Source: Deltaproteobacteria bacterium (GTDB taxonomy: Bacteria > SAR324 > NAC60-12). Taken from it: a DNA stretch of 61,749 bases. Position 1 is the first letter of the stretch, and the number at the start of each line of letters is the position of its first letter. Positions 1 to 61,749 of this stretch are shown here, in pieces. The translations under genes and the position numbers were made by a program. The notes under the pieces are model-generated. The model saw only the letters and a list, made by a program, of their open reading frames with translations, did not search any database and was not told the origin of the DNA. Location: positions 81,403-143,151 of the forward strand of contig JAYOTF010000002.1 of assembly GCA_038150265.1 (NCBI GenBank), in the 5' to 3' direction.

Positions 1-4
1 ATTT

Positions 5-748
5 ATGCACCCAATTAATCGTTTTCTGTGTGCTCTGCTTCTTGGGGGGCTGAGCCTGACCGCTTCTTCAGCGCAGGCGGTCACGTCCGAGGAGCAGGCC
101 GACCGCATTCAGCAGGTCTACTCCTTCATCCTGGATTTCCGTTCCAACGCGGCTCCGTTGCCTGAAGAGAGTGGGACGCTGGACCTTCAGGCGGATCTGC
201 TGCTGATGCCAGAGATTGACAACCGCGTGGGCGCGAAGAATGAGCCGGTGGATACGCTTCCGGTGGTGCCTCGGCTTCGGGGACGTTACCACCTGCCCTT
301 CGGACTGGTGCTGGGCCTTGCAGGCTCTCCGGGCATTCCCACCGGCTCTCAGACGGCAACCTTCTGGCAGGGAGAACTCGATTGGCGGGGCCGAGCGGGC
401 AACCTGGTGTTTGGTGCCCGGACGTCGCTCTCCTCCTGGAAGGTCGTTGGCGCCATGACCACCAAGGAGTACGACGACACCTTCCGGATTGAGCAGAACA
501 ACCTGGATGGACGCATCGGCTGGGACCTCGGAGGCTGGATTCCCTATGCCGGTTACGGCACCGGTCAGCAGGACCTGAGCCTGCTGATTGGCGAAGATGA
601 CGTCTTGCTGGAACTCAAGGACCAATCCTTTGCGTATCAGTTTATTGGGCTGGAGCTGCGCTGGAGCGACTGGGATTTTGTGGTGGAGCAGCACCAGACC
701 GAAGACTTTTTGCAGCACATTCAGTTTTCAGTAAAAAGGAGGTTTTGA
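5..748 (+). CDS. Exported protein, probable outer-membrane beta-barrel
   Basis: Signal peptide ending AQA, alternating-residue beta strands, C-terminal Phe (QFSVKRRF); overlaps the next gene. Confidence 0.6.
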   Translation: MHPINRFLCALLLGGLSLTASSAQAVTSEEQADRIQQVYSFILDFRSNAAPLPEESGTLDLQADLLLMPEIDNRVGAKNEPVDTLPVVPRLRGRYHLPFGLVLGLAGSPGIPTGSQTATFWQGELDWRGRAGNLVFGARTSLSSWKVVGAMTTKEYDDTFRIEQNNLDGRIGWDLGGWIPYAGYGTGQQDLSLLIGEDDVLLELKDQSFAYQFIGLELRWSDWDFVVEQHQTEDFLQHIQFSVKRRF

Positions 749-1176
749 TGCGTCAGGCTTGGAGAAAGTGGGGAGTGGGGATTGGATTGCTGCTCTCCTT
801 GAGCATGATGGGATGCTCCAATGCAGATACGCTGGGGGGAGAGGCTCCGGACGAAACCGTCATTACCGGAACGCCCACCTGGAATAACGGCATCAGCGAA
901 ATCGTCCAGAACAAGTGCGGCACCTGCCACGTGGTGCCTGCGACCGAGTACACGCCTGCCAGCATCCGAAGCTACAACCTGAATCTGAATGTCTACGCGG
1001 GAGACAACTCCACGGTCCGAGGGGCCGACAACCTGGGGTCCTGGATCACCGGGGGCATCCTCGAGCAGCCCATGGGCAGCATTCGCCAGATGCCACTGGA
1101 TTACGCCACTCCGCTGACGGATCGGGAAATTGGCTACCTCCAAACCTGGGCGGCCAACGGAGTCCCCGAATCCTGA
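745..1176 (+). CDS. Monoheme c-type cytochrome lipoprotein (planctomycete cytochrome c-like fold)
   Basis: Lipobox MMGC; CGTCH heme motif; distal QMP; terminal helix LTDREIGYLQTWAANG. Confidence 0.8.
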   Translation: MMRQAWRKWGVGIGLLLSLSMMGCSNADTLGGEAPDETVITGTPTWNNGISEIVQNKCGTCHVVPATEYTPASIRSYNLNLNVYAGDNSTVRGADNLGSWITGGILEQPMGSIRQMPLDYATPLTDREIGYLQTWAANGVPES

Positions 1177-1187
1177 ACCTCTGTTAG

Positions 1188-1227
1188 CCCCGTAAAAATC
1201 CCCATTTACCCGTAAAAATCCCCATTT
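1188..1227 (+). promoter_or_regulatory. Tandem direct repeat, putative upstream activator sequence for a sigma54 activator
   Basis: CCCGTAAAAATCCCCATTT twice at 20-bp period, about 120 bp upstream of a -24/-12 motif; matches the motif at 11663-11708. Confidence 0.65.
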
Positions 1228-1292
1228 CTTGCTGAGGCCTCCGATGTCCGGGGGCTTTTGCGCCCTCCGTGATCTTTTCAAAAGAATTAATG

Positions 1293-1305
1293 TTTCAAAG
1301 AGTTA
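1293..1305 (+). promoter_or_regulatory. Putative IHF site
   Basis: TTTCAAAGAGTTA, one mismatch to WATCARNNNNTTR, lying between the repeat and the sigma54 motif. Confidence 0.5.
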
Positions 1306-1346
1306 CACTTCTCTTGTTTTAAGAGAACGTGACCCTTGAGGGCACT

Positions 1347-1362
1347 CGGTATATCCGTTGCT
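1347..1362 (+). promoter_or_regulatory. Putative sigma54 (-24/-12) promoter
   Basis: CGGTATATCCGTTGCT = GG-N10-GC with TTGC, about 100 bp before the ATG at 1465. Confidence 0.6.
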
Positions 1363-1464
1363 GCTAAGAATGGCTTGTCCAGGTTTCTCCCCAAACTGGG
1401 GGTGAGCCTGGGGAAGGAGGAGCCCATCGGGGGCTCCGGTTTCTTAACATCAATGGAGGCGTAA

Positions 1465-2538
1465 ATGCTGAAGCTAGTGAAGCGGATGGCGCATACCGCT
1501 GTCGCCCTGCTGGGACTCTTCGGAACCGCAGAGGCGCAAGAGAACAAGGTTGAGATGTGTCTGAACGAGGCCATCCAGGTTTATGCGAACTGTATTGGAA
1601 ACTCGCAGGTGGGTTACAAGAACGACCCGAGTGCAAAGGCCGTGGAGATCATTGGGGACTGGGTTACCGCCGGGGCACCGAATGGTGAGTTTCAGTACAA
1701 GGGAGCAAACGGCGACCTGTATTCGGGAAACTTTGAGGAAGACATCCTGCCTCTCTTCACCAAAGCGGGGGTGTGGTACGAAGGATCTCGCTCTTGTGCC
1801 AGCTGCCACAACGGCAACACCGAAAACTCCTACCATGAGATGGATCTCAGCTCGTATGACGGCATCATGAAGGGCGGTGATGTCCTGTCCAGTCCCCCGG
1901 GAGTGGCAATTCTGGGACAATCCGGATTTGGCGCTACCGATTATGACTGGGGACACTCCAAGATGCGTGCTCGCCTGCGCAACAACCGCATGCCTCCAGG
2001 CTGGCCGGAAGACCTCTCGGAGGTCAACCGTGATGGCCCCTGTGTGGAAGTCACCGCTGCCGGTGCCACGATTCCGGGCTCAAAGGGAAAGGGGTCGCTG
2101 GAGTATGGCTGCGACCTCAATGCTGTGGGCTTGCTGGAAGCCTGGGTGAACGCGGGTGCCAAGAAGACGGAGAGCTTCAACTACGGGGGCCAGGCCGTCA
2201 ACTTTGAGCGAGACGTGAAGCAGCTCTTCACCGAAGGCAACATGTGGTACAACGGCTCGGCACCGTGTTCCAGCTGCCACTTTGGCAACACCGACCTCTC
2301 TTACCACGAGATGGACCTCGGCTCGTATGAGGGCATCATGAAGGGCGGAGACGTGGTGTCCAATCCACCGGGAGTCCCGCTGCTTGGGCACAGTGCAACC
2401 GGAGAGACCGACTACGATTGGGAGCATTCCAAGTTGCGGGAACGCCTGCGCAACAACCGGATGCCCATCGGCATCGCCTTCGACATTACGGAAGAGAACC
2501 GAGACGGGCCCATGGTTCTGCACGGCAAGCGACAGTGA
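1465..2538 (+). CDS. Periplasmic diheme c-type cytochrome with internal duplication
   Basis: GGAGG RBS; signal peptide ending AEA; two ~125-aa repeats with CASCH and CSSCH, each followed by YHEMDLxSYxGIMKGG and RNNRMP. Confidence 0.85.
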   Translation: MLKLVKRMAHTAVALLGLFGTAEAQENKVEMCLNEAIQVYANCIGNSQVGYKNDPSAKAVEIIGDWVTAGAPNGEFQYKGANGDLYSGNFEEDILPLFTKAGVWYEGSRSCASCHNGNTENSYHEMDLSSYDGIMKGGDVLSSPPGVAILGQSGFGATDYDWGHSKMRARLRNNRMPPGWPEDLSEVNRDGPCVEVTAAGATIPGSKGKGSLEYGCDLNAVGLLEAWVNAGAKKTESFNYGGQAVNFERDVKQLFTEGNMWYNGSAPCSSCHFGNTDLSYHEMDLGSYEGIMKGGDVVSNPPGVPLLGHSATGETDYDWEHSKLRERLRNNRMPIGIAFDITEENRDGPMVLHGKRQ

Positions 2539-3674
2539 GGTTCATCCTCCTGCTGAGCCTGGCCCTGGGGCTGGGTGGGTTCTGGAGCGGTCCGGAGGCT
2601 CAGGCCTCCGAGCCGTTACAGGTGCAGCCGAACTGGATGCTGCAAACGGAAGCCCCGTTCAACCTGTCGCCTCGTATTCAAGGAGACACGGTGCTGGCGG
2701 CTTCCGGAACCTCGCTCTGGGCCGTGGATTTGGCCTCCGGGGCCGTCCGTTGGCGCTTCCAGCCTCCGGAAGGTCTGTGGGAACGCTCCTTTACGTCTTC
2801 TGAAGCTCTGGTCTGGGTGGCCCTCCAGGACCGTTCTCTGGTGGCATTGGACCGCAAGAGTGGCCGCTTGGTGTGGAAGCAGGGCCTGGGGCTTCAGGCT
2901 CAGGTCGCACCGCTCCTCGCGGATGGGGTCCTGTATGTGGTGACGTCCCGTGTGGGCGAGCCGCTGCAGACCCTGAACGAGCCGACCTCCATTTTGGCTC
3001 TCCGGGCAACCGATGGCACCGTGCTCTGGAAGCAGGAGTCGTCGCATTACGCCATGCAGACACCTGTGCTCAGCGACGGTTGGCTGTACATTGGGGGAAG
3101 CTACTATGCTCCAGAGATTGAGGTCGACGAAGGAGGGCCCATGATGCTGGTCAGCCTGAACGCCACTTCCGGAGCCCGGCGCTGGGAGGTGCGACGCACC
3201 GAGGGCTTTGTCAAGGCCCTGCATGCAACGGCAGAACGCCTCGTGTTCATTGCGTATCAGGATTTCCTGGTGGGGCTCTCAGCGACCGATGGTTCGTTTC
3301 TCTGGAAGCGGGACACGGGCAACTGGGTCCCTTCGCTGACTGGAGTGGACCAGGTGGTGTACTGGGGCTCGGCCAATACGCGTGTGTTTGCGTATGAGGT
3401 CCAGTCGGGCACCCGGCTCTGGGAGTACGACATTCCGTGGGGCTCCTTCAATTACCTCCTGGGGGCACCGGCCGTGTTTGACCAACGCCTCTACGGCCTC
3501 TCCCAACGCGGGTACCTCTTTGTGCTTGAGGAAACGACCGGACGGGAGCAGTGGACGGCTGCTACTGGACTGACGTCTCGGGTGGGAGCCGCATTTGCCC
3601 CGGGACACGCCGTGATTGGAGATGAAGAGGGGCGGCTGGCAGGGTTTTCGATTCCGACAGCTGGATCAGAGTGA
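2535..3674 (+). CDS. Exported PQQ-like/BamB-type beta-propeller protein
   Basis: GTG start overlaps the upstream TGA; signal peptide; repeated AxDxxxGxxxW blades. Confidence 0.8.
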   Translation: MRFILLLSLALGLGGFWSGPEAQASEPLQVQPNWMLQTEAPFNLSPRIQGDTVLAASGTSLWAVDLASGAVRWRFQPPEGLWERSFTSSEALVWVALQDRSLVALDRKSGRLVWKQGLGLQAQVAPLLADGVLYVVTSRVGEPLQTLNEPTSILALRATDGTVLWKQESSHYAMQTPVLSDGWLYIGGSYYAPEIEVDEGGPMMLVSLNATSGARRWEVRRTEGFVKALHATAERLVFIAYQDFLVGLSATDGSFLWKRDTGNWVPSLTGVDQVVYWGSANTRVFAYEVQSGTRLWEYDIPWGSFNYLLGAPAVFDQRLYGLSQRGYLFVLEETTGREQWTAATGLTSRVGAAFAPGHAVIGDEEGRLAGFSIPTAGSE

Positions 3675-4262
3675 ACTGAACCCATTGACCTGGTCGGTCC
3701 GGAGGTGCAGGAGAATGGCCAGGTCATCAGCCGGCTCCGCAATGACGCCTCCGGCGACTGGGGGCACCACGATCTGTAGCAGGGAAAACGAGGTGTCCTG
3801 CTCACCCGTGATGACGGCATACCCCTGTGCCGGCTTGACCTGAAGCGCAAATGCCATCAGGTGGGGGACCCCGCCAATCTCCAACTCGCCTTCCAAACGA
3901 AACGCTCCTCCCTGCTGTACCGCCTTGACCTCCTCCCGAGGGACCCAGCGTGAGATAAAGACCAGGTCCGGATACTGGTCGGCCTTGAGGATCTCCTGAA
4001 CGCTGCTGTCGCGCATGGAACTGTCGGAATCGAACGATGCCACCGGCGCAGTGACGGTGAACCGGACCCGATTCCCATCGGCTTCCATGCGTGCCGAAAC
4101 ATCGCAGCTCTTGCCGATGACCTCCACGTCAGCCATCAAAAACATTTCCTTGTGGGTCCGGTACGCCAGACAGTGGTCGTCCGGAGCAAAGAGAGCCTCT
4201 TGCGCTCCAGCAGCAGACGTCTGGAGCAAGAGCCCTCCAAAAAGAAGCCAAAGCGCTTTCAT
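3666..4262 (-). CDS. YceI-like lipid/polyisoprenoid-binding protein
   Basis: Signal peptide; PVASFDSDSSMRD..V..IL.ADQYP.L.F and GELEIGGV motifs. Confidence 0.75.
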   Translation of the reverse strand: MKALWLLFGGLLLQTSAAGAQEALFAPDDHCLAYRTHKEMFLMADVEVIGKSCDVSARMEADGNRVRFTVTAPVASFDSDSSMRDSSVQEILKADQYPDLVFISRWVPREEVKAVQQGGAFRLEGELEIGGVPHLMAFALQVKPAQGYAVITGEQDTSFSLLQIVVPPVAGGVIAEPADDLAILLHLRTDQVNGFSSL

Positions 4263-4277
4263 GAATGTGTCCTCGGG

Positions 4278-4736
4278 TCAGGTCGTGATGGTAATGGTGC
4301 CTCCACTCTCGGAGACGGTGTAGGACGTGAGTGTGTAATTGGTCGATCCTCCACTTGGACCGCTGGTGCAGGAGCCTTGAAAGTTGAAAAGGGCTCCATG
4401 TCCCCCAGTGGCGATTTTGCACTCAATGGAATCTGAGCCACTCACAAAGGATAAGGTGCTGCCGGCGTGAGGGCAAGTCCCGCTAAAGGCACGGAGGGTT
4501 CCCGAGCTGTCTCGGCAGACCAGCATCTCTCCCGAGATTCCGGAGTAGTCGCTGCTGGTGAGGGCAAGGGTGCTGCTGTTAGCGGATAGCGTGGTGGTGT
4601 CAGCAGAGTCGAGGGTGATTTCTGTTCCGCTGCTGGGAGGGGTTCCACCATCGCTGGAGGAGCAGCCTCCAATGAGGCCACAGGCGGCACAGACGGTCAC
4701 GGCAGAGTGTTGGAGGAACTCACGTCGATTTTTCAT
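4278..4736 (-). CDS. Tat-exported Rieske [2Fe-2S] lipoprotein
   Basis: NRREFL Tat motif; lipobox IGGC; CPHAG box and C-x6-HGALF second box. Confidence 0.75.
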   Translation of the reverse strand: MKNRREFLQHSAVTVCAACGLIGGCSSSDGGTPPSSGTEITLDSADTTTLSANSSTLALTSSDYSGISGEMLVCRDSSGTLRAFSGTCPHAGSTLSFVSGSDSIECKIATGGHGALFNFQGSCTSGPSGGSTNYTLTSYTVSESGGTITITT

Positions 4737-4762
4737 AGATTCTCTCGAAAGGGGGCGGAGGG

Positions 4763-6376
4763 TCAGCTGTCCAGCCCGTGTTTTTCCAGCCGGTACCGCA
4801 TTTGGTCGCGGCTGAGGTTGAGGAGGCGGGCCGCCCCCGTAACGTTGTGGCGTGTTTGCTCCAGGGCCTGCTTGAGGAGATTTTGCTCCAGCAGGGTGAG
4901 GTCCACGCCATCCTCGGGAATCGGATGCTCCCAGCCTGGGGCCTGAGTCCAGTCGAAGTGGTGCCGTTGGAGGCGGAACTCAAACTCCTTTTCTGTCATG
5001 TGCAGCAACCGCGCAGCAGCATCCGGATCGCCGGAGGTCTGCTGGAGCGCCTGAGCCAGGATTCGCGGCTCGACTTCGAGGAGAGCCAAGCCATCTTCGG
5101 GCAACTGAAACAGAGGCCCCTTGCTGGAGCTGCTGGCAGCCAAGGGCATGGGAGCACTGGGCGTTTGCAGGTGCTGCAGGTGGGTGAAGCTCAGCTGATC
5201 CAGCCCATGGAAGAGAACACTGCGCTCCACCTCGTTCTTCAGCTCCCGGATGTTGCCAGGCCACGAATGCTGCTTGAGCATCCGCTCATTATCGACGGAC
5301 AGATGGAGCTGATTCGAATCATGAGGCATGGCGTACTTGCGGAGGGCCTCCCGGAGGAACTCCTGAGCCAGGGCGGGGATTTCTTCCGCCATCCCGCGCA
5401 GCGGAGGCAGGTGCAGGTGGATCAGGGCCAGACGGTGGTAGAGGTCTTCCCGGAAGGTGCCCTCCCGGACCGCCTGGGCCAGGTCGATGTTGGTTGCCGC
5501 AATGATCCGGACATCCAGCTCGGTTTCGCGTCCGCCTCCGATGCGTCGGATGCGTTTGTCTTCAATCACCTTGAGAAGCTTGGCCTGGAGGCCGAGGGGA
5601 ATGTGCCCGATTTCATCAAGGAAGATGGTGCCGCCGTTGGCCAGCTCGAAGAGGCCGGCTCGTTGGGAGACGGCTCCGGTGAAGGCGCCTTTTTCGTGTC
5701 CGAACAGCTCAGACTCCACCATCGTCTCCGGAATCGCCGTGCTGTTGATCTCAATGAAGGGCTCGGCGCTTCTGGGAGATTGCTGGTGGATGCGCCGAGC
5801 CAGCACGCCCTTGCCGGTTCCGGTCTCTCCGGTGATGAGGATGGAAGGCGCCTCGCCGCTTTGGTTCTCAATGCTGAGGAGGCGCTGCACCCGGGCTTCA
5901 ATCTCGGCATAGGCCGAAGACGTGAGGGCAAACGGTTCGGCGCCTTCACCAATCTGCCGGGCCTGCTGTCGGTGGTAGCGGACCTCCTGCTGCAGGCGTG
6001 TGTTCCGGAGCACTCGGGCGACTGACAGCTCCAGGGTGGCCAGGTCGAGGGGCTTGCTGAGGTAATCCGCTGCGCCTTCCCGGATGGCCTTGACGGCGTC
6101 CGGGATGCTGCTGTGGGCAGTAATGAGGATGATGGGCGTCTGAGGCTGGTACTCCAGCACCCAGTGGAGGAGGTCCAGGCCGCTCTTTCCCGGCAGTTTG
6201 ATATCCGAGACAATGATGTCGACCGATTCGTTGCGCAAGAAGCCAATGGCGGCTTCCACGCTCTCAAACCACTCGCACTGGTGGTGCTCAGACAGGTAGC
6301 GCTGGATGCTTTTTCCGAGCAAACGCTCGTCCTCCACCAAGAGGATCTTGGCGTGAGGCACAGAACTCAAGGGCAC
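4763..6376 (-). CDS. Sigma54-dependent response regulator (NtrC family) with two tandem C-terminal Fis-type HTH modules
   Basis: Receiver domain (VEDE, SDIKLP, SKP); GETGTGK; ESELFGHEKGAFTGA; FREDLYHRL; WPGNIREL; two QAL...AARLL modules. Confidence 0.95.
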   Translation of the reverse strand: MPLSSVPHAKILLVEDERLLGKSIQRYLSEHHQCEWFESVEAAIGFLRNESVDIIVSDIKLPGKSGLDLLHWVLEYQPQTPIILITAHSSIPDAVKAIREGAADYLSKPLDLATLELSVARVLRNTRLQQEVRYHRQQARQIGEGAEPFALTSSAYAEIEARVQRLLSIENQSGEAPSILITGETGTGKGVLARRIHQQSPRSAEPFIEINSTAIPETMVESELFGHEKGAFTGAVSQRAGLFELANGGTIFLDEIGHIPLGLQAKLLKVIEDKRIRRIGGGRETELDVRIIAATNIDLAQAVREGTFREDLYHRLALIHLHLPPLRGMAEEIPALAQEFLREALRKYAMPHDSNQLHLSVDNERMLKQHSWPGNIRELKNEVERSVLFHGLDQLSFTHLQHLQTPSAPMPLAASSSSKGPLFQLPEDGLALLEVEPRILAQALQQTSGDPDAAARLLHMTEKEFEFRLQRHHFDWTQAPGWEHPIPEDGVDLTLLEQNLLKQALEQTRHNVTGAARLLNLSRDQMRYRLEKHGLDS

Positions 6377-6382
6377 AGGCAG

Positions 6383-7540
6383 TTACTCCGGAATCTTGAT
6401 GTGGGCGTCTTCAAAGGAGCCATACTCGGCATATTGATGACACGCAGAACAGTTGACCTGGCTCATCACGGATTGGCGCTCAAATACTGCAGGGTCCACC
6501 TCGGAGTGCTTCTCTTTCCAGTAGGGCGTCTCTGTGATGCGGAAGGGGGTTTCGTTGGCAGGAATGGAGTCAAGGATGCGGAAGGAGGCTTCGCTCTTGT
6601 GCTGCTCCGCAGAGTGAGCAGTGGCATAGGCCAGGAGCTCTTGCGTCGTTTCTTCATCCAGGCTGGCGTCTTCCCCAAAGTGGTCCTCCAGCCCGGCGAA
6701 GAGGGCCTCCCAGGACCGCTTGGGGAGCAGGCTGGGGTGGAAGCCAACGTGGCAGGCCGCGCATTCTTCCTGATACAACTCATGTCCCGGGGGCGGGCTT
6801 TGGGTGAGGGCCTGCTGCGTCAGCTCGTCATGAAACTCCAGGGGCAGCAGCAACGCGGCTCCGAGTCCAGTGAAGCCGAGGGCGATGAGGAAGAGGTTCT
6901 GCACCCAGGCATGAGGGACGACGCTGCGGGCGGAGAGGTTGGCGCCGGGAACGTCACGCTTGTAGCCCGTGACCATGCCCCAGGGGAGATTCTGGCGCTG
7001 CGCCCAGCTTTCCAGACTGGCGGCCAGGACGTGTCCGGTGATGAGGACCAGCAGACCGTAGGCCAGGATATTGTGGAGGATGTGAGCATTGATGCCCCAC
7101 TCTCGACTGATCAGGCCTCCCAAGACGCCGATGCGCTCTTCCCCCGAAACGATCATGCCTCCGGTGACCGCCAGGGCCACCAGCACTGCCAGCAGCGTGA
7201 CCATCATCCAGCCGGCAGCCGGATTGTGCCCCAACTCCAGGATTGGGCCCTTTGCCCGTTCCTTGAGGTAGTGAAGGACCTCTTGGGGGGAGGCGACAAA
7301 CTCCCGGAAGCGGACAAAGCCGTTGCCGATCCAGCCCCAGACCATCCGGAAGCCCAGGAGCAGCACCAGGAGGCGTCCAAACCAGATGTGGACGTCAAGC
7401 ATCCACTCCCAGAAGGTGGTGATCCACGCGCCGGTGACGGTGATCACCAGCGCCCAGTGAAAGATCCGGGTGGGGAGGTCCCAGACCTTGACCCGCTCAA
7501 AAGGAGTGGGGTCAACGCGGGATGCGAACGTAGTCTTCAT
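6383..7540 (-). CDS. Cytochrome b (Ni-hydrogenase CytB type) fused to a diheme cytochrome c (DHC) domain
   Basis: VKVWDLPTRIFHW, HIWFG, GHNP; C-terminal ECAACH, LEDHFGEDASL, NCSACH; start placed at MKTTF. Confidence 0.9.
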   Translation of the reverse strand: MKTTFASRVDPTPFERVKVWDLPTRIFHWALVITVTGAWITTFWEWMLDVHIWFGRLLVLLLGFRMVWGWIGNGFVRFREFVASPQEVLHYLKERAKGPILELGHNPAAGWMMVTLLAVLVALAVTGGMIVSGEERIGVLGGLISREWGINAHILHNILAYGLLVLITGHVLAASLESWAQRQNLPWGMVTGYKRDVPGANLSARSVVPHAWVQNLFLIALGFTGLGAALLLPLEFHDELTQQALTQSPPPGHELYQEECAACHVGFHPSLLPKRSWEALFAGLEDHFGEDASLDEETTQELLAYATAHSAEQHKSEASFRILDSIPANETPFRITETPYWKEKHSEVDPAVFERQSVMSQVNCSACHQYAEYGSFEDAHIKIPE

Positions 7541-8138
7541 TGTAGTCCCCTTGCTCGGCAGTGGTGTGGCATGCCTGGCAGTTCGCAATGGTACGGATCG
7601 ATTCACGCTTCAGCATGCCGGAAGACACGTGTTCCCGGTGCTGGCGGGCAATCCCAGGCACATTGGAGATCCGTAGGTAAAGGCGGTTGCCCATGCCGTT
7701 CATCACCCGACGGGAGATGCGGCTCCGGGACTGGTCTGCCGAGTAGGTGACCAGGTGACTCAGGATCTGCTGATTGAGGTCCGGCTCAATGGTCGCATCC
7801 TCACCAAAGTGATCCTCCAGCCCACTCATGAGCGCTTTCCAGGATTCTGCCGGAAGCAGCTCGGCCTGATAGGCCATGTGGCACGCGCCACACTCTTCCT
7901 GAAAGACAACCGGCTGATTGGGAATGGAGTCCAGCACGGGCTGAGTGGGACCTCCGGAGCTCCACCAGCTGCGCTCATTTTCTTCGCCGTGTTCCCCACG
8001 CTCGCCGTGTTCCCCACGCTCGCCGTATTCGCCTCGTTCACCGTAGTCATCGTCATCATCCCCGGCCCAGGTGGCAACCGAGCAGCTCATCATCAGACTG
8101 GCAGAGATTCCCAAGACAAGTAGTTTCTTCATGGTCAT
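7512..8138 (-). CDS. Diheme cytochrome c (DHC family)
   Basis: Signal peptide; EECGACHMAY..LLP..SW, LEDHFGEDA, NCQACHT.AEQG. Confidence 0.9.
   Translation of the reverse strand: MTMKKLLVLGISASLMMSCSVATWAGDDDDDYGERGEYGERGEHGERGEHGEENERSWWSSGGPTQPVLDSIPNQPVVFQEECGACHMAYQAELLPAESWKALMSGLEDHFGEDATIEPDLNQQILSHLVTYSADQSRSRISRRVMNGMGNRLYLRISNVPGIARQHREHVSSGMLKRESIRTIANCQACHTTAEQGDYNEDYVRIPR
7984..8043 (-). repeat. 18-bp coding tandem repeat (GERGEH/GERGEY)
   Basis: CTCGCCGTGTTCCCCACG-type units encoding YGERGEYGERGEHGERGEHGE. Confidence 0.8.
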
Positions 8139-8155
8139 GTTTCTTCCTTACAGGT

Positions 8156-8596
8156 TTAGAGAGAAAGCATATAGGTCGTGAAGTGCCCCTTTTCTTCAGC
8201 GGTGCACTCGCGTTCCAGGACCCATTTGCAGTTGCGCTTGAACCACTTGTTAATGGTTCGTGCTTTGGTGAAACGCTCGGGGTTGACAGCAGGAGAGAGC
8301 GGATCAATGTCTTTCCCCGTCTGGATGTTTTGCCCAGCCTGAGCCGGGTCTTGCGTGTGACAGGAGGCGCAGCTGCGCTTCTCGCCTTCGGAGTGGAGGT
8401 GTTCCGTGTGGTAGATCTTCTTGCCTTCTGCGGCACTGAAGCCCTGGAAGCTCGGGTTTTCGGTTTTGGCAACCTTGGCCCAGCCATCCAGCAGCTTCTG
8501 GGCATCGGGGCTGGCAGGGGTGCCGGCGTGTGCCGAAAGGCTGAAGAGCAAGGCGGCACCCAGCAGGAGGGGTTTGAACAAAGAGGAGGCAGTCAT
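8156..8596 (-). CDS. SHP-like (Sphaeroides heme protein, DUF1924) monoheme cytochrome c
   Basis: SCASCHT, PLSPAVNPERFT, KWFKRNC.WVL.RECTA.EKG; adjacent to DHC and CytB. Confidence 0.9.
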   Translation of the reverse strand: MTASSLFKPLLLGAALLFSLSAHAGTPASPDAQKLLDGWAKVAKTENPSFQGFSAAEGKKIYHTEHLHSEGEKRSCASCHTQDPAQAGQNIQTGKDIDPLSPAVNPERFTKARTINKWFKRNCKWVLERECTAEEKGHFTTYMLSL

Positions 8597-8688
8597 AATT
8601 GGGTCAACCTAATCAGGAAGAGGAGGCCCCCTCCACCAGGGAGGAGGCACAGGAAAAAGCGCCGGCGTTTCCACCGGCTGAGTTTGAC

Positions 8689-8898
8689 TTAGTCGTCGCT
8701 GTCACGGTCGCAGAACATCCCGAGGGTACAGCTGCCGTCTCGGTCCCGGTCTCCTCGACCGGAGTCCCGATCGCTGTAACCCGGAGAGTCTGAACGAAAG
8801 AGGCGGGCCTGGCATCCGGAGAGCAGCAGGCTTCCTCCCGTCAACAAGATGAGGGCGAGGACGCTCCAGCGAAGGTGAAGGGTGGATAAGGGGCTCAT
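8689..8898 (-). CDS. Small acidic lipoprotein (69 aa)
   Basis: AAGGAG RBS; lipobox LSGC; ends C-x5-CDRDSDD; paralog of the next ORF. Confidence 0.75.
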   Translation of the reverse strand: MSPLSTLHLRWSVLALILLTGGSLLLSGCQARLFRSDSPGYSDRDSGRGDRDRDGSCTLGMFCDRDSDD

Positions 8899-8926
8899 GG
8901 CAACTCCTTTACTCAAGTCCGGAGTC

Positions 8927-9100
8927 TCAATCATCGCTATCAAAGTCACACAACAGGAAGCAGTTGGCATCTCCGTCATGGTCGTTGTCTCCCATGTGGG
9001 CGGAGTGGGTCGAGCAACCCGTGAGCAACAAGGTTCCTCCGGTCAGCGCCGTGACAACCAACAGGCTCCAGCGAAGACGGAGGGTGGATAGGTACTTCAT
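8927..9100 (-). CDS. Small acidic lipoprotein (57 aa)
   Basis: AGGAG RBS; lipobox LTGC; ends C-x3-CDFDSDD. Confidence 0.75.
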   Translation of the reverse strand: MKYLSTLRLRWSLLVVTALTGGTLLLTGCSTHSAHMGDNDHDGDANCFLLCDFDSDD

Positions 9101-9168
9101 TGAACAGCTCCTAAACTTGAGGTTCATTTGGGGTGAAGGCGGTCTTGAGAAAAAGATACCCAAGAACT

Positions 9169-9206
9169 ATGAAGCAATTATGAACACTTCATGGAAGGTT
9201 CATGAA
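9169..9206 (-). promoter_or_regulatory. Four TTCAT-like direct repeats at 11-bp period (OmpR/PhoB-type binding array)
   Basis: ATGAA/ATGGA on the + strand at 9169, 9180, 9191 and 9202, in the intergenic gap. Confidence 0.6.
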
Positions 9207-9212
9207 GTTGCC

Positions 9213-9416
9213 TCAATCGTCCCAGTCGTCGTCTCGTCCCTCGTCGTGGTAGCGGCGAGATCGGGAAGATCGGCTACGGTAGTCGTCTGAAGACCGATCG
9301 GTTTCATAGTAGCGGGACGAGCCAGAGTAACGGCCCTCGTAGCGTTCGGGACCGAAACATCCAGCCAGCATTAAAGAAAGTGGTAGTGCACCAATGAGGA
9401 AGAACGGTTTCATCAC
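9213..9416 (-). CDS. Small R/S/Y/D-rich lipoprotein (about 67 aa)
   Basis: Lipobox LAGC; ends GRDDDWDD; co-oriented within the operon. Confidence 0.65.
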   Translation of the reverse strand: MMKPFFLIGALPLSLMLAGCFGPERYEGRYSGSSRYYETDRSSDDYRSRSSRSRRYHDEGRDDDWDD

Positions 9417-9440
9417 AAATCTCGTGGAAGCTGTTGTCAG

Positions 9441-10019
9441 TTAGTCAAGAAAACCATGCCCCACCCAAAGCAGCAGGACCATGACAATGGAGAGAACGTG
9501 CTGAGAGTGAATGAGCCGGTTGACCTTGGCACCGGGGGCATCTGCCCGCTGCAGCTTCATGATGAGCCCACTGAGCGCCAGCAGCACCATCAGGCCCCAC
9601 CCGGCCCACACCAGGACGTTGCCCTCTCCCGCGGTGATGCCATGCAGCCACGCAATGCCGATCAGCACCGGGTTCCCCCAGTAATGCAGGCTCCGGGTGG
9701 CATTCTTCCACTTCAGGGGCTGCTTCACCCAGGACGGGGAGCTGGTCCGGACGGCTTTGGGCGCGCGTTTGAAGCCCATGCTGTAGTAGTAGAGGGCATT
9801 GAGGGCGACAAACCCGAGCAGGGCCACGTTTCCGAGGGCTTCCCCGGCTTCGGATCCTTCTCCGCCTTCGTAGCCCTCTCCTCCAAAGAACGACGAGGAA
9901 CGGCGGTCGTCATCCCCTTCCCCCCAGTCGTCGTCATCCGCCCAAAGCGGGACGGAGAGCAGCAGGAGCGAGGCGAGCAGAACCAGGAAGGCTTTCCAGC
10001 GAAGCGAGGCGTTAGTCAT
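9441..10019 (-). CDS. Membrane protein with His-bearing helices, cytochrome b-like
   Basis: Signal peptide, acidic N-terminus, four TM segments with SLHYW, WLHG, LIHSQH and VGHG. Confidence 0.65.
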   Translation of the reverse strand: MTNASLRWKAFLVLLASLLLLSVPLWADDDDWGEGDDDRRSSSFFGGEGYEGGEGSEAGEALGNVALLGFVALNALYYYSMGFKRAPKAVRTSSPSWVKQPLKWKNATRSLHYWGNPVLIGIAWLHGITAGEGNVLVWAGWGLMVLLALSGLIMKLQRADAPGAKVNRLIHSQHVLSIVMVLLLWVGHGFLD

Positions 10020-11406
10020 GAGCAGATTCCGAAGAGGTGTGGGGGAGGATCAGGCGGACGGTCGTGCCCTGGTGTGCCTGGCTTTCCAGTTCAATTCGAC
10101 CCTGATGGGCCTCCATGATCTTTTTGCAGAGGGCCAGGCCCAGGCCAATCCCGCGACTGCGGGTGGTGTAAAACTGTTCAAAGATGTGCTCCATGTGTTC
10201 CGGAGTGATGCCGTCTCCCTCGTCTGTGATCCGGATCCATTGATGGGTGGCATCAGCCTCCACAGCGCACGTGATGCGGCTGCCTTCCGGAGAGGCATCC
10301 AGCGCATTGGAAAGCACGATCAGGAGGGCTTCCTCGAGCAGAGATGGATCTGCCGAGAGAGGGGGAAGCTCCGGAGCCTCCGGAATCTGCAAGGCCACAT
10401 TCTGTTCCCGCAGGCGCCACTCCAGCGACCGTCCGGCTTCCACGACCATCGGGTAGAGCTGCAGAGGAGCAGGATTGGGGTGAAAGGGACGGACAAAGTT
10501 GAGCAGGTGGTTGACGCGCTCGGTGAGCCGGTCGATCTCCCGGACCAGTGAGAGGACGATGTCCTGGCTTTCCTCTTTGGTGATCGAGGGAATCGAGAGC
10601 AGCTGCAGCGCGGCACGCAGTCCGGCAATGGGGTTTTTCAGTCCATGCGCAACGGAGGCGCTCACTTCCCCCATGGCGGCCAGCCGTTCCTGCTTCAGGA
10701 GCTGCACCTGCGCGGCACGGAGCTCCTGGTTGGCCTGCGCAAGCTCCTGCGCGCTGTCGAGGAGGCTGTTGTGCTGACGACGCAGAATCCGGGAGGCGGG
10801 GAAGATGATCAGGAGCAACGTCAGGTAGAGGATGCTGCCGAAGCTGAGGCTGTAGACCCAGACCGACTGCCGAAGCGAATCCACCTGCCGCTTGAGCTGA
10901 ACGTTGTAGCGATGGACCTCGATGACGCCGATGATGTCGCTTCCCCGCGGAATTGGAATGTACAAAGCGGAAGCATAGCGAGCATCCGCATGCGGGAAGG
11001 CCTCTTCATCGACCATCTCGTGCTTCAGGGTCGCCTGCCCAGACATGGCCTGACGGAAGACCGCGGAGTCCTTGTACTCTCCGGTTTCTTCCTGAATGGA
11101 GGACCACCCGATCAGGCCATCCGGATGAATGATCTCAATGCCATGGCTGCCCGGAACCATTGTGACGGCGTGCAGGACGTCCTTCAGCAACTCGCTGTCG
11201 GTGTAGAGTGTCTCAAAGGGGCGATTCCCGAGGTACTCCACCACCTCCGACTGCACGGTGGTGGTCGTGATGAGGGTGTCTCGGCTCAGCAGCTCTTCTT
11301 CCAGCTGATTGCCCAGCAACCAGCTGAGCATCAACGTGAAGCCACACAGCACCAGCAGGCTGGCAACAGAAAAAACGGGAAGCAACGGAAACGGGCGTGC
11401 AGGCAT
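10012..11406 (-). CDS. Membrane-bound sensor histidine kinase
   Basis: Two TMs around a periplasmic domain; H-box SVAHGLKNPI; NALDA; DEGDGI; GIGLGL; start placed at MPARP (GAGGT RBS). Confidence 0.92.
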   Translation of the reverse strand: MPARPFPLLPVFSVASLLVLCGFTLMLSWLLGNQLEEELLSRDTLITTTTVQSEVVEYLGNRPFETLYTDSELLKDVLHAVTMVPGSHGIEIIHPDGLIGWSSIQEETGEYKDSAVFRQAMSGQATLKHEMVDEEAFPHADARYASALYIPIPRGSDIIGVIEVHRYNVQLKRQVDSLRQSVWVYSLSFGSILYLTLLLIIFPASRILRRQHNSLLDSAQELAQANQELRAAQVQLLKQERLAAMGEVSASVAHGLKNPIAGLRAALQLLSIPSITKEESQDIVLSLVREIDRLTERVNHLLNFVRPFHPNPAPLQLYPMVVEAGRSLEWRLREQNVALQIPEAPELPPLSADPSLLEEALLIVLSNALDASPEGSRITCAVEADATHQWIRITDEGDGITPEHMEHIFEQFYTTRSRGIGLGLALCKKIMEAHQGRIELESQAHQGTTVRLILPHTSSESAHD

Positions 11407-11578
11407 GAGGACCTCGGTCGGGTCTAAGGGGCCTGAAGGACGACCACCTTCCCCCGCAGGCGACTCGGCACCAGAGGCGTGGGCCTCTGTGGGTCGGGAA
11501 AGAGAAGAAGTGGTGGTGAGCATGGTCGCAGTCAGCAAGAGGGCCTTCAGCTTGAGAAGCCTGTTTTTTATGAAATGC

Positions 11579-11594
11579 AGCAAGTCGCAGACCA
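11579..11594 (-). promoter_or_regulatory. Putative sigma54 (-24/-12) promoter
   Basis: Minus strand TGGTCTGCGACTTGCT = TGG-N8-TTGC. Confidence 0.7.
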
Positions 11595-11622
11595 GCGGTT
11601 GTGGTTATTTTTTATTAAATAA

Positions 11623-11635
11623 AATCAGTATTTTG
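11623..11635 (+). promoter_or_regulatory. Putative IHF site
   Basis: AATCAGTATTTTG, exact match to WATCARNNNNTTR, preceded by an AT tract. Confidence 0.65.
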
Positions 11636-11662
11636 ATTTTATCTGGGAGGCGGTTGATCAAA

Positions 11663-11708
11663 AAGTGGGGATTAAAGTGGGGGTAAAGAAGCGGGGATTA
11701 AAGTGGGG
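11663..11708 (-). promoter_or_regulatory. Direct repeat, putative upstream activator sequence
   Basis: AAGYGGGGATTAAAGTGGGG twice (11663, 11689); minus strand CCCCACTTTAATCCCCRCTT resembles 1188-1227. Confidence 0.65.
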
Positions 11709-11718
11709 TGGGGAGACC

Positions 11719-11760
11719 AAAAAAAAATCCCCGGATACGGACGAGCCGCACCGGGGATTT
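11719..11760 (-). terminator. Rho-independent terminator of the phasin-like gene
   Basis: Minus strand AAATCCCCGG...CCGGGGATTT stem running into 9 T. Confidence 0.8.
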
Positions 11761-11787
11761 CAAATGAGACGGGGAAGGCGTCTGTGC

Positions 11788-12093
11788 TTACAGAGCCGGA
11801 ACCATGGCCTCAGCGGAAGTCATCCACTGGTTGGTTTGCTGGCGCACGTCTTGAGCCACTTTGCGGACCTGAGCGTAGCCGTCGGTGAGGGCTTTCAGCT
11901 GAACAGGCTTGGCGTCTTTCAGGACGGCAACCATCGGGTTCTGATCCATCATCGGCAGCTTCTCCATCATGCCGAAGGTCTGCTCCAGCGCTTGCTTTTG
12001 CAGGGTCTCCAGCTCGCCCAGACCTTTTTCGTACTGGTCGCAGAAGTCGTTGTAAGCTTTTTTGGCAGGGGCCATCATCGTTTCTTTAGCCAT
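11788..12093 (-). CDS. Small alpha-helical protein, phasin-like
   Basis: AAGGAG RBS; Q/K/M/A-rich amphipathic helical composition; own terminator. Confidence 0.55.
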   Translation of the reverse strand: MAKETMMAPAKKAYNDFCDQYEKGLGELETLQKQALEQTFGMMEKLPMMDQNPMVAVLKDAKPVQLKALTDGYAQVRKVAQDVRQQTNQWMTSAEAMVPAL

Positions 12094-12170
12094 GGGGTCT
12101 CCTTGAGAACGTCATGTATGCAGGGGGTTGGCTCGGTTGAGCAACATCGATGAAACCCATTCTAGTTTGG

Positions 12171-12209
12171 TTTCTATAAATTGCAACTAAAATTGTTAAT
12201 TTATAGAAA
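12171..12209. promoter_or_regulatory. AT-rich 12-bp inverted repeat, operator-like
   Basis: TTTCTATAAATT-N15-AATTTATAGAAA upstream of the phasin-like gene. Confidence 0.55.
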
Positions 12210-12287
12210 AATAATTTTTAAGTGGTTTGGGCCGAGCCATGGGAGCGGCTCAGAGCGCCCCGGAGTTCCGGAGCTCCGTTCCTGGAA

Positions 12288-13151
12288 TCAGCTGAAGACA
12301 ATGGTTTTATTCTGATGCACGAGCACTCGGTCTTCCAGGTGCCAGAGGACGGCTCGGGTGAGAACGGCTCGCTCAATGTCCTGTCCCAGTTCCTGAAGCT
12401 GCCGGGGGGAGAAGTCGTGAGCGACCCGGACCACGTCCTGCTCAATGATCGGCCCTTCGTCAAGGTCCATGGTGGCGTAGTGGGCCGTTGCGCCGATGAG
12501 CTTGACGCCACGTTCGTAGGCCTGCCGGTAGGGGTTGGCGCCAATGAACGCCGGCAGGAAGGAGTGGTGGATGTTGATGATGCGGTAGGGATACTGGGCA
12601 ATGAAGTCCTGCGAAAGGATCTGCATGTAGCGGGCGAGCACAACGAGATCCACCTGCCCCGCCATGAGGTCCAGAATCGTGGCTTCTGCGTCTGCCTTGG
12701 TACCGGACGTGACCGGCACCTCGTGATACGGCACCCCAAAGCGTTCGGTGGCGTCGCGCAGGTCCGGGTGGTTGCTGATCACCATGGCGATCCGAGCCGG
12801 TAGCAGCTGGCGACTGTGACGCCAGAGCAGGTCCAGGAGGACGTGGTCGTACTTCGACACCAAAATCGCGACGCGCTTGTGCTCGGCTGCGGGATTGAGC
12901 ACCCAGTCCATGCCATACGTCCGGGCAACGGAGTCCCGGAAGTGCTTGCGCATCACCGGAAGCGACTCCTCCAACTCCTCAATGGCAAACTCCACCCGCA
13001 TGAAGAGCGTGCCTCCGGATGGATCCGTGGAGTGCTGATCGAGGTCGAGGATGTTGCCGCCGTGGTTGTAAAGGAAGGTCGAGACGGCCGAGACGATGCC
13101 GGGGCGATCGGGGCAGGAGATGAGCAGGCGTGCGATGGAGTTGGCTTTCAT
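12288..13151 (-). CDS. purU: Formyltetrahydrofolate deformylase
   Basis: ACT domain CPDRPGIV; VLARYMQILS; INIHHSFLPAFIGANPY; GVKLIGATAH; DEGPIIEQ. Confidence 0.97.
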   Translation of the reverse strand: MKANSIARLLISCPDRPGIVSAVSTFLYNHGGNILDLDQHSTDPSGGTLFMRVEFAIEELEESLPVMRKHFRDSVARTYGMDWVLNPAAEHKRVAILVSKYDHVLLDLLWRHSRQLLPARIAMVISNHPDLRDATERFGVPYHEVPVTSGTKADAEATILDLMAGQVDLVVLARYMQILSQDFIAQYPYRIINIHHSFLPAFIGANPYRQAYERGVKLIGATAHYATMDLDEGPIIEQDVVRVAHDFSPRQLQELGQDIERAVLTRAVLWHLEDRVLVHQNKTIVFS

Positions 13152-13329
13152 GACAGTCAAGGAATGAGAAAGAAGAGCGCCTCCTCCTCAGCTTCCGGAG
13201 GGGCAGCATCAGTTCTGCAACACTCAGTCCTTCAAAACGGCTGGAAAAAACGACGGTCGAAATCAACGGCTCCGGAGTCGTCCAGAAGAGAAAGCGGCAA
13301 CAGAGCCGACTCCGGAGGAACCGTGGCGT

Positions 13330-14328
13330 TTAGCCGACCTTGACCGGCTTCCCCGTTTGCAGCGACTCCTTGGCCGCCAGTGCGATCAGGACGGGCGCGA
13401 GGCCATCGTTTCCAGAAACCGGAGGGGCCTGGTTCTGCTGAACGGCTTGCACAAAGGCCTGCAGCTCAGCCACAAACGCCGCCTGGTAGCGCTCCAGAAA
13501 GAAGTACAGGGGCTTGTCACTGACGGTTCCCGATTCCTTCATGACGGTCATCCGGGTGGGCGTGTTGTTGTCGGCAAAGGCCATCCCGCTGGAGCCAAAC
13601 ACCTCAATGCGCTGATCGTAACCGTAAACGGCCTTTCGGCTGTTCTCAATCACGCCCAGGGCCCCGTTGGCGAGCTTGAGCGAAATGACGGCGGTGTCAA
13701 TGTCACCAGCCTTGCCAATCTCCGGATCCACCAGCACGGCGCCATAGGCGTGGACCTCCTCGACTTCGCTGCCGCTGAGGAAGCGGATCATGTCAAAATC
13801 GTGGATGGTCATGTCGAGAAACAGGCCCCCGGAGCTGGCAACGTACTCGGCAGGAGGCGGGGCGGGATCGCGAGAGGTGACCCGGATCAACTGCGGCTCG
13901 CCCAGGGCTCCGGACGCCACCTGCTGCTGCACGGCGGCAAAGCTGGGGTCAAAGCGACGATTGAAGCCGACCTGCAGCGTGACCCCTGCCCGTTCGACCG
14001 CTGCCAGCGCCTGGCGAATCACCTCCGGATCCAGCGCAATCGGCTTCTCACAGAAGATGTGCTTCCCGGCCTGGGCGCATTCAATCATCTGAGGGGCGTG
14101 TTCCGGAGAAGGAGACCCAATGAGGATGGCATCAATTTCCGGATCTTCCAGGAGCATCCGGTGGTCCTTCCCAAAGACTTCAATGCCTCGCGATTGCGCC
14201 CAGGCTTCGTCGAGAAACGGGTCGGTGATTGCCTTGAGTCGGGCGCCGTCCACGCGGCTGAGCAGGTTGTCCGCATGCAACTTGCCGATGCGTCCGGCCC
14301 CGATGATGCCAAAGGTAAGGGGATTCAT
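13330..14328 (-). CDS. iolG: myo-inositol 2-dehydrogenase
   Basis: GAGRIG; CEKP; GFNRRFD; SRDPAPP; DMTIHDFD; YGYDQRIEVFGS; divergent from the iol operon. Confidence 0.93.
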   Translation of the reverse strand: MNPLTFGIIGAGRIGKLHADNLLSRVDGARLKAITDPFLDEAWAQSRGIEVFGKDHRMLLEDPEIDAILIGSPSPEHAPQMIECAQAGKHIFCEKPIALDPEVIRQALAAVERAGVTLQVGFNRRFDPSFAAVQQQVASGALGEPQLIRVTSRDPAPPPAEYVASSGGLFLDMTIHDFDMIRFLSGSEVEEVHAYGAVLVDPEIGKAGDIDTAVISLKLANGALGVIENSRKAVYGYDQRIEVFGSSGMAFADNNTPTRMTVMKESGTVSDKPLYFFLERYQAAFVAELQAFVQAVQQNQAPPVSGNDGLAPVLIALAAKESLQTGKPVKVG

Positions 14329-14506
14329 AAAGGTGCATTTCGAAATGAGATGAAGAAGGATCACCCACGTCCGTGGCGCAGGCTGGCGGAGGGCTCGAAA
14401 CCGGTACGATCCGGAACATGCTCCTGCTTGAGAAGACACCAGAGCCGCCGCTGATGCAAGCTCTGAAATTCTGAAGCGCCGCGTGAAAATGTAGTTGACT
14501 TCCACG

Positions 14507-14554
14507 TAAATGGCAAATATATTCCGATTGTTTGTTAAATGGAATATTTTTTCC
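14507..14554. promoter_or_regulatory. Two IolR-type operators
   Basis: TAAATGGCAAATATATTCC and TAAATGGAATATTTTTTCC (GGAA-N6-TTCC pattern) between iolG and iolC. Confidence 0.65.
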
Positions 14555-14692
14555 TAAATCCTGAAGGGAGCCGAGTCGCGACCCTGCCGAATTGCCCCTT
14601 GAGAGCGCTGGCTCAACGAGCTGTTTGCGCCCGATACGGCTACCTGCCGGAGGCGGCTTCCCCCATGAATTGATTTGCCAGTAGAAACCGCC

Positions 14693-16603
14693 ATGTCTCG
14701 ACCGTTTGATGCCAGTCGCTCACTTGATCTCATCAGCATGGGACGGGTGGCGGTGGACCTTTATGCCGAGCAGGTTCACAGTCCCTTGGAAGAAGCCCAG
14801 AGCTTTCGCCGGTACCTCGGGGGATGTGCGGGCAACATCGCCGTTGGAACCGCGCGGCTCGGGCTGAAGTCTTCCATGTTTTCCTGTGTGGGAACCGACG
14901 ACATGGGCCGGTTTCTGCGGGCACAGCTGCAGCGCGAGGGGGTGGACACGTCCTTGTTGCAGGAAACCTCCGAGCACCTCACGGCGCTGGTGCTGCTGGG
15001 GGTGAGTCCGCCCGACCGCTTTCCCCTGATTTTCTATCGTGAGAACTGCGCCGACATGCAGCTGCGTCCCGAACACGCGCAGGCGGAGGTGTTTGCACGA
15101 GCAAAGGCGCTCCTCATCACCGGAACGGGCCTGTCCACGCCCTCCATGCGGCAGGCCACGTTGCAGGCGGTGAAGGTCGCCAAGGCCTCTGGCTGTGCCG
15201 TGATCCTCGACATCGACTACCGTCCGGTACTGTGGGGGCTCACTGCAGCCGGAGACGGAGAAAGCCGCTTTGTTGCCTCCAGCCGGGTCACCCGGGAGCT
15301 GCTCCCGTTGCTTCCGGAACTGGATCTGATCATCGGCACCGAAGAGGAGGTGCTGATTGCTGGAGGCTCCGAATCGCTGGCGGCGGCGTTGGAGACGATC
15401 CGGTCGTCTTCTCCTGCGACGGTGGTCCTCAAACGGGGGGAGCGTGGGTGTGAAGTCTTTGAGCCTGAGCATCCGGAGCCTCGAACGGCCCGCTCCTTTC
15501 CGATTGACGTCCTCAATGTGCTGGGAGCCGGAGACGCGTTTGCCTCCGGATTCCTCCGGGGCTGGCTTCGGGGCGAGCCGCTGGAAACCTGTGCCCTCTG
15601 GGGCAATGCCAACGGCGCGCTGACGGTCACCCGGCACGGTTGTGCGCCGGCGATGGCCTCGTTTTCAGAGCTGCAGTACCTGATCGGTCAGTTTGATCAC
15701 GATCCGGCGGTGCTGCAGAGTCCGGAGCTGCTTCGGCGGCACCAGCAAACCGTGCTGGGCTTTCCCCGGGAGCATCCGCTGCTGGTGCTGGCGTTCGATC
15801 ACCGCCGGCAGTTTGAGGAAACGTGCGAGCGCCTGAAGGTTTCGGAGGAGCGCATTCCGGAGTTCAAGCAGCAGGTGCATCAGGGCTTCCTGAAGGTGGT
15901 GGCGCGCAATCCGGAGTTGCCCCTGGCGCTGCTGGTCGATCCGCAGTATGGAAGCCGCATTTTGCAAGACTCGGCCTATGCGCCTTATGAAGTCGGTGTG
16001 CCGGTAGAGAAGGCCGGGTCGTTTCCGGTGGAGTGGCTCTGTGGTCCGGAGCTGCATCAGCACCTCCTCAAGCGTCCCAGCGAGTGGTTTGTGAAGGTGC
16101 TCTGGCACTTCCACCCCGACCTGCCTCCAGAGCAGCAGGAGCAGCAGCTGCGGCAGCTTTCCCAGCTGGAAGCCGTGTGCCGCGAACTGGACCGGCGCCT
16201 GATGCTGGAGCTGATTCTTCCCGAGTCCCTTCCTGAAACCGGAGGCGCGCTGGCCCAGGCAATGGAGGCTGTCTATGCGGCTCGGATTTATCCGTTTTGG
16301 TGGAAGGTCATGGCCCTGGATTCGGAAGCGGATTGGCAGCAGGTGACGCGTGTGCTGAATCAGCAGGATCCGGATGCGGGAGTGATCGTGCTGGGCAAGA
16401 ATGCGCCGCTGGAGCAGTTTCAGGAGTGGTTCCGACTCTTCCGGGCCACGCCGCACGCCTGTGGCTTTGCCATTGGGCGCAGCATCTTCTGGGAACCGTG
16501 GGAAGCCTTTGCGGCCGGTGAACTTCCTGCCGAAGAGGTCCCGCAGATCATTGCTGAACGGTATCAGCAGCTATTGGAATTGTGGAACGCGTACGCGCCC
16601 TAA
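14693..16603 (+). CDS. iolC: 5-dehydro-2-deoxygluconokinase with C-terminal DUF2090 aldolase-like domain
   Basis: GRVAVDLY; FPLIFYRENCADM; DIDYRPVLW; NVLGAGDAF; LAFDHR; GFAIGRSIF. Confidence 0.95.
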   Translation: MSRPFDASRSLDLISMGRVAVDLYAEQVHSPLEEAQSFRRYLGGCAGNIAVGTARLGLKSSMFSCVGTDDMGRFLRAQLQREGVDTSLLQETSEHLTALVLLGVSPPDRFPLIFYRENCADMQLRPEHAQAEVFARAKALLITGTGLSTPSMRQATLQAVKVAKASGCAVILDIDYRPVLWGLTAAGDGESRFVASSRVTRELLPLLPELDLIIGTEEEVLIAGGSESLAAALETIRSSSPATVVLKRGERGCEVFEPEHPEPRTARSFPIDVLNVLGAGDAFASGFLRGWLRGEPLETCALWGNANGALTVTRHGCAPAMASFSELQYLIGQFDHDPAVLQSPELLRRHQQTVLGFPREHPLLVLAFDHRRQFEETCERLKVSEERIPEFKQQVHQGFLKVVARNPELPLALLVDPQYGSRILQDSAYAPYEVGVPVEKAGSFPVEWLCGPELHQHLLKRPSEWFVKVLWHFHPDLPPEQQEQQLRQLSQLEAVCRELDRRLMLELILPESLPETGGALAQAMEAVYAARIYPFWWKVMALDSEADWQQVTRVLNQQDPDAGVIVLGKNAPLEQFQEWFRLFRATPHACGFAIGRSIFWEPWEAFAAGELPAEEVPQIIAERYQQLLELWNAYAP

Positions 16604-16618
16604 GAAAAAGGTTCACTC

Positions 16619-17422
16619 ATGTCTCACTTACTCAGTCGCCACCACACGCCCGACGCCTCCGGACGCACTCAGTCCATCACCCCAGAGTCTGCTGGCTGGA
16701 AGCACGTGGGCTTCGAGGTGTTTCACCTCAAGCCGGGCCAGCAGGTGCAGCAGGACACCGGAAACGAGGAGGTGTGCCTGGTGCTGGTTTCCGGAAAAGC
16801 CGATGTTTCCACACGGACCGACTCCTGGGAAAACCTGGGCGCGCGCATGAGCGTCTTTGACAACCAGGGCCCTTATGCCGTGTACGTCCCGAACGGGGAT
16901 GCCTTTACGGTGACCGCGACCACTGATCTGGAGCTGGCGGTCTGCCGAGCCCCCGGAAGGGGCAACCACGCGGCACGGTTGATCCGTCCGGACGCCATGA
17001 GCCGTGAAACCCGTGGGCAGGGCACCAACACTCGGCACGTCTGCAACATTTTGCCGGAGACTGAGCCGGCAGACAGCCTCCTGGTGGTGGAGGTGATCAC
17101 CCCAAACGGCAACTGGTCGAGCTACCCTCCGCACAAGCATGACTCCGACAACATTCCGGAGGAGTCCTACCTCGAAGAAACCTACTACCACCGCCTCCAT
17201 CCTCCCCAGGGCTTTGCCTTCCAGCGGGTCTACACGGACGATGGATCCATTGATGAGACCATGACGGTGCAGGACGGGGACGTGGTGATGGTTCCCCGAG
17301 GCTACCACCCGGTGGGAGCGCCACATGGATATGACCTCTACTACCTGAATGTCATGGCGGGCCCCACCCGGGTGTGGCACTTCAAGAATGCACCGGAACA
17401 TGAGTGGATCGTCAAACGCTGA
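16619..17422 (+). CDS. iolB: 5-deoxy-glucuronate isomerase
   Basis: GNWSSYPPHKHD; LEETYYH; VPRGYHP; YYLNVMAGP. Confidence 0.97.
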   Translation: MSHLLSRHHTPDASGRTQSITPESAGWKHVGFEVFHLKPGQQVQQDTGNEEVCLVLVSGKADVSTRTDSWENLGARMSVFDNQGPYAVYVPNGDAFTVTATTDLELAVCRAPGRGNHAARLIRPDAMSRETRGQGTNTRHVCNILPETEPADSLLVVEVITPNGNWSSYPPHKHDSDNIPEESYLEETYYHRLHPPQGFAFQRVYTDDGSIDETMTVQDGDVVMVPRGYHPVGAPHGYDLYYLNVMAGPTRVWHFKNAPEHEWIVKR

Positions 17423-17456
17423 CGATTCTGACGACCTGATTCACTACAGAGGAAGC

Positions 17457-19325
17457 ATGAAGACAATCCGACTCACCCTGGCGCAGGCGCTGATGCGCTT
17501 TCTTGATCAGCAGTACCTGGAAGTGGATGGCACGGAGCATAAGTTTGTCCACGGCGTGATGGGGATCTTTGGCCACGGAAACGTCACCGGCGTGGGCGAG
17601 GCGCTTGAATACGGAGGCACGAGCCTGAAGTACGTGCAGGGCAACAATGAGCAGGGGCTGGTGCACACCGCCACCGCGTTTGCCAAGCAGAAGAACCGGC
17701 TGGGCATTTACGCGGTCACCTCTTCCATTGGTCCGGGGGCCACCAACATGGTCACCGGTGCCGCCACGGCGACCGTCAACCGCATTCCGGTGTTGTTGCT
17801 TCCGGGGGACATCTTTGCGACCCGGCAGCCCGATCCGGTGCTGCAGCAGATTGAAACGCCCTGGGATGGAACGATCAACGCCAACGACGCCTTCCGTCCC
17901 GTGAGCCGCTACTGGGACCGCCTGCTGCGTCCGGAGCAGCTCATGCCTGCGGCGCTCAATGCGATGCGGGTGCTGACGGACCCGGTGGAAACAGGAGCCG
18001 TGACCCTGTGTTTGCCGCAGGACACTCAGGCGGAAGCCCATGATTACCCGGAGTCGTTTTTTGAGAAACGCGTGTGGCACCTGGACCGCCGGCCCCTGTC
18101 CGAGCGGGCGTTGCAGGAGGCCGTGAGTGTGCTTCGGGCGGCAAAGAAGCCCCTCATCCTGGCCGGCGGCGGCGTGCATTACTCCCTGGCTGCCGAAACG
18201 CTGCGGGAGTTTGCTGCAACCCTGGGCATTCCGGTGGCCGAAACGCAGGCCGGGAAGAGTGCCATGAGCTGGAAGGAGGCCATGAGTGTGGGAGGCCTGG
18301 GCGTGACCGGCACTGCTGCGGCCAATCAGCTGGCAGCCGAAGCCGATGTGGTCCTGGCGGTGGGAACACGACTGGGGGACTTCACCACCATGTCCAAGCT
18401 GGCCTTCAAGAACCCGGACATGACGCTTCTGGGGCTCAATGTGGCGTCGTTTGATGCTGTGAAGATGAACGGCGTCATGCTGCAGGCTGATGCAAAGGCC
18501 GGAATGGAGCAACTGCAAGGCGCGCTGCAGGAGGCCGGGTACCAGACCGAAGCGGCCTACCGGGAGCACGTGGCTCAGGTGCAGGCCGCGTGGAATGCGG
18601 AAGTGGACCGCCTCTATGCGTCAGAGGCTCCGGAAGGGAACCACCAGATGGCGGTGGTCGGAGCCGTGAACGCGGCTCTGGAGCCGGACGATGTCATCCT
18701 CTGTGCTGCAGGCTCGCTGCCGGGAGACCTGCACCGGGTCTGGCGCTGCGAGACGCCCAAGAGCTATCACATGGAATATGGCTACTCGTGCATGGGGTAT
18801 GAGGTCTCTGGGGCGCTGGGGGCGCAGCTGGCAAAGGACCGCGGGCAGGTCTATGCGATTGTGGGCGACGGCAGCTTCCTCATGCTGCACTCGGAGCTGC
18901 TCACCAGCCTCAAGGAGGGGGTCAAGGTGACCATCATCCTGCTCGACAACCACGGTTACCAGTGCATCAAGAACCTCCAGATGGCCCACGGCAGCGTTGG
19001 GTTTGGCAACGAATTCCGTGAGCGCGAGGCCAACACCGGGCGCCTCACGGGGGCAGTCACGGCTGTGGACTTCAGGCAGTATGCAGCCGCCTTGGGCGCC
19101 CAGGCCTTCCGGGCAGAGACCGTGGACGAGCTCAAGGCCTGTCTGGAAGCGGCCAAGCAGGAGCCCCGCTCGACCCTCATTGAAATCAAGGTCTTGCCCG
19201 GCACGATGACCAGCGGTTACGATTCCTGGTGGCGGGTTGGGGTTCCGGAGGTGTCTTCATGCGAGGCGACCCAGCAATCTCACCAGTCCATGGAGGCGAT
19301 GGTCCAGCAGGCCCGTCCCTTCTGA
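17457..19325 (+). CDS. iolD: 3D-(3,5/4)-trihydroxycyclohexane-1,2-dione hydrolase
   Basis: TIRLT.AQAL; IFGHGNV; SSIGPGATNM; YHMEYGYSCMGYE; TPP motif GDGSFLM. Confidence 0.97.
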   Translation: MKTIRLTLAQALMRFLDQQYLEVDGTEHKFVHGVMGIFGHGNVTGVGEALEYGGTSLKYVQGNNEQGLVHTATAFAKQKNRLGIYAVTSSIGPGATNMVTGAATATVNRIPVLLLPGDIFATRQPDPVLQQIETPWDGTINANDAFRPVSRYWDRLLRPEQLMPAALNAMRVLTDPVETGAVTLCLPQDTQAEAHDYPESFFEKRVWHLDRRPLSERALQEAVSVLRAAKKPLILAGGGVHYSLAAETLREFAATLGIPVAETQAGKSAMSWKEAMSVGGLGVTGTAAANQLAAEADVVLAVGTRLGDFTTMSKLAFKNPDMTLLGLNVASFDAVKMNGVMLQADAKAGMEQLQGALQEAGYQTEAAYREHVAQVQAAWNAEVDRLYASEAPEGNHQMAVVGAVNAALEPDDVILCAAGSLPGDLHRVWRCETPKSYHMEYGYSCMGYEVSGALGAQLAKDRGQVYAIVGDGSFLMLHSELLTSLKEGVKVTIILLDNHGYQCIKNLQMAHGSVGFGNEFREREANTGRLTGAVTAVDFRQYAAALGAQAFRAETVDELKACLEAAKQEPRSTLIEIKVLPGTMTSGYDSWWRVGVPEVSSCEATQQSHQSMEAMVQQARPF

Positions 19326-19387
19326 GCATCCAACGTCCGGCTCCTCCGGGAGCCTTCCCCCAAAACGCGCTCGCAGTGGAGCCACTT

Positions 19388-20281
19388 ATGTTTGCTGAAC
19401 ACGCAGTCAAGCTGGGCATTGCCCCGATCAACTGGACCAACGACGACCTTCCGGAGCTGGGAGGGCACATTCCCTTTGAACAGTGCATTGCCGAAATGGC
19501 AGAAGCCGGGTTCAGCGGTACGGAGGTGGGCAACAAGTACCCAAAGGATCCGGAGGTGCTCAGGCCTGCGCTGGCCCAGCACGGCCTGCAGGTGGCCAGT
19601 GCCTGGTACAGCACCTTCTTCAGTGAAGCCGGGCGGACACAGGAAACCGTGGAGGGCTTCATCCGCCACATGAACTTCCTCAAGGCCAGCGGGGCCGACC
19701 GGGTGAACGTCTGCGAATGCGGGAGCTGCGTTCAGGGAGGCCCGAAGCACGTCTTTGACCGCCCCAGGTACTCGGATGCGCAGTGGCAAAAGGTTGCAGA
19801 GGGGCTCAATGTGCTGGGTCGTCTGGCCCGAGAAAACGGCATGTACATGGCCTACCACTACCACATGGGCACCATGGTCCAGACCGCTGCAGAAACGGAC
19901 CGCATCATGGACATGACGGACCCGGAGGCGGTGTTCCTGCTCATGGACTCGGGACACGCCTACTACGCGGGGGATGACCCGGTCGCGCTCACGAAAAAGT
20001 ACGTGGACCGCATCAGGCACGTCCACCTCAAGGACATCCGGCAGGAGGTGCTGGACCGGGTGCATGCCGAGAAGCTGACCTTCCTGGAGTCGGTCAAGGC
20101 GGGGGCTTTCACGGTGCCGGGAGACGGGTGCATCGACTTTGATCCAATCTTTGCCGAACTTGCCCAAAGCGGATATGAGGGCTGGATGGTGGTGGAGGCC
20201 GAACAGGATCCGGACCAGGCCAATCCGCTGGAGTATGCCAAACGGGCCCGCGCCTACATCCGTGAACACGCAGGAGTCTGA
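19388..20281 (+). CDS. iolE: Myo-inosose-2 dehydratase
   Basis: GIAPINWTNDDLPELG; YHYHMGT; HVHLKD; FTVPGDG; VVEAEQDP. Confidence 0.97.
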   Translation: MFAEHAVKLGIAPINWTNDDLPELGGHIPFEQCIAEMAEAGFSGTEVGNKYPKDPEVLRPALAQHGLQVASAWYSTFFSEAGRTQETVEGFIRHMNFLKASGADRVNVCECGSCVQGGPKHVFDRPRYSDAQWQKVAEGLNVLGRLARENGMYMAYHYHMGTMVQTAAETDRIMDMTDPEAVFLLMDSGHAYYAGDDPVALTKKYVDRIRHVHLKDIRQEVLDRVHAEKLTFLESVKAGAFTVPGDGCIDFDPIFAELAQSGYEGWMVVEAEQDPDQANPLEYAKRARAYIREHAGV

Positions 20282-21441
20282 TGCACAACCAATTTCGCAA
20301 GATCCGCCCACTCCGTTACGGAATGATCGGCGGCGGCGCCACGAGTCAGATCGGAGACAGCCACCGGGTGGCGCTGGCGTGGGATCACTGCTACGACCTC
20401 GTTGCCGGAGCCTTCGACATTGACCCGCAGCTGGGGCAGGAGTTCGGGGCTCGCCTGGGACTGGATCCGGAACGTGTGTACGCGAACCATGAGGAGATGG
20501 CGCGCGCGGAGCAGGCTCGTGAAGATGGGGTGGAAGTGGTGGGCATCATGACGCCGAATGCGACGCACCATGCCATCGCCCGGGCTTTTTTGGAGGCGGG
20601 CATTCACGTCATTCTGGAGAAGCCGATCACGACCAACCTGAAGGACGCGGAAGACCTGATCGCCCTGGCCAAATCCAGGGACCTGATCTGTGCCTCCATG
20701 TACGGCTACAGTGGCTACCCGATGATTCGGCAGGCTCGGGCGATGGTCCGGAACGGGGACCTCGGCGCCATCCGGGTGGTGCAGACGGAGTTTGCGCATG
20801 GAAACTGTGCCGTCGCGGTGGAGAAGCACAGCGCCGGAGCCAGGTGGCGAAACGACCCGGCCCAGTCGGGCGCAACGTTTGTGCTGGGGGACATTGGCAC
20901 CCATGCCCTGCACCTGGCCACCTACATCACGGGACAGCGCGTCTCTGAGGTGGCCTGTGACCGCCAGTGCTTTGTGGAGGGCCGGAGCCTGGAAGACAAT
21001 GCACACGTCCTCATGCGCTTTTCAGAGGGCGCGTCCGGATTTCTCTGGGCAAGTGGCATTGCGGTCGGGCACCGGCATGGGCTGGCGATCCGGATCTACG
21101 GATCCGAGGCGGGGATTGAGTGGCATCAGGAGCGTCCCAACCAGCTGCATTATGCCCGTTTGGGAGAGAGTCCCCGCCTGCTGGAGTTGGATTCTCCCGA
21201 GCTGTATCCGGAGGCCCGTCGCCTGCTGCGAGTGGGAGCGGGGCATCCAGAGGGGTACTTTGAGGCGTTCACCAATGTGTATTCGGATGTGGCCGAGTCC
21301 ATCCTGGCACGCAAGGCTGGGCGAGCCCCTGATCCGCTTTCCACCGACTTCCCCACCCTGGAGCAAGGAGCCGAAGGCGTCCGCTTCCTGGAGGCCTGTG
21401 TCGAGTCATCGACCGCTTCCGGCGCGTGGGTTCCGCTTTAG
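20281..21441 (+). CDS. Gfo/Idh/MocA-family oxidoreductase
   Basis: GMIGGG; TPNATH; EKP; GDIGTHA; GHPEGYFEAF; coupled to iolE. Confidence 0.9.
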   Translation: MHNQFRKIRPLRYGMIGGGATSQIGDSHRVALAWDHCYDLVAGAFDIDPQLGQEFGARLGLDPERVYANHEEMARAEQAREDGVEVVGIMTPNATHHAIARAFLEAGIHVILEKPITTNLKDAEDLIALAKSRDLICASMYGYSGYPMIRQARAMVRNGDLGAIRVVQTEFAHGNCAVAVEKHSAGARWRNDPAQSGATFVLGDIGTHALHLATYITGQRVSEVACDRQCFVEGRSLEDNAHVLMRFSEGASGFLWASGIAVGHRHGLAIRIYGSEAGIEWHQERPNQLHYARLGESPRLLELDSPELYPEARRLLRVGAGHPEGYFEAFTNVYSDVAESILARKAGRAPDPLSTDFPTLEQGAEGVRFLEACVESSTASGAWVPL

Positions 21442-21454
21442 AGTCCAGCCGCGT

Positions 21455-21961
21455 CTACTCCCACACGCAGCGTCCGACGGAGCCACGCAGGCAGCGGCGT
21501 CCGTCGGTCCAGGTTGCCATCTGGAGGTTGGTGCCAAGGAAGTGCAGAGGCGCTTCCTGCGGGGACTCAACCACGGCATCACTGAAGTTCACTCCCCAGA
21601 GGTTGGCCTGGCGCAGGTCGGCCTTCATGAGGTTCGCCTCCCGGAAGTCGGCAAACTTGGCCTTGACGCGCCGGAGGCAACTTTCCTGCAGATCGGCTTG
21701 CATCAGGTAGGCGCCCCAGAGGTTGGCGCGCTCCAGGTTCGCACCCCGGAGGCAGGCGCCGCTGAGGTTCGCTTGCTGGAAGACGGTTCCCCGGAGGTCG
21801 GCGCCCTGGAGGTTGGCTTGCTCCAGGTTGGCTCCGAGCAGCACCGCGTGCGAGAGGTCCACCCCCTGAAGGTCGGCGCCGCTGAGGTTGGCCTGGGCGC
21901 CGTCCGTCCGCTCACTTTCAACCCAAAGCTGGTGCTCTTCCAAAATCTTGAGGATATCCAT
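21455..21961 (-). CDS. Pentapeptide repeat protein
   Basis: Many A(D/N)Lxx repeats. Confidence 0.9.
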
Positions 21962-22069
21962 GCCCAATCGTGATAGAGGTTGTTGGGAAACCTAGCATAG
22001 CGTTGCCGATTGTCGGGGGTCAAGCGGTGGATGCATCCTGATGTCACCCCCACTCCTGCCGGAGGATCC

Positions 22070-22759
22070 ATGACCATCCAACTGTATGAATTGGCCGCGG
22101 CTGAAGACGATCACGTGTTCAGTCCGTACTGCTGGCGCATTCGCCTCGCGCTTGCCCACAAGGGGCTTCCGTTTGAAAGCCTCCCTTGGCGGATGACGGA
22201 GAAAGAAAAAATTTCCTTTTCAGGAAGTGAGCTTGTTCCTGTCCTCGTGGACGGCGATACTGTGGTGACGGAAAGCTGGGACATCCTCGCGTACCTCGAG
22301 GAGCGCTACCCCGAAGCCCCCCTCGGCCTGACGCAGGGAGAAGCCCGGTTTGTGCGCTACTGGACCGAGCTGGTGCTGCACCCCGGATTGAGCCGCATGA
22401 TCGTGTTTGACGTCTTTGAAACGGTTCATCCAAAGGACCAGGGCTACTTCCGGGAAACGCGGGAGCGGCGCTTTGGCCAACCGCTGGAAGCCTTTTCGGC
22501 AGAGACCGACCGCAAGCTGCAGGAGTTCCGGAACGCCATGGCGCCTCTGCGGAAGACGCTGGAAGCCCAGCCCTTTCTCGGAGGAGACACGCCGAATGTT
22601 TCGGATTACGTGGTCTTCAGTGGGCTGATGTGGGCACGGTGTACGTCTCCCCTGGTGGTGCTGGAAGAAGCGGACCCGATTCATGCCTGGCGAGAGAAGC
22701 TGCTCGACGCTTTTGACGGCATGGCCCGGAAGGCTCCATTTCGTGAAGGCAAGATCTGA
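22070..22759 (+). CDS. Glutathione S-transferase, LigE/beta-etherase-like subfamily
   Basis: GGAGG RBS; FSPYCWRIRLALAHKGL; VPVLVDG; ESWDI; YFRETRERRFG. Confidence 0.85.
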   Translation: MTIQLYELAAAEDDHVFSPYCWRIRLALAHKGLPFESLPWRMTEKEKISFSGSELVPVLVDGDTVVTESWDILAYLEERYPEAPLGLTQGEARFVRYWTELVLHPGLSRMIVFDVFETVHPKDQGYFRETRERRFGQPLEAFSAETDRKLQEFRNAMAPLRKTLEAQPFLGGDTPNVSDYVVFSGLMWARCTSPLVVLEEADPIHAWREKLLDAFDGMARKAPFREGKI

Positions 22760-22877
22760 GCGACGCCGGGCGCATCAAAAAAAGATGAGCACCTTTTGAA
22801 AGAACGAGGCTTGGTCCGTCTTCAGCAGGTGAAACGGATAACGAACCGAATTTCCCGATTGGGGAGAAAGGACCAAG

Positions 22878-23864
22878 ATGACATTTTTTTCCTCGCCCAA
22901 GCTGCTGGCAGGGGCCGCATTGAGCCTGTTGGTGGGGCTCTCCGGCTGCTCGGATGAGCAACTCAACTCCCTGTTGCAACAAGCGTTGGACAACCAGACC
23001 GTTGCTGGGACCACTGATAATCAGAGCATTACCACCGCTGATGACAATGCTTCTTCCGGAGTCAACCTGACCTGTTCCGGGCGTCCGGATGACGGTCGGG
23101 CGACCGGCCGAACGGTTCTGCACGAAGGAGAAGACCGGGAGCGTGGTGAAGACCATGGCGATGACGACGGGTCGTCACACGAACAGGAAGGCCCCAGAGG
23201 TCCTCGCCCCGAGGTCAGCGATTCAAACGATGGCTATGGGCAGGACCCAAACAATGGCTCGGATGCTCAGGCGTCCAATGAGGGCTATGGGCAGGATCCG
23301 TACGATGGCTCGAATGAAACGGAACCGCCTCCGCCTCCACCGCAGACGGGTGACGCGTCCGACTCCGATTCCCATGATTCCGGAGCCGGGCCCCACGATC
23401 CGGCTCATGATCCGGGAAGCGAGGGAAGCCACCTGAACGACGGTTCCGGAGCCGGCTGCGGACCTGAAGCCCTGGCCAGTGTGACGGGAGCTTCGCGGAG
23501 CCACCACTTTGGAGAAGACTGCATGGCCTGTCACACGGCAGGAAGCGGAAGTGAGGCCGGTGAGCATGCGTTCACCATCGCGGGAAGCATCTACCGCAAC
23601 GGAAGCGCTCTGCTGGACAGCGAGGCGACGGTCAGCTTCTACACCGAATCCTACGGCCGAGGCACTCATGTGCTGACCCTGCCCGTTGATGCGGAAGGGA
23701 ACTTCTTCACGAATCAGTCGATTCCGGAACTCAGCCAGGGCCTCTACCCACAAGTGGAACACCAAGGATGGACCACGTCGATGGTCTCACAGCCAACCAC
23801 AACGGGCTCCTGTGCCAGCTGCCATGCCAGCACCACTGCCCAGGGCCCGATTTACGCCCAGTAA
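22878..23864 (+). CDS. Diheme c-type cytochrome lipoprotein with long acidic low-complexity linker
   Basis: Lipobox LSGC; D/G/S/P-rich linker; DCMACH and SCASCH flanking a beta-sandwich-like segment. Confidence 0.8.
   Translation: MTFFSSPKLLAGAALSLLVGLSGCSDEQLNSLLQQALDNQTVAGTTDNQSITTADDNASSGVNLTCSGRPDDGRATGRTVLHEGEDRERGEDHGDDDGSSHEQEGPRGPRPEVSDSNDGYGQDPNNGSDAQASNEGYGQDPYDGSNETEPPPPPPQTGDASDSDSHDSGAGPHDPAHDPGSEGSHLNDGSGAGCGPEALASVTGASRSHHFGEDCMACHTAGSGSEAGEHAFTIAGSIYRNGSALLDSEATVSFYTESYGRGTHVLTLPVDAEGNFFTNQSIPELSQGLYPQVEHQGWTTSMVSQPTTTGSCASCHASTTAQGPIYAQ
23223..23315 (+). repeat. 51-bp imperfect coding tandem repeat
   Basis: GGCTATGGGCAGGAYCC..A.GATGGCTCG-like unit twice, encoding SN(D/E)GYGQDPxxGS. 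Confidence 0.7.
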
Positions 23865-23991
23865 CCCTGCTTCGACCGAAGCTCCGGCCTCTCCAAGCTC
23901 CTCAGGACCCCGCGACCCTTCGGTGGTCCTGGCTTCCGGGGCTTCGGTCTCTTTCCAGCCTTCCCCTCTCTTCCTCACCTCCCGGCGCGTG

Positions 23992-24921
23992 CTAAGGGGC
24001 CGTTGTTTCCGGAAGCACCCCGGTGACTTCATACAGGTTGGTCAACTCGGCCAGCCCCTTGAGCCGCAGGCGCAGGGTCTCCCGAATCGCCACACGGTCC
24101 TGAACCTGTTGATACACGGCATCCGTGATCAGCAGTCGGGTCCGGGCGTCCTTGTTGGCAGATTCGACTCGGGCGGCAATGTTGACCGCCTCACCAATCA
24201 GGCTCATGCGTTCTGACCCCGGAGCCCCCATCATGCCAAAAATCACCTCTCCCCAGTGGATGCCGATCCGGACCCGAAAGGGAGCCCCAAGGTTTTCCTG
24301 CACTTCTTCCGAAAAGCGTTCGACCTGCTCCAGCACCTCACAGGCGGCCTGAACTCCAGGCAGCGGATTGCTGGCGGGGTCATCCAGTCCGAAGACGGCG
24401 AGGAAGGCATCGCCGACGTAGTTGTTCATCTGTCCGCCGTGGCGCGTCACAACCTCGCCGACCATGTCGAAGTACTTGTTGACCAGAAACATCAGGTCAA
24501 ACGGAGGAATCCGTTGGCTCATGGGGGTGAAGTCCTCAATGTCGCCAAAGAGGATGGTGGCTTTCTGAGCCTCACCAATGGGGCCGGCGCATCGGGCCTG
24601 CTGTTTGGAAAGTCTGGCGTCCCGGGAGTCTCGCAGGAGCTTCCGGACAGTGAGGTCGCCTTCTGCCTTGAGCTGGCAGGCGAGGCGAACGGTGGGAGGA
24701 AGCCGGAGGCGGTCGGCCATCTTCTGCTCCACCTCATTGCGGGGCTGGCAGTGAACCAGTCCATCCAGCACCTCCACCCGGCAGGTGGAGCAGCGCCCGA
24801 CCCCTCCGCACGCGTGGTAGTGTTTCAGCCCCTCTCGGAGGATCGCCTTCAGGAGGGGCTCATCGGCACAAAGGTCAACAGACTGGTTTTCCGGGTGCAA
24901 GGTGACGCGGTAGGAGGGCAT
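23992..24921 (-). CDS. [2Fe-2S] ferredoxin domain fused to a class III nucleotidyl cyclase
   Basis: CGGVGRCSTC...RLACQ; ILFGDIEDFT; YVGDA; RIGIHWG; VNIAARVE. Confidence 0.92.
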   Translation of the reverse strand: MPSYRVTLHPENQSVDLCADEPLLKAILREGLKHYHACGGVGRCSTCRVEVLDGLVHCQPRNEVEQKMADRLRLPPTVRLACQLKAEGDLTVRKLLRDSRDARLSKQQARCAGPIGEAQKATILFGDIEDFTPMSQRIPPFDLMFLVNKYFDMVGEVVTRHGGQMNNYVGDAFLAVFGLDDPASNPLPGVQAACEVLEQVERFSEEVQENLGAPFRVRIGIHWGEVIFGMMGAPGSERMSLIGEAVNIAARVESANKDARTRLLITDAVYQQVQDRVAIRETLRLRLKGLAELTNLYEVTGVLPETTAP

Positions 24922-24996
24922 GGTTTCAACAGAGGAGAGTGGATCAAGCGTGGAGGTCGATGGTGGCTTCAGCAGGGTAATCCGGGAAGCCGGACG

Positions 24997-25095
24997 TGGC
25001 GGAAGTGTGTGGGAATCGAACCCACCAAAGACAGGATTAGTGCCTTTCTCGCGGTTTTGAAGACCGGGGCGCCCACCAGTGACGCATCCACCTCC
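24997..25095 (-). tRNA. selC: tRNA-Sec (UCA)
   Basis: 99 nt; CGGTCTTCAAAACCG anticodon arm; long variable arm; GTGGGTTCGATTCCCAC T-arm; extended acceptor stem; GCCA end. Confidence 0.95.
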
Positions 25096-25217
25096 GGGGA
25101 GAGCATCAGCGTCGCAAAACCGGGCTCAAATGTCCAGAGCTTGCACCTGTGAGGAGGAATCAGGCGTAATGGTGGCTTGCCATCTGATCTGCACTGATTT
25201 TCTCTGGAAACCCAACC

Positions 25218-27515
25218 GTGCTGTCCCTCCCCTTCTCTTCCTTGTGGCTCCGGTGGAGCCTGCTGCTGAGCCTGCTGCTGAGCACCACCGGAACACTCCA
25301 CGCACAGCTGGAGCGCTCCCTCCCTGTGGCGGAGCTGCGCCAAAGCCTCCGGACGCTTGAGCAGCAGCGCTGGACGGCGCAGCAGCCACGTGCCGAACTG
25401 GCCCGGGCATTGAGCCGGCTCGCCTTCTTGCAACAGGAAACGGAACGGTGCCTCGCTCAAACGGCTCCGGACCTGAAGCGGGTGGAAGCGACCCTGAAGC
25501 AGTCGGAAGGGCTGACGATTGAGAATGCTCGCCTGAAGGCCGAGCTGTCGCGGCTCCAGCGGCGGCGGACGGAGCTGGGCGAGCAGCTGCTGGAGTGCCG
25601 GCTTCTGCAGAGCCGTGCTGCCGAACTGACCGATCACCTGCAGACGATGCTCCGGGAACAGCTTCAGCAGCGCCTGACGCAGAAAGACGTGCCCCGCTGG
25701 GAACTGCTGAGGCAGCTGCAGGAGGAGCCGGCGTGGAGCCGGTTGCTGCAGACGCCGCTGCGCCTGCCCGAAACGGTGCCATGGGACCGAGTGCTGATGG
25801 TGGTGCTTCCTGCGTTTTTTGCTTGGGGAGTGGCGGTACAGGTGCGGCGCCTGCCGCTGTTTGATCAGGCGGGGCATCAGGTCTTCCGGGCCGTTGCCAC
25901 CCACTTTCCCTGGGGGGCCGCATTGCTGAGCATGTGGGGCTCCCTGAGCCTCATGCTGCCCGGAGAAGCCTCCACGGTGCTGGAGGGATTACTGCTCCTG
26001 CTTTTGCTGCGCCTGGGGCTTTCCGGACTGCTTCCCGATGCCAAGGGGGTGTCGCTGCTGGGGCTGGATCAAGCTCGTGCCCGGCGCTTGCGGTCTGGAA
26101 GCATGCGCTTTGCCGGATTGCTGTGGCTCCGAGAGGTGCTGATGGCCGGAGCGGTTCCGGTGCCCGCTCCCTGGGAGGGGCTGCTGCAGTCCGGAGTGAT
26201 GGTCCTGGCGGCACTGGCGCTCTTGCCCCTGCTCCGGCAAGTGTCGGTACTTCCGGGGCCCTGGGAGCACCGGGCGGCACGGTGGGCGGTGGGCGTGCTG
26301 GTGGGCGTGGTGCTGTTGGCGGAAATCACGGGGTACCGCGTGCTGGCAGCGTACCTGCTCTATGGCCTGGCCGGGACGCTGGGGACGTTCTTCCTGTTTG
26401 AAATCCTGAGGCGCGGCAACGCCGAGGTCTGTGACCAGCTCAACGCCGGAACCGCACCGTGGGCTCGGCACTGGAGGAAGCAGTTGGCGGTACCGCAGCA
26501 GGCTCCCTTTCCCGGAACCGTCTGGCTCCGGACCCTGGTTGCGCTGGCGAACATGGTGCTGGCGCTGCTCTTTTTGCTGGCGTCGTGGCAACTCTCGGAA
26601 ACGGGTTCGGCGTGGGGGCAGGAGTTTTGGGTGCAGGGATTTGCCCTCGGGGAGATCCGGATCATTCCCACGAATGTCTTTCTGGCGGGCTTCTTTGTGG
26701 TCCTCATTGTTTCCACATCCCGGTGGTTGCGTCGGCAACTCCGGGAGCGCTGGCTCAGGCACACCGGACTGGATGAGGCAGAGCGCGAGACCATGGTCAC
26801 ACTCATCGGTTACGTGGCGACGATCCTTGCCTTTCTGGTGGGACTGGGACTGCTGGGGATCAAGCTGGAGAACATCGCTCTCATCGCAGGCGCCCTGTCT
26901 GTGGGCATCGGCTTTGGCCTTCAGAACATCATCAGCAACTTCATCTCCGGGCTGATCTTGCTGTTTGAGCGCCCCATCCGGACGGGAGACTGGGTGATTG
27001 TGGGCGCCGCTGAAGGCACAGTGAAGCAGATCCGGATTCGCTCGACGGTGATTGAGACCTTTGACCAGGCAGAAATCATTGTGCCAAATTCCGAGCTGAT
27101 CTCGGCTCAGGTCACCAACTGGACGCTGGAGAACCACCAGGGGCGCATTCTGGTGACCGTGGGGGTTGCGTATGGAAGCGATGTCCGGCGGGTGGAAGAG
27201 CTGCTGATGGAAGCCGCTGCGGAGCATCCGGACGTCCTTCCGCCCGGCTCGGAATTGCCGCCGACGGTGGTCTTCACGTCATTCGGAGACAGCTCCCTCG
27301 ACTTCACCCTTCGGTGTCACACCGAGAATGTGCTCAACAAGATCTTCATTGGAAGTGACCTGCACTTTGCGATTGATGCAAAGTTCCGGGAGGCGGGAGT
27401 GGAAATCCCCTTCCCGCAACGCGACTTGCATCTGCGAAGCAGCAGCGTTGCAGGATGGGGTGCTCAGCAAGCGGTGCCTCCGGAGGCCAGAACGCTTCCG
27501 GAGGAGCAGGATTAG
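25218..27515 (+). CDS. Large MscS/MscK-family mechanosensitive channel
   Basis: Periplasmic coiled coil; multiple TMs; GALSVGIGFGLQNIISNFISGLILLFERPIRTGD; IPFPQRDLH. Confidence 0.93.
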   Translation: MLSLPFSSLWLRWSLLLSLLLSTTGTLHAQLERSLPVAELRQSLRTLEQQRWTAQQPRAELARALSRLAFLQQETERCLAQTAPDLKRVEATLKQSEGLTIENARLKAELSRLQRRRTELGEQLLECRLLQSRAAELTDHLQTMLREQLQQRLTQKDVPRWELLRQLQEEPAWSRLLQTPLRLPETVPWDRVLMVVLPAFFAWGVAVQVRRLPLFDQAGHQVFRAVATHFPWGAALLSMWGSLSLMLPGEASTVLEGLLLLLLLRLGLSGLLPDAKGVSLLGLDQARARRLRSGSMRFAGLLWLREVLMAGAVPVPAPWEGLLQSGVMVLAALALLPLLRQVSVLPGPWEHRAARWAVGVLVGVVLLAEITGYRVLAAYLLYGLAGTLGTFFLFEILRRGNAEVCDQLNAGTAPWARHWRKQLAVPQQAPFPGTVWLRTLVALANMVLALLFLLASWQLSETGSAWGQEFWVQGFALGEIRIIPTNVFLAGFFVVLIVSTSRWLRRQLRERWLRHTGLDEAERETMVTLIGYVATILAFLVGLGLLGIKLENIALIAGALSVGIGFGLQNIISNFISGLILLFERPIRTGDWVIVGAAEGTVKQIRIRSTVIETFDQAEIIVPNSELISAQVTNWTLENHQGRILVTVGVAYGSDVRRVEELLMEAAAEHPDVLPPGSELPPTVVFTSFGDSSLDFTLRCHTENVLNKIFIGSDLHFAIDAKFREAGVEIPFPQRDLHLRSSSVAGWGAQQAVPPEARTLPEEQD

Positions 27516-29191
27516 TTGGCGGGCAGAACCGGAACCGAGCCCAGCGCAAGCTGGGTGTCAGCGGCAGGGACCTCCAGCTGGGCCGAACCCTTTTGCTGCG
27601 GATCCGGGATGCTGTCAATGTCTTCAAGCACAATGAAGCAGATGCCGACGATGATGGTCGGGATCAGAGCAGCCATGGCCAGCTTGCCCGGGTTCACTCC
27701 TCCCTGGAAGAACTTGCCCAGAATGGACTGACCTGCAGGGTTCGGAGCGTTGGCGATCACGGTCAGACCGCCACCGGTCACTGCACCAGCGACCACCATG
27801 TACTTGGCGGCAATGGAGAAGCCCGGGACCAACGTGGAGAGGTAGGTGATGGCGGCGTTGTCGTTGAAGGCGGTCAAGACGGTGGCCGTGAGCATCAGGG
27901 ACAGCGGATCCAGCGAGCCCAGCACCGGTGCAATCCACCAGGCCTGCAGGCCACCGTGGGTGACCAGGCCGGCGAGGAAGAAGCCCACCAGCATCGGGGA
28001 CTTCAGGTCCACCTTGCTCTGGTAGCGCTGCGTGATGATGCTGAAGCCCAGGAACATCAGGAAGGCGCCAATGAACAGCGGCGGGTAGTGAGCATTGAAG
28101 ACCGTCCATGCCATGAACAGGAGGTGAACGATGGTGATCCACACCGGAATCGGCTCCTCATTGGTGTCTTCGCCAGATCCGGTCTTGGCGGCCATGGCGG
28201 CCAGCTCACCGCGGAAGACGGCAAAGTAGAGGATGTTGGCGATGAGGATGCCCACTGCCGCTTTCCAGCCGAAGTGCGTGAACATGAAGCCCATGGAGAA
28301 GTCCCAGGGCGTGGCGACCATCAGCACCGGAGGTGCCGCGAAGTGCGTCAGGGTTCCGCCGACGGAGACGTTCACAAACAGCAGCCCGATGGTGCCATAG
28401 GCGAGCTTGGCAGAAGGCTGGTGCTTGTAGATCTGGTTCGCCAGCAGCAGGGCGGCAATGGTCATGGCGGCGGGCTCGGTGATGAAGGAGCCCAGCAGCG
28501 GAGCAATCATCAGAATCGAGAACCACCAGGCGCCCGGCGAGTGCCCACCGAGTCCGGCAAAGAGCCCCAGCACCTGCTCGGCAAGGCGGATGATGGGCTT
28601 CGTCGATGCCAGGGCCATGATGACGACCACGAACATCGGCTCCGTGAAGTTCACGTGGTGCGCGATGTAGTTCTTGAAGGTCCCCCAGTCGAACATGCCG
28701 ATGGTGACAAACATCAGCACAATCACCCAAAGCCCAAAGATGGCCTCCACTTCGCCAAGGAAGTGATAGAGGTGCACCCGCATCGGCGTGGTCCGCTCAA
28801 TTTCGTCCTCCGAAGCGCCCTGCGCCTTCATGGCATGCTCATGCTCATGGTGCAGGTTGTGGGCAGCCGCCATGAACTTGCTGGCCACAAAGGTGTGGAG
28901 GATCGCCAGCAGGAAGATGAGGGAGGCGATCAGGTTGAAGGGATTGACGGAAATCCGGTGCCCAAGAATGGCTCCCACTCCGCCTTCCGGATCCTTGAAG
29001 TCCTCCACATGGGGCACGTTTTCGCAGTGGGCCTGCGAGAAGAGTTCCATGTCGTGCTGGGTGTAGCACACCAGCGGAACGGGGAAGGGAGCGGCGTCGC
29101 CGGCTCCATGGCTATCGGTGGCGGCGTAAGCAATCGCAGCAAGCCCCAGCACAGCCAACAGCAGGATAAGTAGCTTGGCGGGTCGTCTCAT
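27512..29191 (-). CDS. Putative Na+/H+ antiporter (DUF1504 family)
   Basis: HFLGEVEAIFGLW; GSFITEPAAMT; THFAAPPVLMVA; TAFNDNAAITYL; GGGLTVIANAPNPAG. Confidence 0.85.
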   Translation of the reverse strand: MRRPAKLLILLLAVLGLAAIAYAATDSHGAGDAAPFPVPLVCYTQHDMELFSQAHCENVPHVEDFKDPEGGVGAILGHRISVNPFNLIASLIFLLAILHTFVASKFMAAAHNLHHEHEHAMKAQGASEDEIERTTPMRVHLYHFLGEVEAIFGLWVIVLMFVTIGMFDWGTFKNYIAHHVNFTEPMFVVVIMALASTKPIIRLAEQVLGLFAGLGGHSPGAWWFSILMIAPLLGSFITEPAAMTIAALLLANQIYKHQPSAKLAYGTIGLLFVNVSVGGTLTHFAAPPVLMVATPWDFSMGFMFTHFGWKAAVGILIANILYFAVFRGELAAMAAKTGSGEDTNEEPIPVWITIVHLLFMAWTVFNAHYPPLFIGAFLMFLGFSIITQRYQSKVDLKSPMLVGFFLAGLVTHGGLQAWWIAPVLGSLDPLSLMLTATVLTAFNDNAAITYLSTLVPGFSIAAKYMVVAGAVTGGGLTVIANAPNPAGQSILGKFFQGGVNPGKLAMAALIPTIIVGICFIVLEDIDSIPDPQQKGSAQLEVPAADTQLALGSVPVLPAN

Positions 29192-29342
29192 TCATCTCCT
29201 TGGAATCACGCAATGGTAGGTTCAGTGGAACAGCGTTCCTCTTGAAAAACACCCCATGTACCTACGTGGATCAGCGCAAGAAGGCAATCGAAAAAGCGCC
29301 TTTTGTGCAATGTGCTCCCAGGATTGCCGACAGACAGGAGGG

Positions 29343-29729
29343 TTATCCGGGAAGGTCTTCGGGAAACTGCCGCTTGAGCTTCTTCATGACCTGACGGGCC
29401 TGAAGCGGACGGATGAGGAAATCCTGGGTGGCGGTCACCTGCTCAAGCGGAAAGCTGGCGGCCTCGCGTTTGGAGAGCAGGAGCAGGATGGGGACGTCCC
29501 GGAAGTGAGGGATGACGCGGGCCTGATCGAGGGCCGCGAGGGGGGAAAGCTGCATCAAGTCCGGATCCAGAATGAGCAGCTGGGGAGGCGTGTGCTGGGC
29601 CACCAGAACGGCCTCCTCCCAGTGAATCTGCCAGTCGACCCGGAACCCCTCTCGCCCCAGCAACAGGGCCAGGAGGGCACCGGAGTCGTCCTGCGCATCC
29701 GCAATGATGATGTGCGGGTGGTCGCTCAT
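29343..29729 (-). CDS. Stand-alone atypical receiver-domain protein
   Basis: CheY-like pattern (IIIAD, LILDPDL, VPILLL, DFLIRP); acidic pocket degenerate and Lys replaced by Arg. Confidence 0.7.
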   Translation of the reverse strand: MSDHPHIIIADAQDDSGALLALLLGREGFRVDWQIHWEEAVLVAQHTPPQLLILDPDLMQLSPLAALDQARVIPHFRDVPILLLLSKREAASFPLEQVTATQDFLIRPLQARQVMKKLKRQFPEDLPG

Positions 29730-30499
29730 TCGGGAGTGACGTAGGCTGAGGTGATGCCGCCATCGACAACCAGCTCCTGTCCGGTCATGTACGACGACTC
29801 ATCCGATGCGAGAAAGACCGCGGCTTGGGCCATTTCCCTGGCTTCGCCAAAGCGTCCCATCGGAATGTGAACCAGCCGGCGCTGCTTCTTGGCCTCGGTG
29901 TCGAGGAACTTCATCAGCAGTTCGGTCCGCAGCGGTCCGGGGCACAGCGCGTTGACCCGGATGTTCTCCCGGGCGTGGATGATGGCCAGTTCGCGACTGA
30001 GGGCAATGACTCCGCCCTTGCTGGCCGTGTAGGCCACCTGGGGGGTGGCGGCCCCCATGATGCCCACGAAGGAGGCCGTGTTGATGATGGAGCCACTTCC
30101 TGCCCGCTGCATGGCCGGAATGCCATACTTGCACCCCAGGTAGACTCCCTTGAGGTTGATGGCCATGGTGAGGTCCCAGACGTCTTCCTCAGTGGTCATG
30201 GCATTGTCATCACTGCTGTGCATGATGCCGGCGTTGTTGAAGAGCACATGCAGGGCGCCAAACTCCTGCTCTGCCCGGGCGACCATGGCTTCACAGTCGG
30301 CCGCCTTCGAGATGTCGGCATGCTGGTAGACGGCCTGGCCACCCGCTTCCTGAATCAGGGTGACGGTCTGTTCGCCTTCGGCATCGTTGAGGTCGGTGAC
30401 CACAACAGAAGCTCCTTCCTGGGCAAAGAGCAGAGCGGCTTCTCGGCCAATGCCGCTGGCGCCACCGGTAATGACCGCGACTTTCCCTTTGAGTCTCAT
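29726..30499 (-). CDS. Short-chain dehydrogenase/reductase
   Basis: TGGASGIG; NNAG; YTASKGG; RRLVHIPMGRF. Confidence 0.95.
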   Translation of the reverse strand: MRLKGKVAVITGGASGIGREAALLFAQEGASVVVTDLNDAEGEQTVTLIQEAGGQAVYQHADISKAADCEAMVARAEQEFGALHVLFNNAGIMHSSDDNAMTTEEDVWDLTMAINLKGVYLGCKYGIPAMQRAGSGSIINTASFVGIMGAATPQVAYTASKGGVIALSRELAIIHARENIRVNALCPGPLRTELLMKFLDTEAKKQRRLVHIPMGRFGEAREMAQAAVFLASDESSYMTGQELVVDGGITSAYVTPE

Positions 30500-30533
30500 G
30501 GATTCCTTGAGTGATGGGGTTGGATGAGTTGGA

Positions 30534-31910
30534 TCAAATGCGTTCGAAGTACCGTTTCAGCTCCCAGTCGGTGACTGCCGCATCAAAGGCGGCCAGCTCC
30601 GTCTTGAAGAAGTGCAGGTAATGCTGGTGGACGTTCTCTCCCAAGACGCGCTTGGCAAAGGCACTCTGCTCAAAGAGCGCGGTTGCCTGATGAAGGCTCG
30701 TTGGCACCCCCGGGAGGTCCTGGGCGCTGTAGACGTCTCCGGAAAACAGAGGCGGCGGCTCCACCTGCTCCCGGATTCCTTCCAGTCCTGCAGCCAGGGA
30801 GGCGGCATAGGCCAGGTACGGGTTGCAGTCGGCGCCTGCAAGGCGGCACTCGATGCGGAGCGAGTTTCCGGACCCGACCACCCGGAAGCCGGCGGTGCGG
30901 TTGTCGTGGCACCACGCAAGCTTGGTGGGCGCCCAGGACTGGAAGACGTAGCGCTTGTAAGCGTTGATGGTGGGCGCATAGAGCACCATCAGCTCCGGAA
31001 GGTACTTGATCCACCCGCCCAGGAACCAACGGAAGGTGTCGGAGCAGCGAATGGGGCCTTCTTCCTGATCACCGGGGAAGGCGGACTCGCCGTTCTTCCA
31101 GAGGCTGAGGTGGATGTGGCAGCTGGATCCGGCCTGGTCGGTGTGGGGCTTTGCCATGAAGGTGACGCTCCGGCCTTGCTGCTCGGCGACTTCCCGGAGG
31201 CACTGCTTGTACACCATGTGCCGGTCGGCCATCGTCAGCACATCGGCATAGCGAATGTTGAGCTCGTGTTGCCCCAGCCCCCACTCGCCCTTTGAGGTCT
31301 CGACGGGAACCCCGGAGTCTCGCAGGTGCCGCCGTGCTGCACCGTGGAAGGATTCGTTGCGGGTGCCTTGAAAGGCGTGATAGTCCTCGAGGTACCAGCC
31401 TGCAGGCTTCAGGTCACGGTACTGGGTGTCAAAGGCTTCGCGGTACGAATTGTCGTAAAGGTAGTACTCCAGCTCAGAGGCGCCAAAGGCTTCAAATCCC
31501 AGCTCGGCCGCAGCCTCGACTTGCTTCCGGAGCAAGGAGCGTGGCGCTTCGGCGACCCGCGTATGTGTGGCTTCGTTGTAGACGTCACAGAGGACCAGGG
31601 CGGTGCGATCCTGCCAGCTGAGGCGCCGGAGGGTGCTGAGGTCCGGGACGAGGTGGAAGTCGCCGTAGCCACGGTCCCAGTTGGCAAAGGAGTACCCCGG
31701 AATGGGCTCCATCTCCATGTCCACGGTGAGGAGGTAGTCGCACCCGTGGGTGCCGTGTTCCGCGGCTTCCTCAAGGAAGAAGTCCGCATCAAAGCGCTTC
31801 CCGATCAGGCGCCCATAGAGTCCGGTAAAGACCACCAGAATCGTGTCGATGCGTCCAGCAGCAACTTCTTGCTCCAGCTCAGTGCGGGTGAGCATTCCTT
31901 TAACCTGCAT
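30534..31910 (-). CDS. Glutamine synthetase-like gamma-glutamylamide synthetase (GlnA4-like)
   Basis: AAGGAGG RBS; GRLIGKRF; WDRGYGDF; SKGEWGLGQHE; TFMAKP; HIHLSLW; DNRT; RIECR. Confidence 0.9.
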   Translation of the reverse strand: MQVKGMLTRTELEQEVAAGRIDTILVVFTGLYGRLIGKRFDADFFLEEAAEHGTHGCDYLLTVDMEMEPIPGYSFANWDRGYGDFHLVPDLSTLRRLSWQDRTALVLCDVYNEATHTRVAEAPRSLLRKQVEAAAELGFEAFGASELEYYLYDNSYREAFDTQYRDLKPAGWYLEDYHAFQGTRNESFHGAARRHLRDSGVPVETSKGEWGLGQHELNIRYADVLTMADRHMVYKQCLREVAEQQGRSVTFMAKPHTDQAGSSCHIHLSLWKNGESAFPGDQEEGPIRCSDTFRWFLGGWIKYLPELMVLYAPTINAYKRYVFQSWAPTKLAWCHDNRTAGFRVVGSGNSLRIECRLAGADCNPYLAYAASLAAGLEGIREQVEPPPLFSGDVYSAQDLPGVPTSLHQATALFEQSAFAKRVLGENVHQHYLHFFKTELAAFDAAVTDWELKRYFERI

Positions 31911-32050
31911 CCTCCTCCTTTGGTTCAACTGAAAAGATCGAATCCTACGGGAGGTGTTGCAGCAGAGGCAAGTAGATTTTGGAAGCGGGGAGGTCCGGAA
32001 GGCTGGAAGCGGCTCTGGTGACAGGAGGCCACCAGAGCCAGCGGGGGAGG

Positions 32051-32476
32051 TTAGTTGATGGAGATGAGCTTGCGCTCCGCCTTGGCGGCTTTCGGGATGT
32101 GAACCGTCAGCACACCATTGTTCATCTCTGCAGAGATGCCTTCCAGGTCGGTCTCCTTCGGCAGGCGAACGGAACGGCTGAAGGTGCCAAACTGACGCTC
32201 CACGTAGTGGACGCCTTCGCGTTTCTCCTCCAGCTCGTGCTTCTTTTCTCCCTTCACGGTGAGCACCCCGTCTTCAAGGGTGATGTTCACGTCTTCCTTC
32301 GCCATGCCCGGAATCTCGAACGTGGCAATGTAGCGGCTCTCTTCCTCGCGCAGTTCCAGCGCCGGAGTGAAGGTGCGGCGGCTCACCCGAGTCGGCTGCG
32401 TCAGGAAGTCGTCGAAAAATTCCTCGACGAGCGCAGAGAAGGGGTGGAGGGTCTGGTTGCGTTGAATCAGGTTCAT
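32051..32476 (-). CDS. Small heat shock protein (Hsp20)
   Basis: Alpha-crystallin domain: PGM.KEDV, ERQFGTFSRS, NGVLTVHIPK. Confidence 0.95.
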   Translation of the reverse strand: MNLIQRNQTLHPFSALVEEFFDDFLTQPTRVSRRTFTPALELREEESRYIATFEIPGMAKEDVNITLEDGVLTVKGEKKHELEEKREGVHYVERQFGTFSRSVRLPKETDLEGISAEMNNGVLTVHIPKAAKAERKLISIN

Positions 32477-32527
32477 GGGGTCTCCATACGTTTGAGTGAA
32501 TGCGATTCGGGACGGTGCCCGTTATTG

Positions 32528-32554
32528 TTAGCACTCAATTTAAAAGAGTGCTAA
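32528..32554. promoter_or_regulatory. CIRCE element (HrcA operator) overlapping a sigma70 promoter
   Basis: Perfect TTAGCACTC-N9-GAGTGCTAA; minus-strand TTGACA (32565-32560)-N17-TAAATT. Confidence 0.97.
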
Positions 32555-32733
32555 CAAGGTGTCAAGAAAATTTTTTCAGCTTCGGAACCGGGAAGGAACA
32601 AGCGGTCTTCAGAAGGGAGGAATCGGGTGGTTGCGCGTGTCAGCAGGCCCCCTGCCCAAGAGGGCAGGGAGTCCGGAGGCGTGTCGAGGAGACGGGCTGT
32701 TGGGGCCTTCGCTGGGAAAGCGGGAAAGGCGGC

Positions 32734-33807
32734 TTAGGCGCCGAAGTGAGCCTGGAGCTGGCTGGAGTACGGAGGCGAGATGAGCCCCTTTTCGGTAATG
32801 ATGCCGGTGACGAGTTCATGCGGGGTGACGTCAAAAGCGGGGTTCCGGACGGGGACATCTGCCGGCGCCGTGGAGCGTTCCCCAAAGTTCCGGACTTCTT
32901 CCGGGTCGCGTTCTTCAATGACGATCTCGGCACCACTGGCGGTGTTCAGGTCAATGGTGGAAGAGGGGCACGCGACGTAGAAGGGGATCTGGTAGTGCTG
33001 GGCCAGGATGGCCACGCCGAGGGTGCCGATCTTGTTGGCGACGTCCCCGTTTGCAGCGACCCGGTCGGTGCCAACAATGACGAGGTCAATGAGGCCTTCC
33101 GCCATGGTGGCCGCCGCCATGTTGTCGGTGATCAGGGTGACGTTCAGGCCACTTTGGTGCAGCTCCCAGCTGGTGAGGCGAGCCCCCTGGAGCAGCGGTC
33201 GGGTTTCATCGGCATAGACCCGAAACCGGGTTCCTGCCGCATGAGCAAGGTACATGGGCGCGGTGGCGGTTCCCAGCTCGGAAGTCGCCAGCGCCCCAGC
33301 GTTGCAGTGGGTGAGGACGCCACAGCCTTCCGTGATGAGGGGCCTGCCGTGTTCGCCGATGCCTCGGCAGAGCTTCCGGTCTTCTTCATGAATGGCGATC
33401 GCTTCTTGCTCCAGAAGCTGGTACAGCGCGGCGGTGTCGGTTTGAGGAGACTGCTGCAGGGCCTGGATCATGCGGTTGAGGGCCCAGTTCAGGTTCACTG
33501 CCGTGGGCCGGGAGGAGTCGAGGTAGCGGGCCAACTCAGCCGCCTTGTCTCGGAAGGCTGCCGCGTCAAGCGTTCGGAACGGCTGGAGGCCAACGAGGAG
33601 GCCGTAGGCGCCAGCAATGCCGATGGCCGGAGCGCCCCGGACCTTGAGGCGTTTGATGGAGTCCCAGACCTGCTCAACGGTTTGTTGCGGCTCAAGGAGC
33701 ACGGTCCCGGGGAGTTGGGTCTGATCGAGCATGATGAGGGTTCCGTTCTCCCAACTGAGGGTGGAAGGCAACGAGGCGGAGGCGGAGGTCATGGTGGTTC
33801 CAGTCAT
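32734..33807 (-). CDS. mtnA: S-methyl-5-thioribose-1-phosphate isomerase
   Basis: LDQTQLP; VRGAPAIG; SRPTAVNL; LTHCNAGALAT; DETRPLLQGARLT; ANKIGT; NPAFDVTP. Confidence 0.97.
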   Translation of the reverse strand: MTGTTMTSASASLPSTLSWENGTLIMLDQTQLPGTVLLEPQQTVEQVWDSIKRLKVRGAPAIGIAGAYGLLVGLQPFRTLDAAAFRDKAAELARYLDSSRPTAVNLNWALNRMIQALQQSPQTDTAALYQLLEQEAIAIHEEDRKLCRGIGEHGRPLITEGCGVLTHCNAGALATSELGTATAPMYLAHAAGTRFRVYADETRPLLQGARLTSWELHQSGLNVTLITDNMAAATMAEGLIDLVIVGTDRVAANGDVANKIGTLGVAILAQHYQIPFYVACPSSTIDLNTASGAEIVIEERDPEEVRNFGERSTAPADVPVRNPAFDVTPHELVTGIITEKGLISPPYSSQLQAHFGA

Positions 33808-34802
33808 CAGTTGAGGGTAGCTCCAGCAGGAGTCGGTTCAGCCAGATGGCAACGGGCATAGTGTCCAGGCGCCAGCTCTCGCCACGGGGGGAGGCTCTGG
33901 CGACAGGTCTCGGTCGCGAGGGGGCAGCGCTCGGCAAACGCGCATCCGGCATAGGCGCGCGTCGGGCTGGGGACGTCTCCCTGGAGTGCCTGGCGCTGCC
34001 GGTGTCGGTGCCGGGGGTGGCTGGCCGGAATGGCTTGTAGCAGCGCCTGCGTGTAGGGGTGCCTGGGGCTCTGAAACAGCGCGTCCTGGTCTGCCAGTTC
34101 CACAATGCGTCCGAGGTACATGACCGCGACTCGGTCCGCGATGTAGCGGATGACGCCCATGTCGTGGCTGATGAAGAGGTAGCTCAGGTGCTGCTCCTGC
34201 TGGAGGTCCTTCAGCAGGTTGAGGATCTGGGCCTGAATGGAGACATCGAGCGCAGAAACGGCTTCATCGCAGACGATCAGGCGCGGGCTGAGGGAAAGCG
34301 CTCGAGCGATGCAGAGCCGCTGCCGTTGCCCTCCGGAAAACTCATGGGGAAAGCGCTGGAGGTGCTGGGCGCTCATCCCGACGCGGTCGAGCAACCGGAT
34401 GGCCTCGGAGCGGACCTGCTGCCGGGTGATCAGGCCGTGGTACAGGGGGGCGCTGGTGACGATTTCCTCCACGGTCAGCCGTGGATTCAGAGACGACAGG
34501 GGGTTCTGAAAGACCATCTGCATCTGGATCCGCAGCTCGCGCAACTGATTCGGCGAGAGGCTTCCCAGCGAGGTCCCATTGAAGATCACCTCTCCCGAGG
34601 TGGGCGGCGTGAGGTGCAGGATGCTGCGCCCCACCGTGGACTTGCCACAACCGGACTCTCCCACGAGTCCCAGGGTTTCTCCCGCTTGCAGGGTGAAGCT
34701 GACGCCATCGACGGCGCGGATGTGCTGGACGGCTTTGCGCCACAACCCCTGTCGGACGGGGAAGTGGGTCTTCAGCTCTTGAACGTCCAGCAAGGCAGGC
34801 AT
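33807..34802 (-). CDS. Oligopeptide/dipeptide ABC transporter ATP-binding subunit (OppF/DppF type)
   Basis: [34 protein letters not shown]-terminal Cys motif. Confidence 0.95.
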
Positions 34803-34809
34803 GGTGGGG

Positions 34810-35181
34810 TCAGATCCGAGCGAGCATGCCTTCCAGGGAGTGGCGCGATTGCTCCAGCAGGCGTTGCTGGTACTCGCCTCCATGAAAGCCCCGCTGCTGC
34901 AGGTCCTGGGCGGTCAGCTTCAGCTCCTCAAGGTACTCCACCACGGCAAACTCGGGAACCGTCCGGTTCAGCAGCACCTCCGTGCCCTCGTACATGGCCA
35001 CCAGCATCGACTGGTGTTCCTGGTTGCCGAGTGCCGGTTTCAGCTGTGCCACCTCCTGCTCAAAGCCCTGCCGAATCTTGCGGATCTCCTCGAGTCCCAG
35101 CGAAATGGGAGCGGTGGAGGCAGCCGCCTTTCCGGAAAGGAGGGGAGCAGAGTGGGACAAAGAAACGTTTCGGGCATCCAT
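34810..35181 (-). CDS. Hypothetical helical protein
   Basis: AGAGG RBS; normal codon style; co-oriented with the following ATPase. Confidence 0.6.
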   Translation of the reverse strand: MDARNVSLSHSAPLLSGKAAASTAPISLGLEEIRKIRQGFEQEVAQLKPALGNQEHQSMLVAMYEGTEVLLNRTVPEFAVVEYLEELKLTAQDLQQRGFHGGEYQQRLLEQSRHSLEGMLARI

Positions 35182-35421
35182 AACACCTCTGTGGCAAAAG
35201 GAAGGAGAAGGAACGATTCTACACGAAGTCAGGGAACCTTTCTAGGCCCTCTGACCAAGCGAGTCAAGCCACTTGCGCATCCGGAGCCGGGATCCCTGCT
35301 TTTCTTTTGACTTTGTGGCAGGAAACCCTCTATTCTATAAAGCTTTTACAAAGCTCCCTTCCGGGAGTTGCTGATTAACCTCTTGCACCGGCTCGCAGTC
35401 TCCTGCGGACGGTTAATGATC

Positions 35422-37116
35422 ATGGCCTCAACAGAACTTTCCTCCCCCACGAACCTGGAACCCATCGTCTTCTTTGAAGAGAGCGACGACTTTGAAGCGC
35501 TCTATGAAGAAACCCTGCTGGGGGTTCAGGAGCAGAGCATTGTCAACGGTGCCGTCACCGACATCAGCAAGGAATTTGTCACCATTGACATCGGCTTCAA
35601 GGCTGACTGTCTGGTTCCTTACGACGAATTCATCGACTCCGAAGGCGAGTTGATGGTCGCCATTGGCGATACCATTGAGGTGTACGTGGACGCCCTGGAA
35701 GTGGAAGACGGCGTCCCGCTGATCTCCAAGCGCAAGGCTGAGAAGATGCGCACGTGGGAGAAGATCGGCACGATCTACGAAGCCGAGGGAACGGTTCGAG
35801 GGACGATCATCAACCGCATCAAGGGGGGCCTGTCCGTCGACATTGGCGTCAAGGCCTTCCTGCCGGGCTCGCAGGTGGACCTCCGCCCCGTCCGGAACCT
35901 CGACAAGCTGCTGGGTGAGAGCTTCGAGTTCAAGATCCTCAAGTACAACCAGAAGCGCGGCAACATCGTGCTCTCTCGCCGAGCCCTGCTGGAAGTGGAG
36001 CGGGAAGAGAAGCGCAAGGAAACCCTCAAGATCCTCAGCGAGGGCGCGCTCATTACCGGTCATGTCAAGAACATCACCGATTACGGGGTCTTTGTGGACC
36101 TCGGTGGCGTGGACGGACTGCTCCACATCACCGACATGACCTGGGGCCGCATCGTTCACCCGTCCGAGATGTTCAGCATTGGCGACGAGGTCGAAGTCAT
36201 CATCCTCAAGTTCTACCCCGAAGACCAGAAGGTCTCCCTGGGCCTCAAGCAGAAGTTTGCCAACCCGTGGGACTCCGTGGCCGACAAGTACCCCGCGGGT
36301 ACCAAGATTCAGGGCAAGATTGTCAGCCTCACCGAGTACGGAGCCTTCATTGAGCTGGAGCCGGGCGTTGAGGGCCTCATCCACGTTTCGGAAATGTCCT
36401 GGACCCGCAAGGTCCGGCATCCGTCCAAGATTGTCCAGCTCGGACAGGAAGTGGAAGCCGTGGTCAAGGACCTGGATGTGGAGCGCAAGCGCATCTCCCT
36501 CTCCATGAAAGAGGCCGAGCCGAACCCGTGGCGCATCGCCATGGACCGCTACCCGATTGGCTCCATCGTCAAGGGCAAGGTCCGGAACATCACCGACTTT
36601 GGCATCTTCGTGGGACTGGACGAGGGCATTGACGGACTCGTGCACGTCTCCGACATCTCCTGGTCTCAGCGACAGCGCAAGCCGTCCGAGCTGGTGAAGA
36701 AGGGCGACGAGCTGGAGGTCAAGGTCCTCAACATCGACGTCTCTCAGGAGCGCCTCTCCCTCGGCATCAAGCAGCTGAGCGAAGACCCCTGGAAGAACCT
36801 CGATGAGCGCTACCCGCTCAATGCGGAAGTCACCGGAAGGGTGGTCAACCTGACGGACTTCGGCATCTTCGTGGAGATCTCCGATGGCGTTGAAGGCCTG
36901 GTGCACATTTCCGAAATCGACAACGCGGTGCCAAAGGCGAAGCTGCAGGAGTTCTACCCGGTTGGAACAGAAGTCCGCGCCCGCGTCATCAAGGTCGACA
37001 CCGAAGAGCGTCGCCTGGGCCTGAGCATCATGGAGGTCATGGAATTGGCCTCTCCGGAGTTGCAAGACTCGGATGCGGCTGACGACGATCAGCAAGACGA
37101 CGCTGCTGAAGAGTAA
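35422..37116 (+). CDS. rpsA: 30S ribosomal protein S1
   Basis: Six S1 repeats (AFLPGSQVD, DYGVFVDLGGVDGLLH, GVEGLIHVSEMSW); strongly biased codons. Confidence 0.98.
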   Translation: MASTELSSPTNLEPIVFFEESDDFEALYEETLLGVQEQSIVNGAVTDISKEFVTIDIGFKADCLVPYDEFIDSEGELMVAIGDTIEVYVDALEVEDGVPLISKRKAEKMRTWEKIGTIYEAEGTVRGTIINRIKGGLSVDIGVKAFLPGSQVDLRPVRNLDKLLGESFEFKILKYNQKRGNIVLSRRALLEVEREEKRKETLKILSEGALITGHVKNITDYGVFVDLGGVDGLLHITDMTWGRIVHPSEMFSIGDEVEVIILKFYPEDQKVSLGLKQKFANPWDSVADKYPAGTKIQGKIVSLTEYGAFIELEPGVEGLIHVSEMSWTRKVRHPSKIVQLGQEVEAVVKDLDVERKRISLSMKEAEPNPWRIAMDRYPIGSIVKGKVRNITDFGIFVGLDEGIDGLVHVSDISWSQRQRKPSELVKKGDELEVKVLNIDVSQERLSLGIKQLSEDPWKNLDERYPLNAEVTGRVVNLTDFGIFVEISDGVEGLVHISEIDNAVPKAKLQEFYPVGTEVRARVIKVDTEERRLGLSIMEVMELASPELQDSDAADDDQQDDAAEE

Positions 37117-37296
37117 GCCTCCTCATTTTCCGGGAGCTTGGCTCCCGGATCCCCCTCCCCTGGCACAAGTTCTCCTTCTCAAGTTGCTTCCCTGAACCCG
37201 CACCTGCTGGGTGACCGGAAGATGAGTTCCACTGGCGCTCTCTGGCGAGATCCGCTACGCTGTTGGGCCACCTCGGACAACTCCCTTTTTGACTGA

Positions 37297-39705
37297 ATGA
37301 ACACCTGTACCATGATTGCCCCTGTGCCTGCTTCGGAACTCACCCCGGAACACCTTGCCCTGATTGAGGAGGAAGAGAACCTGCTGCGGCAGATTCAGCA
37401 AGGCATCCTCTCGCAGCAAGCCGAGGATGGCGCAGCGAATGTGTACGGGGACCTGATGGAGCTGCGTGACTCGCTTGGGGAGGCGCGCAACGAGGACGTC
37501 CCGGCGATCATGGCGCAGATGGAGCAGTTGGCGCTGATCACCCAGCAGCAGGAGCAGATGCGGCGTACCGCGCTTCCGGACCTGGGCGCTCCATACTTTG
37601 GGCACCTGCGGCTTCAGGAAGGCAAGCGGGTCCGGGATGTGCTGATTGGCGGACGCAACTGCCTCTCCACCCACCTGCCCTGCCCGATTGTGGACTGGAA
37701 GAGCGCCCCGATCAGCATTGTGTTTTACCGGTACCGAGAGGGCGAGGAGTACTTTGAAGAGATCGGCAACCGAGAACTGGAAGGCGTGGTGCTGGCGCGC
37801 CGGGTGCTGCAGCTTGAAGAGGGCAAGCTGGTCCGCATCAGCACCGGAACCGATTTCCTGGAGTGGGACCCCTCCGGATGGCGGAAGGCGGCTTCGGGAG
37901 CGCCCACCCTTTCGGGGGGAAGTGGCTCGGCTCAGCGTCCGGAACTGCAGCCCGTCCGGCGACTCGGCGGTGGGCCGGTTCGGCAGGAGTACCGAGTCGA
38001 CAAGCATTTGCAGCAAATCACGGCGCTGATTGATCGCGACCAGTTCACTGCCATCACGCATCCGGATTCGGCCATTGTGCTCATTCAAGGCGGAGCGGGT
38101 TCCGGAAAGACCACCGTGGCCCTCCACCGGCTGGCCTACCTGCTGGCCCAGCAGCCCCATTACTTTACGTCCAAGACGGTGCTGCCGGTGGTGTTTGGCC
38201 CGGCTCTGGCCCGTTACATTTCCAAGGTCCTCCCGGCACTTGGCGTCGATCAGGTGCCGGCGCAGGTGTTCCAAAGCTGGGTGTCCAAACTCCGGTTTCA
38301 GCACATTTCCGGAATGCCGAAGCAGTATGCGGAGCACACGCCTGTGGCCGTCATTGAGTTCAAGCGGCATCCGTTTGTCCTGCAGTGGTTTACCGAAGAG
38401 GCCAACCGCCAGGCCGCAGAATTTTGGCAGGAGCTGGTGCGACGCGCGACGGGAGTCCGGGGCTTTGAAGATCTGGAAGCCTGCTGGAAGACGCTGGGGC
38501 GCGACCCCTTGTGGACCCGCCTGAATGCGCTGGAGCGTTGGGTGGGAGGCTCGTTCCGGGTGCAGGGCCTGCCCCCGTGCTCCAATCCGGCCATTGCGCA
38601 GCGTGTGCTTTCGGTGCTGGAAGAGTTCTTTCCAGAGCGGGAAAAGCCGGAGCGCTTTGTCCGTCAGTTCTTTGAAGACCGCCTGATTGCCCGGTCCGGA
38701 CTTCTGGAAGCCGCAGACCGTCTGGCGCCCGGACGCTTCACCCCCGGACAGCTGGAAAGCGTCTGGTCCTGGTCGGTCCGGCAGTACCAGAAGCGTCGAG
38801 AGGCAGAAGACGAGGAGACGCAACAGGCGCTCCGGTCGATTGCTCAGGAACACGAGCTGTCCGGAATTTCCCCCCATTTGGGTTTTGAGGAAGAGGTTCC
38901 GACGCTCGATGAAGAGGACGACACGCTGCTGCTGCTGCTGCGGCAGATCCTCGTGAGTCCGATCCGACGCAAGAACGGCAAGCGCCTACAGTACCGGCAC
39001 CTGCTGATTGACGAAGCGCAGGACTTCAGCCCAACCGAGTTTCAGCTGCTGCTCTCACTCACTCCGGAGGAGCGTCGCAGCGTCACCCTTGCGGGTGACA
39101 TGGATCAGCGCATCATGGAGGGCCGGACGCATCAGGACTGGCAGGAGTCGATTGGGGCGCTGGGGTACGATGTGACGGCGCTGGAGCCTCTGCGGATTGG
39201 GTACCGCTCGACCTACGAGATCATGGAGGTGGCCCGGCAGGTGATCGGCGACCTGAGCGTGAATCAAAGCTGGGAGGCGGTCCGCCATGGAGCAGCCGTG
39301 GAGACCTTCTCCTTCCGGGAGGCGGGGCTGTTGCTGGCTTTCCTGGGGGACGCGTTGGAGAACCTGATGCTCCGGGAGCCGCAGGCCAGTGTCGCGGTGC
39401 TGACCCGGAGCGCTGAGGCCGCAGACCTGATTCATGACGGACTGCAGCGGGCCGACCTGATGAACCTGAGGCGCATCCGGGACCAGGAGTTTCCGTTTAC
39501 TGCCGGCATTGAGGTGACCGATATTGCGCAGACCAAGGGGTTGGAGTTCGACTATGTCATCATTGCCGACGCCGACGCCGGGACGTATCCGACCGATCCG
39601 CGCTCCCGGCACCTGCTTTATGTGGGGGTCACCCGGGCGTCTCATCAGCTCTGGTTGCTGCACACGGGAAACCGTTCTCCGCTGCTTCCGACCGAATCAG
39701 CTTGA
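37297..39705 (+). CDS. HelD/HelR-like SF1 ATPase (RNA polymerase recycling family)
   Basis: PYFGHL; IVDWKSAPIS..FY; QGGAGSGKTTVALHRLAYLL; DEAQDFS; GDMDQ; YRST; KGLEFD; LYVGVTRA. Confidence 0.85.
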   Translation: MNTCTMIAPVPASELTPEHLALIEEEENLLRQIQQGILSQQAEDGAANVYGDLMELRDSLGEARNEDVPAIMAQMEQLALITQQQEQMRRTALPDLGAPYFGHLRLQEGKRVRDVLIGGRNCLSTHLPCPIVDWKSAPISIVFYRYREGEEYFEEIGNRELEGVVLARRVLQLEEGKLVRISTGTDFLEWDPSGWRKAASGAPTLSGGSGSAQRPELQPVRRLGGGPVRQEYRVDKHLQQITALIDRDQFTAITHPDSAIVLIQGGAGSGKTTVALHRLAYLLAQQPHYFTSKTVLPVVFGPALARYISKVLPALGVDQVPAQVFQSWVSKLRFQHISGMPKQYAEHTPVAVIEFKRHPFVLQWFTEEANRQAAEFWQELVRRATGVRGFEDLEACWKTLGRDPLWTRLNALERWVGGSFRVQGLPPCSNPAIAQRVLSVLEEFFPEREKPERFVRQFFEDRLIARSGLLEAADRLAPGRFTPGQLESVWSWSVRQYQKRREAEDEETQQALRSIAQEHELSGISPHLGFEEEVPTLDEEDDTLLLLLRQILVSPIRRKNGKRLQYRHLLIDEAQDFSPTEFQLLLSLTPEERRSVTLAGDMDQRIMEGRTHQDWQESIGALGYDVTALEPLRIGYRSTYEIMEVARQVIGDLSVNQSWEAVRHGAAVETFSFREAGLLLAFLGDALENLMLREPQASVAVLTRSAEAADLIHDGLQRADLMNLRRIRDQEFPFTAGIEVTDIAQTKGLEFDYVIIADADAGTYPTDPRSRHLLYVGVTRASHQLWLLHTGNRSPLLPTESA

Positions 39706-39773
39706 AACCCCACCACTGTTGCTGCTGAATGATAAGAAAATAAACGATCTCAACACTTTTTGCCACGGACGCT

Positions 39774-40775
39774 ATGCCTCACTCGACCCCTGCACACCTT
39801 GACGTGTTGAAGCACCCTGATGCACACCCAGGGCGCTCGCCAGTGAAGTTCAGTCACACCCCCACGTCTTACCTCCTGCGTGTGGAGGATGAGCTGTACA
39901 AGATCAAGAAGCCGGCCAACGACCTCACGACCCTGGCCGTCAAGGAAGCGTTTTGTCATGAGGAGCGGCGGTTGCTTCAGCTGTTCAATCCGGATTGTGC
40001 GGTGTCGGTGGTGGCCATTCGCAAGCAGGCAGACGGCACCTTTACCCTGGGAGGAACAGAAGGAGAAGCCGTGGACCATGCCCTCAAGCTACCGTTTCTG
40101 GGCGAGGCCGGGTTTCTGAGCAAGCGCATGGACAAGGGCGCACTGGATCCGAAGGAGCTAGAGGTCATTGCCGAACGCCTGGCAGACGTCCATGCCGCTC
40201 ACCCTGCAAAGGACAAGCAGGCCGAAATGGCGCGTCCGGAGAAGCTGCGGGAGCTGACCACAGACCTGATGTATCAGATGAAGCGCTACTACCCGCCTGC
40301 GGTGACCCAGCCCATTCTGGACATGGTGAAGCACCCGGTGGAGAAGTTTCTTGAGGAGCAAACCAAGCTGTTTGCCAAGCGTCGCAAGAAATCGGTGGTG
40401 GAGGGGCACGGAGCGTTTCTTCCGGAACACCTGCACATCAAGGACAAGCACGCGACCTTCATCAGTCCACTGGAAGTGCACCACAAGAAGTACGGAAACC
40501 TGGATGTGGCCAACGATGTGGCGACCCTGATGGTCTCGCTTTATCAGCACAAGCAGGAAGCGGCCGCCCAGGCCTTTCTGGACTCGTACGTCTATGCCTC
40601 CAAGGACAAGACCCTCTCGCAGATGCTGCCGCTGTACCTGACCTTTCAGGCATTCCGGCAGGGCATTCAGCTCTGTGAGCTCAAGGTGGCCCTGCAGCAG
40701 GACGAGCTGGGCGTCCGCGCCATGGACTACTTCCACCTGGCGGTTCGCTTTGCCCGCGAAATCCCGCGCGACTGA
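39774..40775 (+). CDS. Aminoglycoside-phosphotransferase-fold protein, probable pseudokinase
   Basis: YKIKKP; CHEE..L; LDVANDVA match the APH/AAA_33 family N-terminal domain; HGD appears as HGA. Confidence 0.7.
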   Translation: MPHSTPAHLDVLKHPDAHPGRSPVKFSHTPTSYLLRVEDELYKIKKPANDLTTLAVKEAFCHEERRLLQLFNPDCAVSVVAIRKQADGTFTLGGTEGEAVDHALKLPFLGEAGFLSKRMDKGALDPKELEVIAERLADVHAAHPAKDKQAEMARPEKLRELTTDLMYQMKRYYPPAVTQPILDMVKHPVEKFLEEQTKLFAKRRKKSVVEGHGAFLPEHLHIKDKHATFISPLEVHHKKYGNLDVANDVATLMVSLYQHKQEAAAQAFLDSYVYASKDKTLSQMLPLYLTFQAFRQGIQLCELKVALQQDELGVRAMDYFHLAVRFAREIPRD

Positions 40776-40777
40776 TC

Positions 40778-42172
40778 ATGCCCACGCCCGCCCTCGATGC
40801 TTCCTCCCTCATTGGCGGGCGGATTCAGCGGATCACCCAGCCGCTGCCCCACGTCCTCTTGCTGGAGCTGTACACGGGCCGGGCCCGGAGCCTCTGGTGT
40901 TCGGCACATCCGCAGCACGGAGGCGTGTTTGAGGCCTCCCCGCGTTTGCCCAACCCGATGCGCCCGCCGGTGTTTTGCCTCTGGCTCCGGAAGTGCCTGC
41001 TGAATGCGACTCTGACCGAGGTCCAGTGGCCGCATCCACAGGTGCTGGAGCTGACCTGGACCCTCCCAACCCCAAAGGGCCCGGAGCATTTTTTTCTTGT
41101 TTGGGAAGACAACGGTCCCCGGAGCAACTGGCTGCTGCTGAATAGCGCCCGTCAGCTGCAGATGGCCCTTTTTAATCCGAACCAAACCCATCGCAAGCTT
41201 GCGCAGGGAAAGCCCTACGCGCTTCCGGAACGCTGGACGGCCCCGGCTTCCGGAGTCTGGGAGCTGGAGGTTCAGGAAGAAAGTGACTTCGCCCACAACA
41301 CGGAGAAGGAAAAATGGACCCGGCGCCTGAAGCAGCTTCACCGGCACTGGAAGCGGATGCTGGAAAACCAGCGTCAGGATGCCGTTCAGGCGGCCCAGGC
41401 CCACGAGGTGCGGCGCCGAGCCGACTTGCTCAAGACGGCGCTGGGACGCATTGAACCCGGACAGCAGCAGGTGCAGGTGACAGATTTTTATGATCCGGAA
41501 CTGCCGGAAGTGACCCTGACGCTCGACCCGGAGTGGACGCCTCAGGCGCTGGTGAACCGGTGGTACCAGCGGGCTGACAAGCTGGAGAAGTCCGTCCCCC
41601 ACGTGGAGGAACGTCGCCAGAAGACGGAGGAGCAGCTGGCCTGTCTGGTTCAGCTCCGGGAGCAGTTGGCGGCGATCCACGGGGTTCCGGACCTGGAGGC
41701 GTGGCAGGCCGAGCTTCCGGAGTGGCTGCTGCATCAGGCTGACCGTCTGGAGCAGCGACGGCCTCAGCAGGCAAAGGCTCCGGAAACCAGCGAGCCCCTG
41801 ACCCGCATCAGTAGCGATGGACTGGAGATCTGGGTCGGCCGGAACGCTCGGGAGAACGAGCAGGTGACCTTCCGCTGGGCTCGGGGCAACGACTGGTGGT
41901 TTCACGTCCAGGGCGTGGGAGGGGCACACGTGGTGGTTCACACAGGACAGCGGGAGCTGCCACCCCGGACACTTGAGGAAGCCGCGCTGCTTGCGGCCCA
42001 CTACTCCAAGCTCCGGCTGGAACACGCCGTTGAAGTCGACTACACTCGCCGCAAGTTTGTGAAGAAGATCCGCGGCGGCGCCCCGGGACGTGTGACGTTC
42101 ACTCAAAACCAAAGCATCCTCATTGCGATGGAAGCCGCTCGCCTCCGCGAGGTCCTTTCTCGCCTCCCCTGA
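40778..42172 (+). CDS. NFACT-family RqcH/FbpA-like ribosome quality-control protein
   Basis: PP.FC..LRK.L; E..G..SN; coiled coil; YQRA.KL; NFACT-R IWVGRNA.ENE, WFHV.G..GAHV, VDYT. Confidence 0.85.
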   Translation: MPTPALDASSLIGGRIQRITQPLPHVLLLELYTGRARSLWCSAHPQHGGVFEASPRLPNPMRPPVFCLWLRKCLLNATLTEVQWPHPQVLELTWTLPTPKGPEHFFLVWEDNGPRSNWLLLNSARQLQMALFNPNQTHRKLAQGKPYALPERWTAPASGVWELEVQEESDFAHNTEKEKWTRRLKQLHRHWKRMLENQRQDAVQAAQAHEVRRRADLLKTALGRIEPGQQQVQVTDFYDPELPEVTLTLDPEWTPQALVNRWYQRADKLEKSVPHVEERRQKTEEQLACLVQLREQLAAIHGVPDLEAWQAELPEWLLHQADRLEQRRPQQAKAPETSEPLTRISSDGLEIWVGRNARENEQVTFRWARGNDWWFHVQGVGGAHVVVHTGQRELPPRTLEEAALLAAHYSKLRLEHAVEVDYTRRKFVKKIRGGAPGRVTFTQNQSILIAMEAARLREVLSRLP

Positions 42173-42199
42173 CTTTTCCAAGATTTCCAGGAAACGCCC

Positions 42200-42874
42200 A
42201 TGCCGCTGATTCAAGCCGTTTGCTACGACCTCGACGGAACCCTGCTCGACAGCCTTGCTGACATTGCAACCACCATGAACACCGTGCTGCGTGAACTGGG
42301 GCATCCGGAACATCCGGAAGCGGCCTTCAATCACTTCATTGGAGACGGCTCCCGAGTGCTGGCGCAGCGGACGCTTCCGGAAGCAGAGCGGACGCCGGAA
42401 AAAATTTCGGCGGCGCATCGGCGCTTTGAAGAGGTGTATCAGGAGAACTGGAATCGCCAGACGCGCCCCTACGAGGGGGTTGGCGAGCTGCTGGACGGGC
42501 TGGCACAGCTGGGCATCCGGCAGGCGGTGCTGTCCAACAAGCCTCACCGGTTTACGGTACAGTGCGTGGAATCACTGCTGGCACCGTATTCGTTTGATCA
42601 GGTGCTGGGTCAGCGAGAGGGCATCAACAAGAAGCCGGACCCTGCGGGATTGCTGGAGATTGCCGAGCAGTGGCACCTTCCGGTTGAGGCGATCGCTTAT
42701 GTGGGAGACACGCTGGTCGACATGAAAACCGCCGTGAACGCCGGGGCGTACGCGGTGGGAGTGAAGTGGGGCTTCCGGGAAGAAGAGGAACTCTGGGCGC
42801 ATGGGGCCCAGAAGGTGGTGGCGCATCCGCGCGAGCTGCTCCAGTGGGTGCAGGAGCAGCTGCCACGCGGGTAA
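42200..42874 (+). CDS. HAD-family phosphatase (phosphoglycolate phosphatase-like)
   Basis: DLDGTLLDS; LSNK; KPDP; YVGDT.VD. Confidence 0.92.
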   Translation: MPLIQAVCYDLDGTLLDSLADIATTMNTVLRELGHPEHPEAAFNHFIGDGSRVLAQRTLPEAERTPEKISAAHRRFEEVYQENWNRQTRPYEGVGELLDGLAQLGIRQAVLSNKPHRFTVQCVESLLAPYSFDQVLGQREGINKKPDPAGLLEIAEQWHLPVEAIAYVGDTLVDMKTAVNAGAYAVGVKWGFREEEELWAHGAQKVVAHPRELLQWVQEQLPRG

Positions 42875-42883
42875 GGACGGGCG

Positions 42884-44476
<1,593 letters not shown>

Positions 44477-44599
44477 TGTCTCTCTCTCCTTGGGGATGGT
44501 TGGTCCAGGAGGACCAGGCGGGCGTCTGAAATGACGAAAAACAATTAAATAGCGAATTTTCGCTAAACGATCAAGTGGAGAAGTGGAAAGCAGGTGCTT

Positions 44600-45553
44600 T
44601 TAGAGGAGGCAGTTTTGGAAGCCCTCCACGAGCAATGAGCGGTCCAGGTGGCGGCCAATGAAGACAACCCGGTTGAGCCGAGGTTCATCGGGGCCCCAGG
44701 GGCGATCGCGTTTGCCCTCAAGCAGCGAGTACACCCCCTGAAACACGAACCGGTCCGGCTCTCCAGCAAACGCGATGACGCCCTTCATGCGGTACAGGGC
44801 TCCGGAGTGAAGCAGCAGGGCGCTGTTGAGCCAGGCATTGAACTGGTTGACGTCCAGTTCGCCTTCCACCTCAAAGCCAACGGAGGTGACCTCTTCAGCG
44901 TCATGATGGTGGTGGTTGAGGTGGGGCTTCCAGGAAGCCTCGAGGTCAAAAGCCTGGGTATTGAGGAGGGTCTCCAGCGGAACCTCGGTCTGCACCGCCG
45001 GAAGGATCGGGGCTGCCGGGTTGAGGGTGCGGATGAGGGCCTCGCGCTCAGCCAGCACCTCGGGAGAGACGAGATCGGACTTGTTGAGGATCAGCCGGTC
45101 GGCAAAGGCGATCTGGTCCCGCACCACGTCTTCATCCTGTAACTGCTGGGGCAGGTGCTGAGCGTCCACGAGCGTCACCACGGCGTCCATCCGGACCTTC
45201 TCCCGCATGTTCAGGTCGCCGACAAAGGTCTGAACGATGGGCCCCGGACTGGCCAACCCTGTGCTTTCGACCAGGATGGCGTCAAACTGATCGCGCCGCA
45301 GGATCAAGCGGTCCACCGTCAGCGCGAGGTCATCCCGGAGGGTGCAGCAGACGCAGCCGTTGCTCAGCTCCAGGAGGTTGTCTCCAACGCCAACGACCAG
45401 TTCACCATCCACGGCAATTTCGCCGAATTCGTTTTCAATGACGGCAATCCGTTGCCCGTGCCGCTCCTTGAGGATGCGGTTGAGGAGGGTGGTCTTTCCT
45501 GAACCGAGGAAGCCGGCGAGGACCGTGACCGGAATGCGCGAGTCGACAGACAT
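44600..45553 (-). CDS. COG0523/CobW-family G3E GTPase (zinc metallochaperone)
   Basis: [26 protein letters not shown]; His tract; CobW_C domain; in the zur-znuCB operon. Confidence 0.93.
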
Positions 45554-45559
45554 GGCAGC

Positions 45560-46348
45560 CTAGCGAGAGGGTTTGAGCAAGCTGAGGAAGAAGAGCCCGA
45601 CGGCCGCGGTGACAATGGTTGGCCCTGATGGCGTGTCAAATTCCAAAGAGGCTCCGAGTCCGATTCCGACGGCTCCAACACCAAGCAGTGCGGCAAAGCC
45701 GGCCATCTGCTCCGGAGTCTGGCTGAAGTGCCGGGCGGCCGCGGCGGGAATGATCAGCAGCGAGGTGATCAGGAGAATGCCGACGATCTTCATCGCCAGC
45801 GCAATGACGGCTGCAATGAGGAGCATCAGCACCAGTTGATAGAGCGACGCCTGCAGCCCTTCGGCCTGTGCGAGTTCTTCGCTGACGGTGACTGCCAGGA
45901 GCGGTCGCCAGAGCTTCCACAGCAGGAGCAGGGCTCCTGTTCCTCCGCCATAGATCCAGATCAGGTCGGTCCGGGAGACGGAGAGGATGTCCCCAAACAG
46001 GTAGCCCATCAGGTCCACCCGCAGGCCACTCATGAAGCTCAGGGTCAGGATGCCCAGCGAAAGCGAGGCGTGCGAGAGCGTCCCCAGCACCGCGTCTCCG
46101 GAAAGGCGCTTTTGCTGCAGCAGCCCCGAAAGCAACAGGGCCACCAGCAGTCCGGTGACAAAGACGCCGAGCATCAGGTCAATGCCGAGCAGAAACCCGA
46201 GGGCGACCCCAAACAGAGCCGAGTGAGCCATGGTATCGCCAAAGTACGCCATGCGGCGCCAGACGACAAAGCAGCCCAGCGGGCCGGAGACCAGGGCAAC
46301 GCCGACGCCGGCAATGAGCGCCCGCCAGAGGAAGTCATCGAGCAGCAT
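45560..46348 (-). CDS. znuB: Zinc ABC transporter permease
   Basis: GPLGCFVVWRRMAYFGDTMAH; YLFGDIL; DTPSGP. Confidence 0.96.
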   Translation of the reverse strand: MLLDDFLWRALIAGVGVALVSGPLGCFVVWRRMAYFGDTMAHSALFGVALGFLLGIDLMLGVFVTGLLVALLLSGLLQQKRLSGDAVLGTLSHASLSLGILTLSFMSGLRVDLMGYLFGDILSVSRTDLIWIYGGGTGALLLLWKLWRPLLAVTVSEELAQAEGLQASLYQLVLMLLIAAVIALAMKIVGILLITSLLIIPAAAARHFSQTPEQMAGFAALLGVGAVGIGLGASLEFDTPSGPTIVTAAVGLFFLSLLKPSR

Positions 46349-47106
46349 CAGGCCTCCTCGGCAGGAAGCGGGTGGGGGTGTCCGCAGGCATCATGGGTGT
46401 GGTCGTGGTGATGCTGATACACGGCCAGAGCGGCTCCGGACTCGGCGCCAAAGAGGCGGACGTATTCCGGATGCCGGGTGACGTCGTGCGGTTGGCCTTC
46501 GCAGCAGATGTGCTGGTTCAGGCAGACCACCCGATCTGTGGAGGCCATGACGACGTGCAGGTCGTGGGAGACCATCAGGATGCCGCAGCCGCGTTCCGCC
46601 CGGAGGCGCCCGATCAGGCGGTACAGCTCGGCTTCCCCCATGTAGTCGACCCCCTGAACGGGCTCATCCAGCACCAAGAGTTCCGGATGCTGCAGAAGCG
46701 CCCGAGAGAGCATCATGCGCTGAAACTCCCCTCCGGAGAGCGTCTGCACGGGCTCGTTGAGGAGGTCGCCGATGCCGGTCACCTCCAGAGCCTCGCGGAC
46801 TTCCGGGCGGGAGTGCTTCCGGGTCAGCGTCATCATCCGGTACACGGAAAGCGGCAGGACGGGGTCGACTGCGAGCTTTTGAGGCAGGTAACCAATGCGA
46901 AGCTTCGGGCGCCGGACCAGCGTTCCAGAAGAGGGCGTCAGCAAACCAAGGAGGAGGCGCAACAGGGTGGTCTTGCCGGCGCCGTTGGGGCCAACGATGG
47001 TGACGATTTCCCCGGAGGAGACCTCTAGCGAGACGTCGTTGATGAGGACGTGTCGGTTGGTCTGAAAGACGAGATGCTGGGCTTGCAGCAGCGGAGGGGT
47101 GGTCAT
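46348..47106 (-). CDS. znuC: Zinc ABC transporter ATP-binding protein
   Basis: GPNGAGKT; LSGGE; DEPVQGVD; CLN.HICC.G; His-rich tail. Confidence 0.96.
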   Translation of the reverse strand: MTTPPLLQAQHLVFQTNRHVLINDVSLEVSSGEIVTIVGPNGAGKTTLLRLLLGLLTPSSGTLVRRPKLRIGYLPQKLAVDPVLPLSVYRMMTLTRKHSRPEVREALEVTGIGDLLNEPVQTLSGGEFQRMMLSRALLQHPELLVLDEPVQGVDYMGEAELYRLIGRLRAERGCGILMVSHDLHVVMASTDRVVCLNQHICCEGQPHDVTRHPEYVRLFGAESGAALAVYQHHHDHTHDACGHPHPLPAEEA

Positions 47107-47108
47107 GG

Positions 47109-47588
47109 TCAGGCGCAATGAGAGCAGAGGCCACTGACTTCCACGGTCTGCTCGTCCATCCGGAACCCGGCGGCCTTTGCGTCTTTCCTGAGGGCATGGG
47201 TGACGCGGGCGCTGTGCAGCTCCGCGACGGTGTGGCACTCGCGGCAGATGAAGAACTGGGCGGTGTGGTCTACCGATTCGTGAAAGCAGGCAATGAAGGC
47301 GTTGAGGCTGGCGAGGCGATGCACCAGCCCTTGCTCCATGAGGAAGTCCAGCGCCCGGTAGACGGTGATGGGGGCCTTGCGCTTCTTCGCCCCATCCAGG
47401 CGTTCCAGAATTTCGTAGGCTCCGAGGGGGATGTGACTGGAAGCCACGATTTCCAACACCTGTCGCCGTTGCTGAGTCAGGCGAACCTGCCGGCGCTGAC
47501 AAACCGCCTCGGCGTGTTCCAGAAGGCTGGTCAGGCAGACCCGGTGGTCATGGGACGCTTCCGGAAGAGAAGCGGGGTCAGGGGGCAT
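47109..47588 (-). CDS. zur: Zinc uptake regulator (Fur family)
   Basis: HDH..C; LT..RR.VL; AYEIL; TVYRALDFL; CREC and CSHC; next to znu genes. Confidence 0.93.
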   Translation of the reverse strand: MPPDPASLPEASHDHRVCLTSLLEHAEAVCQRRQVRLTQQRRQVLEIVASSHIPLGAYEILERLDGAKKRKAPITVYRALDFLMEQGLVHRLASLNAFIACFHESVDHTAQFFICRECHTVAELHSARVTHALRKDAKAAGFRMDEQTVEVSGLCSHCA

Positions 47589-47634
47589 CAGGGAAGCAGG
47601 CAAGGGGCGGACTCAAATCAGGTTTTGATTTTTT

Positions 47635-47649
47635 TGTGATACTATAACA
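47635..47649. promoter_or_regulatory. Zur box
   Basis: TGTGATA-C-TATAACA 7-1-7 palindrome between zur and znuA. Confidence 0.88.
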
Positions 47650-47684
47650 TAATCGTGGTTTTTTCCAAGTCAGGAGAAGGTGCC

Positions 47685-48647
47685 GTGAAACGGTGGTGGT
47701 TGGGGCTGACGCTCTGGAGCGCAGTCGTAGGAGAAGTGGGGGCCACGGTCCCGCAGGTGGTGGTGTCGATCAAGCCGGTGCATTCGCTGGTAGCGGGGGT
47801 GATGGCCGGAGTTGGGGAGCCGGAGCTGCTGGTGTCCGGAGGAGCGTCGCCACACAGCTATGCGTTGAAACCGAGCGAGGTGGCGTCGCTGCAGAGGGCG
47901 GATTTGGTATTCTGGTTGGGGCCTGAGGCCGAGCCGTTTTTACCAAAATTCCTCCAGAGCCTTCCGCCTTCTGTGCGCGTGACGGCTCTTGCGGAAGCCA
48001 GAGGGGTCGAACGGCTTGCGCCCCGGACTGGAGACGACGCGCATTCGGAATCAGGTGGTGAGCACCATGACCCGCACCTCTGGCTGAGCCCCCACAATGC
48101 GCAGGGCATGGTGAGCACCATCGTGCAGCAGCTGGTAGCGGTCGATCCCGATCATTCGGCTCAGTACCTGAGCAACCTGCAGGCGCTGCAGGGGCGCCTG
48201 GCGAGCCTGGACCTGGAGTTGCGCCAGCAGCTTCAGCCCCTGCAGACGGTCCCCTACATTGTCTTTCATGATGCCTACCAGTACTTTGAGAAGCGCTATG
48301 GCCTGCAGCCAGTCGACTGGATCGCGGTCAACCCGGAGCGTCCTCCGGGCGCAGGGCACCTGCGCTTGATCCGGGAGCGGCTGCAACGTGCCGAGGCGCG
48401 CTGCATTTTTACCGAGCCGCAGTTTCCTCCCAAATTGGTCACCGCGCTCACCGATGGCCTGACCGTGCAGCAGGGAGTGCTGGATCCGCTGGGCGCAGAC
48501 CTCCAGGACGGTCCGGACCTGTACTTTGTGCTGCTGCAAAACCTGGGGCAGTCCTTTGTGCAGTGCCTGCAGGAATCTGGACCACGACCCGAGGCCCCTC
48601 CGGCTTCCTGGTGGGACCGGATGAAGGCGCTGTTGACGGGTTCGTGA
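47685..48647 (+). CDS. znuA: Zinc ABC transporter substrate-binding protein
   Basis: AGGAG RBS with GTG start; SIKPVHSL; SPHSY; DPHLWL; FHDAY.YF; LDPLG. Confidence 0.95.
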   Translation: MKRWWLGLTLWSAVVGEVGATVPQVVVSIKPVHSLVAGVMAGVGEPELLVSGGASPHSYALKPSEVASLQRADLVFWLGPEAEPFLPKFLQSLPPSVRVTALAEARGVERLAPRTGDDAHSESGGEHHDPHLWLSPHNAQGMVSTIVQQLVAVDPDHSAQYLSNLQALQGRLASLDLELRQQLQPLQTVPYIVFHDAYQYFEKRYGLQPVDWIAVNPERPPGAGHLRLIRERLQRAEARCIFTEPQFPPKLVTALTDGLTVQQGVLDPLGADLQDGPDLYFVLLQNLGQSFVQCLQESGPRPEAPPASWWDRMKALLTGS

Positions 48648-48767
48648 CCGAATGTGCAGGTTTGCCCAAATCCTGCACATCTGAGGCGAACACCGAGGGG
48701 CGTCTGTTGGCCTTCGGCTTTCAAAGACAACTGCCGACGCAGGCATCGCACGAAAGAGACAACAGCA

Positions 48768-49751
48768 ATGTGGTTCTTCCGGTTGTTCCGGACACTGTTT
48801 TTATTGATCTTATTCATCCTCTTTGTGGGGATCGGAGCCGTTGGCCTGGGCAGCGTGGCAGAGTGGAAGCTGCGGCAGCAGGTGGTGCAGCGCTTTCCGG
48901 CTCCCGGAAAGATGGTGGCCATAGGAAATTATCGCCTCCACCTCAACTGCATCGGCCGTGGTGCGCCAACGGTTGTGCTGGAGGCGGGGCTGGGGCCTCA
49001 GGGCTCCTTGATCTGGAGTGACCTGCAGGCTGAGGTCTCGAAGAGCACCCGGACGTGCTCGTACGACCGAGCCGGGCACAACTGGAGTGATCCGAGCCCA
49101 CTCGATCGGCGGGGACGCAACATGAGCCTCGAACTGCAGCGGTTGCTGGCCAAGAGTGGCGAGAAGGGCCCCTACCTGCTGGTGGGGCACTCGCTTGGGG
49201 GCTCCTTGATCCGGCTCTTCTACCGCGAACAAAAGGATCAGGTGGCCGGGATGGTGTTCCTCGATTCCTCTCACCCCCGGCAGGAAGAGTTCTTTGGTCC
49301 GGAAGTCCTGGAGAGTGATCACCTGCAGTGGCGGATCATGGCGTGGCTTTCCAGTGTCACCGGGGCCGAGCGGGTGTATCAGTGGCTCTTTGGACCCGTG
49401 GTGCCCGACCGCTTTCCGCTGAATGCCCTGTCGATGGCCCAGTCGCTGATTCCGCAGTCACTGCAAGCCAACACCGAGGAGTGGCTCCTGACCTCCCAGA
49501 CCCTCAAGGATGAAGGCAGCCTCGACAACCTCACGCAGGTTCCGATTCGTGTCCTCATTCCCGGAAAGCCCGAAATGCCCCGGGAAGCGGAAACCCTGTG
49601 GCTGGGCATGCAGCAGGAAATCGCTGCAGCCGGGGGGCTGGATGCGCTGGAGCAGGTTCCGGGAGCGGGGCATTACCTGTACCTGGACCGCCCGGATGCC
49701 GTCATTCGCAACATCCTTGAACTGGTCCAAGAATTTCGGAAGAAGAAATGA
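48768..49751 (+). CDS. Membrane-anchored alpha/beta hydrolase
   Basis: N-terminal TM; YDRAG; GHSLGG nucleophile; GAGH. Confidence 0.9.
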   Translation: MWFFRLFRTLFLLILFILFVGIGAVGLGSVAEWKLRQQVVQRFPAPGKMVAIGNYRLHLNCIGRGAPTVVLEAGLGPQGSLIWSDLQAEVSKSTRTCSYDRAGHNWSDPSPLDRRGRNMSLELQRLLAKSGEKGPYLLVGHSLGGSLIRLFYREQKDQVAGMVFLDSSHPRQEEFFGPEVLESDHLQWRIMAWLSSVTGAERVYQWLFGPVVPDRFPLNALSMAQSLIPQSLQANTEEWLLTSQTLKDEGSLDNLTQVPIRVLIPGKPEMPREAETLWLGMQQEIAAAGGLDALEQVPGAGHYLYLDRPDAVIRNILELVQEFRKKK

Positions 49752-50758
49752 ATTACGTACAACTTCAGATCCGTCGGCTCGTGTCTCTTCAAACGGTGTT
49801 GGGGGTCGGCCTGTTCCTGATGGGCCTCCTTCCGGCTCAGGTGAGCGCACAGGGAACGAACACGGTGGCGACCCTGGTGCAGCTGGAAGGCATTGTGCAG
49901 GTTGTGGAGCCAAGTGGACGCCTCAAGGTGATGCGCGAGGGGCAGTTTGTGTATGCGGGAGAGGAAGTCCGGACGGGCGCCGACTCCAAGGTGTCGGTGC
50001 TGTTTCGAGACAACTCGCGGGTTCGGCTCTATGCCGGGAGCAACTTTCTGATTCAAGAGGCTGAAGAACGCCCGACCACGAACCGGACCTTCCGGTTCCA
50101 GATGGAGCTGAAGAAGGGAAACCTGCAGGGACGCTTTCAGCCGCGTCGGCAGCTGACTCGGCTCCGGACACCGGTCGCTACCGTGGGCATCAAGGGCACC
50201 TCCATCTGGCTGGGACACAGCACCCGGAACGGAACCACCGTTGGGCTGTCGGAAGGGCTGCTGGAGGTGGAAAATGCCGCCTCGACCCTGATGCTGCAGC
50301 CCGGACAGTGGATCCCGCAGTTTGTGGCCACCGACAACCTTTCTGGCAAGGTGGCACCGCTGCCTCGCAAGGTGCTGCTGAAAACGGAAGACTATGAGCT
50401 TCCGGCCAAGGCCAGTGACCCGATCAAGCTGTTCCTCAGCATCCAACTCATTGACAGCCAGAGTGGTCGAGACATCAAGGAGCGTGGGCTGGTGCTGCTG
50501 GAGACGGACTACCCTGGGGTGCAGATGCCTCCACGGGTGAACCTGGACTCCAGCGGGTTCCTGCGGATCCCGATCCTGGTGCAGCCTCCGCTGAAGGGGG
50601 TGGCGCCTCCGGAGCTGGTGCGCCTGTATGCAATCATGGATGGCCCCAGCTTTGAAAACGTTGGCGAGGGCCTGCTGGTCCTGAAGTGGCGGGTGCCGGA
50701 TCAGACGCAGCGGCTCCTGCTGGATCCGGTCACGGACGAATTCAAGCAGCTTCCGTGA
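49748..50758 (+). CDS. FecR-domain exported protein
   Basis: VRTGADS...F.D.S...L; TPVATVGIKGT; EG.LEV. Confidence 0.8.
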   Translation: MNYVQLQIRRLVSLQTVLGVGLFLMGLLPAQVSAQGTNTVATLVQLEGIVQVVEPSGRLKVMREGQFVYAGEEVRTGADSKVSVLFRDNSRVRLYAGSNFLIQEAEERPTTNRTFRFQMELKKGNLQGRFQPRRQLTRLRTPVATVGIKGTSIWLGHSTRNGTTVGLSEGLLEVENAASTLMLQPGQWIPQFVATDNLSGKVAPLPRKVLLKTEDYELPAKASDPIKLFLSIQLIDSQSGRDIKERGLVLLETDYPGVQMPPRVNLDSSGFLRIPILVQPPLKGVAPPELVRLYAIMDGPSFENVGEGLLVLKWRVPDQTQRLLLDPVTDEFKQLP

Positions 50759-51162
50759 TGCGCATCGGGTGGGTTTTTGGCTTCATGAGCCTGATGCTGG
50801 CAGGAAGCGCCGCGGCTCAGGACCTGCGAGCGTTTCACCTCATTCTGCGTGAGCCTGACCCCGGAGTGCCGCCGGAGACCTACTTTCAGGACGGCAAACT
50901 CCGGTACCTCGGCGCGCAGGAAGGCGGCCGCCCTTCCGGAACCGGGCGCCTGCTCCTGGACTCCGGAAAGTCTGCCTACGAAGGCGCCTTTGTGAATGGG
51001 CTTCCGGAAGGCCAGGGCACGCTTTACGATTTCAACGGATTCCGGATCTACTCTGGCGAATTCCGGGCCGGACGCTTTCACGGAGCCGGCACCCTCTATG
51101 CGGATGCAGAAAAGGGCGTTCTCTTTGAAGGGCGCTTTGAAAACGGCCGCCCCGTCCCCTGA
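50758..51162 (+). CDS. MORN-repeat protein
   Basis: Signal peptide; YEGAFVNGLPEGQG; YSGEFRAGRFHGAG. Confidence 0.85.
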   Translation: MRIGWVFGFMSLMLAGSAAAQDLRAFHLILREPDPGVPPETYFQDGKLRYLGAQEGGRPSGTGRLLLDSGKSAYEGAFVNGLPEGQGTLYDFNGFRIYSGEFRAGRFHGAGTLYADAEKGVLFEGRFENGRPVP

Positions 51163-51174
51163 AGTTCTTTTCCC

Positions 51175-52056
51175 ATGTCTTCCCTGTTTGTCCGGGTGAT
51201 GCCCGGGGTCTTTGTGGTGCTTTGGAGCACCGGCTTCATCAGCTCCAAGTTTGGCGTGCAGTATGCCGAGCCGCTGACGCTGCTGTTTTGGCGGATGCTG
51301 CTGACGTCGCTGTTTCTGGGGGGCATGCTGCTGCTGCTGCGGCAGCCCCGGCTGGAGAAGGCGGTGGTGCAGCAGCAGATGCTGGCCGGCACCCTCATTC
51401 ATGGATGCTACCTCGGGGGCGTCTTCTGGGCGATCCGGCAGGGCATGCCGGCTGGCATCAGCTCGCTGCTGGTGGGCCTGCAACCGATTGTGACGGTTCT
51501 GCTGGCGCGGTTTTGGCTCCGGGAGCGCCTGTCTCGGCTGCAGTGGCTGGGGTCGGTTTTGGGACTGCTGGGAGTGATGCTGGTGCTGCATCCGATCTGG
51601 GGAGGCATGGAGGCCGAGCGTGTGCTGGGCGCGGCTCCGCTGGCGGTTCCGGGCATCCTCATTGCGTTGCTGGGCATCTCGATTGGAACGGTTTACCAGA
51701 AGCACAAGGGCCAGAACGTGCCGTTGCTGTCCGGAAGCTTCTGGCAGTTTGTTGCGGCCACGCTGTGCTTTGCCGTGATGTCGCTGCTGCTCGAGCACTG
51801 GGAGGTCCGCTGGGAGTGGCCGCTGATTGGGGTGCTGTCCTGGATGGTGCTGGGGCTGTCGGTGGGAGCCATCAGCCTGCTGATGCTGCTGATCCGGAAG
51901 GGAGAGGCTTCTCGCGTGGCCAACCTCTTTTACCTGGTGCCGCCGCTGGTGGCACTGGAAACGTGGTGGCTCTTTGGTGAGCAGCTCGACGGACTCCAAG
52001 GGGGCGGCATGCTGGTGACGCTCCTTGGAGTCGTGATGGTGTCGCGCTTCTCGTGA
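51175..52056 (+). CDS. DMT/EamA-family transporter
   Basis: FVVLWSTGF; 10 TMs; LFYLVPP. Confidence 0.92.
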   Translation: MSSLFVRVMPGVFVVLWSTGFISSKFGVQYAEPLTLLFWRMLLTSLFLGGMLLLLRQPRLEKAVVQQQMLAGTLIHGCYLGGVFWAIRQGMPAGISSLLVGLQPIVTVLLARFWLRERLSRLQWLGSVLGLLGVMLVLHPIWGGMEAERVLGAAPLAVPGILIALLGISIGTVYQKHKGQNVPLLSGSFWQFVAATLCFAVMSLLLEHWEVRWEWPLIGVLSWMVLGLSVGAISLLMLLIRKGEASRVANLFYLVPPLVALETWWLFGEQLDGLQGGGMLVTLLGVVMVSRFS

Positions 52057-52059
52057 GGC

Positions 52060-54792
52060 TTAGCCGGTGGTCCGGAGGCCGCTGGCGATGGCGTTGACGG
52101 TAACCAGCAGCTGCGTCAGCAACGCCTCTGACTCCTGAGACGCTCCGGCACGGCGCATCGCCCGCCACTGCTTCAGCAGAGCCAGCTGTTGGTGGTGGAG
52201 CACCCGTAGTGGCGCGTGCCGCAGTTCCAGCACCTGGTGAATCTGTGGACGCTTTTCCTGCAAGGGGCCTCCATAGAGCAACTCGATCATCCGAGTGGTC
52301 CGCTCATACTCCTCCAGAATCTTCCCCAAAAAAAACTCCCGCAGTTCCGGGTCTTCCACCAGCTGCGCGTACTCCTTCATGACCTCGGTGTCCACATTGG
52401 CAAGGCTGGTGGCCACGTTGCTCGTGATGTAGTGGAGCGGATGCCACTGCAGGTGCTCCTCTCGGATGGCCTCTAGCTGCTCCGGATGGTCCTGCTGAAG
52501 CCGTTCCAGCGCGGTGCCCACCCCATACCAGCTGGAGAGGTAGCACCGGGCCTGACTCCATGAGAACACCCACGGGATGGCGCGGAGGTCTTCAAGGGAG
52601 CGCTGCCCTGTTCGACGAGACGGACGGGAGCCAATGCGGCTCTGCTCAATGACATCAATGGGGGTGGCCTGGCTGTAGTAGTCAATGAACCCGGGGCTGT
52701 GAAGCAACTCCGAGTAGGTCGCCCGGCTCGACTCGGCAAGAGCGTCCAGCACTGGCTCCAGGGGGTGTCGCTGCTTGGGTTGGTGTCGGTGCTGGAGGGT
52801 GGCTCCGGCAACGCCAGCCATCATCAACTCCAGGTTGAAGTGCGCGGTGCCCCAGTTGGCGTACTTCTGGGCAATGGTTTCGCCCTGCTCGGTCATGCGC
52901 AGGTCTCCATCCAGAGCCGAATGCGGCAGCGCCCGGATGAAGCGATGGGTCGGCCCGGCGCCTCGGCTAATGGTGCCCCCTCGACCATGGAAGAAACGGA
53001 TCCGCACCCCAAACTCCTGTCCAACCTCAACAAGCGACTCCTGAGCGCGATAAAGCGTCCAGTGACTCGAGAGGATGCCGCCGTCCTTGTTGCTGTCGCT
53101 GTACCCGATCATCACCTGCTGCACCGGACGCGAAAAGCCCTGGCGCTGACGCTGCAGTTCCAGGCTGCGCTGCGTCATCGGATGAGCCAGGAAGGCCCGG
53201 AGGATTTCCGGACTGCGGTGGAGGTCGTCAATGGTTTCAAACAGCGGGACTACCGGAAGCGGGCAGGCCGGTCCACCCACCCCGGGCTGAGTGAGCCCGC
53301 ATTCGTTGGCAAGCAGGTAGACCGTGAGCAGGTCGGAAGCGCTCCGGGTCATGCTGACAATCAGCGCGCCCAAAGCCGCCTCACCGTGTTCCCGGATGTG
53401 TTCCGTGAGGACGGCGTAGCAGCTCCGGACCGCATCGGCTTCCAGCCCGACCTTTTGATTGAGGCGAACCAGCGGACGGGGGGAGGCCAGTTCCTGGTCG
53501 AGGAGGGCCACCCGTTCCTCTTCGCTCATTTCTGCAAAATCCAGATCCTCAAATCCGGCTGCCTGCAGCAGCTGGCTGACCGCCCGGTCATGGAAAGCGC
53601 TGTTTTGCCGGACGTCCAGGACCGCCATGTGGAAGCCGAAGGTCTGGACCAGCCGCATCGCGGGGTGAATGTCGACCTCAATCAGCCGCTCGGCACCGAC
53701 CTCCCGGAGGGAATCCCGGAGGCTCTTGAGGTCGTCCCACAGCTCAACGCTGCGTCGGTAAACGTGGGCGTGTTGCTGCTCCGCTTTCGGAAGCCGGAAC
53801 CGCATCAGGTTCACCAGCTGGCGCCACGGTTCGCCGATGTTGCGCTGGATGGCCGGCTCGGCGAGTTCCCCCATTTGATTCCGGACCTGCTCAATGCGGG
53901 CAATCAGGCCGGCCGGAGGTGTCTGTCGCAGCTCGGAAAGGCTCAGGCGTCGGCCGAGCTCCTTGAGCTGGAGGTCGAGCAAGTCGAGGGCATGATGCCG
54001 GAGGCGTCCCAGCGTTTGGCGCGTCACCTCTGCCGTGACCCCGGGGTGCCCGTCACGGTCGCCCCCCACCCAGTTTCCGAACGAGAGCCGGGGCAACTTC
54101 TCGGGATCATTGAGGTCCTTGGGGTCGAAGCCGGCTTCTTCCCAGGCCTGAAGCAGGCGCCGGTCGAGGATGTCGAGGATGTTGGGGAAGACCTTCTTGA
54201 GGTAGTGGAGGACGCTGAGGAGTTCGGTCACGACCTCGGGCTTTTGCAGGTAGATTTCCCCGGTACGCCAGATGCGTTCCAGCTCAAACACGATTTCCTT
54301 GCGGATCCGTCGCTGCTCGCGAGGCGTCCACATCTGGTTTTCACGTTTGAGGAGGAGGAGGTAGAGCGCCCGGTGGTGCTCGAGGACCGAAGCTCGCTTG
54401 GCCTCGGTCGGGTGGGCCGTCAGGACGGGTTCCACCCGGATGTCCGCGAGCTGCTCCGCAATTTGCGCCGACGTGAGGCCCGCGTCTCGGAGCTGGTGAA
54501 AGATCTGCCCCCAGAGTCCGGACACGTGGTCGAGGCCTTCCACCTCTTCGGTGGCGCGGCGGTGCTGAGCAGAGGCGTTCTCCTCAACCATGTTGAGGAG
54601 CTGAAAGCCAACGGAGTAGGCCTGCGCCAGGCGTTCCGGAGTGTCTTCTCCCTGGGGCAGGGCGTTGCCGATCCACGGCATCTGGTTGGCAATCGACTGC
54701 TCTCCCAGCGAGTGCAGCATTTCCGCAAAGCATTCCACCAGGAAGTGCTGATCGCGGTCGATTTTCTCAAACTGATCAAACAGCTTATGCAT
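52060..54792 (-). CDS. ppc: Phosphoenolpyruvate carboxylase
   Basis: VLTAHPTE; WVGGDRDG; MIGYSDSNKDGG; FHGRGGT; LRAIPWVFSW; GLRTTG. Confidence 0.98.
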   Translation of the reverse strand: MHKLFDQFEKIDRDQHFLVECFAEMLHSLGEQSIANQMPWIGNALPQGEDTPERLAQAYSVGFQLLNMVEENASAQHRRATEEVEGLDHVSGLWGQIFHQLRDAGLTSAQIAEQLADIRVEPVLTAHPTEAKRASVLEHHRALYLLLLKRENQMWTPREQRRIRKEIVFELERIWRTGEIYLQKPEVVTELLSVLHYLKKVFPNILDILDRRLLQAWEEAGFDPKDLNDPEKLPRLSFGNWVGGDRDGHPGVTAEVTRQTLGRLRHHALDLLDLQLKELGRRLSLSELRQTPPAGLIARIEQVRNQMGELAEPAIQRNIGEPWRQLVNLMRFRLPKAEQQHAHVYRRSVELWDDLKSLRDSLREVGAERLIEVDIHPAMRLVQTFGFHMAVLDVRQNSAFHDRAVSQLLQAAGFEDLDFAEMSEEERVALLDQELASPRPLVRLNQKVGLEADAVRSCYAVLTEHIREHGEAALGALIVSMTRSASDLLTVYLLANECGLTQPGVGGPACPLPVVPLFETIDDLHRSPEILRAFLAHPMTQRSLELQRQRQGFSRPVQQVMIGYSDSNKDGGILSSHWTLYRAQESLVEVGQEFGVRIRFFHGRGGTISRGAGPTHRFIRALPHSALDGDLRMTEQGETIAQKYANWGTAHFNLELMMAGVAGATLQHRHQPKQRHPLEPVLDALAESSRATYSELLHSPGFIDYYSQATPIDVIEQSRIGSRPSRRTGQRSLEDLRAIPWVFSWSQARCYLSSWYGVGTALERLQQDHPEQLEAIREEHLQWHPLHYITSNVATSLANVDTEVMKEYAQLVEDPELREFFLGKILEEYERTTRMIELLYGGPLQEKRPQIHQVLELRHAPLRVLHHQQLALLKQWRAMRRAGASQESEALLTQLLVTVNAIASGLRTTG

Positions 54793-54910
54793 GATATCCG
54801 GTTGTCAAGAACAAAGGGGGAGACGCAGAGGAGGGGGAGCGTTAGAGGCAACTCCCTGAAACGGATCCTGGCCGATCCGCTTCAAGCAAAGTGGGGAGTG
54901 ACGAGCGGGG

Positions 54911-55129
54911 TTAGCAGGTTTCGGAAAGCTTCCGGAGGACCTGATTGGCCTGCTCAAGCTCGGAGAGGATTTCACCACAGACCGTGTCCAAGTCGTCGGA
55001 GAACTCCTGTTCTTCCTGAAACTCTTCTTCCATTCGCTGTTTCAGCTTAGGATAAGTCTGATCCTTTTGATAATCCAGATTCATATTGGCTCCTATCAGC
55101 CTGATCAACTCAACATAAGCCTCGTCCAT
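54911..55129 (-). pseudogene. Low-GC acidic ORF fragment, possibly a decayed gene
   Basis: 72-aa helical ORF with atypical composition; an upstream AGGAGG + ATG (55242) lies in another frame broken by TGA and TAG. Confidence 0.35.
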
Positions 55130-55626
55130 GAGGCCTACAAAACAGGTTGGTAGGTTAGCCCACCTCTGATGAAGTTTCAACTGAGATGAATCAGAAAATG
55201 GAGGGCGTCGCCTGGGACAAATTCTCCAACTGATTCGCTCATCCGGCCAATCAGGCCTCCTGTGAGGAAAGACAATTTTTCATGGTAATACCAGCTAAAA
55301 TTGAAAAAGAAGGGTTGGGCCGCGATGCGGAGCCAGCCGGTCCTCCCCGGAACGCTCCCCTGCTACAAACGTCGTACCAAATCCGGGAATCGGGAGGCCA
55401 CCCGGCTTTTCCGGGAAGCCTTGCTGAATGGGCTGACAAAATTGACAAACCTGACGTCAGGTTGGGCGGTTGAGGCATCCCGGAATCCGCCGGAACCGGC
55501 AGGGGCCTCAAGGGGACTTCCGCCGGCGCGCGGCTTCCTTTTGCCCAGAATCACTGGGATTAGCTTGCAACCGAGGGAAAGTTTGCTAAAAAGTAAGTTT
55601 TATCTTTTTACCTTCAGATCTGCATC

Positions 55627-57525
55627 ATGATTCAGGAATTCCGCGAATATTCCGAGAGCCTCGGTTTCAAGATCATCCTTGGCATTGTCGCCGTTTCCCT
55701 CGTCATCTCCTTGGGCGTGGGGTCTTTCTTTGGAGACCGCAAGGAGGTGGTGGCCCTGGTCAATGGTCGAGAGATCCTCATGAAGGATTTCCGCCGGGCC
55801 TACAGCAACCGCCTGGAGGCGCTCCGGCAGCAGCTGGGAGAGAACACCGAGCGCTTTGCCGAGCAGATGAACCTCCGGCAGCAGGTGATGCAGCAGCTGG
55901 TGGATCAGGAGCTGCTTCTGGGAGAGGCTGAGGACCTGAACGTGATGGTGACGGACCTGGAGCTTCAGGATTACATCCGCCAGCAACCGTACTTCCAGCG
56001 CAATGGCCAGTTTGACGCCGAGGTTTACAAGGAAGTGCTGCGTCAGAACCGGATCCCGCTCTTTGAGTATGAAGACGGCCTGCGCCGCGACCTGCTGGTG
56101 CAGAAGAAGCAGCGCCTGCTGGGCATTGGCCTGGCGGTGAGCGATGCCGAAGTCGAGCGCGCCTACCGCCAGCAGTACGAGCAGGTGGAGCTGAGCTACG
56201 TCCACTTTGATCCGGCCGCCTTCCTGGACCAGGTGGCTCCGACCGATGACGAGCTCAAGGCCTACCACGAGGGGCATCCGGATGAGTTCCAGTCGGCGGC
56301 TCAGTACCAAATTGAGTACTTCACCCTCAAGCTCTCCCAGTTCAATCAAGCGGACAAGGTCCGAGAGCGCGAGGTCCGCCGGTACTTCGAGCGAAACCTC
56401 GACAGCTTCACCACGCCTCCGGAAGTCAAGGCCCGGCACATCCTCTTCAAGCTCGATCCGGAAGCCAGTGACGTCTTGAAGGAAGAGCGTCGCACGGCGC
56501 TGGAAGCCGTCCGGGCCCGGATTGTCGCCGGTGAAGACTTTGCTGCGGTGGCTCAGGAGCTTTCGGAAGACCTCTCGGCTCAGCAGGGCGGCGACCTCGG
56601 TTGGTTCAAACCGGGGGAGATGGTTCCAGCCTTTGAGCAGGCGGCCTTTGAATTGGCGCCCGGGGAGCTGAGCCAGGTGGTGGAGTCGCCGTTTGGGCTG
56701 CACCTCATTCAGGTCGATGACCGCAAGGAACAGGTGGAGCAAGGCCTGGATGATGTCCGGGAAGAGATCATCAGCATTCTGGCCGACCAACGGGCCGAAA
56801 GCGACCTGGAGGAAGCGCTCGTGCGCGTGGATGAAACCGTCGGGCGGAAGCCGCTGGCGGAGCTGGCCACGTCGTACAACACGGAAGTCAAGGACTCTCA
56901 GCTCTTTTCGCGCGAAACCGTTGTCCCAGGCATTGGCTCAGTGGCGGGCCTGATGGGTCAGCTGGATGGCAAACCCGTGGAGGCCACCGGAGTTTGGCAA
57001 CGGAATCCGGTGCAGGGCCACGTCGTGTGGAAGCTGACCGCCTACGAGGCTCCGGCGCCCTTGAACTTTGAGGAGGCTCGGGATCAGGTGCTGGAAGCCG
57101 TGCGACGGGAGCAGGCGCTGGAACGTGCCAAGGCCGAAGCCGCGGTGGCCCTGGAGCAGGCCCAGCAGGGAGTTTCACTGACCAGTGTGGCGGAAGCACG
57201 TGGCTTGGAAGTGGCTCCGATGACCTTTGCCGCTGGAACACGGTTCCTGCCGGAGTTGGGAGACAATCAGGAGTTCCGCAAGATTGCCCTGCACCTGAGC
57301 CCGGACCAGCAGTTTGGGTTGAGCGAAAACGGGAACCGCGTTGACCTGATTCAGTTTCAGCAGCGGACGCTCGACGAGACCGATGTGGATCAGCGAAAAG
57401 CCGCCGTGCGCGCCAACCTGCGTCGTCTGCAGCAGCAGGCGATTTTGGAAAAGGAGGTCAAGCGCCTGCGGGAAACGGCTTCCATTGAAATCACCACTCC
57501 GCTTCTGCAGCTGCCGGGCGCATGA
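55627..57525 (+). CDS. ppiD: PpiD-like periplasmic chaperone / parvulin PPIase
   Basis: N-terminal TM; SurA_N domain; KARHIL; GGDLGWF; FEQAAF; SPFGLHLI. Confidence 0.9.
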   Translation: MIQEFREYSESLGFKIILGIVAVSLVISLGVGSFFGDRKEVVALVNGREILMKDFRRAYSNRLEALRQQLGENTERFAEQMNLRQQVMQQLVDQELLLGEAEDLNVMVTDLELQDYIRQQPYFQRNGQFDAEVYKEVLRQNRIPLFEYEDGLRRDLLVQKKQRLLGIGLAVSDAEVERAYRQQYEQVELSYVHFDPAAFLDQVAPTDDELKAYHEGHPDEFQSAAQYQIEYFTLKLSQFNQADKVREREVRRYFERNLDSFTTPPEVKARHILFKLDPEASDVLKEERRTALEAVRARIVAGEDFAAVAQELSEDLSAQQGGDLGWFKPGEMVPAFEQAAFELAPGELSQVVESPFGLHLIQVDDRKEQVEQGLDDVREEIISILADQRAESDLEEALVRVDETVGRKPLAELATSYNTEVKDSQLFSRETVVPGIGSVAGLMGQLDGKPVEATGVWQRNPVQGHVVWKLTAYEAPAPLNFEEARDQVLEAVRREQALERAKAEAAVALEQAQQGVSLTSVAEARGLEVAPMTFAAGTRFLPELGDNQEFRKIALHLSPDQQFGLSENGNRVDLIQFQQRTLDETDVDQRKAAVRANLRRLQQQAILEKEVKRLRETASIEITTPLLQLPGA

Positions 57526-58025
57526 AGCGCGGACTCCTGCTCCTGCTCCAGCTGGCAAGCGGTGCCAGTGTGATGGCACAGGGGCTGTTGGGGTTTGGTG
57601 CCCTGGAAGAGCCAGAGCCTCCGCAGGTGTATGCCGAGGTGGCGCAGTATGAAGTAGCGGCTGGTGGCCAGACGGTGCTTCAGGTGTATGTGACGCCTGC
57701 GGTGGGGTGGCACCTGTATTCGGTGGTGCCGCAGGGCAACTGGGCTCCGGAGCCAACGCGGTTACCGCTGCTGACGCCATGGCTCCAGCCGGTTGGAGCC
57801 CTGCAGGAAACGCCTCCTGAGACGCTGGCAGATGCCGCGTACCAAGCCGATCTGCTCGCACACACCCAGCCCTTTGAACTGAAGCAGGCCCTGCAACTCC
57901 GTGCCGATGCACCGCCTGGAGAGCAAACGGCCTTTGCCCAACTGGTGTACCAGGCCTGTAATCAGAAAATTTGCCTTCCGCCCCAAACTCAGGACGTCGC
58001 CATTGCCCTCAAGGTGCGGCCCTGA
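57522..58025 (+). CDS. Stand-alone DsbD N-terminal (alpha) domain protein
   Basis: Signal peptide; GWHLYS; YQACNQKICLPP. Confidence 0.85.
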   Translation: MKRGLLLLLQLASGASVMAQGLLGFGALEEPEPPQVYAEVAQYEVAAGGQTVLQVYVTPAVGWHLYSVVPQGNWAPEPTRLPLLTPWLQPVGALQETPPETLADAAYQADLLAHTQPFELKQALQLRADAPPGEQTAFAQLVYQACNQKICLPPQTQDVAIALKVRP

Positions 58026-58056
58026 GTGGTTTCTTTCCTCCGGATGAGTTTCCTCA

Positions 58057-58425
58057 ATGGAACCCGATTACACTGATGACGCGTTTGTGGAGCGTGCTCT
58101 GCGGACCTCGCTCTTTCTCTCCCTGGCGCTGGCGTCGCTGGACCTGTTCCTCTATGTCAGCTTCGGAACCGCGCTGGTGACGGTGCTGATCAAGGGGTAC
58201 TCCCTGTGGATTTATGTCCGGTACCGGCTTCGCATGGATGGACTGAAGCTCCTGGAAATTGGAGCGCTGGTGGGAGACCTCTTCCTGGTTGTGGAACATG
58301 GCATGGCCGTCCTGAGCCCGATTGCCACCCTGGTCAGCATCATTCTGGTGTCCAGCTTCAAGGAGCGGTTCCTCGTCCGCTACCGTCAGGACCTCGCCCG
58401 GGTGTTTTCCGACCCCAAGTCCTGA
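58057..58425 (+). CDS. Small hypothetical membrane protein
   Basis: Several hydrophobic segments; normal codon style. Confidence 0.6.
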   Translation: MEPDYTDDAFVERALRTSLFLSLALASLDLFLYVSFGTALVTVLIKGYSLWIYVRYRLRMDGLKLLEIGALVGDLFLVVEHGMAVLSPIATLVSIILVSSFKERFLVRYRQDLARVFSDPKS

Positions 58426-58485
58426 CACTCCATGCTGCTTCCCTGTTGACCGGAGGGCGAACAGGGAACGCCTCCCCCTTCTCTG

Positions 58486-58953
58486 CTACTCGTACAGCTC
58501 GACGTTCTCTCCAATGATGCGGTAGCTGGCTTCCGTCTCGTACACCATCTCACCCTCGACCGTGATGGAGTCCATTTCGAGAATCCCGGAAATCCAGACC
58601 GCGTCAATGAGGTCCTCAATCGGAACCGGCTCGTTCATGACCACGTACACCACTTGATTCGGGGGTGGCGGTGGCACGTGGACGCACATGCCAAATACCG
58701 GAACCAGCAGGAATTCCTTGACGAAGTCAAAGCCGCTATCGCCTTCAATCGGGACGGCGTACCCGGGGATTTTGACCGGTGCGCCCCGGAGCCGCATCAA
58801 GCTGGGGGGCGCTTCTCCGGTTTCGGTGTTCAACTGACGGAGGTCCTGCCAGGTGAGCTCTTTGGGCTTGGAGAAGATGCTGATGGCAGAAGCCGGAGAG
58901 GCCAGCACCAGCAGGCTGAAGATCACCGTGATCAGTACGCATGTGCCACGCAT
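58486..58953 (-). CDS. DUF3299 family protein
   Basis: LTW.DL; VKIPGY.VP; EFLLVP..G.CVHVPPPPPNQ. Confidence 0.9.
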   Translation of the reverse strand: MRGTCVLITVIFSLLVLASPASAISIFSKPKELTWQDLRQLNTETGEAPPSLMRLRGAPVKIPGYAVPIEGDSGFDFVKEFLLVPVFGMCVHVPPPPPNQVVYVVMNEPVPIEDLIDAVWISGILEMDSITVEGEMVYETEASYRIIGENVELYE

Positions 58954-58975
58954 GAAGGGTCCTTGAGGAAACACG

Positions 58976-60232
58976 TTACAGCCGGATGGTCATCCCATCG
59001 GCCAGGGACTGACGGTAAGCACGCCAGGCAGGGAGCGCGCCCATCAGGAATCCGGAGAGGACGATGCCTCCCAGCAACCCCGCCTCGAATCCTCCGGGGG
59101 GAGTCAGGGGCAGAAAGAGCCCAAGCTGTTCACTGGCAACAGGACGGAGCACCCACAAAAGAGCATACAGGAGGACGGTCCCGGAGGCGACTCCTACCAG
59201 CGTCAATAATCCCGCCTCGCCCATGAGGAGCCCAAAAATGGTACGCGGACCTGCTCCGACCGAGCGAAGAATGGCCATCTCGCGGCGGCGTTCATTGAGT
59301 CCGGACAGCAAAGCCGTGAGCATGCCGAGCAATCCGGCAAACACGACGCAGCCACTGATGACCTGCAGGCCGGTCTCCGCCACGCGCAGCAGCTCCCACA
59401 GTTCGCGCAGAGCCACCCCCGGCAGGATGGCCGAAAGCGGTTCTTCGGGGTAGGTGCTGACGTCCCGCTGGAGCTGAAAGGCCTGAATCTTTGACTTCAG
59501 CCCAACCAGGAAAGCGGTGATTGCCTGAGGTTGCAGGTTGTGCCGAAGGACCTCCTCCGGAGAAAGCCCCTCACCGGTCATGGGGGGCGCGCCACTTTCC
59601 CAGTCCAGGTGCATGGCTTCAATGCCTTCCAGGCTAACGTGGACGGTCTGGTCCACTGGGGTTCCTGTCGGAGCCAGGATGCCCACCACGGTAAAGGGGC
59701 GGTCGTCGTGCTGGAGAAACGACGTGCTGCCGGTGCCATGTGCAATCACAATGGGGTCCTGAAGCCGGTATCCGAGCTTGCGGGCGACTTCAGAGCCGAG
59801 CACAGCGTCAAAGACACCAGAAAAGGAGACCCCCTCGGCCAAGCGCAGTGGCTCCCGGCTTCCGTAGCGAAAGTGCCGGAAGTAGTCCTGATTGGTCCCC
59901 AGCACCCGGAAGCCGCGGTGCGAGTCTCCCAGGGAAAAGGGAATGGTCCAGCGCACCCGGGGGTCGTTGCGGAAGGTCTCGTAGCTGTCCCAGCGGAGGT
60001 TGTTGGTGGCGTTTCCAATCCGGAAGACCGAGTAGAGCAACAGCTGCAGCGAGCCCCCGCGGGCGCCAACGATCAGGTCGGTTCCGGAGACGGCGCTGGC
60101 AAAGCTGCTGCGGACGCTCTTCCGGACCTGCTCCACACCGAGGAGGAGGAGGACGCTGACGGCAATGGAGAAGATGGTCAAGAGCGCCGTGCCTCGCCGG
60201 TTCCAGAGAGACTGCGTGATGAGGTTCAGCAT
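58976..60232 (-). CDS. ABC transporter permease (FtsX/MacB type) of a zinc-regulated operon
   Basis: SLWNRR; GTDLIVGAR; SLGDSHRGF; ERRREMAILRSVGA. Confidence 0.93.
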   Translation of the reverse strand: MLNLITQSLWNRRGTALLTIFSIAVSVLLLLGVEQVRKSVRSSFASAVSGTDLIVGARGGSLQLLLYSVFRIGNATNNLRWDSYETFRNDPRVRWTIPFSLGDSHRGFRVLGTNQDYFRHFRYGSREPLRLAEGVSFSGVFDAVLGSEVARKLGYRLQDPIVIAHGTGSTSFLQHDDRPFTVVGILAPTGTPVDQTVHVSLEGIEAMHLDWESGAPPMTGEGLSPEEVLRHNLQPQAITAFLVGLKSKIQAFQLQRDVSTYPEEPLSAILPGVALRELWELLRVAETGLQVISGCVVFAGLLGMLTALLSGLNERRREMAILRSVGAGPRTIFGLLMGEAGLLTLVGVASGTVLLYALLWVLRPVASEQLGLFLPLTPPGGFEAGLLGGIVLSGFLMGALPAWRAYRQSLADGMTIRL

Positions 60233-60933
60233 GGGGTTCCGGAGGCTTGGTTCAACTCAACGAGGTTCCACCGTTGCTCAAAGCGCGCGCCCAGAGAGGC
60301 ATCGTGGCTGACCAGTACAAGGGTGCTTCCGGAGGCTTCACATTCCTGAAACAGCAACTCCAGGAACCCGTCTCGCGCCGAGGCGTCCAGGGCCGACGTG
60401 GGCTCGTCGGCAATGATCAACTCCGGACGTCCAATCAGCGCCCGAGCAGCGGCGACTCGCTGTTGCTGGCCCACGCTTAACTCAATCACCGGACGCTGCT
60501 GCAGCAAGGGCTCCTCCAGGCCCAGGGAACGAAGCAGACGCTCAGCCTCAGGTTCCCAGGTGGAGGCGGCTCCCACGCGTGCCGCCCGCTCTCGGGAAAA
60601 GCGCAGCGGCAGCACCACGTTTTCCGTCAAGGAAAGGTAGGGGAGCAGGTTGAAGAGCTGGAAGAGGAACCCGAGGTGGGCAACCCGGAAGGCATCGCGC
60701 TGAGACGCAGAAAGCGCAGCCAGGTCCTGACCCAGCACCTGAAGGCTTCCGGAGTGGGGAAGCAGGATGCCGCCAATGAGCGACAGGAGGGTCGATTTGC
60801 CACTCCCGCTTGGTCCTTCCAGAAAGGCATGGGTTCCCGCAGAGAGCTGCAGCTCTGGAAGGTGCAGCACATCGTGGCCTTGGCTCGGCCAGCGGAACCG
60901 GACCTCCCGGAGACTGAGGATCGGATCGCCCAT
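60226..60933 (-). CDS. ABC transporter ATP-binding protein
   Basis: GPSGSGKS; LSVGQQQR; ADEPTSALD. Confidence 0.95.
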   Translation of the reverse strand: MGDPILSLREVRFRWPSQGHDVLHLPELQLSAGTHAFLEGPSGSGKSTLLSLIGGILLPHSGSLQVLGQDLAALSASQRDAFRVAHLGFLFQLFNLLPYLSLTENVVLPLRFSRERAARVGAASTWEPEAERLLRSLGLEEPLLQQRPVIELSVGQQQRVAAARALIGRPELIIADEPTSALDASARDGFLELLFQECEASGSTLVLVSHDASLGARFEQRWNLVELNQASGTPC

Positions 60934-60937
60934 GAGT

Positions 60938-61507
60938 TCAGTCCCAGCCCTGCAGCTGCGTGTTTCCTGCTGAAAGCTCCTGAGCGCCCTGCTGATTGTG
61001 AAGCCACCACTGCACCCGGACCTCGTGGGTTTGCGGAAAGGTTTGCAGGAGCTGGGTGTCCAGCGCGTTCAGGTTTTCCGGAGCATGGCAGCGCCACTGC
61101 CACTGAGCCTGGAATTCCGAGTGCCGGGCTTCCCCTTCGTGGTCGCCCTGTGCTTCTGAGGCGTGGTCTTCGTGGTCGGAGTGAGCGGCATCAGAAAAGA
61201 GCGTGTTGTGCACCTGCACGCTGGAAAGAAAACACGCGGCTGCTTCCGGAAGCACAAACAGGCGCTCTGGCTGAGCCAGGGCGGCTGCTCCCTCGGTGAA
61301 GGCCTGGCGGTCTTCTGCTGCTTCCGGAAGGTACTCGAACCCGATGAGGCTCGCAGCCGGAGCCTCAAATTCCATCTGCAGCGTCTCCTCTTCCAGCACC
61401 ACCATGAGCTGAGCCACCCCGTGTTCATGCGCGGCCATGCTTGCTTGCGCCAGGCTGATCGAAGGCGCCCCAAGCAGTCCCAACAGAGCCCATTTCCATC
61501 TCTTCAT
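60938..61507 (-). CDS. DUF2796 (ZrgA-like) periplasmic zinc-binding protein
   Basis: Signal peptide; AHEHG; PA..L.GFE; His-rich loop; HSEF. Confidence 0.9.
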   Translation of the reverse strand: MKRWKWALLGLLGAPSISLAQASMAAHEHGVAQLMVVLEEETLQMEFEAPAASLIGFEYLPEAAEDRQAFTEGAAALAQPERLFVLPEAAACFLSSVQVHNTLFSDAAHSDHEDHASEAQGDHEGEARHSEFQAQWQWRCHAPENLNALDTQLLQTFPQTHEVRVQWWLHNQQGAQELSAGNTQLQGWD

Positions 61508-61536
61508 CTCTCGTTCCTCAAAAAGTTCTCAGTTTT

Positions 61537-61551
61537 AGTAATAGTATAACG
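61537..61551. promoter_or_regulatory. Zur box
   Basis: Minus strand CGTTATA-C-TATTACT, 30 bp upstream of the DUF2796 gene; similar to 47635-47649. Confidence 0.8.
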
Positions 61552-61749
61552 TTTCATTAAACTAGTGGCCTCTCCCTGGAATGTCAAGCAGGATCCCGGG
61601 GCAATCGCATGAAGGGAGGCAACCGGCTCATCTTGAAAAAACAGTCGCGAATCGCTGGATCGGTTCCCTCGCTGGAGTCACGTCCGTCCTTCTCGCGAAG
61701 GCGAGGATCCCGTCAATGCGTCGAAGGCCACCGGTTCAAGGACTGGATC

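What the first reader, a model, noticed from the sequence alone, without database searches (positions are those of the whole stretch)
1..61749. TCCGGA behaves as a highly iterated palindrome (HIP1-like) across the window
Seen: a manual count gives about 55 TCCGGA in the first 20 kb. About 7 are expected at ~62% GC, and the density looks similar further on. Five copies fall within 10199-10384. It occurs in all three reading frames (483 F-R-I, 846 A-P-D, 1921 S-G) and in intergenic DNA (13271, 13311), so protein sequence does not explain it. Same-composition palindromes such as ACCGGT look far rarer by eye. Known: cyanobacterial HIP1 (GCGATCGC) shows this pattern and has been linked to DNA methyltransferases; TCCGGA is the BspEI/Kpn2I site. 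Inference: a lineage-specific methyltransferase-coupled repair system, or an uptake/recombination/chromosome-organising signal, creates or keeps the site. I know of no description of this in such a lineage.
Basis: partly seen in the sequence, partly recalled or inferred. Interest (0 to 1): 0.8.

Follow-up and report, generated by a model that had tools for sequence, protein, structure and literature searches.

The report
Hyper-abundant, helix-phased TCCGGA palindrome
This uncultured bacterium and many relatives write the six-letter palindrome TCCGGA into their DNA about once every 350 bases, in genes and between them, with copies spaced in step with the turns of the double helix, a so far unexplained chromosome-wide signal like the HIP1 repeats of cyanobacteria.

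Summary
The window holds 170 TCCGGA (20 expected) and the genome 9,711, one per 350 bp. It is the most over-represented hexamer (8.7x). The excess survives synonymous-codon (4.1x), dinucleotide-context and dicodon-preserving nulls. It holds in all three frames and between genes (7.8x), and no other NCCGGN hexamer shares it.

About 40% of peptide contexts that can encode the word do so. Proteomes of enriched genomes lean towards Ser-Gly and Pro-Glu/Asp. A same-family genome without the trait shows 2% occupancy.

Density varies across the phylum from strong enrichment (GC 43-61%) to strong avoidance.

Sites are retained between species above the synonymous background.

Copies are phased at about 10.45 bp. 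The phase differs by lineage: whole turns in three genomes, about half turns in one, borderline in a fifth.

No C5 methylase or Vsr was found. A conserved orphan SPPY methylase exists but does not track the trait.

Most likely an abundant protein reads the word with respect to helix geometry, though the mechanism is inferred.

The scan noted this signal before on another window of this genome (e1-7657551). My literature searches found no report.

The parts
1..61749 (.). 170 copies of TCCGGA spread over the whole window (about 2.75 per kb): 38 as TCC-GGA, 51 as xTC-CGG-Axx, 62 as xxT-CCG-GAx, and 19 between my gene calls
   Evidence: The genome-wide density is the same: 10-kb windows average 29.1 sites, with variance/mean 1.11 and a minimum of 10.
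10199..10384 (.). Five copies inside a histidine-kinase gene (10012-11583, minus strand). They encode T-P-E, I-R-I, S-P-E, A-P-E and I-P-E. Spacings are 31, 56, 84 and 9 bp.
483..488 (.). Example copy read as F-R-I (xTC-CGG-Axx frame)
846..851 (.). Example copy read as A-P-D (xxT-CCG-GAx frame)
1921..1926 (.). Example copy read as S-G (TCC-GGA frame)
13271..13316 (.). Two intergenic copies 40 bp apart, between my gene calls 12288-13160 (minus strand) and 13330-14505 (minus strand)
50935..51046 (.). Four copies within 112 bp (at 50935, 50962, 51003 and 51041) that fall outside my gene calls
   Evidence: The gene calls are my own crude ORF-based ones, so the non-coding status here is not certain (a 432-aa ORF, 50701-51999, minus strand, is listed).

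Best explanation
SHOWN. TCCGGA is a real word at the DNA level. A directional force keeps it at about 40% of every position where the proteins allow it, and at the same excess between genes. The force is strong enough to shift dipeptide usage. It acts uniformly along the chromosome and has persisted through lineages whose GC ranges from 43% to 61%. Copies are not placed independently: pair distances oscillate with a period of about 10.45 bp for up to 300-500 bp. Unoccupied peptide contexts show no such oscillation at that period, so the geometry of the double helix matters.

INFERRED (most likely mechanism). The palindrome is the binding site of an abundant, twofold-symmetric DNA-binding protein, either a nucleoid-organising protein or a reader of a modification on this site. 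Its neighbouring copies interact along the helix. Selection, or conversion biased by that protein, therefore favours sites at particular rotational settings: whole turns in genus g1 (G000, G002) and g11 (G018), and about half turns in g12 (G013). The short-range deficit below about 30 bp would be the footprint, or avoidance of 6-bp stem hairpins.
For: - Enrichment under every null tried.
- TCCGGA is first of all 4,096 hexamers under synonymous shuffling (O/E 4.11, z 123).
- Intergenic DNA holds 1,004 sites in 427 kb (7.8x), and gaps of 300 bp or less hold 308 sites (7.6x).
- Occupancy is 8,666 of 21,531 permissive contexts (40.2%).
- Choice is cooperative across three codons. CCG is used for 78% of Pro before Asp/Glu when the previous codon ends in T, against 37-58% otherwise.
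- Per-gene occupancy is binomial: chi2/df 1.06 over 1,158 genes.
- Negative control G020 (same family, GC 57.5%): 17 sites in 120 kb (O/E 0.46) and occupancy 13 of 586. Dipeptide O/E there is PE 1.34, SG 1.08 and PD 0.94, against 1.60-1.71, 1.32-1.56 and 1.21-1.39 in five enriched genomes.
- Retention between G000 and G002 (262 orthologue pairs, 100,799 codons, 4-fold identity 0.518). With amino acids conserved, P(site in G002 | site in G000) is 0.46, 0.62 and 0.58 by frame, against 0.19, 0.11 and 0.30 without a site in G000. Codons inside the word are retained 1.09-1.76x more often than the same codons elsewhere.
- Phasing in G000. Occupied-occupied pairs give periodogram power 31.9 at 10.45 bp. 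Unoccupied contexts give 3.4 and mixed pairs 3.9.
- Other equally common words give 6.5 or less at any period. TTC/GAA gives 14 at 11.4 bp.
- Bootstrap at period 10.45 bp, distances 18-130 bp: G000 amplitude 0.23 (random 99th percentile 0.07), phase 0.97 +/- 0.03 turn; G002 0.31 and 0.97; G018 0.58 and 0.00; G013 0.39 and 0.58 +/- 0.04.
- Phased pairs have unrelated spacers (mean identity 0.26-0.29) on many contigs, so no repeat family causes the phasing.
- Only the first flanking base carries information, so the unit is the hexamer or at most (T)TCCGGA(A).
Against: - No candidate reader was found or tested.
- The preferred phase differs between lineages, which a single conserved reader does not obviously predict.
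- G001, of the same genus as the window, shows only a borderline signal: amplitude 0.23 against a random 99th percentile of 0.24, with phase 0.64 rather than about 0.
- Higher retention and higher occupancy are equally expected from biased repair or gene conversion, which divergence data cannot tell from selection.
- Phasing is not detectable in the window alone (170 sites, power 2.3).
- Gene calls are my own ORF-based ones, and some are clearly wrong-strand ORFs.
- The samples of G002, G001, G018 and G020 are only 0.12-0.66 Mb.
Confidence: 0.45

Rival explanations
1. Methylation-coupled repair or conversion (an Elhai-type ratchet). The conserved orphan SPPY amino-methyltransferase (contig C51) modifies TCCGGA. 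A repair or strand-discrimination system that uses the mark converts near-sites into sites and protects existing ones. A SeqA-like reader of paired marks could add the helical phasing.
For: - A single-copy, vertically inherited DNA methylase (PF01555, 37 bits, motifs DPFMGGGT...SPPY) is present.
- In the one neighbouring ORF scanned with Pfam, no nuclease family was recognised.
- Its SPPY region matches solved DNA cytosine-N4 methyltransferases 8s9n and 8s9m (E 1.7e-5).
- All lineages above 1 site per kb that are well covered carry it: g1 3 of 3 (G000, G001, G002), g12 3 of 3, g11 12 of 18.
- Elhai 2015 (PMC4390886, abstract and passages read) links HIPs to cognate methylases.
Against: - The same enzyme is found in non-enriched g2 (7 of 9) and family f2 (18 of 19). 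That includes G020, which has 2% occupancy.
- It was not found in family f7 (0 of 19), where several genera are moderately enriched.
- No Vsr, no C5 methylase, and no PF02384 or PF07669 methylase was found.
- C-to-T products are not depleted.
- Single-base variants are commonest at positions 1/6 and 3/4, not only at the outer bases.
- The enzyme's specificity is unknown.
Confidence: 0.2
2. Intrinsic DNA mechanics without a dedicated reader. TCCGGA is a local bend or flexibility element. Selection on curvature or supercoil handling sets both its density and its rotational spacing, additive at whole turns and cancelling at half turns.
For: - Helical period of 10.35-10.6 bp in four genomes, persisting to 300-500 bp in G000.
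- Both phase classes exist (0 and about 0.5 turn).
- Placement is uniform and independent of genes.
Against: - Nothing explains why this one hexamer is used and not other YYYRRR or NCCGGN words.
- There is no coupling to AA/TT phasing: cross-correlation power is 2.0 in G000 and 6.0 at 11.35 bp in G013.
- Sister lineages with similar GC lack the word altogether.
Confidence: 0.13
3. A self-tag for DNA uptake, recombination or defence. The word marks own DNA for preferential uptake or recombination, or spares it from a system that acts on DNA lacking the word.
For: - Even coverage of the whole chromosome, with no 10-kb window below 10 sites.
- Some viral contigs are also dense in the word: L244 at 5.2 per kb, and L178, L202 and L236 at 3.5-3.7 per kb. 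This set was selected for holding two octamers.
- HIP1 is reported to aid transformation (bioRxiv 10.1101/2024.09.10.611283) and to correlate with transfer genes (PMC13756078). For both papers I saw only the search listing and abstract start.
Against: - Known uptake sequences are longer and not palindromic (recalled).
- Only one flanking base is informative here.
- Helical phasing is not expected for such tags.
- Competence and defence genes were not examined.
- The hosts of the viral contigs are unknown.
Confidence: 0.1
4. A by-product of codon usage, codon-pair bias, dinucleotide bias or amino-acid composition.
For: - About half of the zero-order excess is absorbed once amino-acid sequence and codon usage are fixed (8.7x falls to 4.1x).
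- The maximal-order Markov ratio is only 1.22.
Against: - The excess is the same between genes (7.6-7.8x).
- All three frames are enriched 3.3-4.9x under synonymous shuffling and 2.7-3.9x when dinucleotide contexts are also kept.
- The excess survives the dicodon null.
- The trait is present at GC 43%, 57% and 61% and absent at GC 57.5% in a sister genus.
- Helical phasing is seen only among occupied sites.
Confidence: 0.02

Closest known systems
HIP1 (GCGATCGC) and the alternate HIPs of cyanobacteria. Sources: Elhai 2015, PMC4390886, abstract and passages read; Xu, Lawrence and Durand 2018, PMC5861425, abstract and outline read.
   Same: - A short GC-rich palindrome that is hyper-abundant in genes and between genes.
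- Its abundance varies between related lineages.
- Sites are conserved between genomes beyond the neutral expectation.
- No gene-level function is apparent, and a role in chromosome structure is suspected.
   Different: - It lies in another phylum and is a different, shorter word (6 rather than 8 letters).
- It is denser (1 per 350 bp) but has a lower fold-excess (8.7x, against the 15-300x stated in the Xu abstract).
- The periodicity reported for HIP1 is 10-90 kb (Xu abstract). Here it is 10.45 bp, and the phase is lineage-specific.
- HIPs co-occur with cognate methylases (Elhai abstract). Here the only conserved methylase does not track the trait.
- TCCGGA does not occur in Elhai's text (0 hits).
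Very-short-patch repair skew of CCWGG-related words in Escherichia coli (Dcm plus Vsr; recalled, not read here)
   Same: A repair bias tied to a methylated palindrome can raise the frequency of that word across the whole genome.
   Different: No Vsr and no C5 methylase was found. The C-to-T products TCTGGA/TCCAGA are enriched rather than depleted. The effect here is far larger, and it is phased.
SeqA binding to paired GATC sites on one face of the helix in E. coli (recalled, not read here)
   Same: It is the best-known case in which copies of a short palindromic methylation site matter as pairs set at whole helical turns.
   Different: GATC is not hyper-abundant to this degree. No SeqA or Dam-type system was sought or found here. 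One lineage (G013) prefers about half turns.
DNA uptake sequences of Pasteurellaceae and Neisseriaceae, and oriented words such as Chi and KOPS (recalled)
   Same: They are short words at about 1 per kb or denser, spread over the chromosome and kept by a cellular machine.
   Different: Those words are longer, not palindromic and often strand-skewed. None is reported to be phased with the helix.

Membership tests
Highly iterated palindromes (HIP class) | A short palindrome that is the most over-represented word of its length, genome-wide | tested here: met
   TCCGGA ranks first of 3,856 hexamers at Markov orders 0 and 3, and first of 4,096 under synonymous shuffling. The fold-excess of 8.7x is below the 15-300x that the Xu 2018 abstract gives for HIP1.
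Highly iterated palindromes (HIP class) | Present in all reading frames and in non-coding DNA | tested here: met
   The three frames are enriched 3.8x, 3.3x and 4.9x over synonymous shuffling, and intergenic DNA 7.8x.
Highly iterated palindromes (HIP class) | Sites conserved between genomes above the neutral expectation | tested here: met
   In the G000-G002 comparison, codons inside the word are retained 1.09-1.76x more often than the same codons outside it. Selection and biased conversion cannot be separated by this test.
Highly iterated palindromes (HIP class) | A cognate (orphan) methyltransferase co-occurs with the word (Elhai 2015) | tested here: inconclusive
   An orphan SPPY methylase is present, but its specificity is unknown. 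It is found in non-enriched g2 and f2 and was not found in f7.
Highly iterated palindromes (HIP class) | Periodic distribution at the 10-90 kb scale (Xu 2018) | not tested
   The assembly is in 87 contigs and the largest is 214 kb. Only spacings of 600 bp or less were analysed.
VSP-type repair skew (Dcm/Vsr) | A Vsr endonuclease and a C5 cytosine methylase in the genome | tested here: not met
   PF03852 and PF00145 give no match in a 97.8%-complete genome.
VSP-type repair skew (Dcm/Vsr) | Depletion of the deamination products of the site | tested here: not met
   TCTGGA/TCCAGA has O/E 2.58 at order 0 and 1.48 at order 3. TTCGGA/TCCGAA has 1.34 and 0.85.
DNA uptake signal sequences | A conserved core of 9-12 bases, not palindromic, with flank preferences | tested here: not met
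   The core is a 6-base palindrome. Only the first flanking base is informative (0.05-0.10 bit).
DNA uptake signal sequences | Competence machinery present and co-distributed with the word | not tested
   No search was made.
Restriction-modification target | The site is avoided in the host genome, and a nuclease is paired with the methylase | tested here: not met
   The site is enriched 8.7x. In the one neighbouring ORF of the C51 methylase that was scanned with Pfam, no nuclease family was recognised. Five genera of family f7 do avoid the word (15-267 sites per genome).
Dispersed repeat elements (REP/MITE) | Copies share extended flanking sequence | tested here: not met
   Flanks beyond +/-1 are at background. 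Spacers of phased pairs are unrelated, with mean identity 0.26-0.29.

The most novel reading that the evidence does not exclude
TCCGGA is the written part of a chromosome-wide rotational code, a bacterial counterpart of nucleosome-positioning signals. A still unknown architectural protein, possibly acting through a modification set by the conserved orphan SPPY methylase, docks on the palindrome. It packs DNA in arrays whose geometry has switched during evolution: same-face arrays in genera g1 and g11, and alternate-face arrays in g12. Reader and genome co-evolve strongly enough to rewrite a third or more of all permissive codon contexts and to bias the proteome.
Probability: 0.25. Interest if true: 0.9.

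Novelty: new variant of a known kind. Interest (0 to 1): 0.8.

Why it matters
Highly iterated palindromes have gone unexplained in cyanobacteria for three decades. It has three properties that make it easier to study.

1. Close relatives with the trait (26-40% occupancy) and without it (2%) exist inside one family. Genes that co-vary with the trait can therefore be sought by comparison.
2. The signal has a helical phase, which points to physical reading of duplex DNA rather than to a mutational accident.
3. The phase differs between lineages, which gives a second, independent trait to map.

The case also shows that a DNA-level word can measurably shape protein sequences (Ser-Gly, Pro-Glu, Pro-Asp). 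It is also a practical warning: in these genomes, codon-pair and dipeptide statistics are dominated by one hexamer.

Tried and rejected
- C45 methylase (SPPY, next to a reverse-transcriptase gene). It has a full-length relative only in G001 (71% identity) and a 45-residue fragment in G002. It is absent from the enriched genera g4, g11 and g12, so I rejected it as the cause.
- Methylase families PF00145, PF02384 and PF07669, and Vsr (PF03852). No match in the genome.
- Coupling of the word to AA/TT phasing. Weak or absent.
- Phasing in the window alone. Not detectable with 170 sites.
- Phasing in G001. Borderline only.
- Islands free of the word. None found. The few low-occupancy "genes" are mostly wrong-strand ORFs of my own caller, plus one giant repeat protein.
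- Population variation from public runs. Six runs hold half or more of the sampled words of a 10-kb stretch. On 20 kb laid with four runs, 0 of the 40 listed differences fall in the 312 motif letters (0.6 expected), and 538 further differences were not shown. The test has no power.
- Viral contigs. A few are dense in the word, but the set is selected for it and the hosts are unknown.
- Literature. Searches for "TCCGGA" with "over-represented", with "palindrome" and "genome", and with "methyltransferase" or "methylome" found no report of this signal. Neither did "SAR324" with "methylation" and "motif", nor "metaepigenomic" with "SAR324".
- Larger negative control. Only 120 kb of G020 and 31 kb of G014 were obtained.
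- Organism identity. Not verified with marker genes. Relatives of the C51 methylase lie in records titled as uncultured Deltaproteobacteria, Pseudomonadota or bacterium MAGs.
Full report
**Observation.** The window holds 170 TCCGGA where base composition predicts 20.3 (8.4x). The same-composition palindromes ACCGGT (15), AGGCCT (29) and TGGCCA (29) are ordinary. The window is G000:C2:81403-143151, in a 3.39-Mb assembly of 87 contigs at 61.2% GC, rated 97.8% complete. Genome-wide there are 9,711 sites, one per 350 bp.

**Null models.** Observed/expected is 8.69, 7.57, 3.95, 2.39 and 1.22 for Markov orders 0 to 4. TCCGGA ranks first of 3,856 hexamers at orders 0 and 3. The low order-4 value is expected, because that null conditions on the two overlapping pentamers of the word itself.

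I called genes with a simple ORF and codon-score method: 2,660 calls covering 87.6% of the genome. With amino-acid sequence and per-gene codon usage held fixed (20 shuffles), the three frames hold:

| Frame | Observed | Expected | Ratio |
|---|---|---|---|
| TCC-GGA | 2,044 | 539 | 3.8x |
| xTC-CGG-Axx | 2,542 | 761 | 3.3x |
| xxT-CCG-GAx | 4,080 | 836 | 4.9x |

A shuffle that also preserves every dinucleotide context gives 3.9x, 2.7x and 3.9x. The header printed swaps the last two frame labels; the assignment above is the one confirmed.

Against all 4,096 hexamers under synonymous shuffling (8 shuffles), TCCGGA is first by ratio (4.11) and by z (123). The runners-up are its own sub-words. The dicodon TCC-GGA is 4.1x its codon-usage expectation. 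The other refutation test also fails: the remaining NCCGGN hexamers lie at 0.67-2.26x. Between my gene calls there are 1,004 sites in 427 kb (7.8x; 6.0x at order 1), and 308 in gaps of 300 bp or less (7.6x).

**A DNA word that reaches into proteins.**
- Of 21,531 peptide contexts that could encode the word (Ser-Gly; Phe/Leu/Ile/Val-Arg-Axx; xxT-Pro-Asp/Glu), 8,666 do (40.2%).
- Codon choice is cooperative over three codons. After Ser-TCC, Gly is GGA in 65% of cases, against 15-41% after other Ser codons. Before Asp/Glu, Pro is CCG in 78% of cases when the preceding codon ends in T, against 37-58% otherwise.
- Pro-Glu is the most over-represented dipeptide of the proteome (1.64). Ser-Gly (1.42) and Pro-Asp (1.39) are also high.
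- The same holds in samples of four other enriched genomes: PE 1.60-1.71, SG 1.32-1.56, PD 1.21-1.38.
- In 120 kb of G020, a same-family genome at 57.5% GC, the word occurs 17 times (O/E 0.46) and occupancy is 13 of 586 (2.2%). The dipeptides are near ordinary there (PE 1.34, SG 1.08, PD 0.94). That sample is small (85 gene calls).

**Placement.**
- Density is close to Poisson along the genome. Ten-kb windows average 29.1 sites, with variance/mean 1.11, and none has fewer than 10. There is only a dip around start codons.
- Per-gene occupancy is binomial: chi2/df 1.06 over 1,158 genes with at least 8 contexts.
- Only the first flanking base is informative: A at 1.6-1.7x in G000, G013 and G018, and G in G001.

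I see no promoter, gene-class or island pattern and no longer element.

**Relatives.** In the 88 genomes held for the phylum, density per kb is:

| Lineage | Sites per kb |
|---|---|
| genus g1 (own genus) | 2.2-2.9 |
| g12 | 1.4-2.3 |
| g11 (most genomes) | about 1-2.1 |
| g4 | 0.7-1.1 |
| g6, g3, g10 | about 0.5-0.6 |
| g2 (nine genomes) | 0.13-0.24 |
| family f2 | mostly ordinary |
| f7: g33, g36, g37 | about 0.24-0.7 |

Five genera of f7 (g38, g40-g43) have only 15-267 sites per genome against 1,435-1,882 of the reversed control word. Fetched samples confirm that TCCGGA is the top hexamer at very different GC: G013 at 56.5% GC (7.7x), G018 at 42.7% (8.7x) and G001 at 60.3% (7.8x). Composition therefore cannot be the cause.

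**Retention.** G002 is collinear with the window at 79-83% identity. Over 262 reciprocal-best orthologue pairs (100,799 aligned codons, 89% amino-acid identity, 4-fold-site identity 0.518), G000 has 883 sites and G002 has 709, with 403 shared. Where the amino acids are conserved, a G000 site is also a site in G002 in 46%, 62% and 58% of cases by frame. Contexts without a G000 site carry one in G002 in 19%, 11% and 30%. Codons inside the word are kept 1.09-1.76x more often than the same codons elsewhere; for example CTT is kept 0.77 against 0.31, and CCG 0.71 against 0.50. This parallels the conservation argument made for HIP1 (Xu 2018, abstract). It cannot by itself separate selection from biased conversion.

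**Helical phasing.**
- Null test. Against a null that redraws which permissive contexts carry the word, pair distances in G000 oscillate with a 10.5-bp period (power 53.5). Peaks lie near 31, 42, 52, 63, 72, 84 and 94 bp, with a deficit below about 30 bp.
- DNA level, not peptide level. Occupied-occupied pairs give power 31.9 at 10.45 bp. Unoccupied contexts give 3.4 and mixed pairs 3.9.
- Specificity. Other words of similar abundance reach 6.5 or less; TTC/GAA reaches 14 at 11.4 bp.
- Range. The signal persists to 300-500 bp.
- No repeat family. Phased pairs have unrelated spacers on many contigs.

Bootstrapping 20-kb chunks at a fixed period of 10.45 bp over distances 18-130 bp gives:

| Genome | Relative amplitude | Random 99th percentile | Peak phase (turns) |
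|---|---|---|---|
| G000 | 0.23 | 0.07 | 0.97 +/- 0.03 |
| G002 | 0.31 | 0.26 | 0.97 +/- 0.08 |
| G018 | 0.58 | 0.32 | 0.00 +/- 0.04 |
| G013 | 0.39 | 0.16 | 0.58 +/- 0.04 |
| G001 | 0.23 | 0.24 | 0.64 +/- 0.13 |

In G018, pairs at 21, 31-32 and 42 bp are 4-6 times the random level. In G013, pairs at whole turns (31-34, 41-43, 52-54, 62-64 bp) are almost absent, while unoccupied contexts are slightly more common at 30-33 and 62-63 bp. So the period is shared but the preferred rotational setting differs between lineages. I have no explanation for this, and I regard it as the most surprising result.

**Methylases and repair.** No C5 methylase, Vsr, PF02384 or PF07669 match was found. Two amino-methylases with an SPPY motif exist.
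- C45 enzyme. It overlaps the stop codon of a reverse-transcriptase gene. It is shared only with G001, so it is a mobile or defence gene, not the cause.
- C51 enzyme. It is cut by the contig end in G000 and is 730 aa in G002. It has about 330 residues of Arg/Asp/Glu-rich repeats followed by an alpha-type methylase (DPFMGGGT ... SPPY). Its SPPY stretch matches solved cytosine-N4 methylases.
- Inheritance of the C51 enzyme. It is single-copy, and its identity falls with distance: 93% in G002, 74% in G001, 64-66% in g12, 49-53% in g11, 46-49% in g2, and 41-51% in f2 for matches spanning most of the query.
- Distribution of the C51 enzyme. It was found in 52 of 88 genomes: f1 32 of 44, f2 18 of 19, f7 0 of 19. 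It is therefore present in lineages without the trait and absent from some with a moderate trait.

Presence alone does not explain the word, and its target is unknown.

**Mechanism.** The facts to explain are:
1. a uniform occupancy of about 40%, equal in coding and non-coding DNA;
2. retention above background;
3. a shift in the proteome;
4. persistence across a wide GC range, with on/off differences between sister genera;
5. helical phasing restricted to occupied sites;
6. two phase classes.

Codon or composition artefacts fail on points 1, 4 and 5. A pure repair or mutation bias explains points 1 to 4 but not 5 or 6, unless the biasing protein itself binds cooperatively along the helix. Intrinsic DNA mechanics explains 5 and 6 but not why only this word is used. 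I therefore favour a twofold-symmetric protein that reads TCCGGA and interacts with neighbouring copies (confidence about 0.45). A methylation-linked version is the main rival. Every step beyond "DNA-level, directional, helix-aware" is inference.

**Comparison and novelty.** The closest known phenomenon is HIP1 and the alternate HIPs of cyanobacteria. The shared and differing features are listed under Closest known systems. TCCGGA is not mentioned in Elhai 2015, and five literature searches found no report of this signal. Subscription-only papers are outside the library that was searched. The scan itself has already noted the signal on another window of this genome, and related TCCGGA excesses in phages.

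**Limits.**
- Gene calls are my own and crude.
- Four relatives are represented by samples of 0.38-1.1 Mb, and the negative control by 0.12 Mb.
- No methylation or binding data exist.

Noticed in passing
G000 contig C51 (L029 2-1387, cut by the contig end); full length in G002 (L031 451-2643): A conserved single-copy orphan DNA methylase (motifs DPFMGGGT...SPPY) carries about 330 N-terminal residues of Arg/Asp/Glu-rich repeats of the EDRPRR type. It was found in 52 of 88 genomes of the phylum. Its target and the role of the repeat arm are unknown.
   Followed up: partly
G000 contig C45 (L001 35-1444 and 1441-2217): A reverse-transcriptase gene (RVT_1) overlaps by 4 bases the start of an SPPY N6/N4 methylase gene. 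An unannotated 311-aa ORF follows. The pair is shared only with G001. It may be a defence or retroelement module.
   Followed up: partly
Genomes G081 and G083-G087 (family f7, genera g38 and g40-g43): TCCGGA is strongly avoided: 15-267 copies per genome, against 1,435-1,882 of the reversed control AGGCCT. This is the opposite of the window's lineage and is what a restriction system that cuts this site would produce.
   Followed up: no
G013 (genus g12), 1.12 Mb sampled: Pair spacing of TCCGGA peaks at about half helical turns (27, 37.5, 48.5, 59 bp) and is nearly empty at whole turns. This is the reverse of G000, G002 and G018. AA/TT also shows a strong 10.4-bp period there.
   Followed up: partly
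viral contigs L244, L178, L202, L236: Stretches of viral contigs, one from a 249-kb contig, carry 3.5-5.2 TCCGGA per kb (11-24x). They were found by a scan for two TTCCGGAA within 40 bp, so the set is selected for the word. Hosts are unknown.
   Followed up: partly
window 25001-25095 (minus strand): A selenocysteine tRNA gene (Rfam RF01852, 65.5 bits).
   Followed up: no
whole genome and window: TA is extremely rare (dinucleotide ratio 0.31). Palindromes that contain CTAG are almost absent from the window (TCTAGA 0, CCTAGG 0, GCTAGC 0, ACTAGT 1). TACTAC/GTAGTA stands out at Markov orders 1-2.
   Followed up: no
window 23226-23302: Contigs from three public runs (X4, X19, X5) skip 75 bases here. 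This is an in-frame-length deletion polymorphism among natural strains.
   Followed up: no
window 14675-16603 (plus strand): A PfkB-family sugar kinase is fused to a DUF2090 domain.
   Followed up: no

Follow-up and report, generated by a model that had tools for sequence, protein, structure and literature searches.

The window analysed here, the whole 61,749-nucleotide stretch of DNA from a SAR324 bacterium, contains an island of two arms, one encoding a FoxE-like cytochrome and a propeller protein, the other an SHP/DHC/cytochrome b module. Both arms are likely switched on from sigma-54 promoters by the island's own kinase and a two-headed activator, and we tentatively propose that they respond to periplasmic ferrous iron, which their products would oxidise or buffer. 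We regard the island as a candidate iron-sensing, iron-oxidising unit. The gene identities, the homology to FoxE, the duplicated HTH, the conserved 12-bp array and the -24/-12 element are established at the level of sequence.

The first arm starts with a gene for a periplasmic diheme cytochrome c of 357 residues (1465..2538, + strand), built of two internal repeats that each carry a CxxCH and an invariant Arg-Met-Pro methionine. The CxxCH pairs and the distal Met are invariant in 57 aligned sequences. An earlier note on this DNA had described the cytochrome as novel and the partners of the SHP module as uncharacterised. The fold is instead that of FoxE (PDB 5MAB), to which the protein is homologous (25-27% identity, TM 0.46), and diheme and propeller are FoxE- and FoxY-like. 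FoxE belongs to the foxEYZ system of Rhodobacter ferrooxidans SW2 (PDB 5MAB/5MVO; PMC10654088, PMC3753534), and its role as an iron oxidase is described as 'putative'. The Arg-Met-Pro motifs align with the RMP motifs of FoxE, suggesting His/Met ligation. The Cys80-Cys258 disulfide of FoxE (PMC10654088) is not conserved, the FoxE cysteine aligning to a tyrosine, and the 57-sequence alignment holds no invariant cysteine besides the heme cysteines.

The start of the propeller gene (2535..3674, + strand; 379 residues, Pfam PQQ_2) overlaps the stop of the cytochrome gene, and the two adjoin in 62 of 80 loci. This PQQ/BamB-type beta-propeller forms a discrete family, and we call it FoxY-like by class and synteny. 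No FoxZ DMT transporter is found among the island genes; foxZ is usually absent outside Rhodobacter (PMC10654088). A search for PqqE gave no match above the cut-off.

The likeness to FoxE could reflect ancestry only, with the pair oxidising another small periplasmic donor (a metal other than iron, or else a sulfur or organic compound) and feeding a terminal oxidase. The low identity would suit such a role, as would the genomic surroundings: the family is common in Anaerolineae-type loci next to a caa3 oxidase (COX1 at 11 of 80 loci), TauE lies beside the gene in locus L154 and near it in genome G005, and an FAD oxidoreductase adjoins it in seven loci. We nevertheless judge this explanation quite unlikely, given that no catalytic cofactor site was identified in the pair, that the heme ligand motifs agree with those of FoxE, and that FTR1 and irc-like genes recur as neighbours.

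The second arm, on the - strand, encodes the components of an SHP operon. In the homologue of SHP (Sphaeroides heme protein; 8156..8596, PF09086), Asn occupies the sixth-ligand position and the two cysteines of the disulfide are present, as compared with PDB 1e8e and 1dw0. It is accompanied by the soluble diheme cytochrome c DHC with an acidic N-terminal tract (7512..8138, PF09626) and by CytB-mDHC, a cytochrome b561 fused to a diheme cytochrome c (6383..7540, PF01292 and PF09626). Three small lipoproteins are encoded on the same strand: Asp/Arg-rich lipoprotein 1 (9213..9416, 67 residues), with analogous peptides at the same position in G001, G002, G005, G012, and G051; acidic lipoprotein 2 (8927..9100, 57 residues); and its paralogue, acidic lipoprotein 3 (8689..8898, 69 residues), with a homologue in G002. 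A hairpin lies at 8661-8678. A membrane protein with an acidic N-terminus and histidines (9441..10019, - strand) matches cytochrome b561 below the cut-off (E 1e-4) and accompanies SHP in G001, G002, G005, G012, and G049.

The two-pass sensor histidine kinase (10012..11406, - strand) most likely starts at the ATG at 11406, where its homologues begin. Its periplasmic ExxE occurs in eight of nine aligned orthologues with no Arg before it; in BqsS the Arg of the periplasmic RExxE is required (PMC4358008). The best NCBIfam matches, AtoS and ZraS, fall below the cut-off, and the SK1 motifs quoted in PMC2909971 are missing from the kinase alignment. O2 and NO are both ligands of SHP, which also acts as an NO dioxygenase, and in vitro electrons pass from quinol to CytB, DHC, and SHP (PMC2909971; 10.64898/2026.01.22.701106). 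These properties favour a reading close to that of the earlier note, in which regulation is the same but O2, NO or a general redox stress of the periplasm provides the signal, and the module acts as an NO scavenger or as an oxygenase fed by quinol. In addition, 17 of the 88 genomes from the phylum encode SHP, and eight of these 17 have no FoxE-like match. We consider this reading unlikely: it leaves unexplained both the enhancer common to the foxEY-like arm and the repeated joining of the FoxE-like and DHC/SHP modules (loci L152 and L175), and Pfam recognises no heme or PAS domain in the kinase.

Pfam confirmed the gene content given earlier, apart from the label put on the diheme. The island further encodes a YceI-like periplasmic protein (3666..4262, - strand, PF04264), whose presence at the locus is confined to the three host-genus genomes, and a Tat-type Rieske [2Fe-2S] lipoprotein (4278..4736, - strand, PF00355), also genus-restricted, which retains its four ligands and has an insertion in the second motif. 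The island had been called self-contained, but a third operon lies on its left, and the system reaches left of 1188 and past the window, outside which this operon begins. Its third gene (5..748, + strand) encodes a predicted outer-membrane beta-barrel protein of 247 residues with no Pfam or NCBIfam match; Atlas features of 0.99 to outer-membrane beta-barrel clusters serve as a lead, and in G005 the gene shares an operon with SHP/DHC/CytB. The last gene (745..1176, + strand) encodes a monoheme c lipoprotein of about 142 residues with a lipobox and CxxCH, and is adjacent in G001 and G002 and within the SHP operon of G005.

All seven family genomes with a full-length diheme, spanning three genera, also carry SHP and the island-type activator, while SHP is found in one of 38 genomes lacking the full-length diheme (these genomes are kin, not independent). 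Both arms occupy one locus in six of the seven, bearing out the co-occurrence proposed before. The exception is G005, where the SHP operon sits at a separate site with neither a C-run array nor a -24/-12 element, although in that genome an in-frame stop interrupts the activator and Tyr replaces His in the kinase. That separation, the restriction of Rieske and YceI to the host genus, and the varied cargo of the activator family would fit arms that are functionally independent, having gathered around a single regulator of envelope or cation stress. We find such accretion very unlikely in view of the co-occurrence counts and of L152, where the fusion of FoxE-like and SHP modules is an independent event. 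DHC is present at only 6 of 80 FoxE-like loci, four of them one SAR324-type group.

The activator (4763..6376, - strand) has a receiver, an AAA+ sigma-54 interaction domain with GAFTGA and Fis-type HTH, as in NtrC-type regulators. Sigma-54 activators are listed in four architectures with a single C-terminal HTH (PMC3162934); this protein departs from them in carrying two units, at about residues 425-474 and 486-535, with a 61-residue period. The duplicated DNA-binding domain and the link to iron had been overlooked in the earlier note. The HTH1 recognition helix is degenerate, and in the FoxE-linked clade it is acidic and Arg-less. A deeper clade keeps both helices intact. Deeper family members control unrelated cargo, and across the activator family the cargo includes Asp-rich secreted proteins, pentapeptide-repeat proteins, and a porin-like protein.

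Both island ends present an enhancer, an IHF-like site, and a -24/-12 element in the same order, as first noted. On the left (+ strand) these are two enhancer units 20 bp apart (1188-1207 and 1208-1227), an IHF-like site (1293..1305) with one mismatch to the IHF consensus, and a promoter element (1346..1362; GG 1348-1349, GC 1360-1361) with a predicted start near 1373. On the right (- strand) the units are 26 bp apart (11708-11689 and 11682-11663), overlapping IHF-like sites lie on both strands (11623..11638, one mismatch each to the IHF consensus), and the promoter element (11579..11595; GG 11593-11592, GC 11581-11580) predicts a start near 11568. GG-ten bases-GC precedes the FoxE-like gene in G001, G002, G005, G012, G049, and G051; the right element is kept in G001 and G002. 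The left IHF-like site is identical in G002 and was not found in G001. Taken singly, both motifs are weak: the host genome has about 0.21 IHF-like and 0.25 -24/-12 motifs per kb. Their weight rests on order and conservation. With rpoN in the host genome, these features are those of NtrC-type targets at the sequence level and support predicted sigma-54 promoters sharing a direct-repeat enhancer.

The enhancer is duplicated at each end as described, but not exactly: at either end, one copy deviates from the consensus by a single base. In 3,393,712 bases, CCCCR-N4-AATCCCCAYTT has two exact matches and four with at most one mismatch, all at the island ends; eight more with two mismatches lie elsewhere. 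The 20-bp consensus is species-specific and not family-wide. Across relatives only four-C runs with a 12-bp period are conserved, a motif picked after the sequences had been viewed. Each unit comprises two such runs, with within-unit spacing constant at 12 and units 19-26 bp apart, start to start. The left arrangement recurs in G001, G002, G005, and G012, and the right one in G001 and G002; a third array, on the left flank, failed the paired-site test in the host genome. The repeat tracks the activator family even with different cargo, making the enclosed activator its likely reader, as had been suggested.

How the activator reads the repeat is suggested by the aligned ranges of a predicted model, the only source of HTH geometry used. 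We think it somewhat probable that the HTH pair folds as a single-chain pseudo-dimer whose second unit reads DNA, with chains head-to-tail every 12 bp, which would produce a direct instead of an inverted repeat. The other arrangement concerns DNA recognition only and is compatible with any explanation of the island's function: one chain would cover each unit, with its HTH1 and its HTH2 placed head-to-tail on C-runs 12 bp apart. We give it a lesser though appreciable chance. Constant within-unit spacing against variable between-unit spacing, the constant length of the linker between the HTH units, and the intact helices of the deeper clade speak for it; yet both C-runs are equally conserved where HTH1 is acidic and without Arg, and the model ranges indirectly suggest dimer-like packing of the first N-terminal arm on the second core.

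Very probably, the kinase would phosphorylate the activator, which would bind the C-run arrays, loop across the IHF bend and open the sigma-54 promoters of the two island ends and, probably, a third left of the window, with a start expected near C2 80140 (+), boosting its own genes by positive feedback. The chemistry is more tentative, with Fe(II) possibly both signal and substrate. Electrons from Fe(II) would enter the FoxE-like His/Met hemes and go on to a heme-copper oxidase or else reach DHC/SHP and then O2, and the acidic lipopeptides would bind metal. No RuBisCO was found, making detoxification or accessory energy likelier than autotrophy, and a crude CxxCH scan of the host gave no Cyc2/MtoA-like protein. 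Low FoxE identity, the lost disulfide, the lack of foxZ and of a PqqE match above the cut-off, a kinase without the RExxE Arg, the few FoxE-like loci with DHC, the split in G005 and the unrelated cargo of deeper activator-family members count against this explanation. A bolder version, in which one SAR324 family holds an overlooked and porin-light regulon for Fe(II) oxidation, physically linking a FoxE/FoxY-type oxidase to SHP/DHC/cytochrome b, under a new iron sensor and a head-to-tail polymerising pseudo-dimer sigma-54 activator on 12-bp repeats, seems to us doubtful as a whole.

SHP/DHC/CytB and FoxE/FoxY have each been linked to Fe(II), independently of one another and weakly; family-level counterparts of the SHP module are iron-induced in other bacteria (ircABCD; PMC8788666, PMC12442390). 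Since both modules lie under one predicted enhancer and one kinase, a single reporter can name the signal for both. If the Fe(II) response is true, SAR324 joins the candidate iron-cycling bacteria, and it would help to decide if a foxE call in a marine genome stands for oxidation of iron or for its detoxification. A linked Fe(II) regulon would give both orphan systems a common job. How sigma-54 activators choose site geometry is a clean structural question, which this activator raises through its duplicated HTH and asymmetric 12-bp repeat.

Among known systems, ircABCD (Slit_1321-1324), an Fe(II)-responsive cluster (PMC8788666, PMC12442390), resembles the island at family level only, in clustering diheme c, monoheme c, cytochrome b, and a small unknown protein; no Cyc2/Mto is seen in the island's host. 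The Fe(II) sensor BqsRS of Pseudomonas (PMC4358008) similarly combines a two-pass kinase with periplasmic ExxE and a regulator on a tandem repeat, whereas the island kinase lacks the preceding Arg and its regulator is of sigma-54, not BqsR, type. With foxEYZ the island shares the diheme fold, the CxxCH and distal-Met motifs, and a neighbouring gene for a PQQ-type eight-bladed propeller. It differs in identity (25-27%), a stronger internal repeat (59%), other cysteines, the lack of foxZ, a non-phototrophic host, sigma-54 control, and the junction to SHP/DHC/CytB. NtrC/AtoC-type regulators and Nla28 of Myxococcus, reported to bind a direct repeat (PMC9765219), have the same receiver-AAA+-Fis HTH order, an enhancer 70-160 bp upstream, and an IHF site. 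Direct-repeat enhancers as such had already been described with Nla28, which does not support the 'novel direct-repeat enhancer' of the earlier note. Unlike these regulators, the island activator has two HTH units per chain, and its half-site shows strong asymmetry and a constant 12-bp period, while the 8-mer consensus of Nla28 is palindromic and variably spaced (PMC9765219). Finally, the SHP operon (Meyer et al. 2010, PMC2909971) likewise contains an SHP with Asn ligand and disulfide, soluble DHC, the CytB-mDHC chimera, and a linked kinase and regulator. The island kinase appears to differ from SK1-SK3 as these are described, the regulator is a sigma-54 activator, and the island adds acidic lipoproteins, Rieske, YceI, lipoprotein cytochromes, a barrel, and foxEY-like genes.

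A sequence check of the window places all four enhancer units at the ends of the island, together with the IHF-like sites and the two −24/−12 elements, at the positions claimed in the earlier note; IHF and sigma-54 sites were called against general consensus sequences for these sites. Taken alone, the IHF-like and loose −24/−12 patterns occur at 0.21 and 0.25 per kb in the host genome (3.39 Mb scanned, 98% complete). The enhancer consensus of that note has two exact matches and four with at most one mismatch, all at the island ends, and 12 matches genome-wide at two mismatches. Eight sigma-54-type activators are encoded in the genome, along with a single rpoN and three IHF/HU genes; the island activator (4763–6376, − strand) is the only one of the eight with a duplicated tail. 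The host probably belongs to SAR324, since the orthologue from G012, a genome of its family, matches exactly a protein assigned to 'SAR324 cluster bacterium'.

Hairpins are observed between the left enhancer and its IHF-like site (~1236–1267, +), before SHP (8661–8678, −), where one could split the long right operon, and at 11725–11760, where one would shield the right enhancer from the gene upstream. The leader of the FoxE-like gene contains a hairpin of a C-run and a G-run (~1388–1401), a possible RNA element with similar counterparts in genomes G001, G002, G049 and G051. In the flank, outside the system, a gene without Pfam or NCBIfam match (11788–12093, −) lies between purU and the island; its 101-aa product looks phasin-like.

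Full-length activator orthologues were taken from eight relatives and the regions upstream of their cargo were compared. The 20-mer earlier proposed as the enhancer motif is not retained there; the conserved feature is a direct repeat of four-C runs with a 12-bp period and AT-rich DNA between them. Direct 12-bp spacing is found in 10 of 11 regions (two own and nine from relatives, the nearest relative's two being left out as too close), whereas 300 dinucleotide shuffles average 2.1 such regions and never give more than 5. This statistic is overstated, as the pattern was picked post hoc and shuffling breaks homopolymer runs. Direct spacings of 11, 13 and 24 bp are also elevated in these regions, and no inverted spacing exceeds the shuffles; an inverted G-run/C-run pair is also present at loci L020–L022. 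The loose −24/−12 pattern occurs in 12 of 13 upstream regions. Scanning the host genome with a matrix derived from 11 units in relatives gives 139 single units of at least 9 bits and just two unit pairs, which are the island ends.

The best evidence that the activator reads the array is that the array tracks the activator family even where the cargo differs, and recurs at extra promoters between kinase and membrane protein in G012, G049 and G051. Other family members, at L020, L023, L025 and L203, adjoin monoheme lipoproteins, pentapeptide-repeat lipoproteins or secreted proteins that carry extended tracts of Asp or of Asp/His.

The activator tail comprises two Fis-type HTH units, the second alone scored by Pfam, repeated gap-free with a period of 61 residues in 11 sequences (39–91% identity). 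Within the 88 phylum genomes this architecture is confined to one family, 11 genomes carrying it (the host and 10 of 44 other members; 0 of 43 outside it). At least two HTH units are present in 27 of the best 150 of 6371 representative matches; six of these have two units and the 61-residue period, others have periods of 62–72 or more, and the duplication therefore arose elsewhere as well. A family of ~255–305-aa proteins (P0137, P0140, P0145, P0154, P0168, P0182, P0196) consists mainly of tandem Fis-type units with a period of 65–72 and no AAA+ domain.

The predicted model of the tail is compact (pLDDT 91.7, pTM 0.82), and in a fold search chains of TyrR, NtrC4 and Fis align across both repeats (TyrR: 58/61 residues, rmsd 2.3, model range 1–117). 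Read from these aligned ranges and set against the geometry of the Fis dimer, the model suggests, indirectly, that the first arm packs on the second core in a dimer-like manner. We somewhat favor a tail that would form a single-chain pseudo-dimer, one reading head, with chains lined head-to-tail on the DNA. The second recognition helix is kept throughout; the first is acidic and has lost its leading Arg in the diheme-linked clade (support 98/99) and three further proteins; despite this, both C-runs of each unit are equally conserved in that clade. That one chain is instead a tandem reader seems to us possible but less likely. Excerpts of a survey of enhancer-binding proteins describe single-HTH architectures (PMC3162934), and those of a Desulfovibrio regulome study do not mention a direct repeat (PMC4641369). 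For Nla28, direct repeats are reported with an 8-mer consensus that is itself palindromic (PMC9765219).

The full-length diheme cytochrome (1465–2538) is found in seven genomes of the family, representing just three genera; the activator adjoins it in all seven, and SHP is present in all seven and at the same locus in six. Outside the family, foxEY-like genes, CytB, SHP and DHC follow one another at L152, and at L175 foxEY-like genes occur with DHC and a PepSY/regulator/kinase set. DHC occurs in just 6 of 80 FoxE-like loci, four of them one SAR324-type group; other neighbors are COX1 (11 loci), LuxR/GAF two-component genes (12–14) and FTR1 (L154). At L133, L135, L137, L138, L141, L150, L156, L159, L172, L173 and L189 (Anaerolineae-type proteins), FoxE-like genes neighbor an operon for a caa3-type oxidase, and the propeller is often encoded on the opposite strand. 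FoxE-like lipoproteins, one with four hemes and divergent ones that adjoin other cytochromes and a kinase, are seen at L220:529–2304 (G082), L222 (G043) and L224 (G036). A hexaheme class I-type cytochrome (648 aa; host contig C4, 37010–38956; L226) has homologues in five of five relatives searched, and the G-run array upstream of its gene is not conserved.

The C-run array predicted at the distant SHP operon of G005 is absent, so that the prediction failed. In this genome foxEY-like genes, kinase and activator form one operon (L019:8467–11724); the activator is interrupted by an in-frame stop and contains an N gap, and the kinase has a Tyr at the phospho-His position, which reflects decay or assembly error. 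A membrane LuxR-type gene faces the G005 SHP operon. Membrane-anchored LuxR-type regulators, LIC13292-like where scanned but below cut-off, recur beside SHP operons or foxEY-like genes (L218:9271–9840, L219:5229–5795, L223:8822–9484, L152:13935–14459; also L163, L168, L176). They may act as an alternative sensor for the same signal.

Left of the window, a weaker 12-bp C-run array (host contig C2, 80014–80062; clearer in G002) and a −24/−12 element at 80115 constitute, by sequence, a candidate third sigma-54 promoter. Downstream are two diheme lipoprotein genes, the second interrupted by an assembly gap, a barrel (5–748) and a monoheme lipoprotein (745–1176). Because G005 has these genes in one run with a membrane protein, SHP, DHC and CytB-DHC, we assign them to the module. 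The flanking stretch (C2 80014–81402; L107, L225) ends directly left of window position 1, and a third diheme-lipoprotein paralogue with a long Asp/His/Gly-rich insert lies at 22878–23864 (+; L227:1281–2267).

The periplasmic ExxE of the kinase (10012–11406, −) is present in eight of nine aligned orthologues, secreted Asp/Glu/His-rich peptides recur among cargo across the activator family, and two heme-copper oxidase subunits I are encoded in the host genome, where a search for RuBisCO gave no match. Together these point to a cation signal, most plausibly Fe(II). The kinase lacks the Arg that BqsS is reported to need (PMC4358008). We regard this as very probably a real, autoregulated sigma-54 island; Fe(II) oxidation or buffering is our best guess at its function, though a tentative one. 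The label foxEYZ was set aside, as there is no FoxZ, the disulfide is absent and FoxE-type activity is putative here.

The island joins known modules in a new way and has an unusual activator. Its SHP homologue retains the Asn and both cysteines and is followed by DHC and then CytB-mDHC, as in the SHP operon of Meyer 2010, from which, in the part of that account used here, the regulator differs (PMC2909971). Fe(II) is reported to induce clusters of genes from these families in Sideroxydans (PMC8788666, PMC12442390) and in Ferrigenium, where the function is termed unknown (10.64898/2026.01.22.701106). The island may work like foxEY combined with ircABCD, the Fe(II)-responsive cluster of Sideroxydans.
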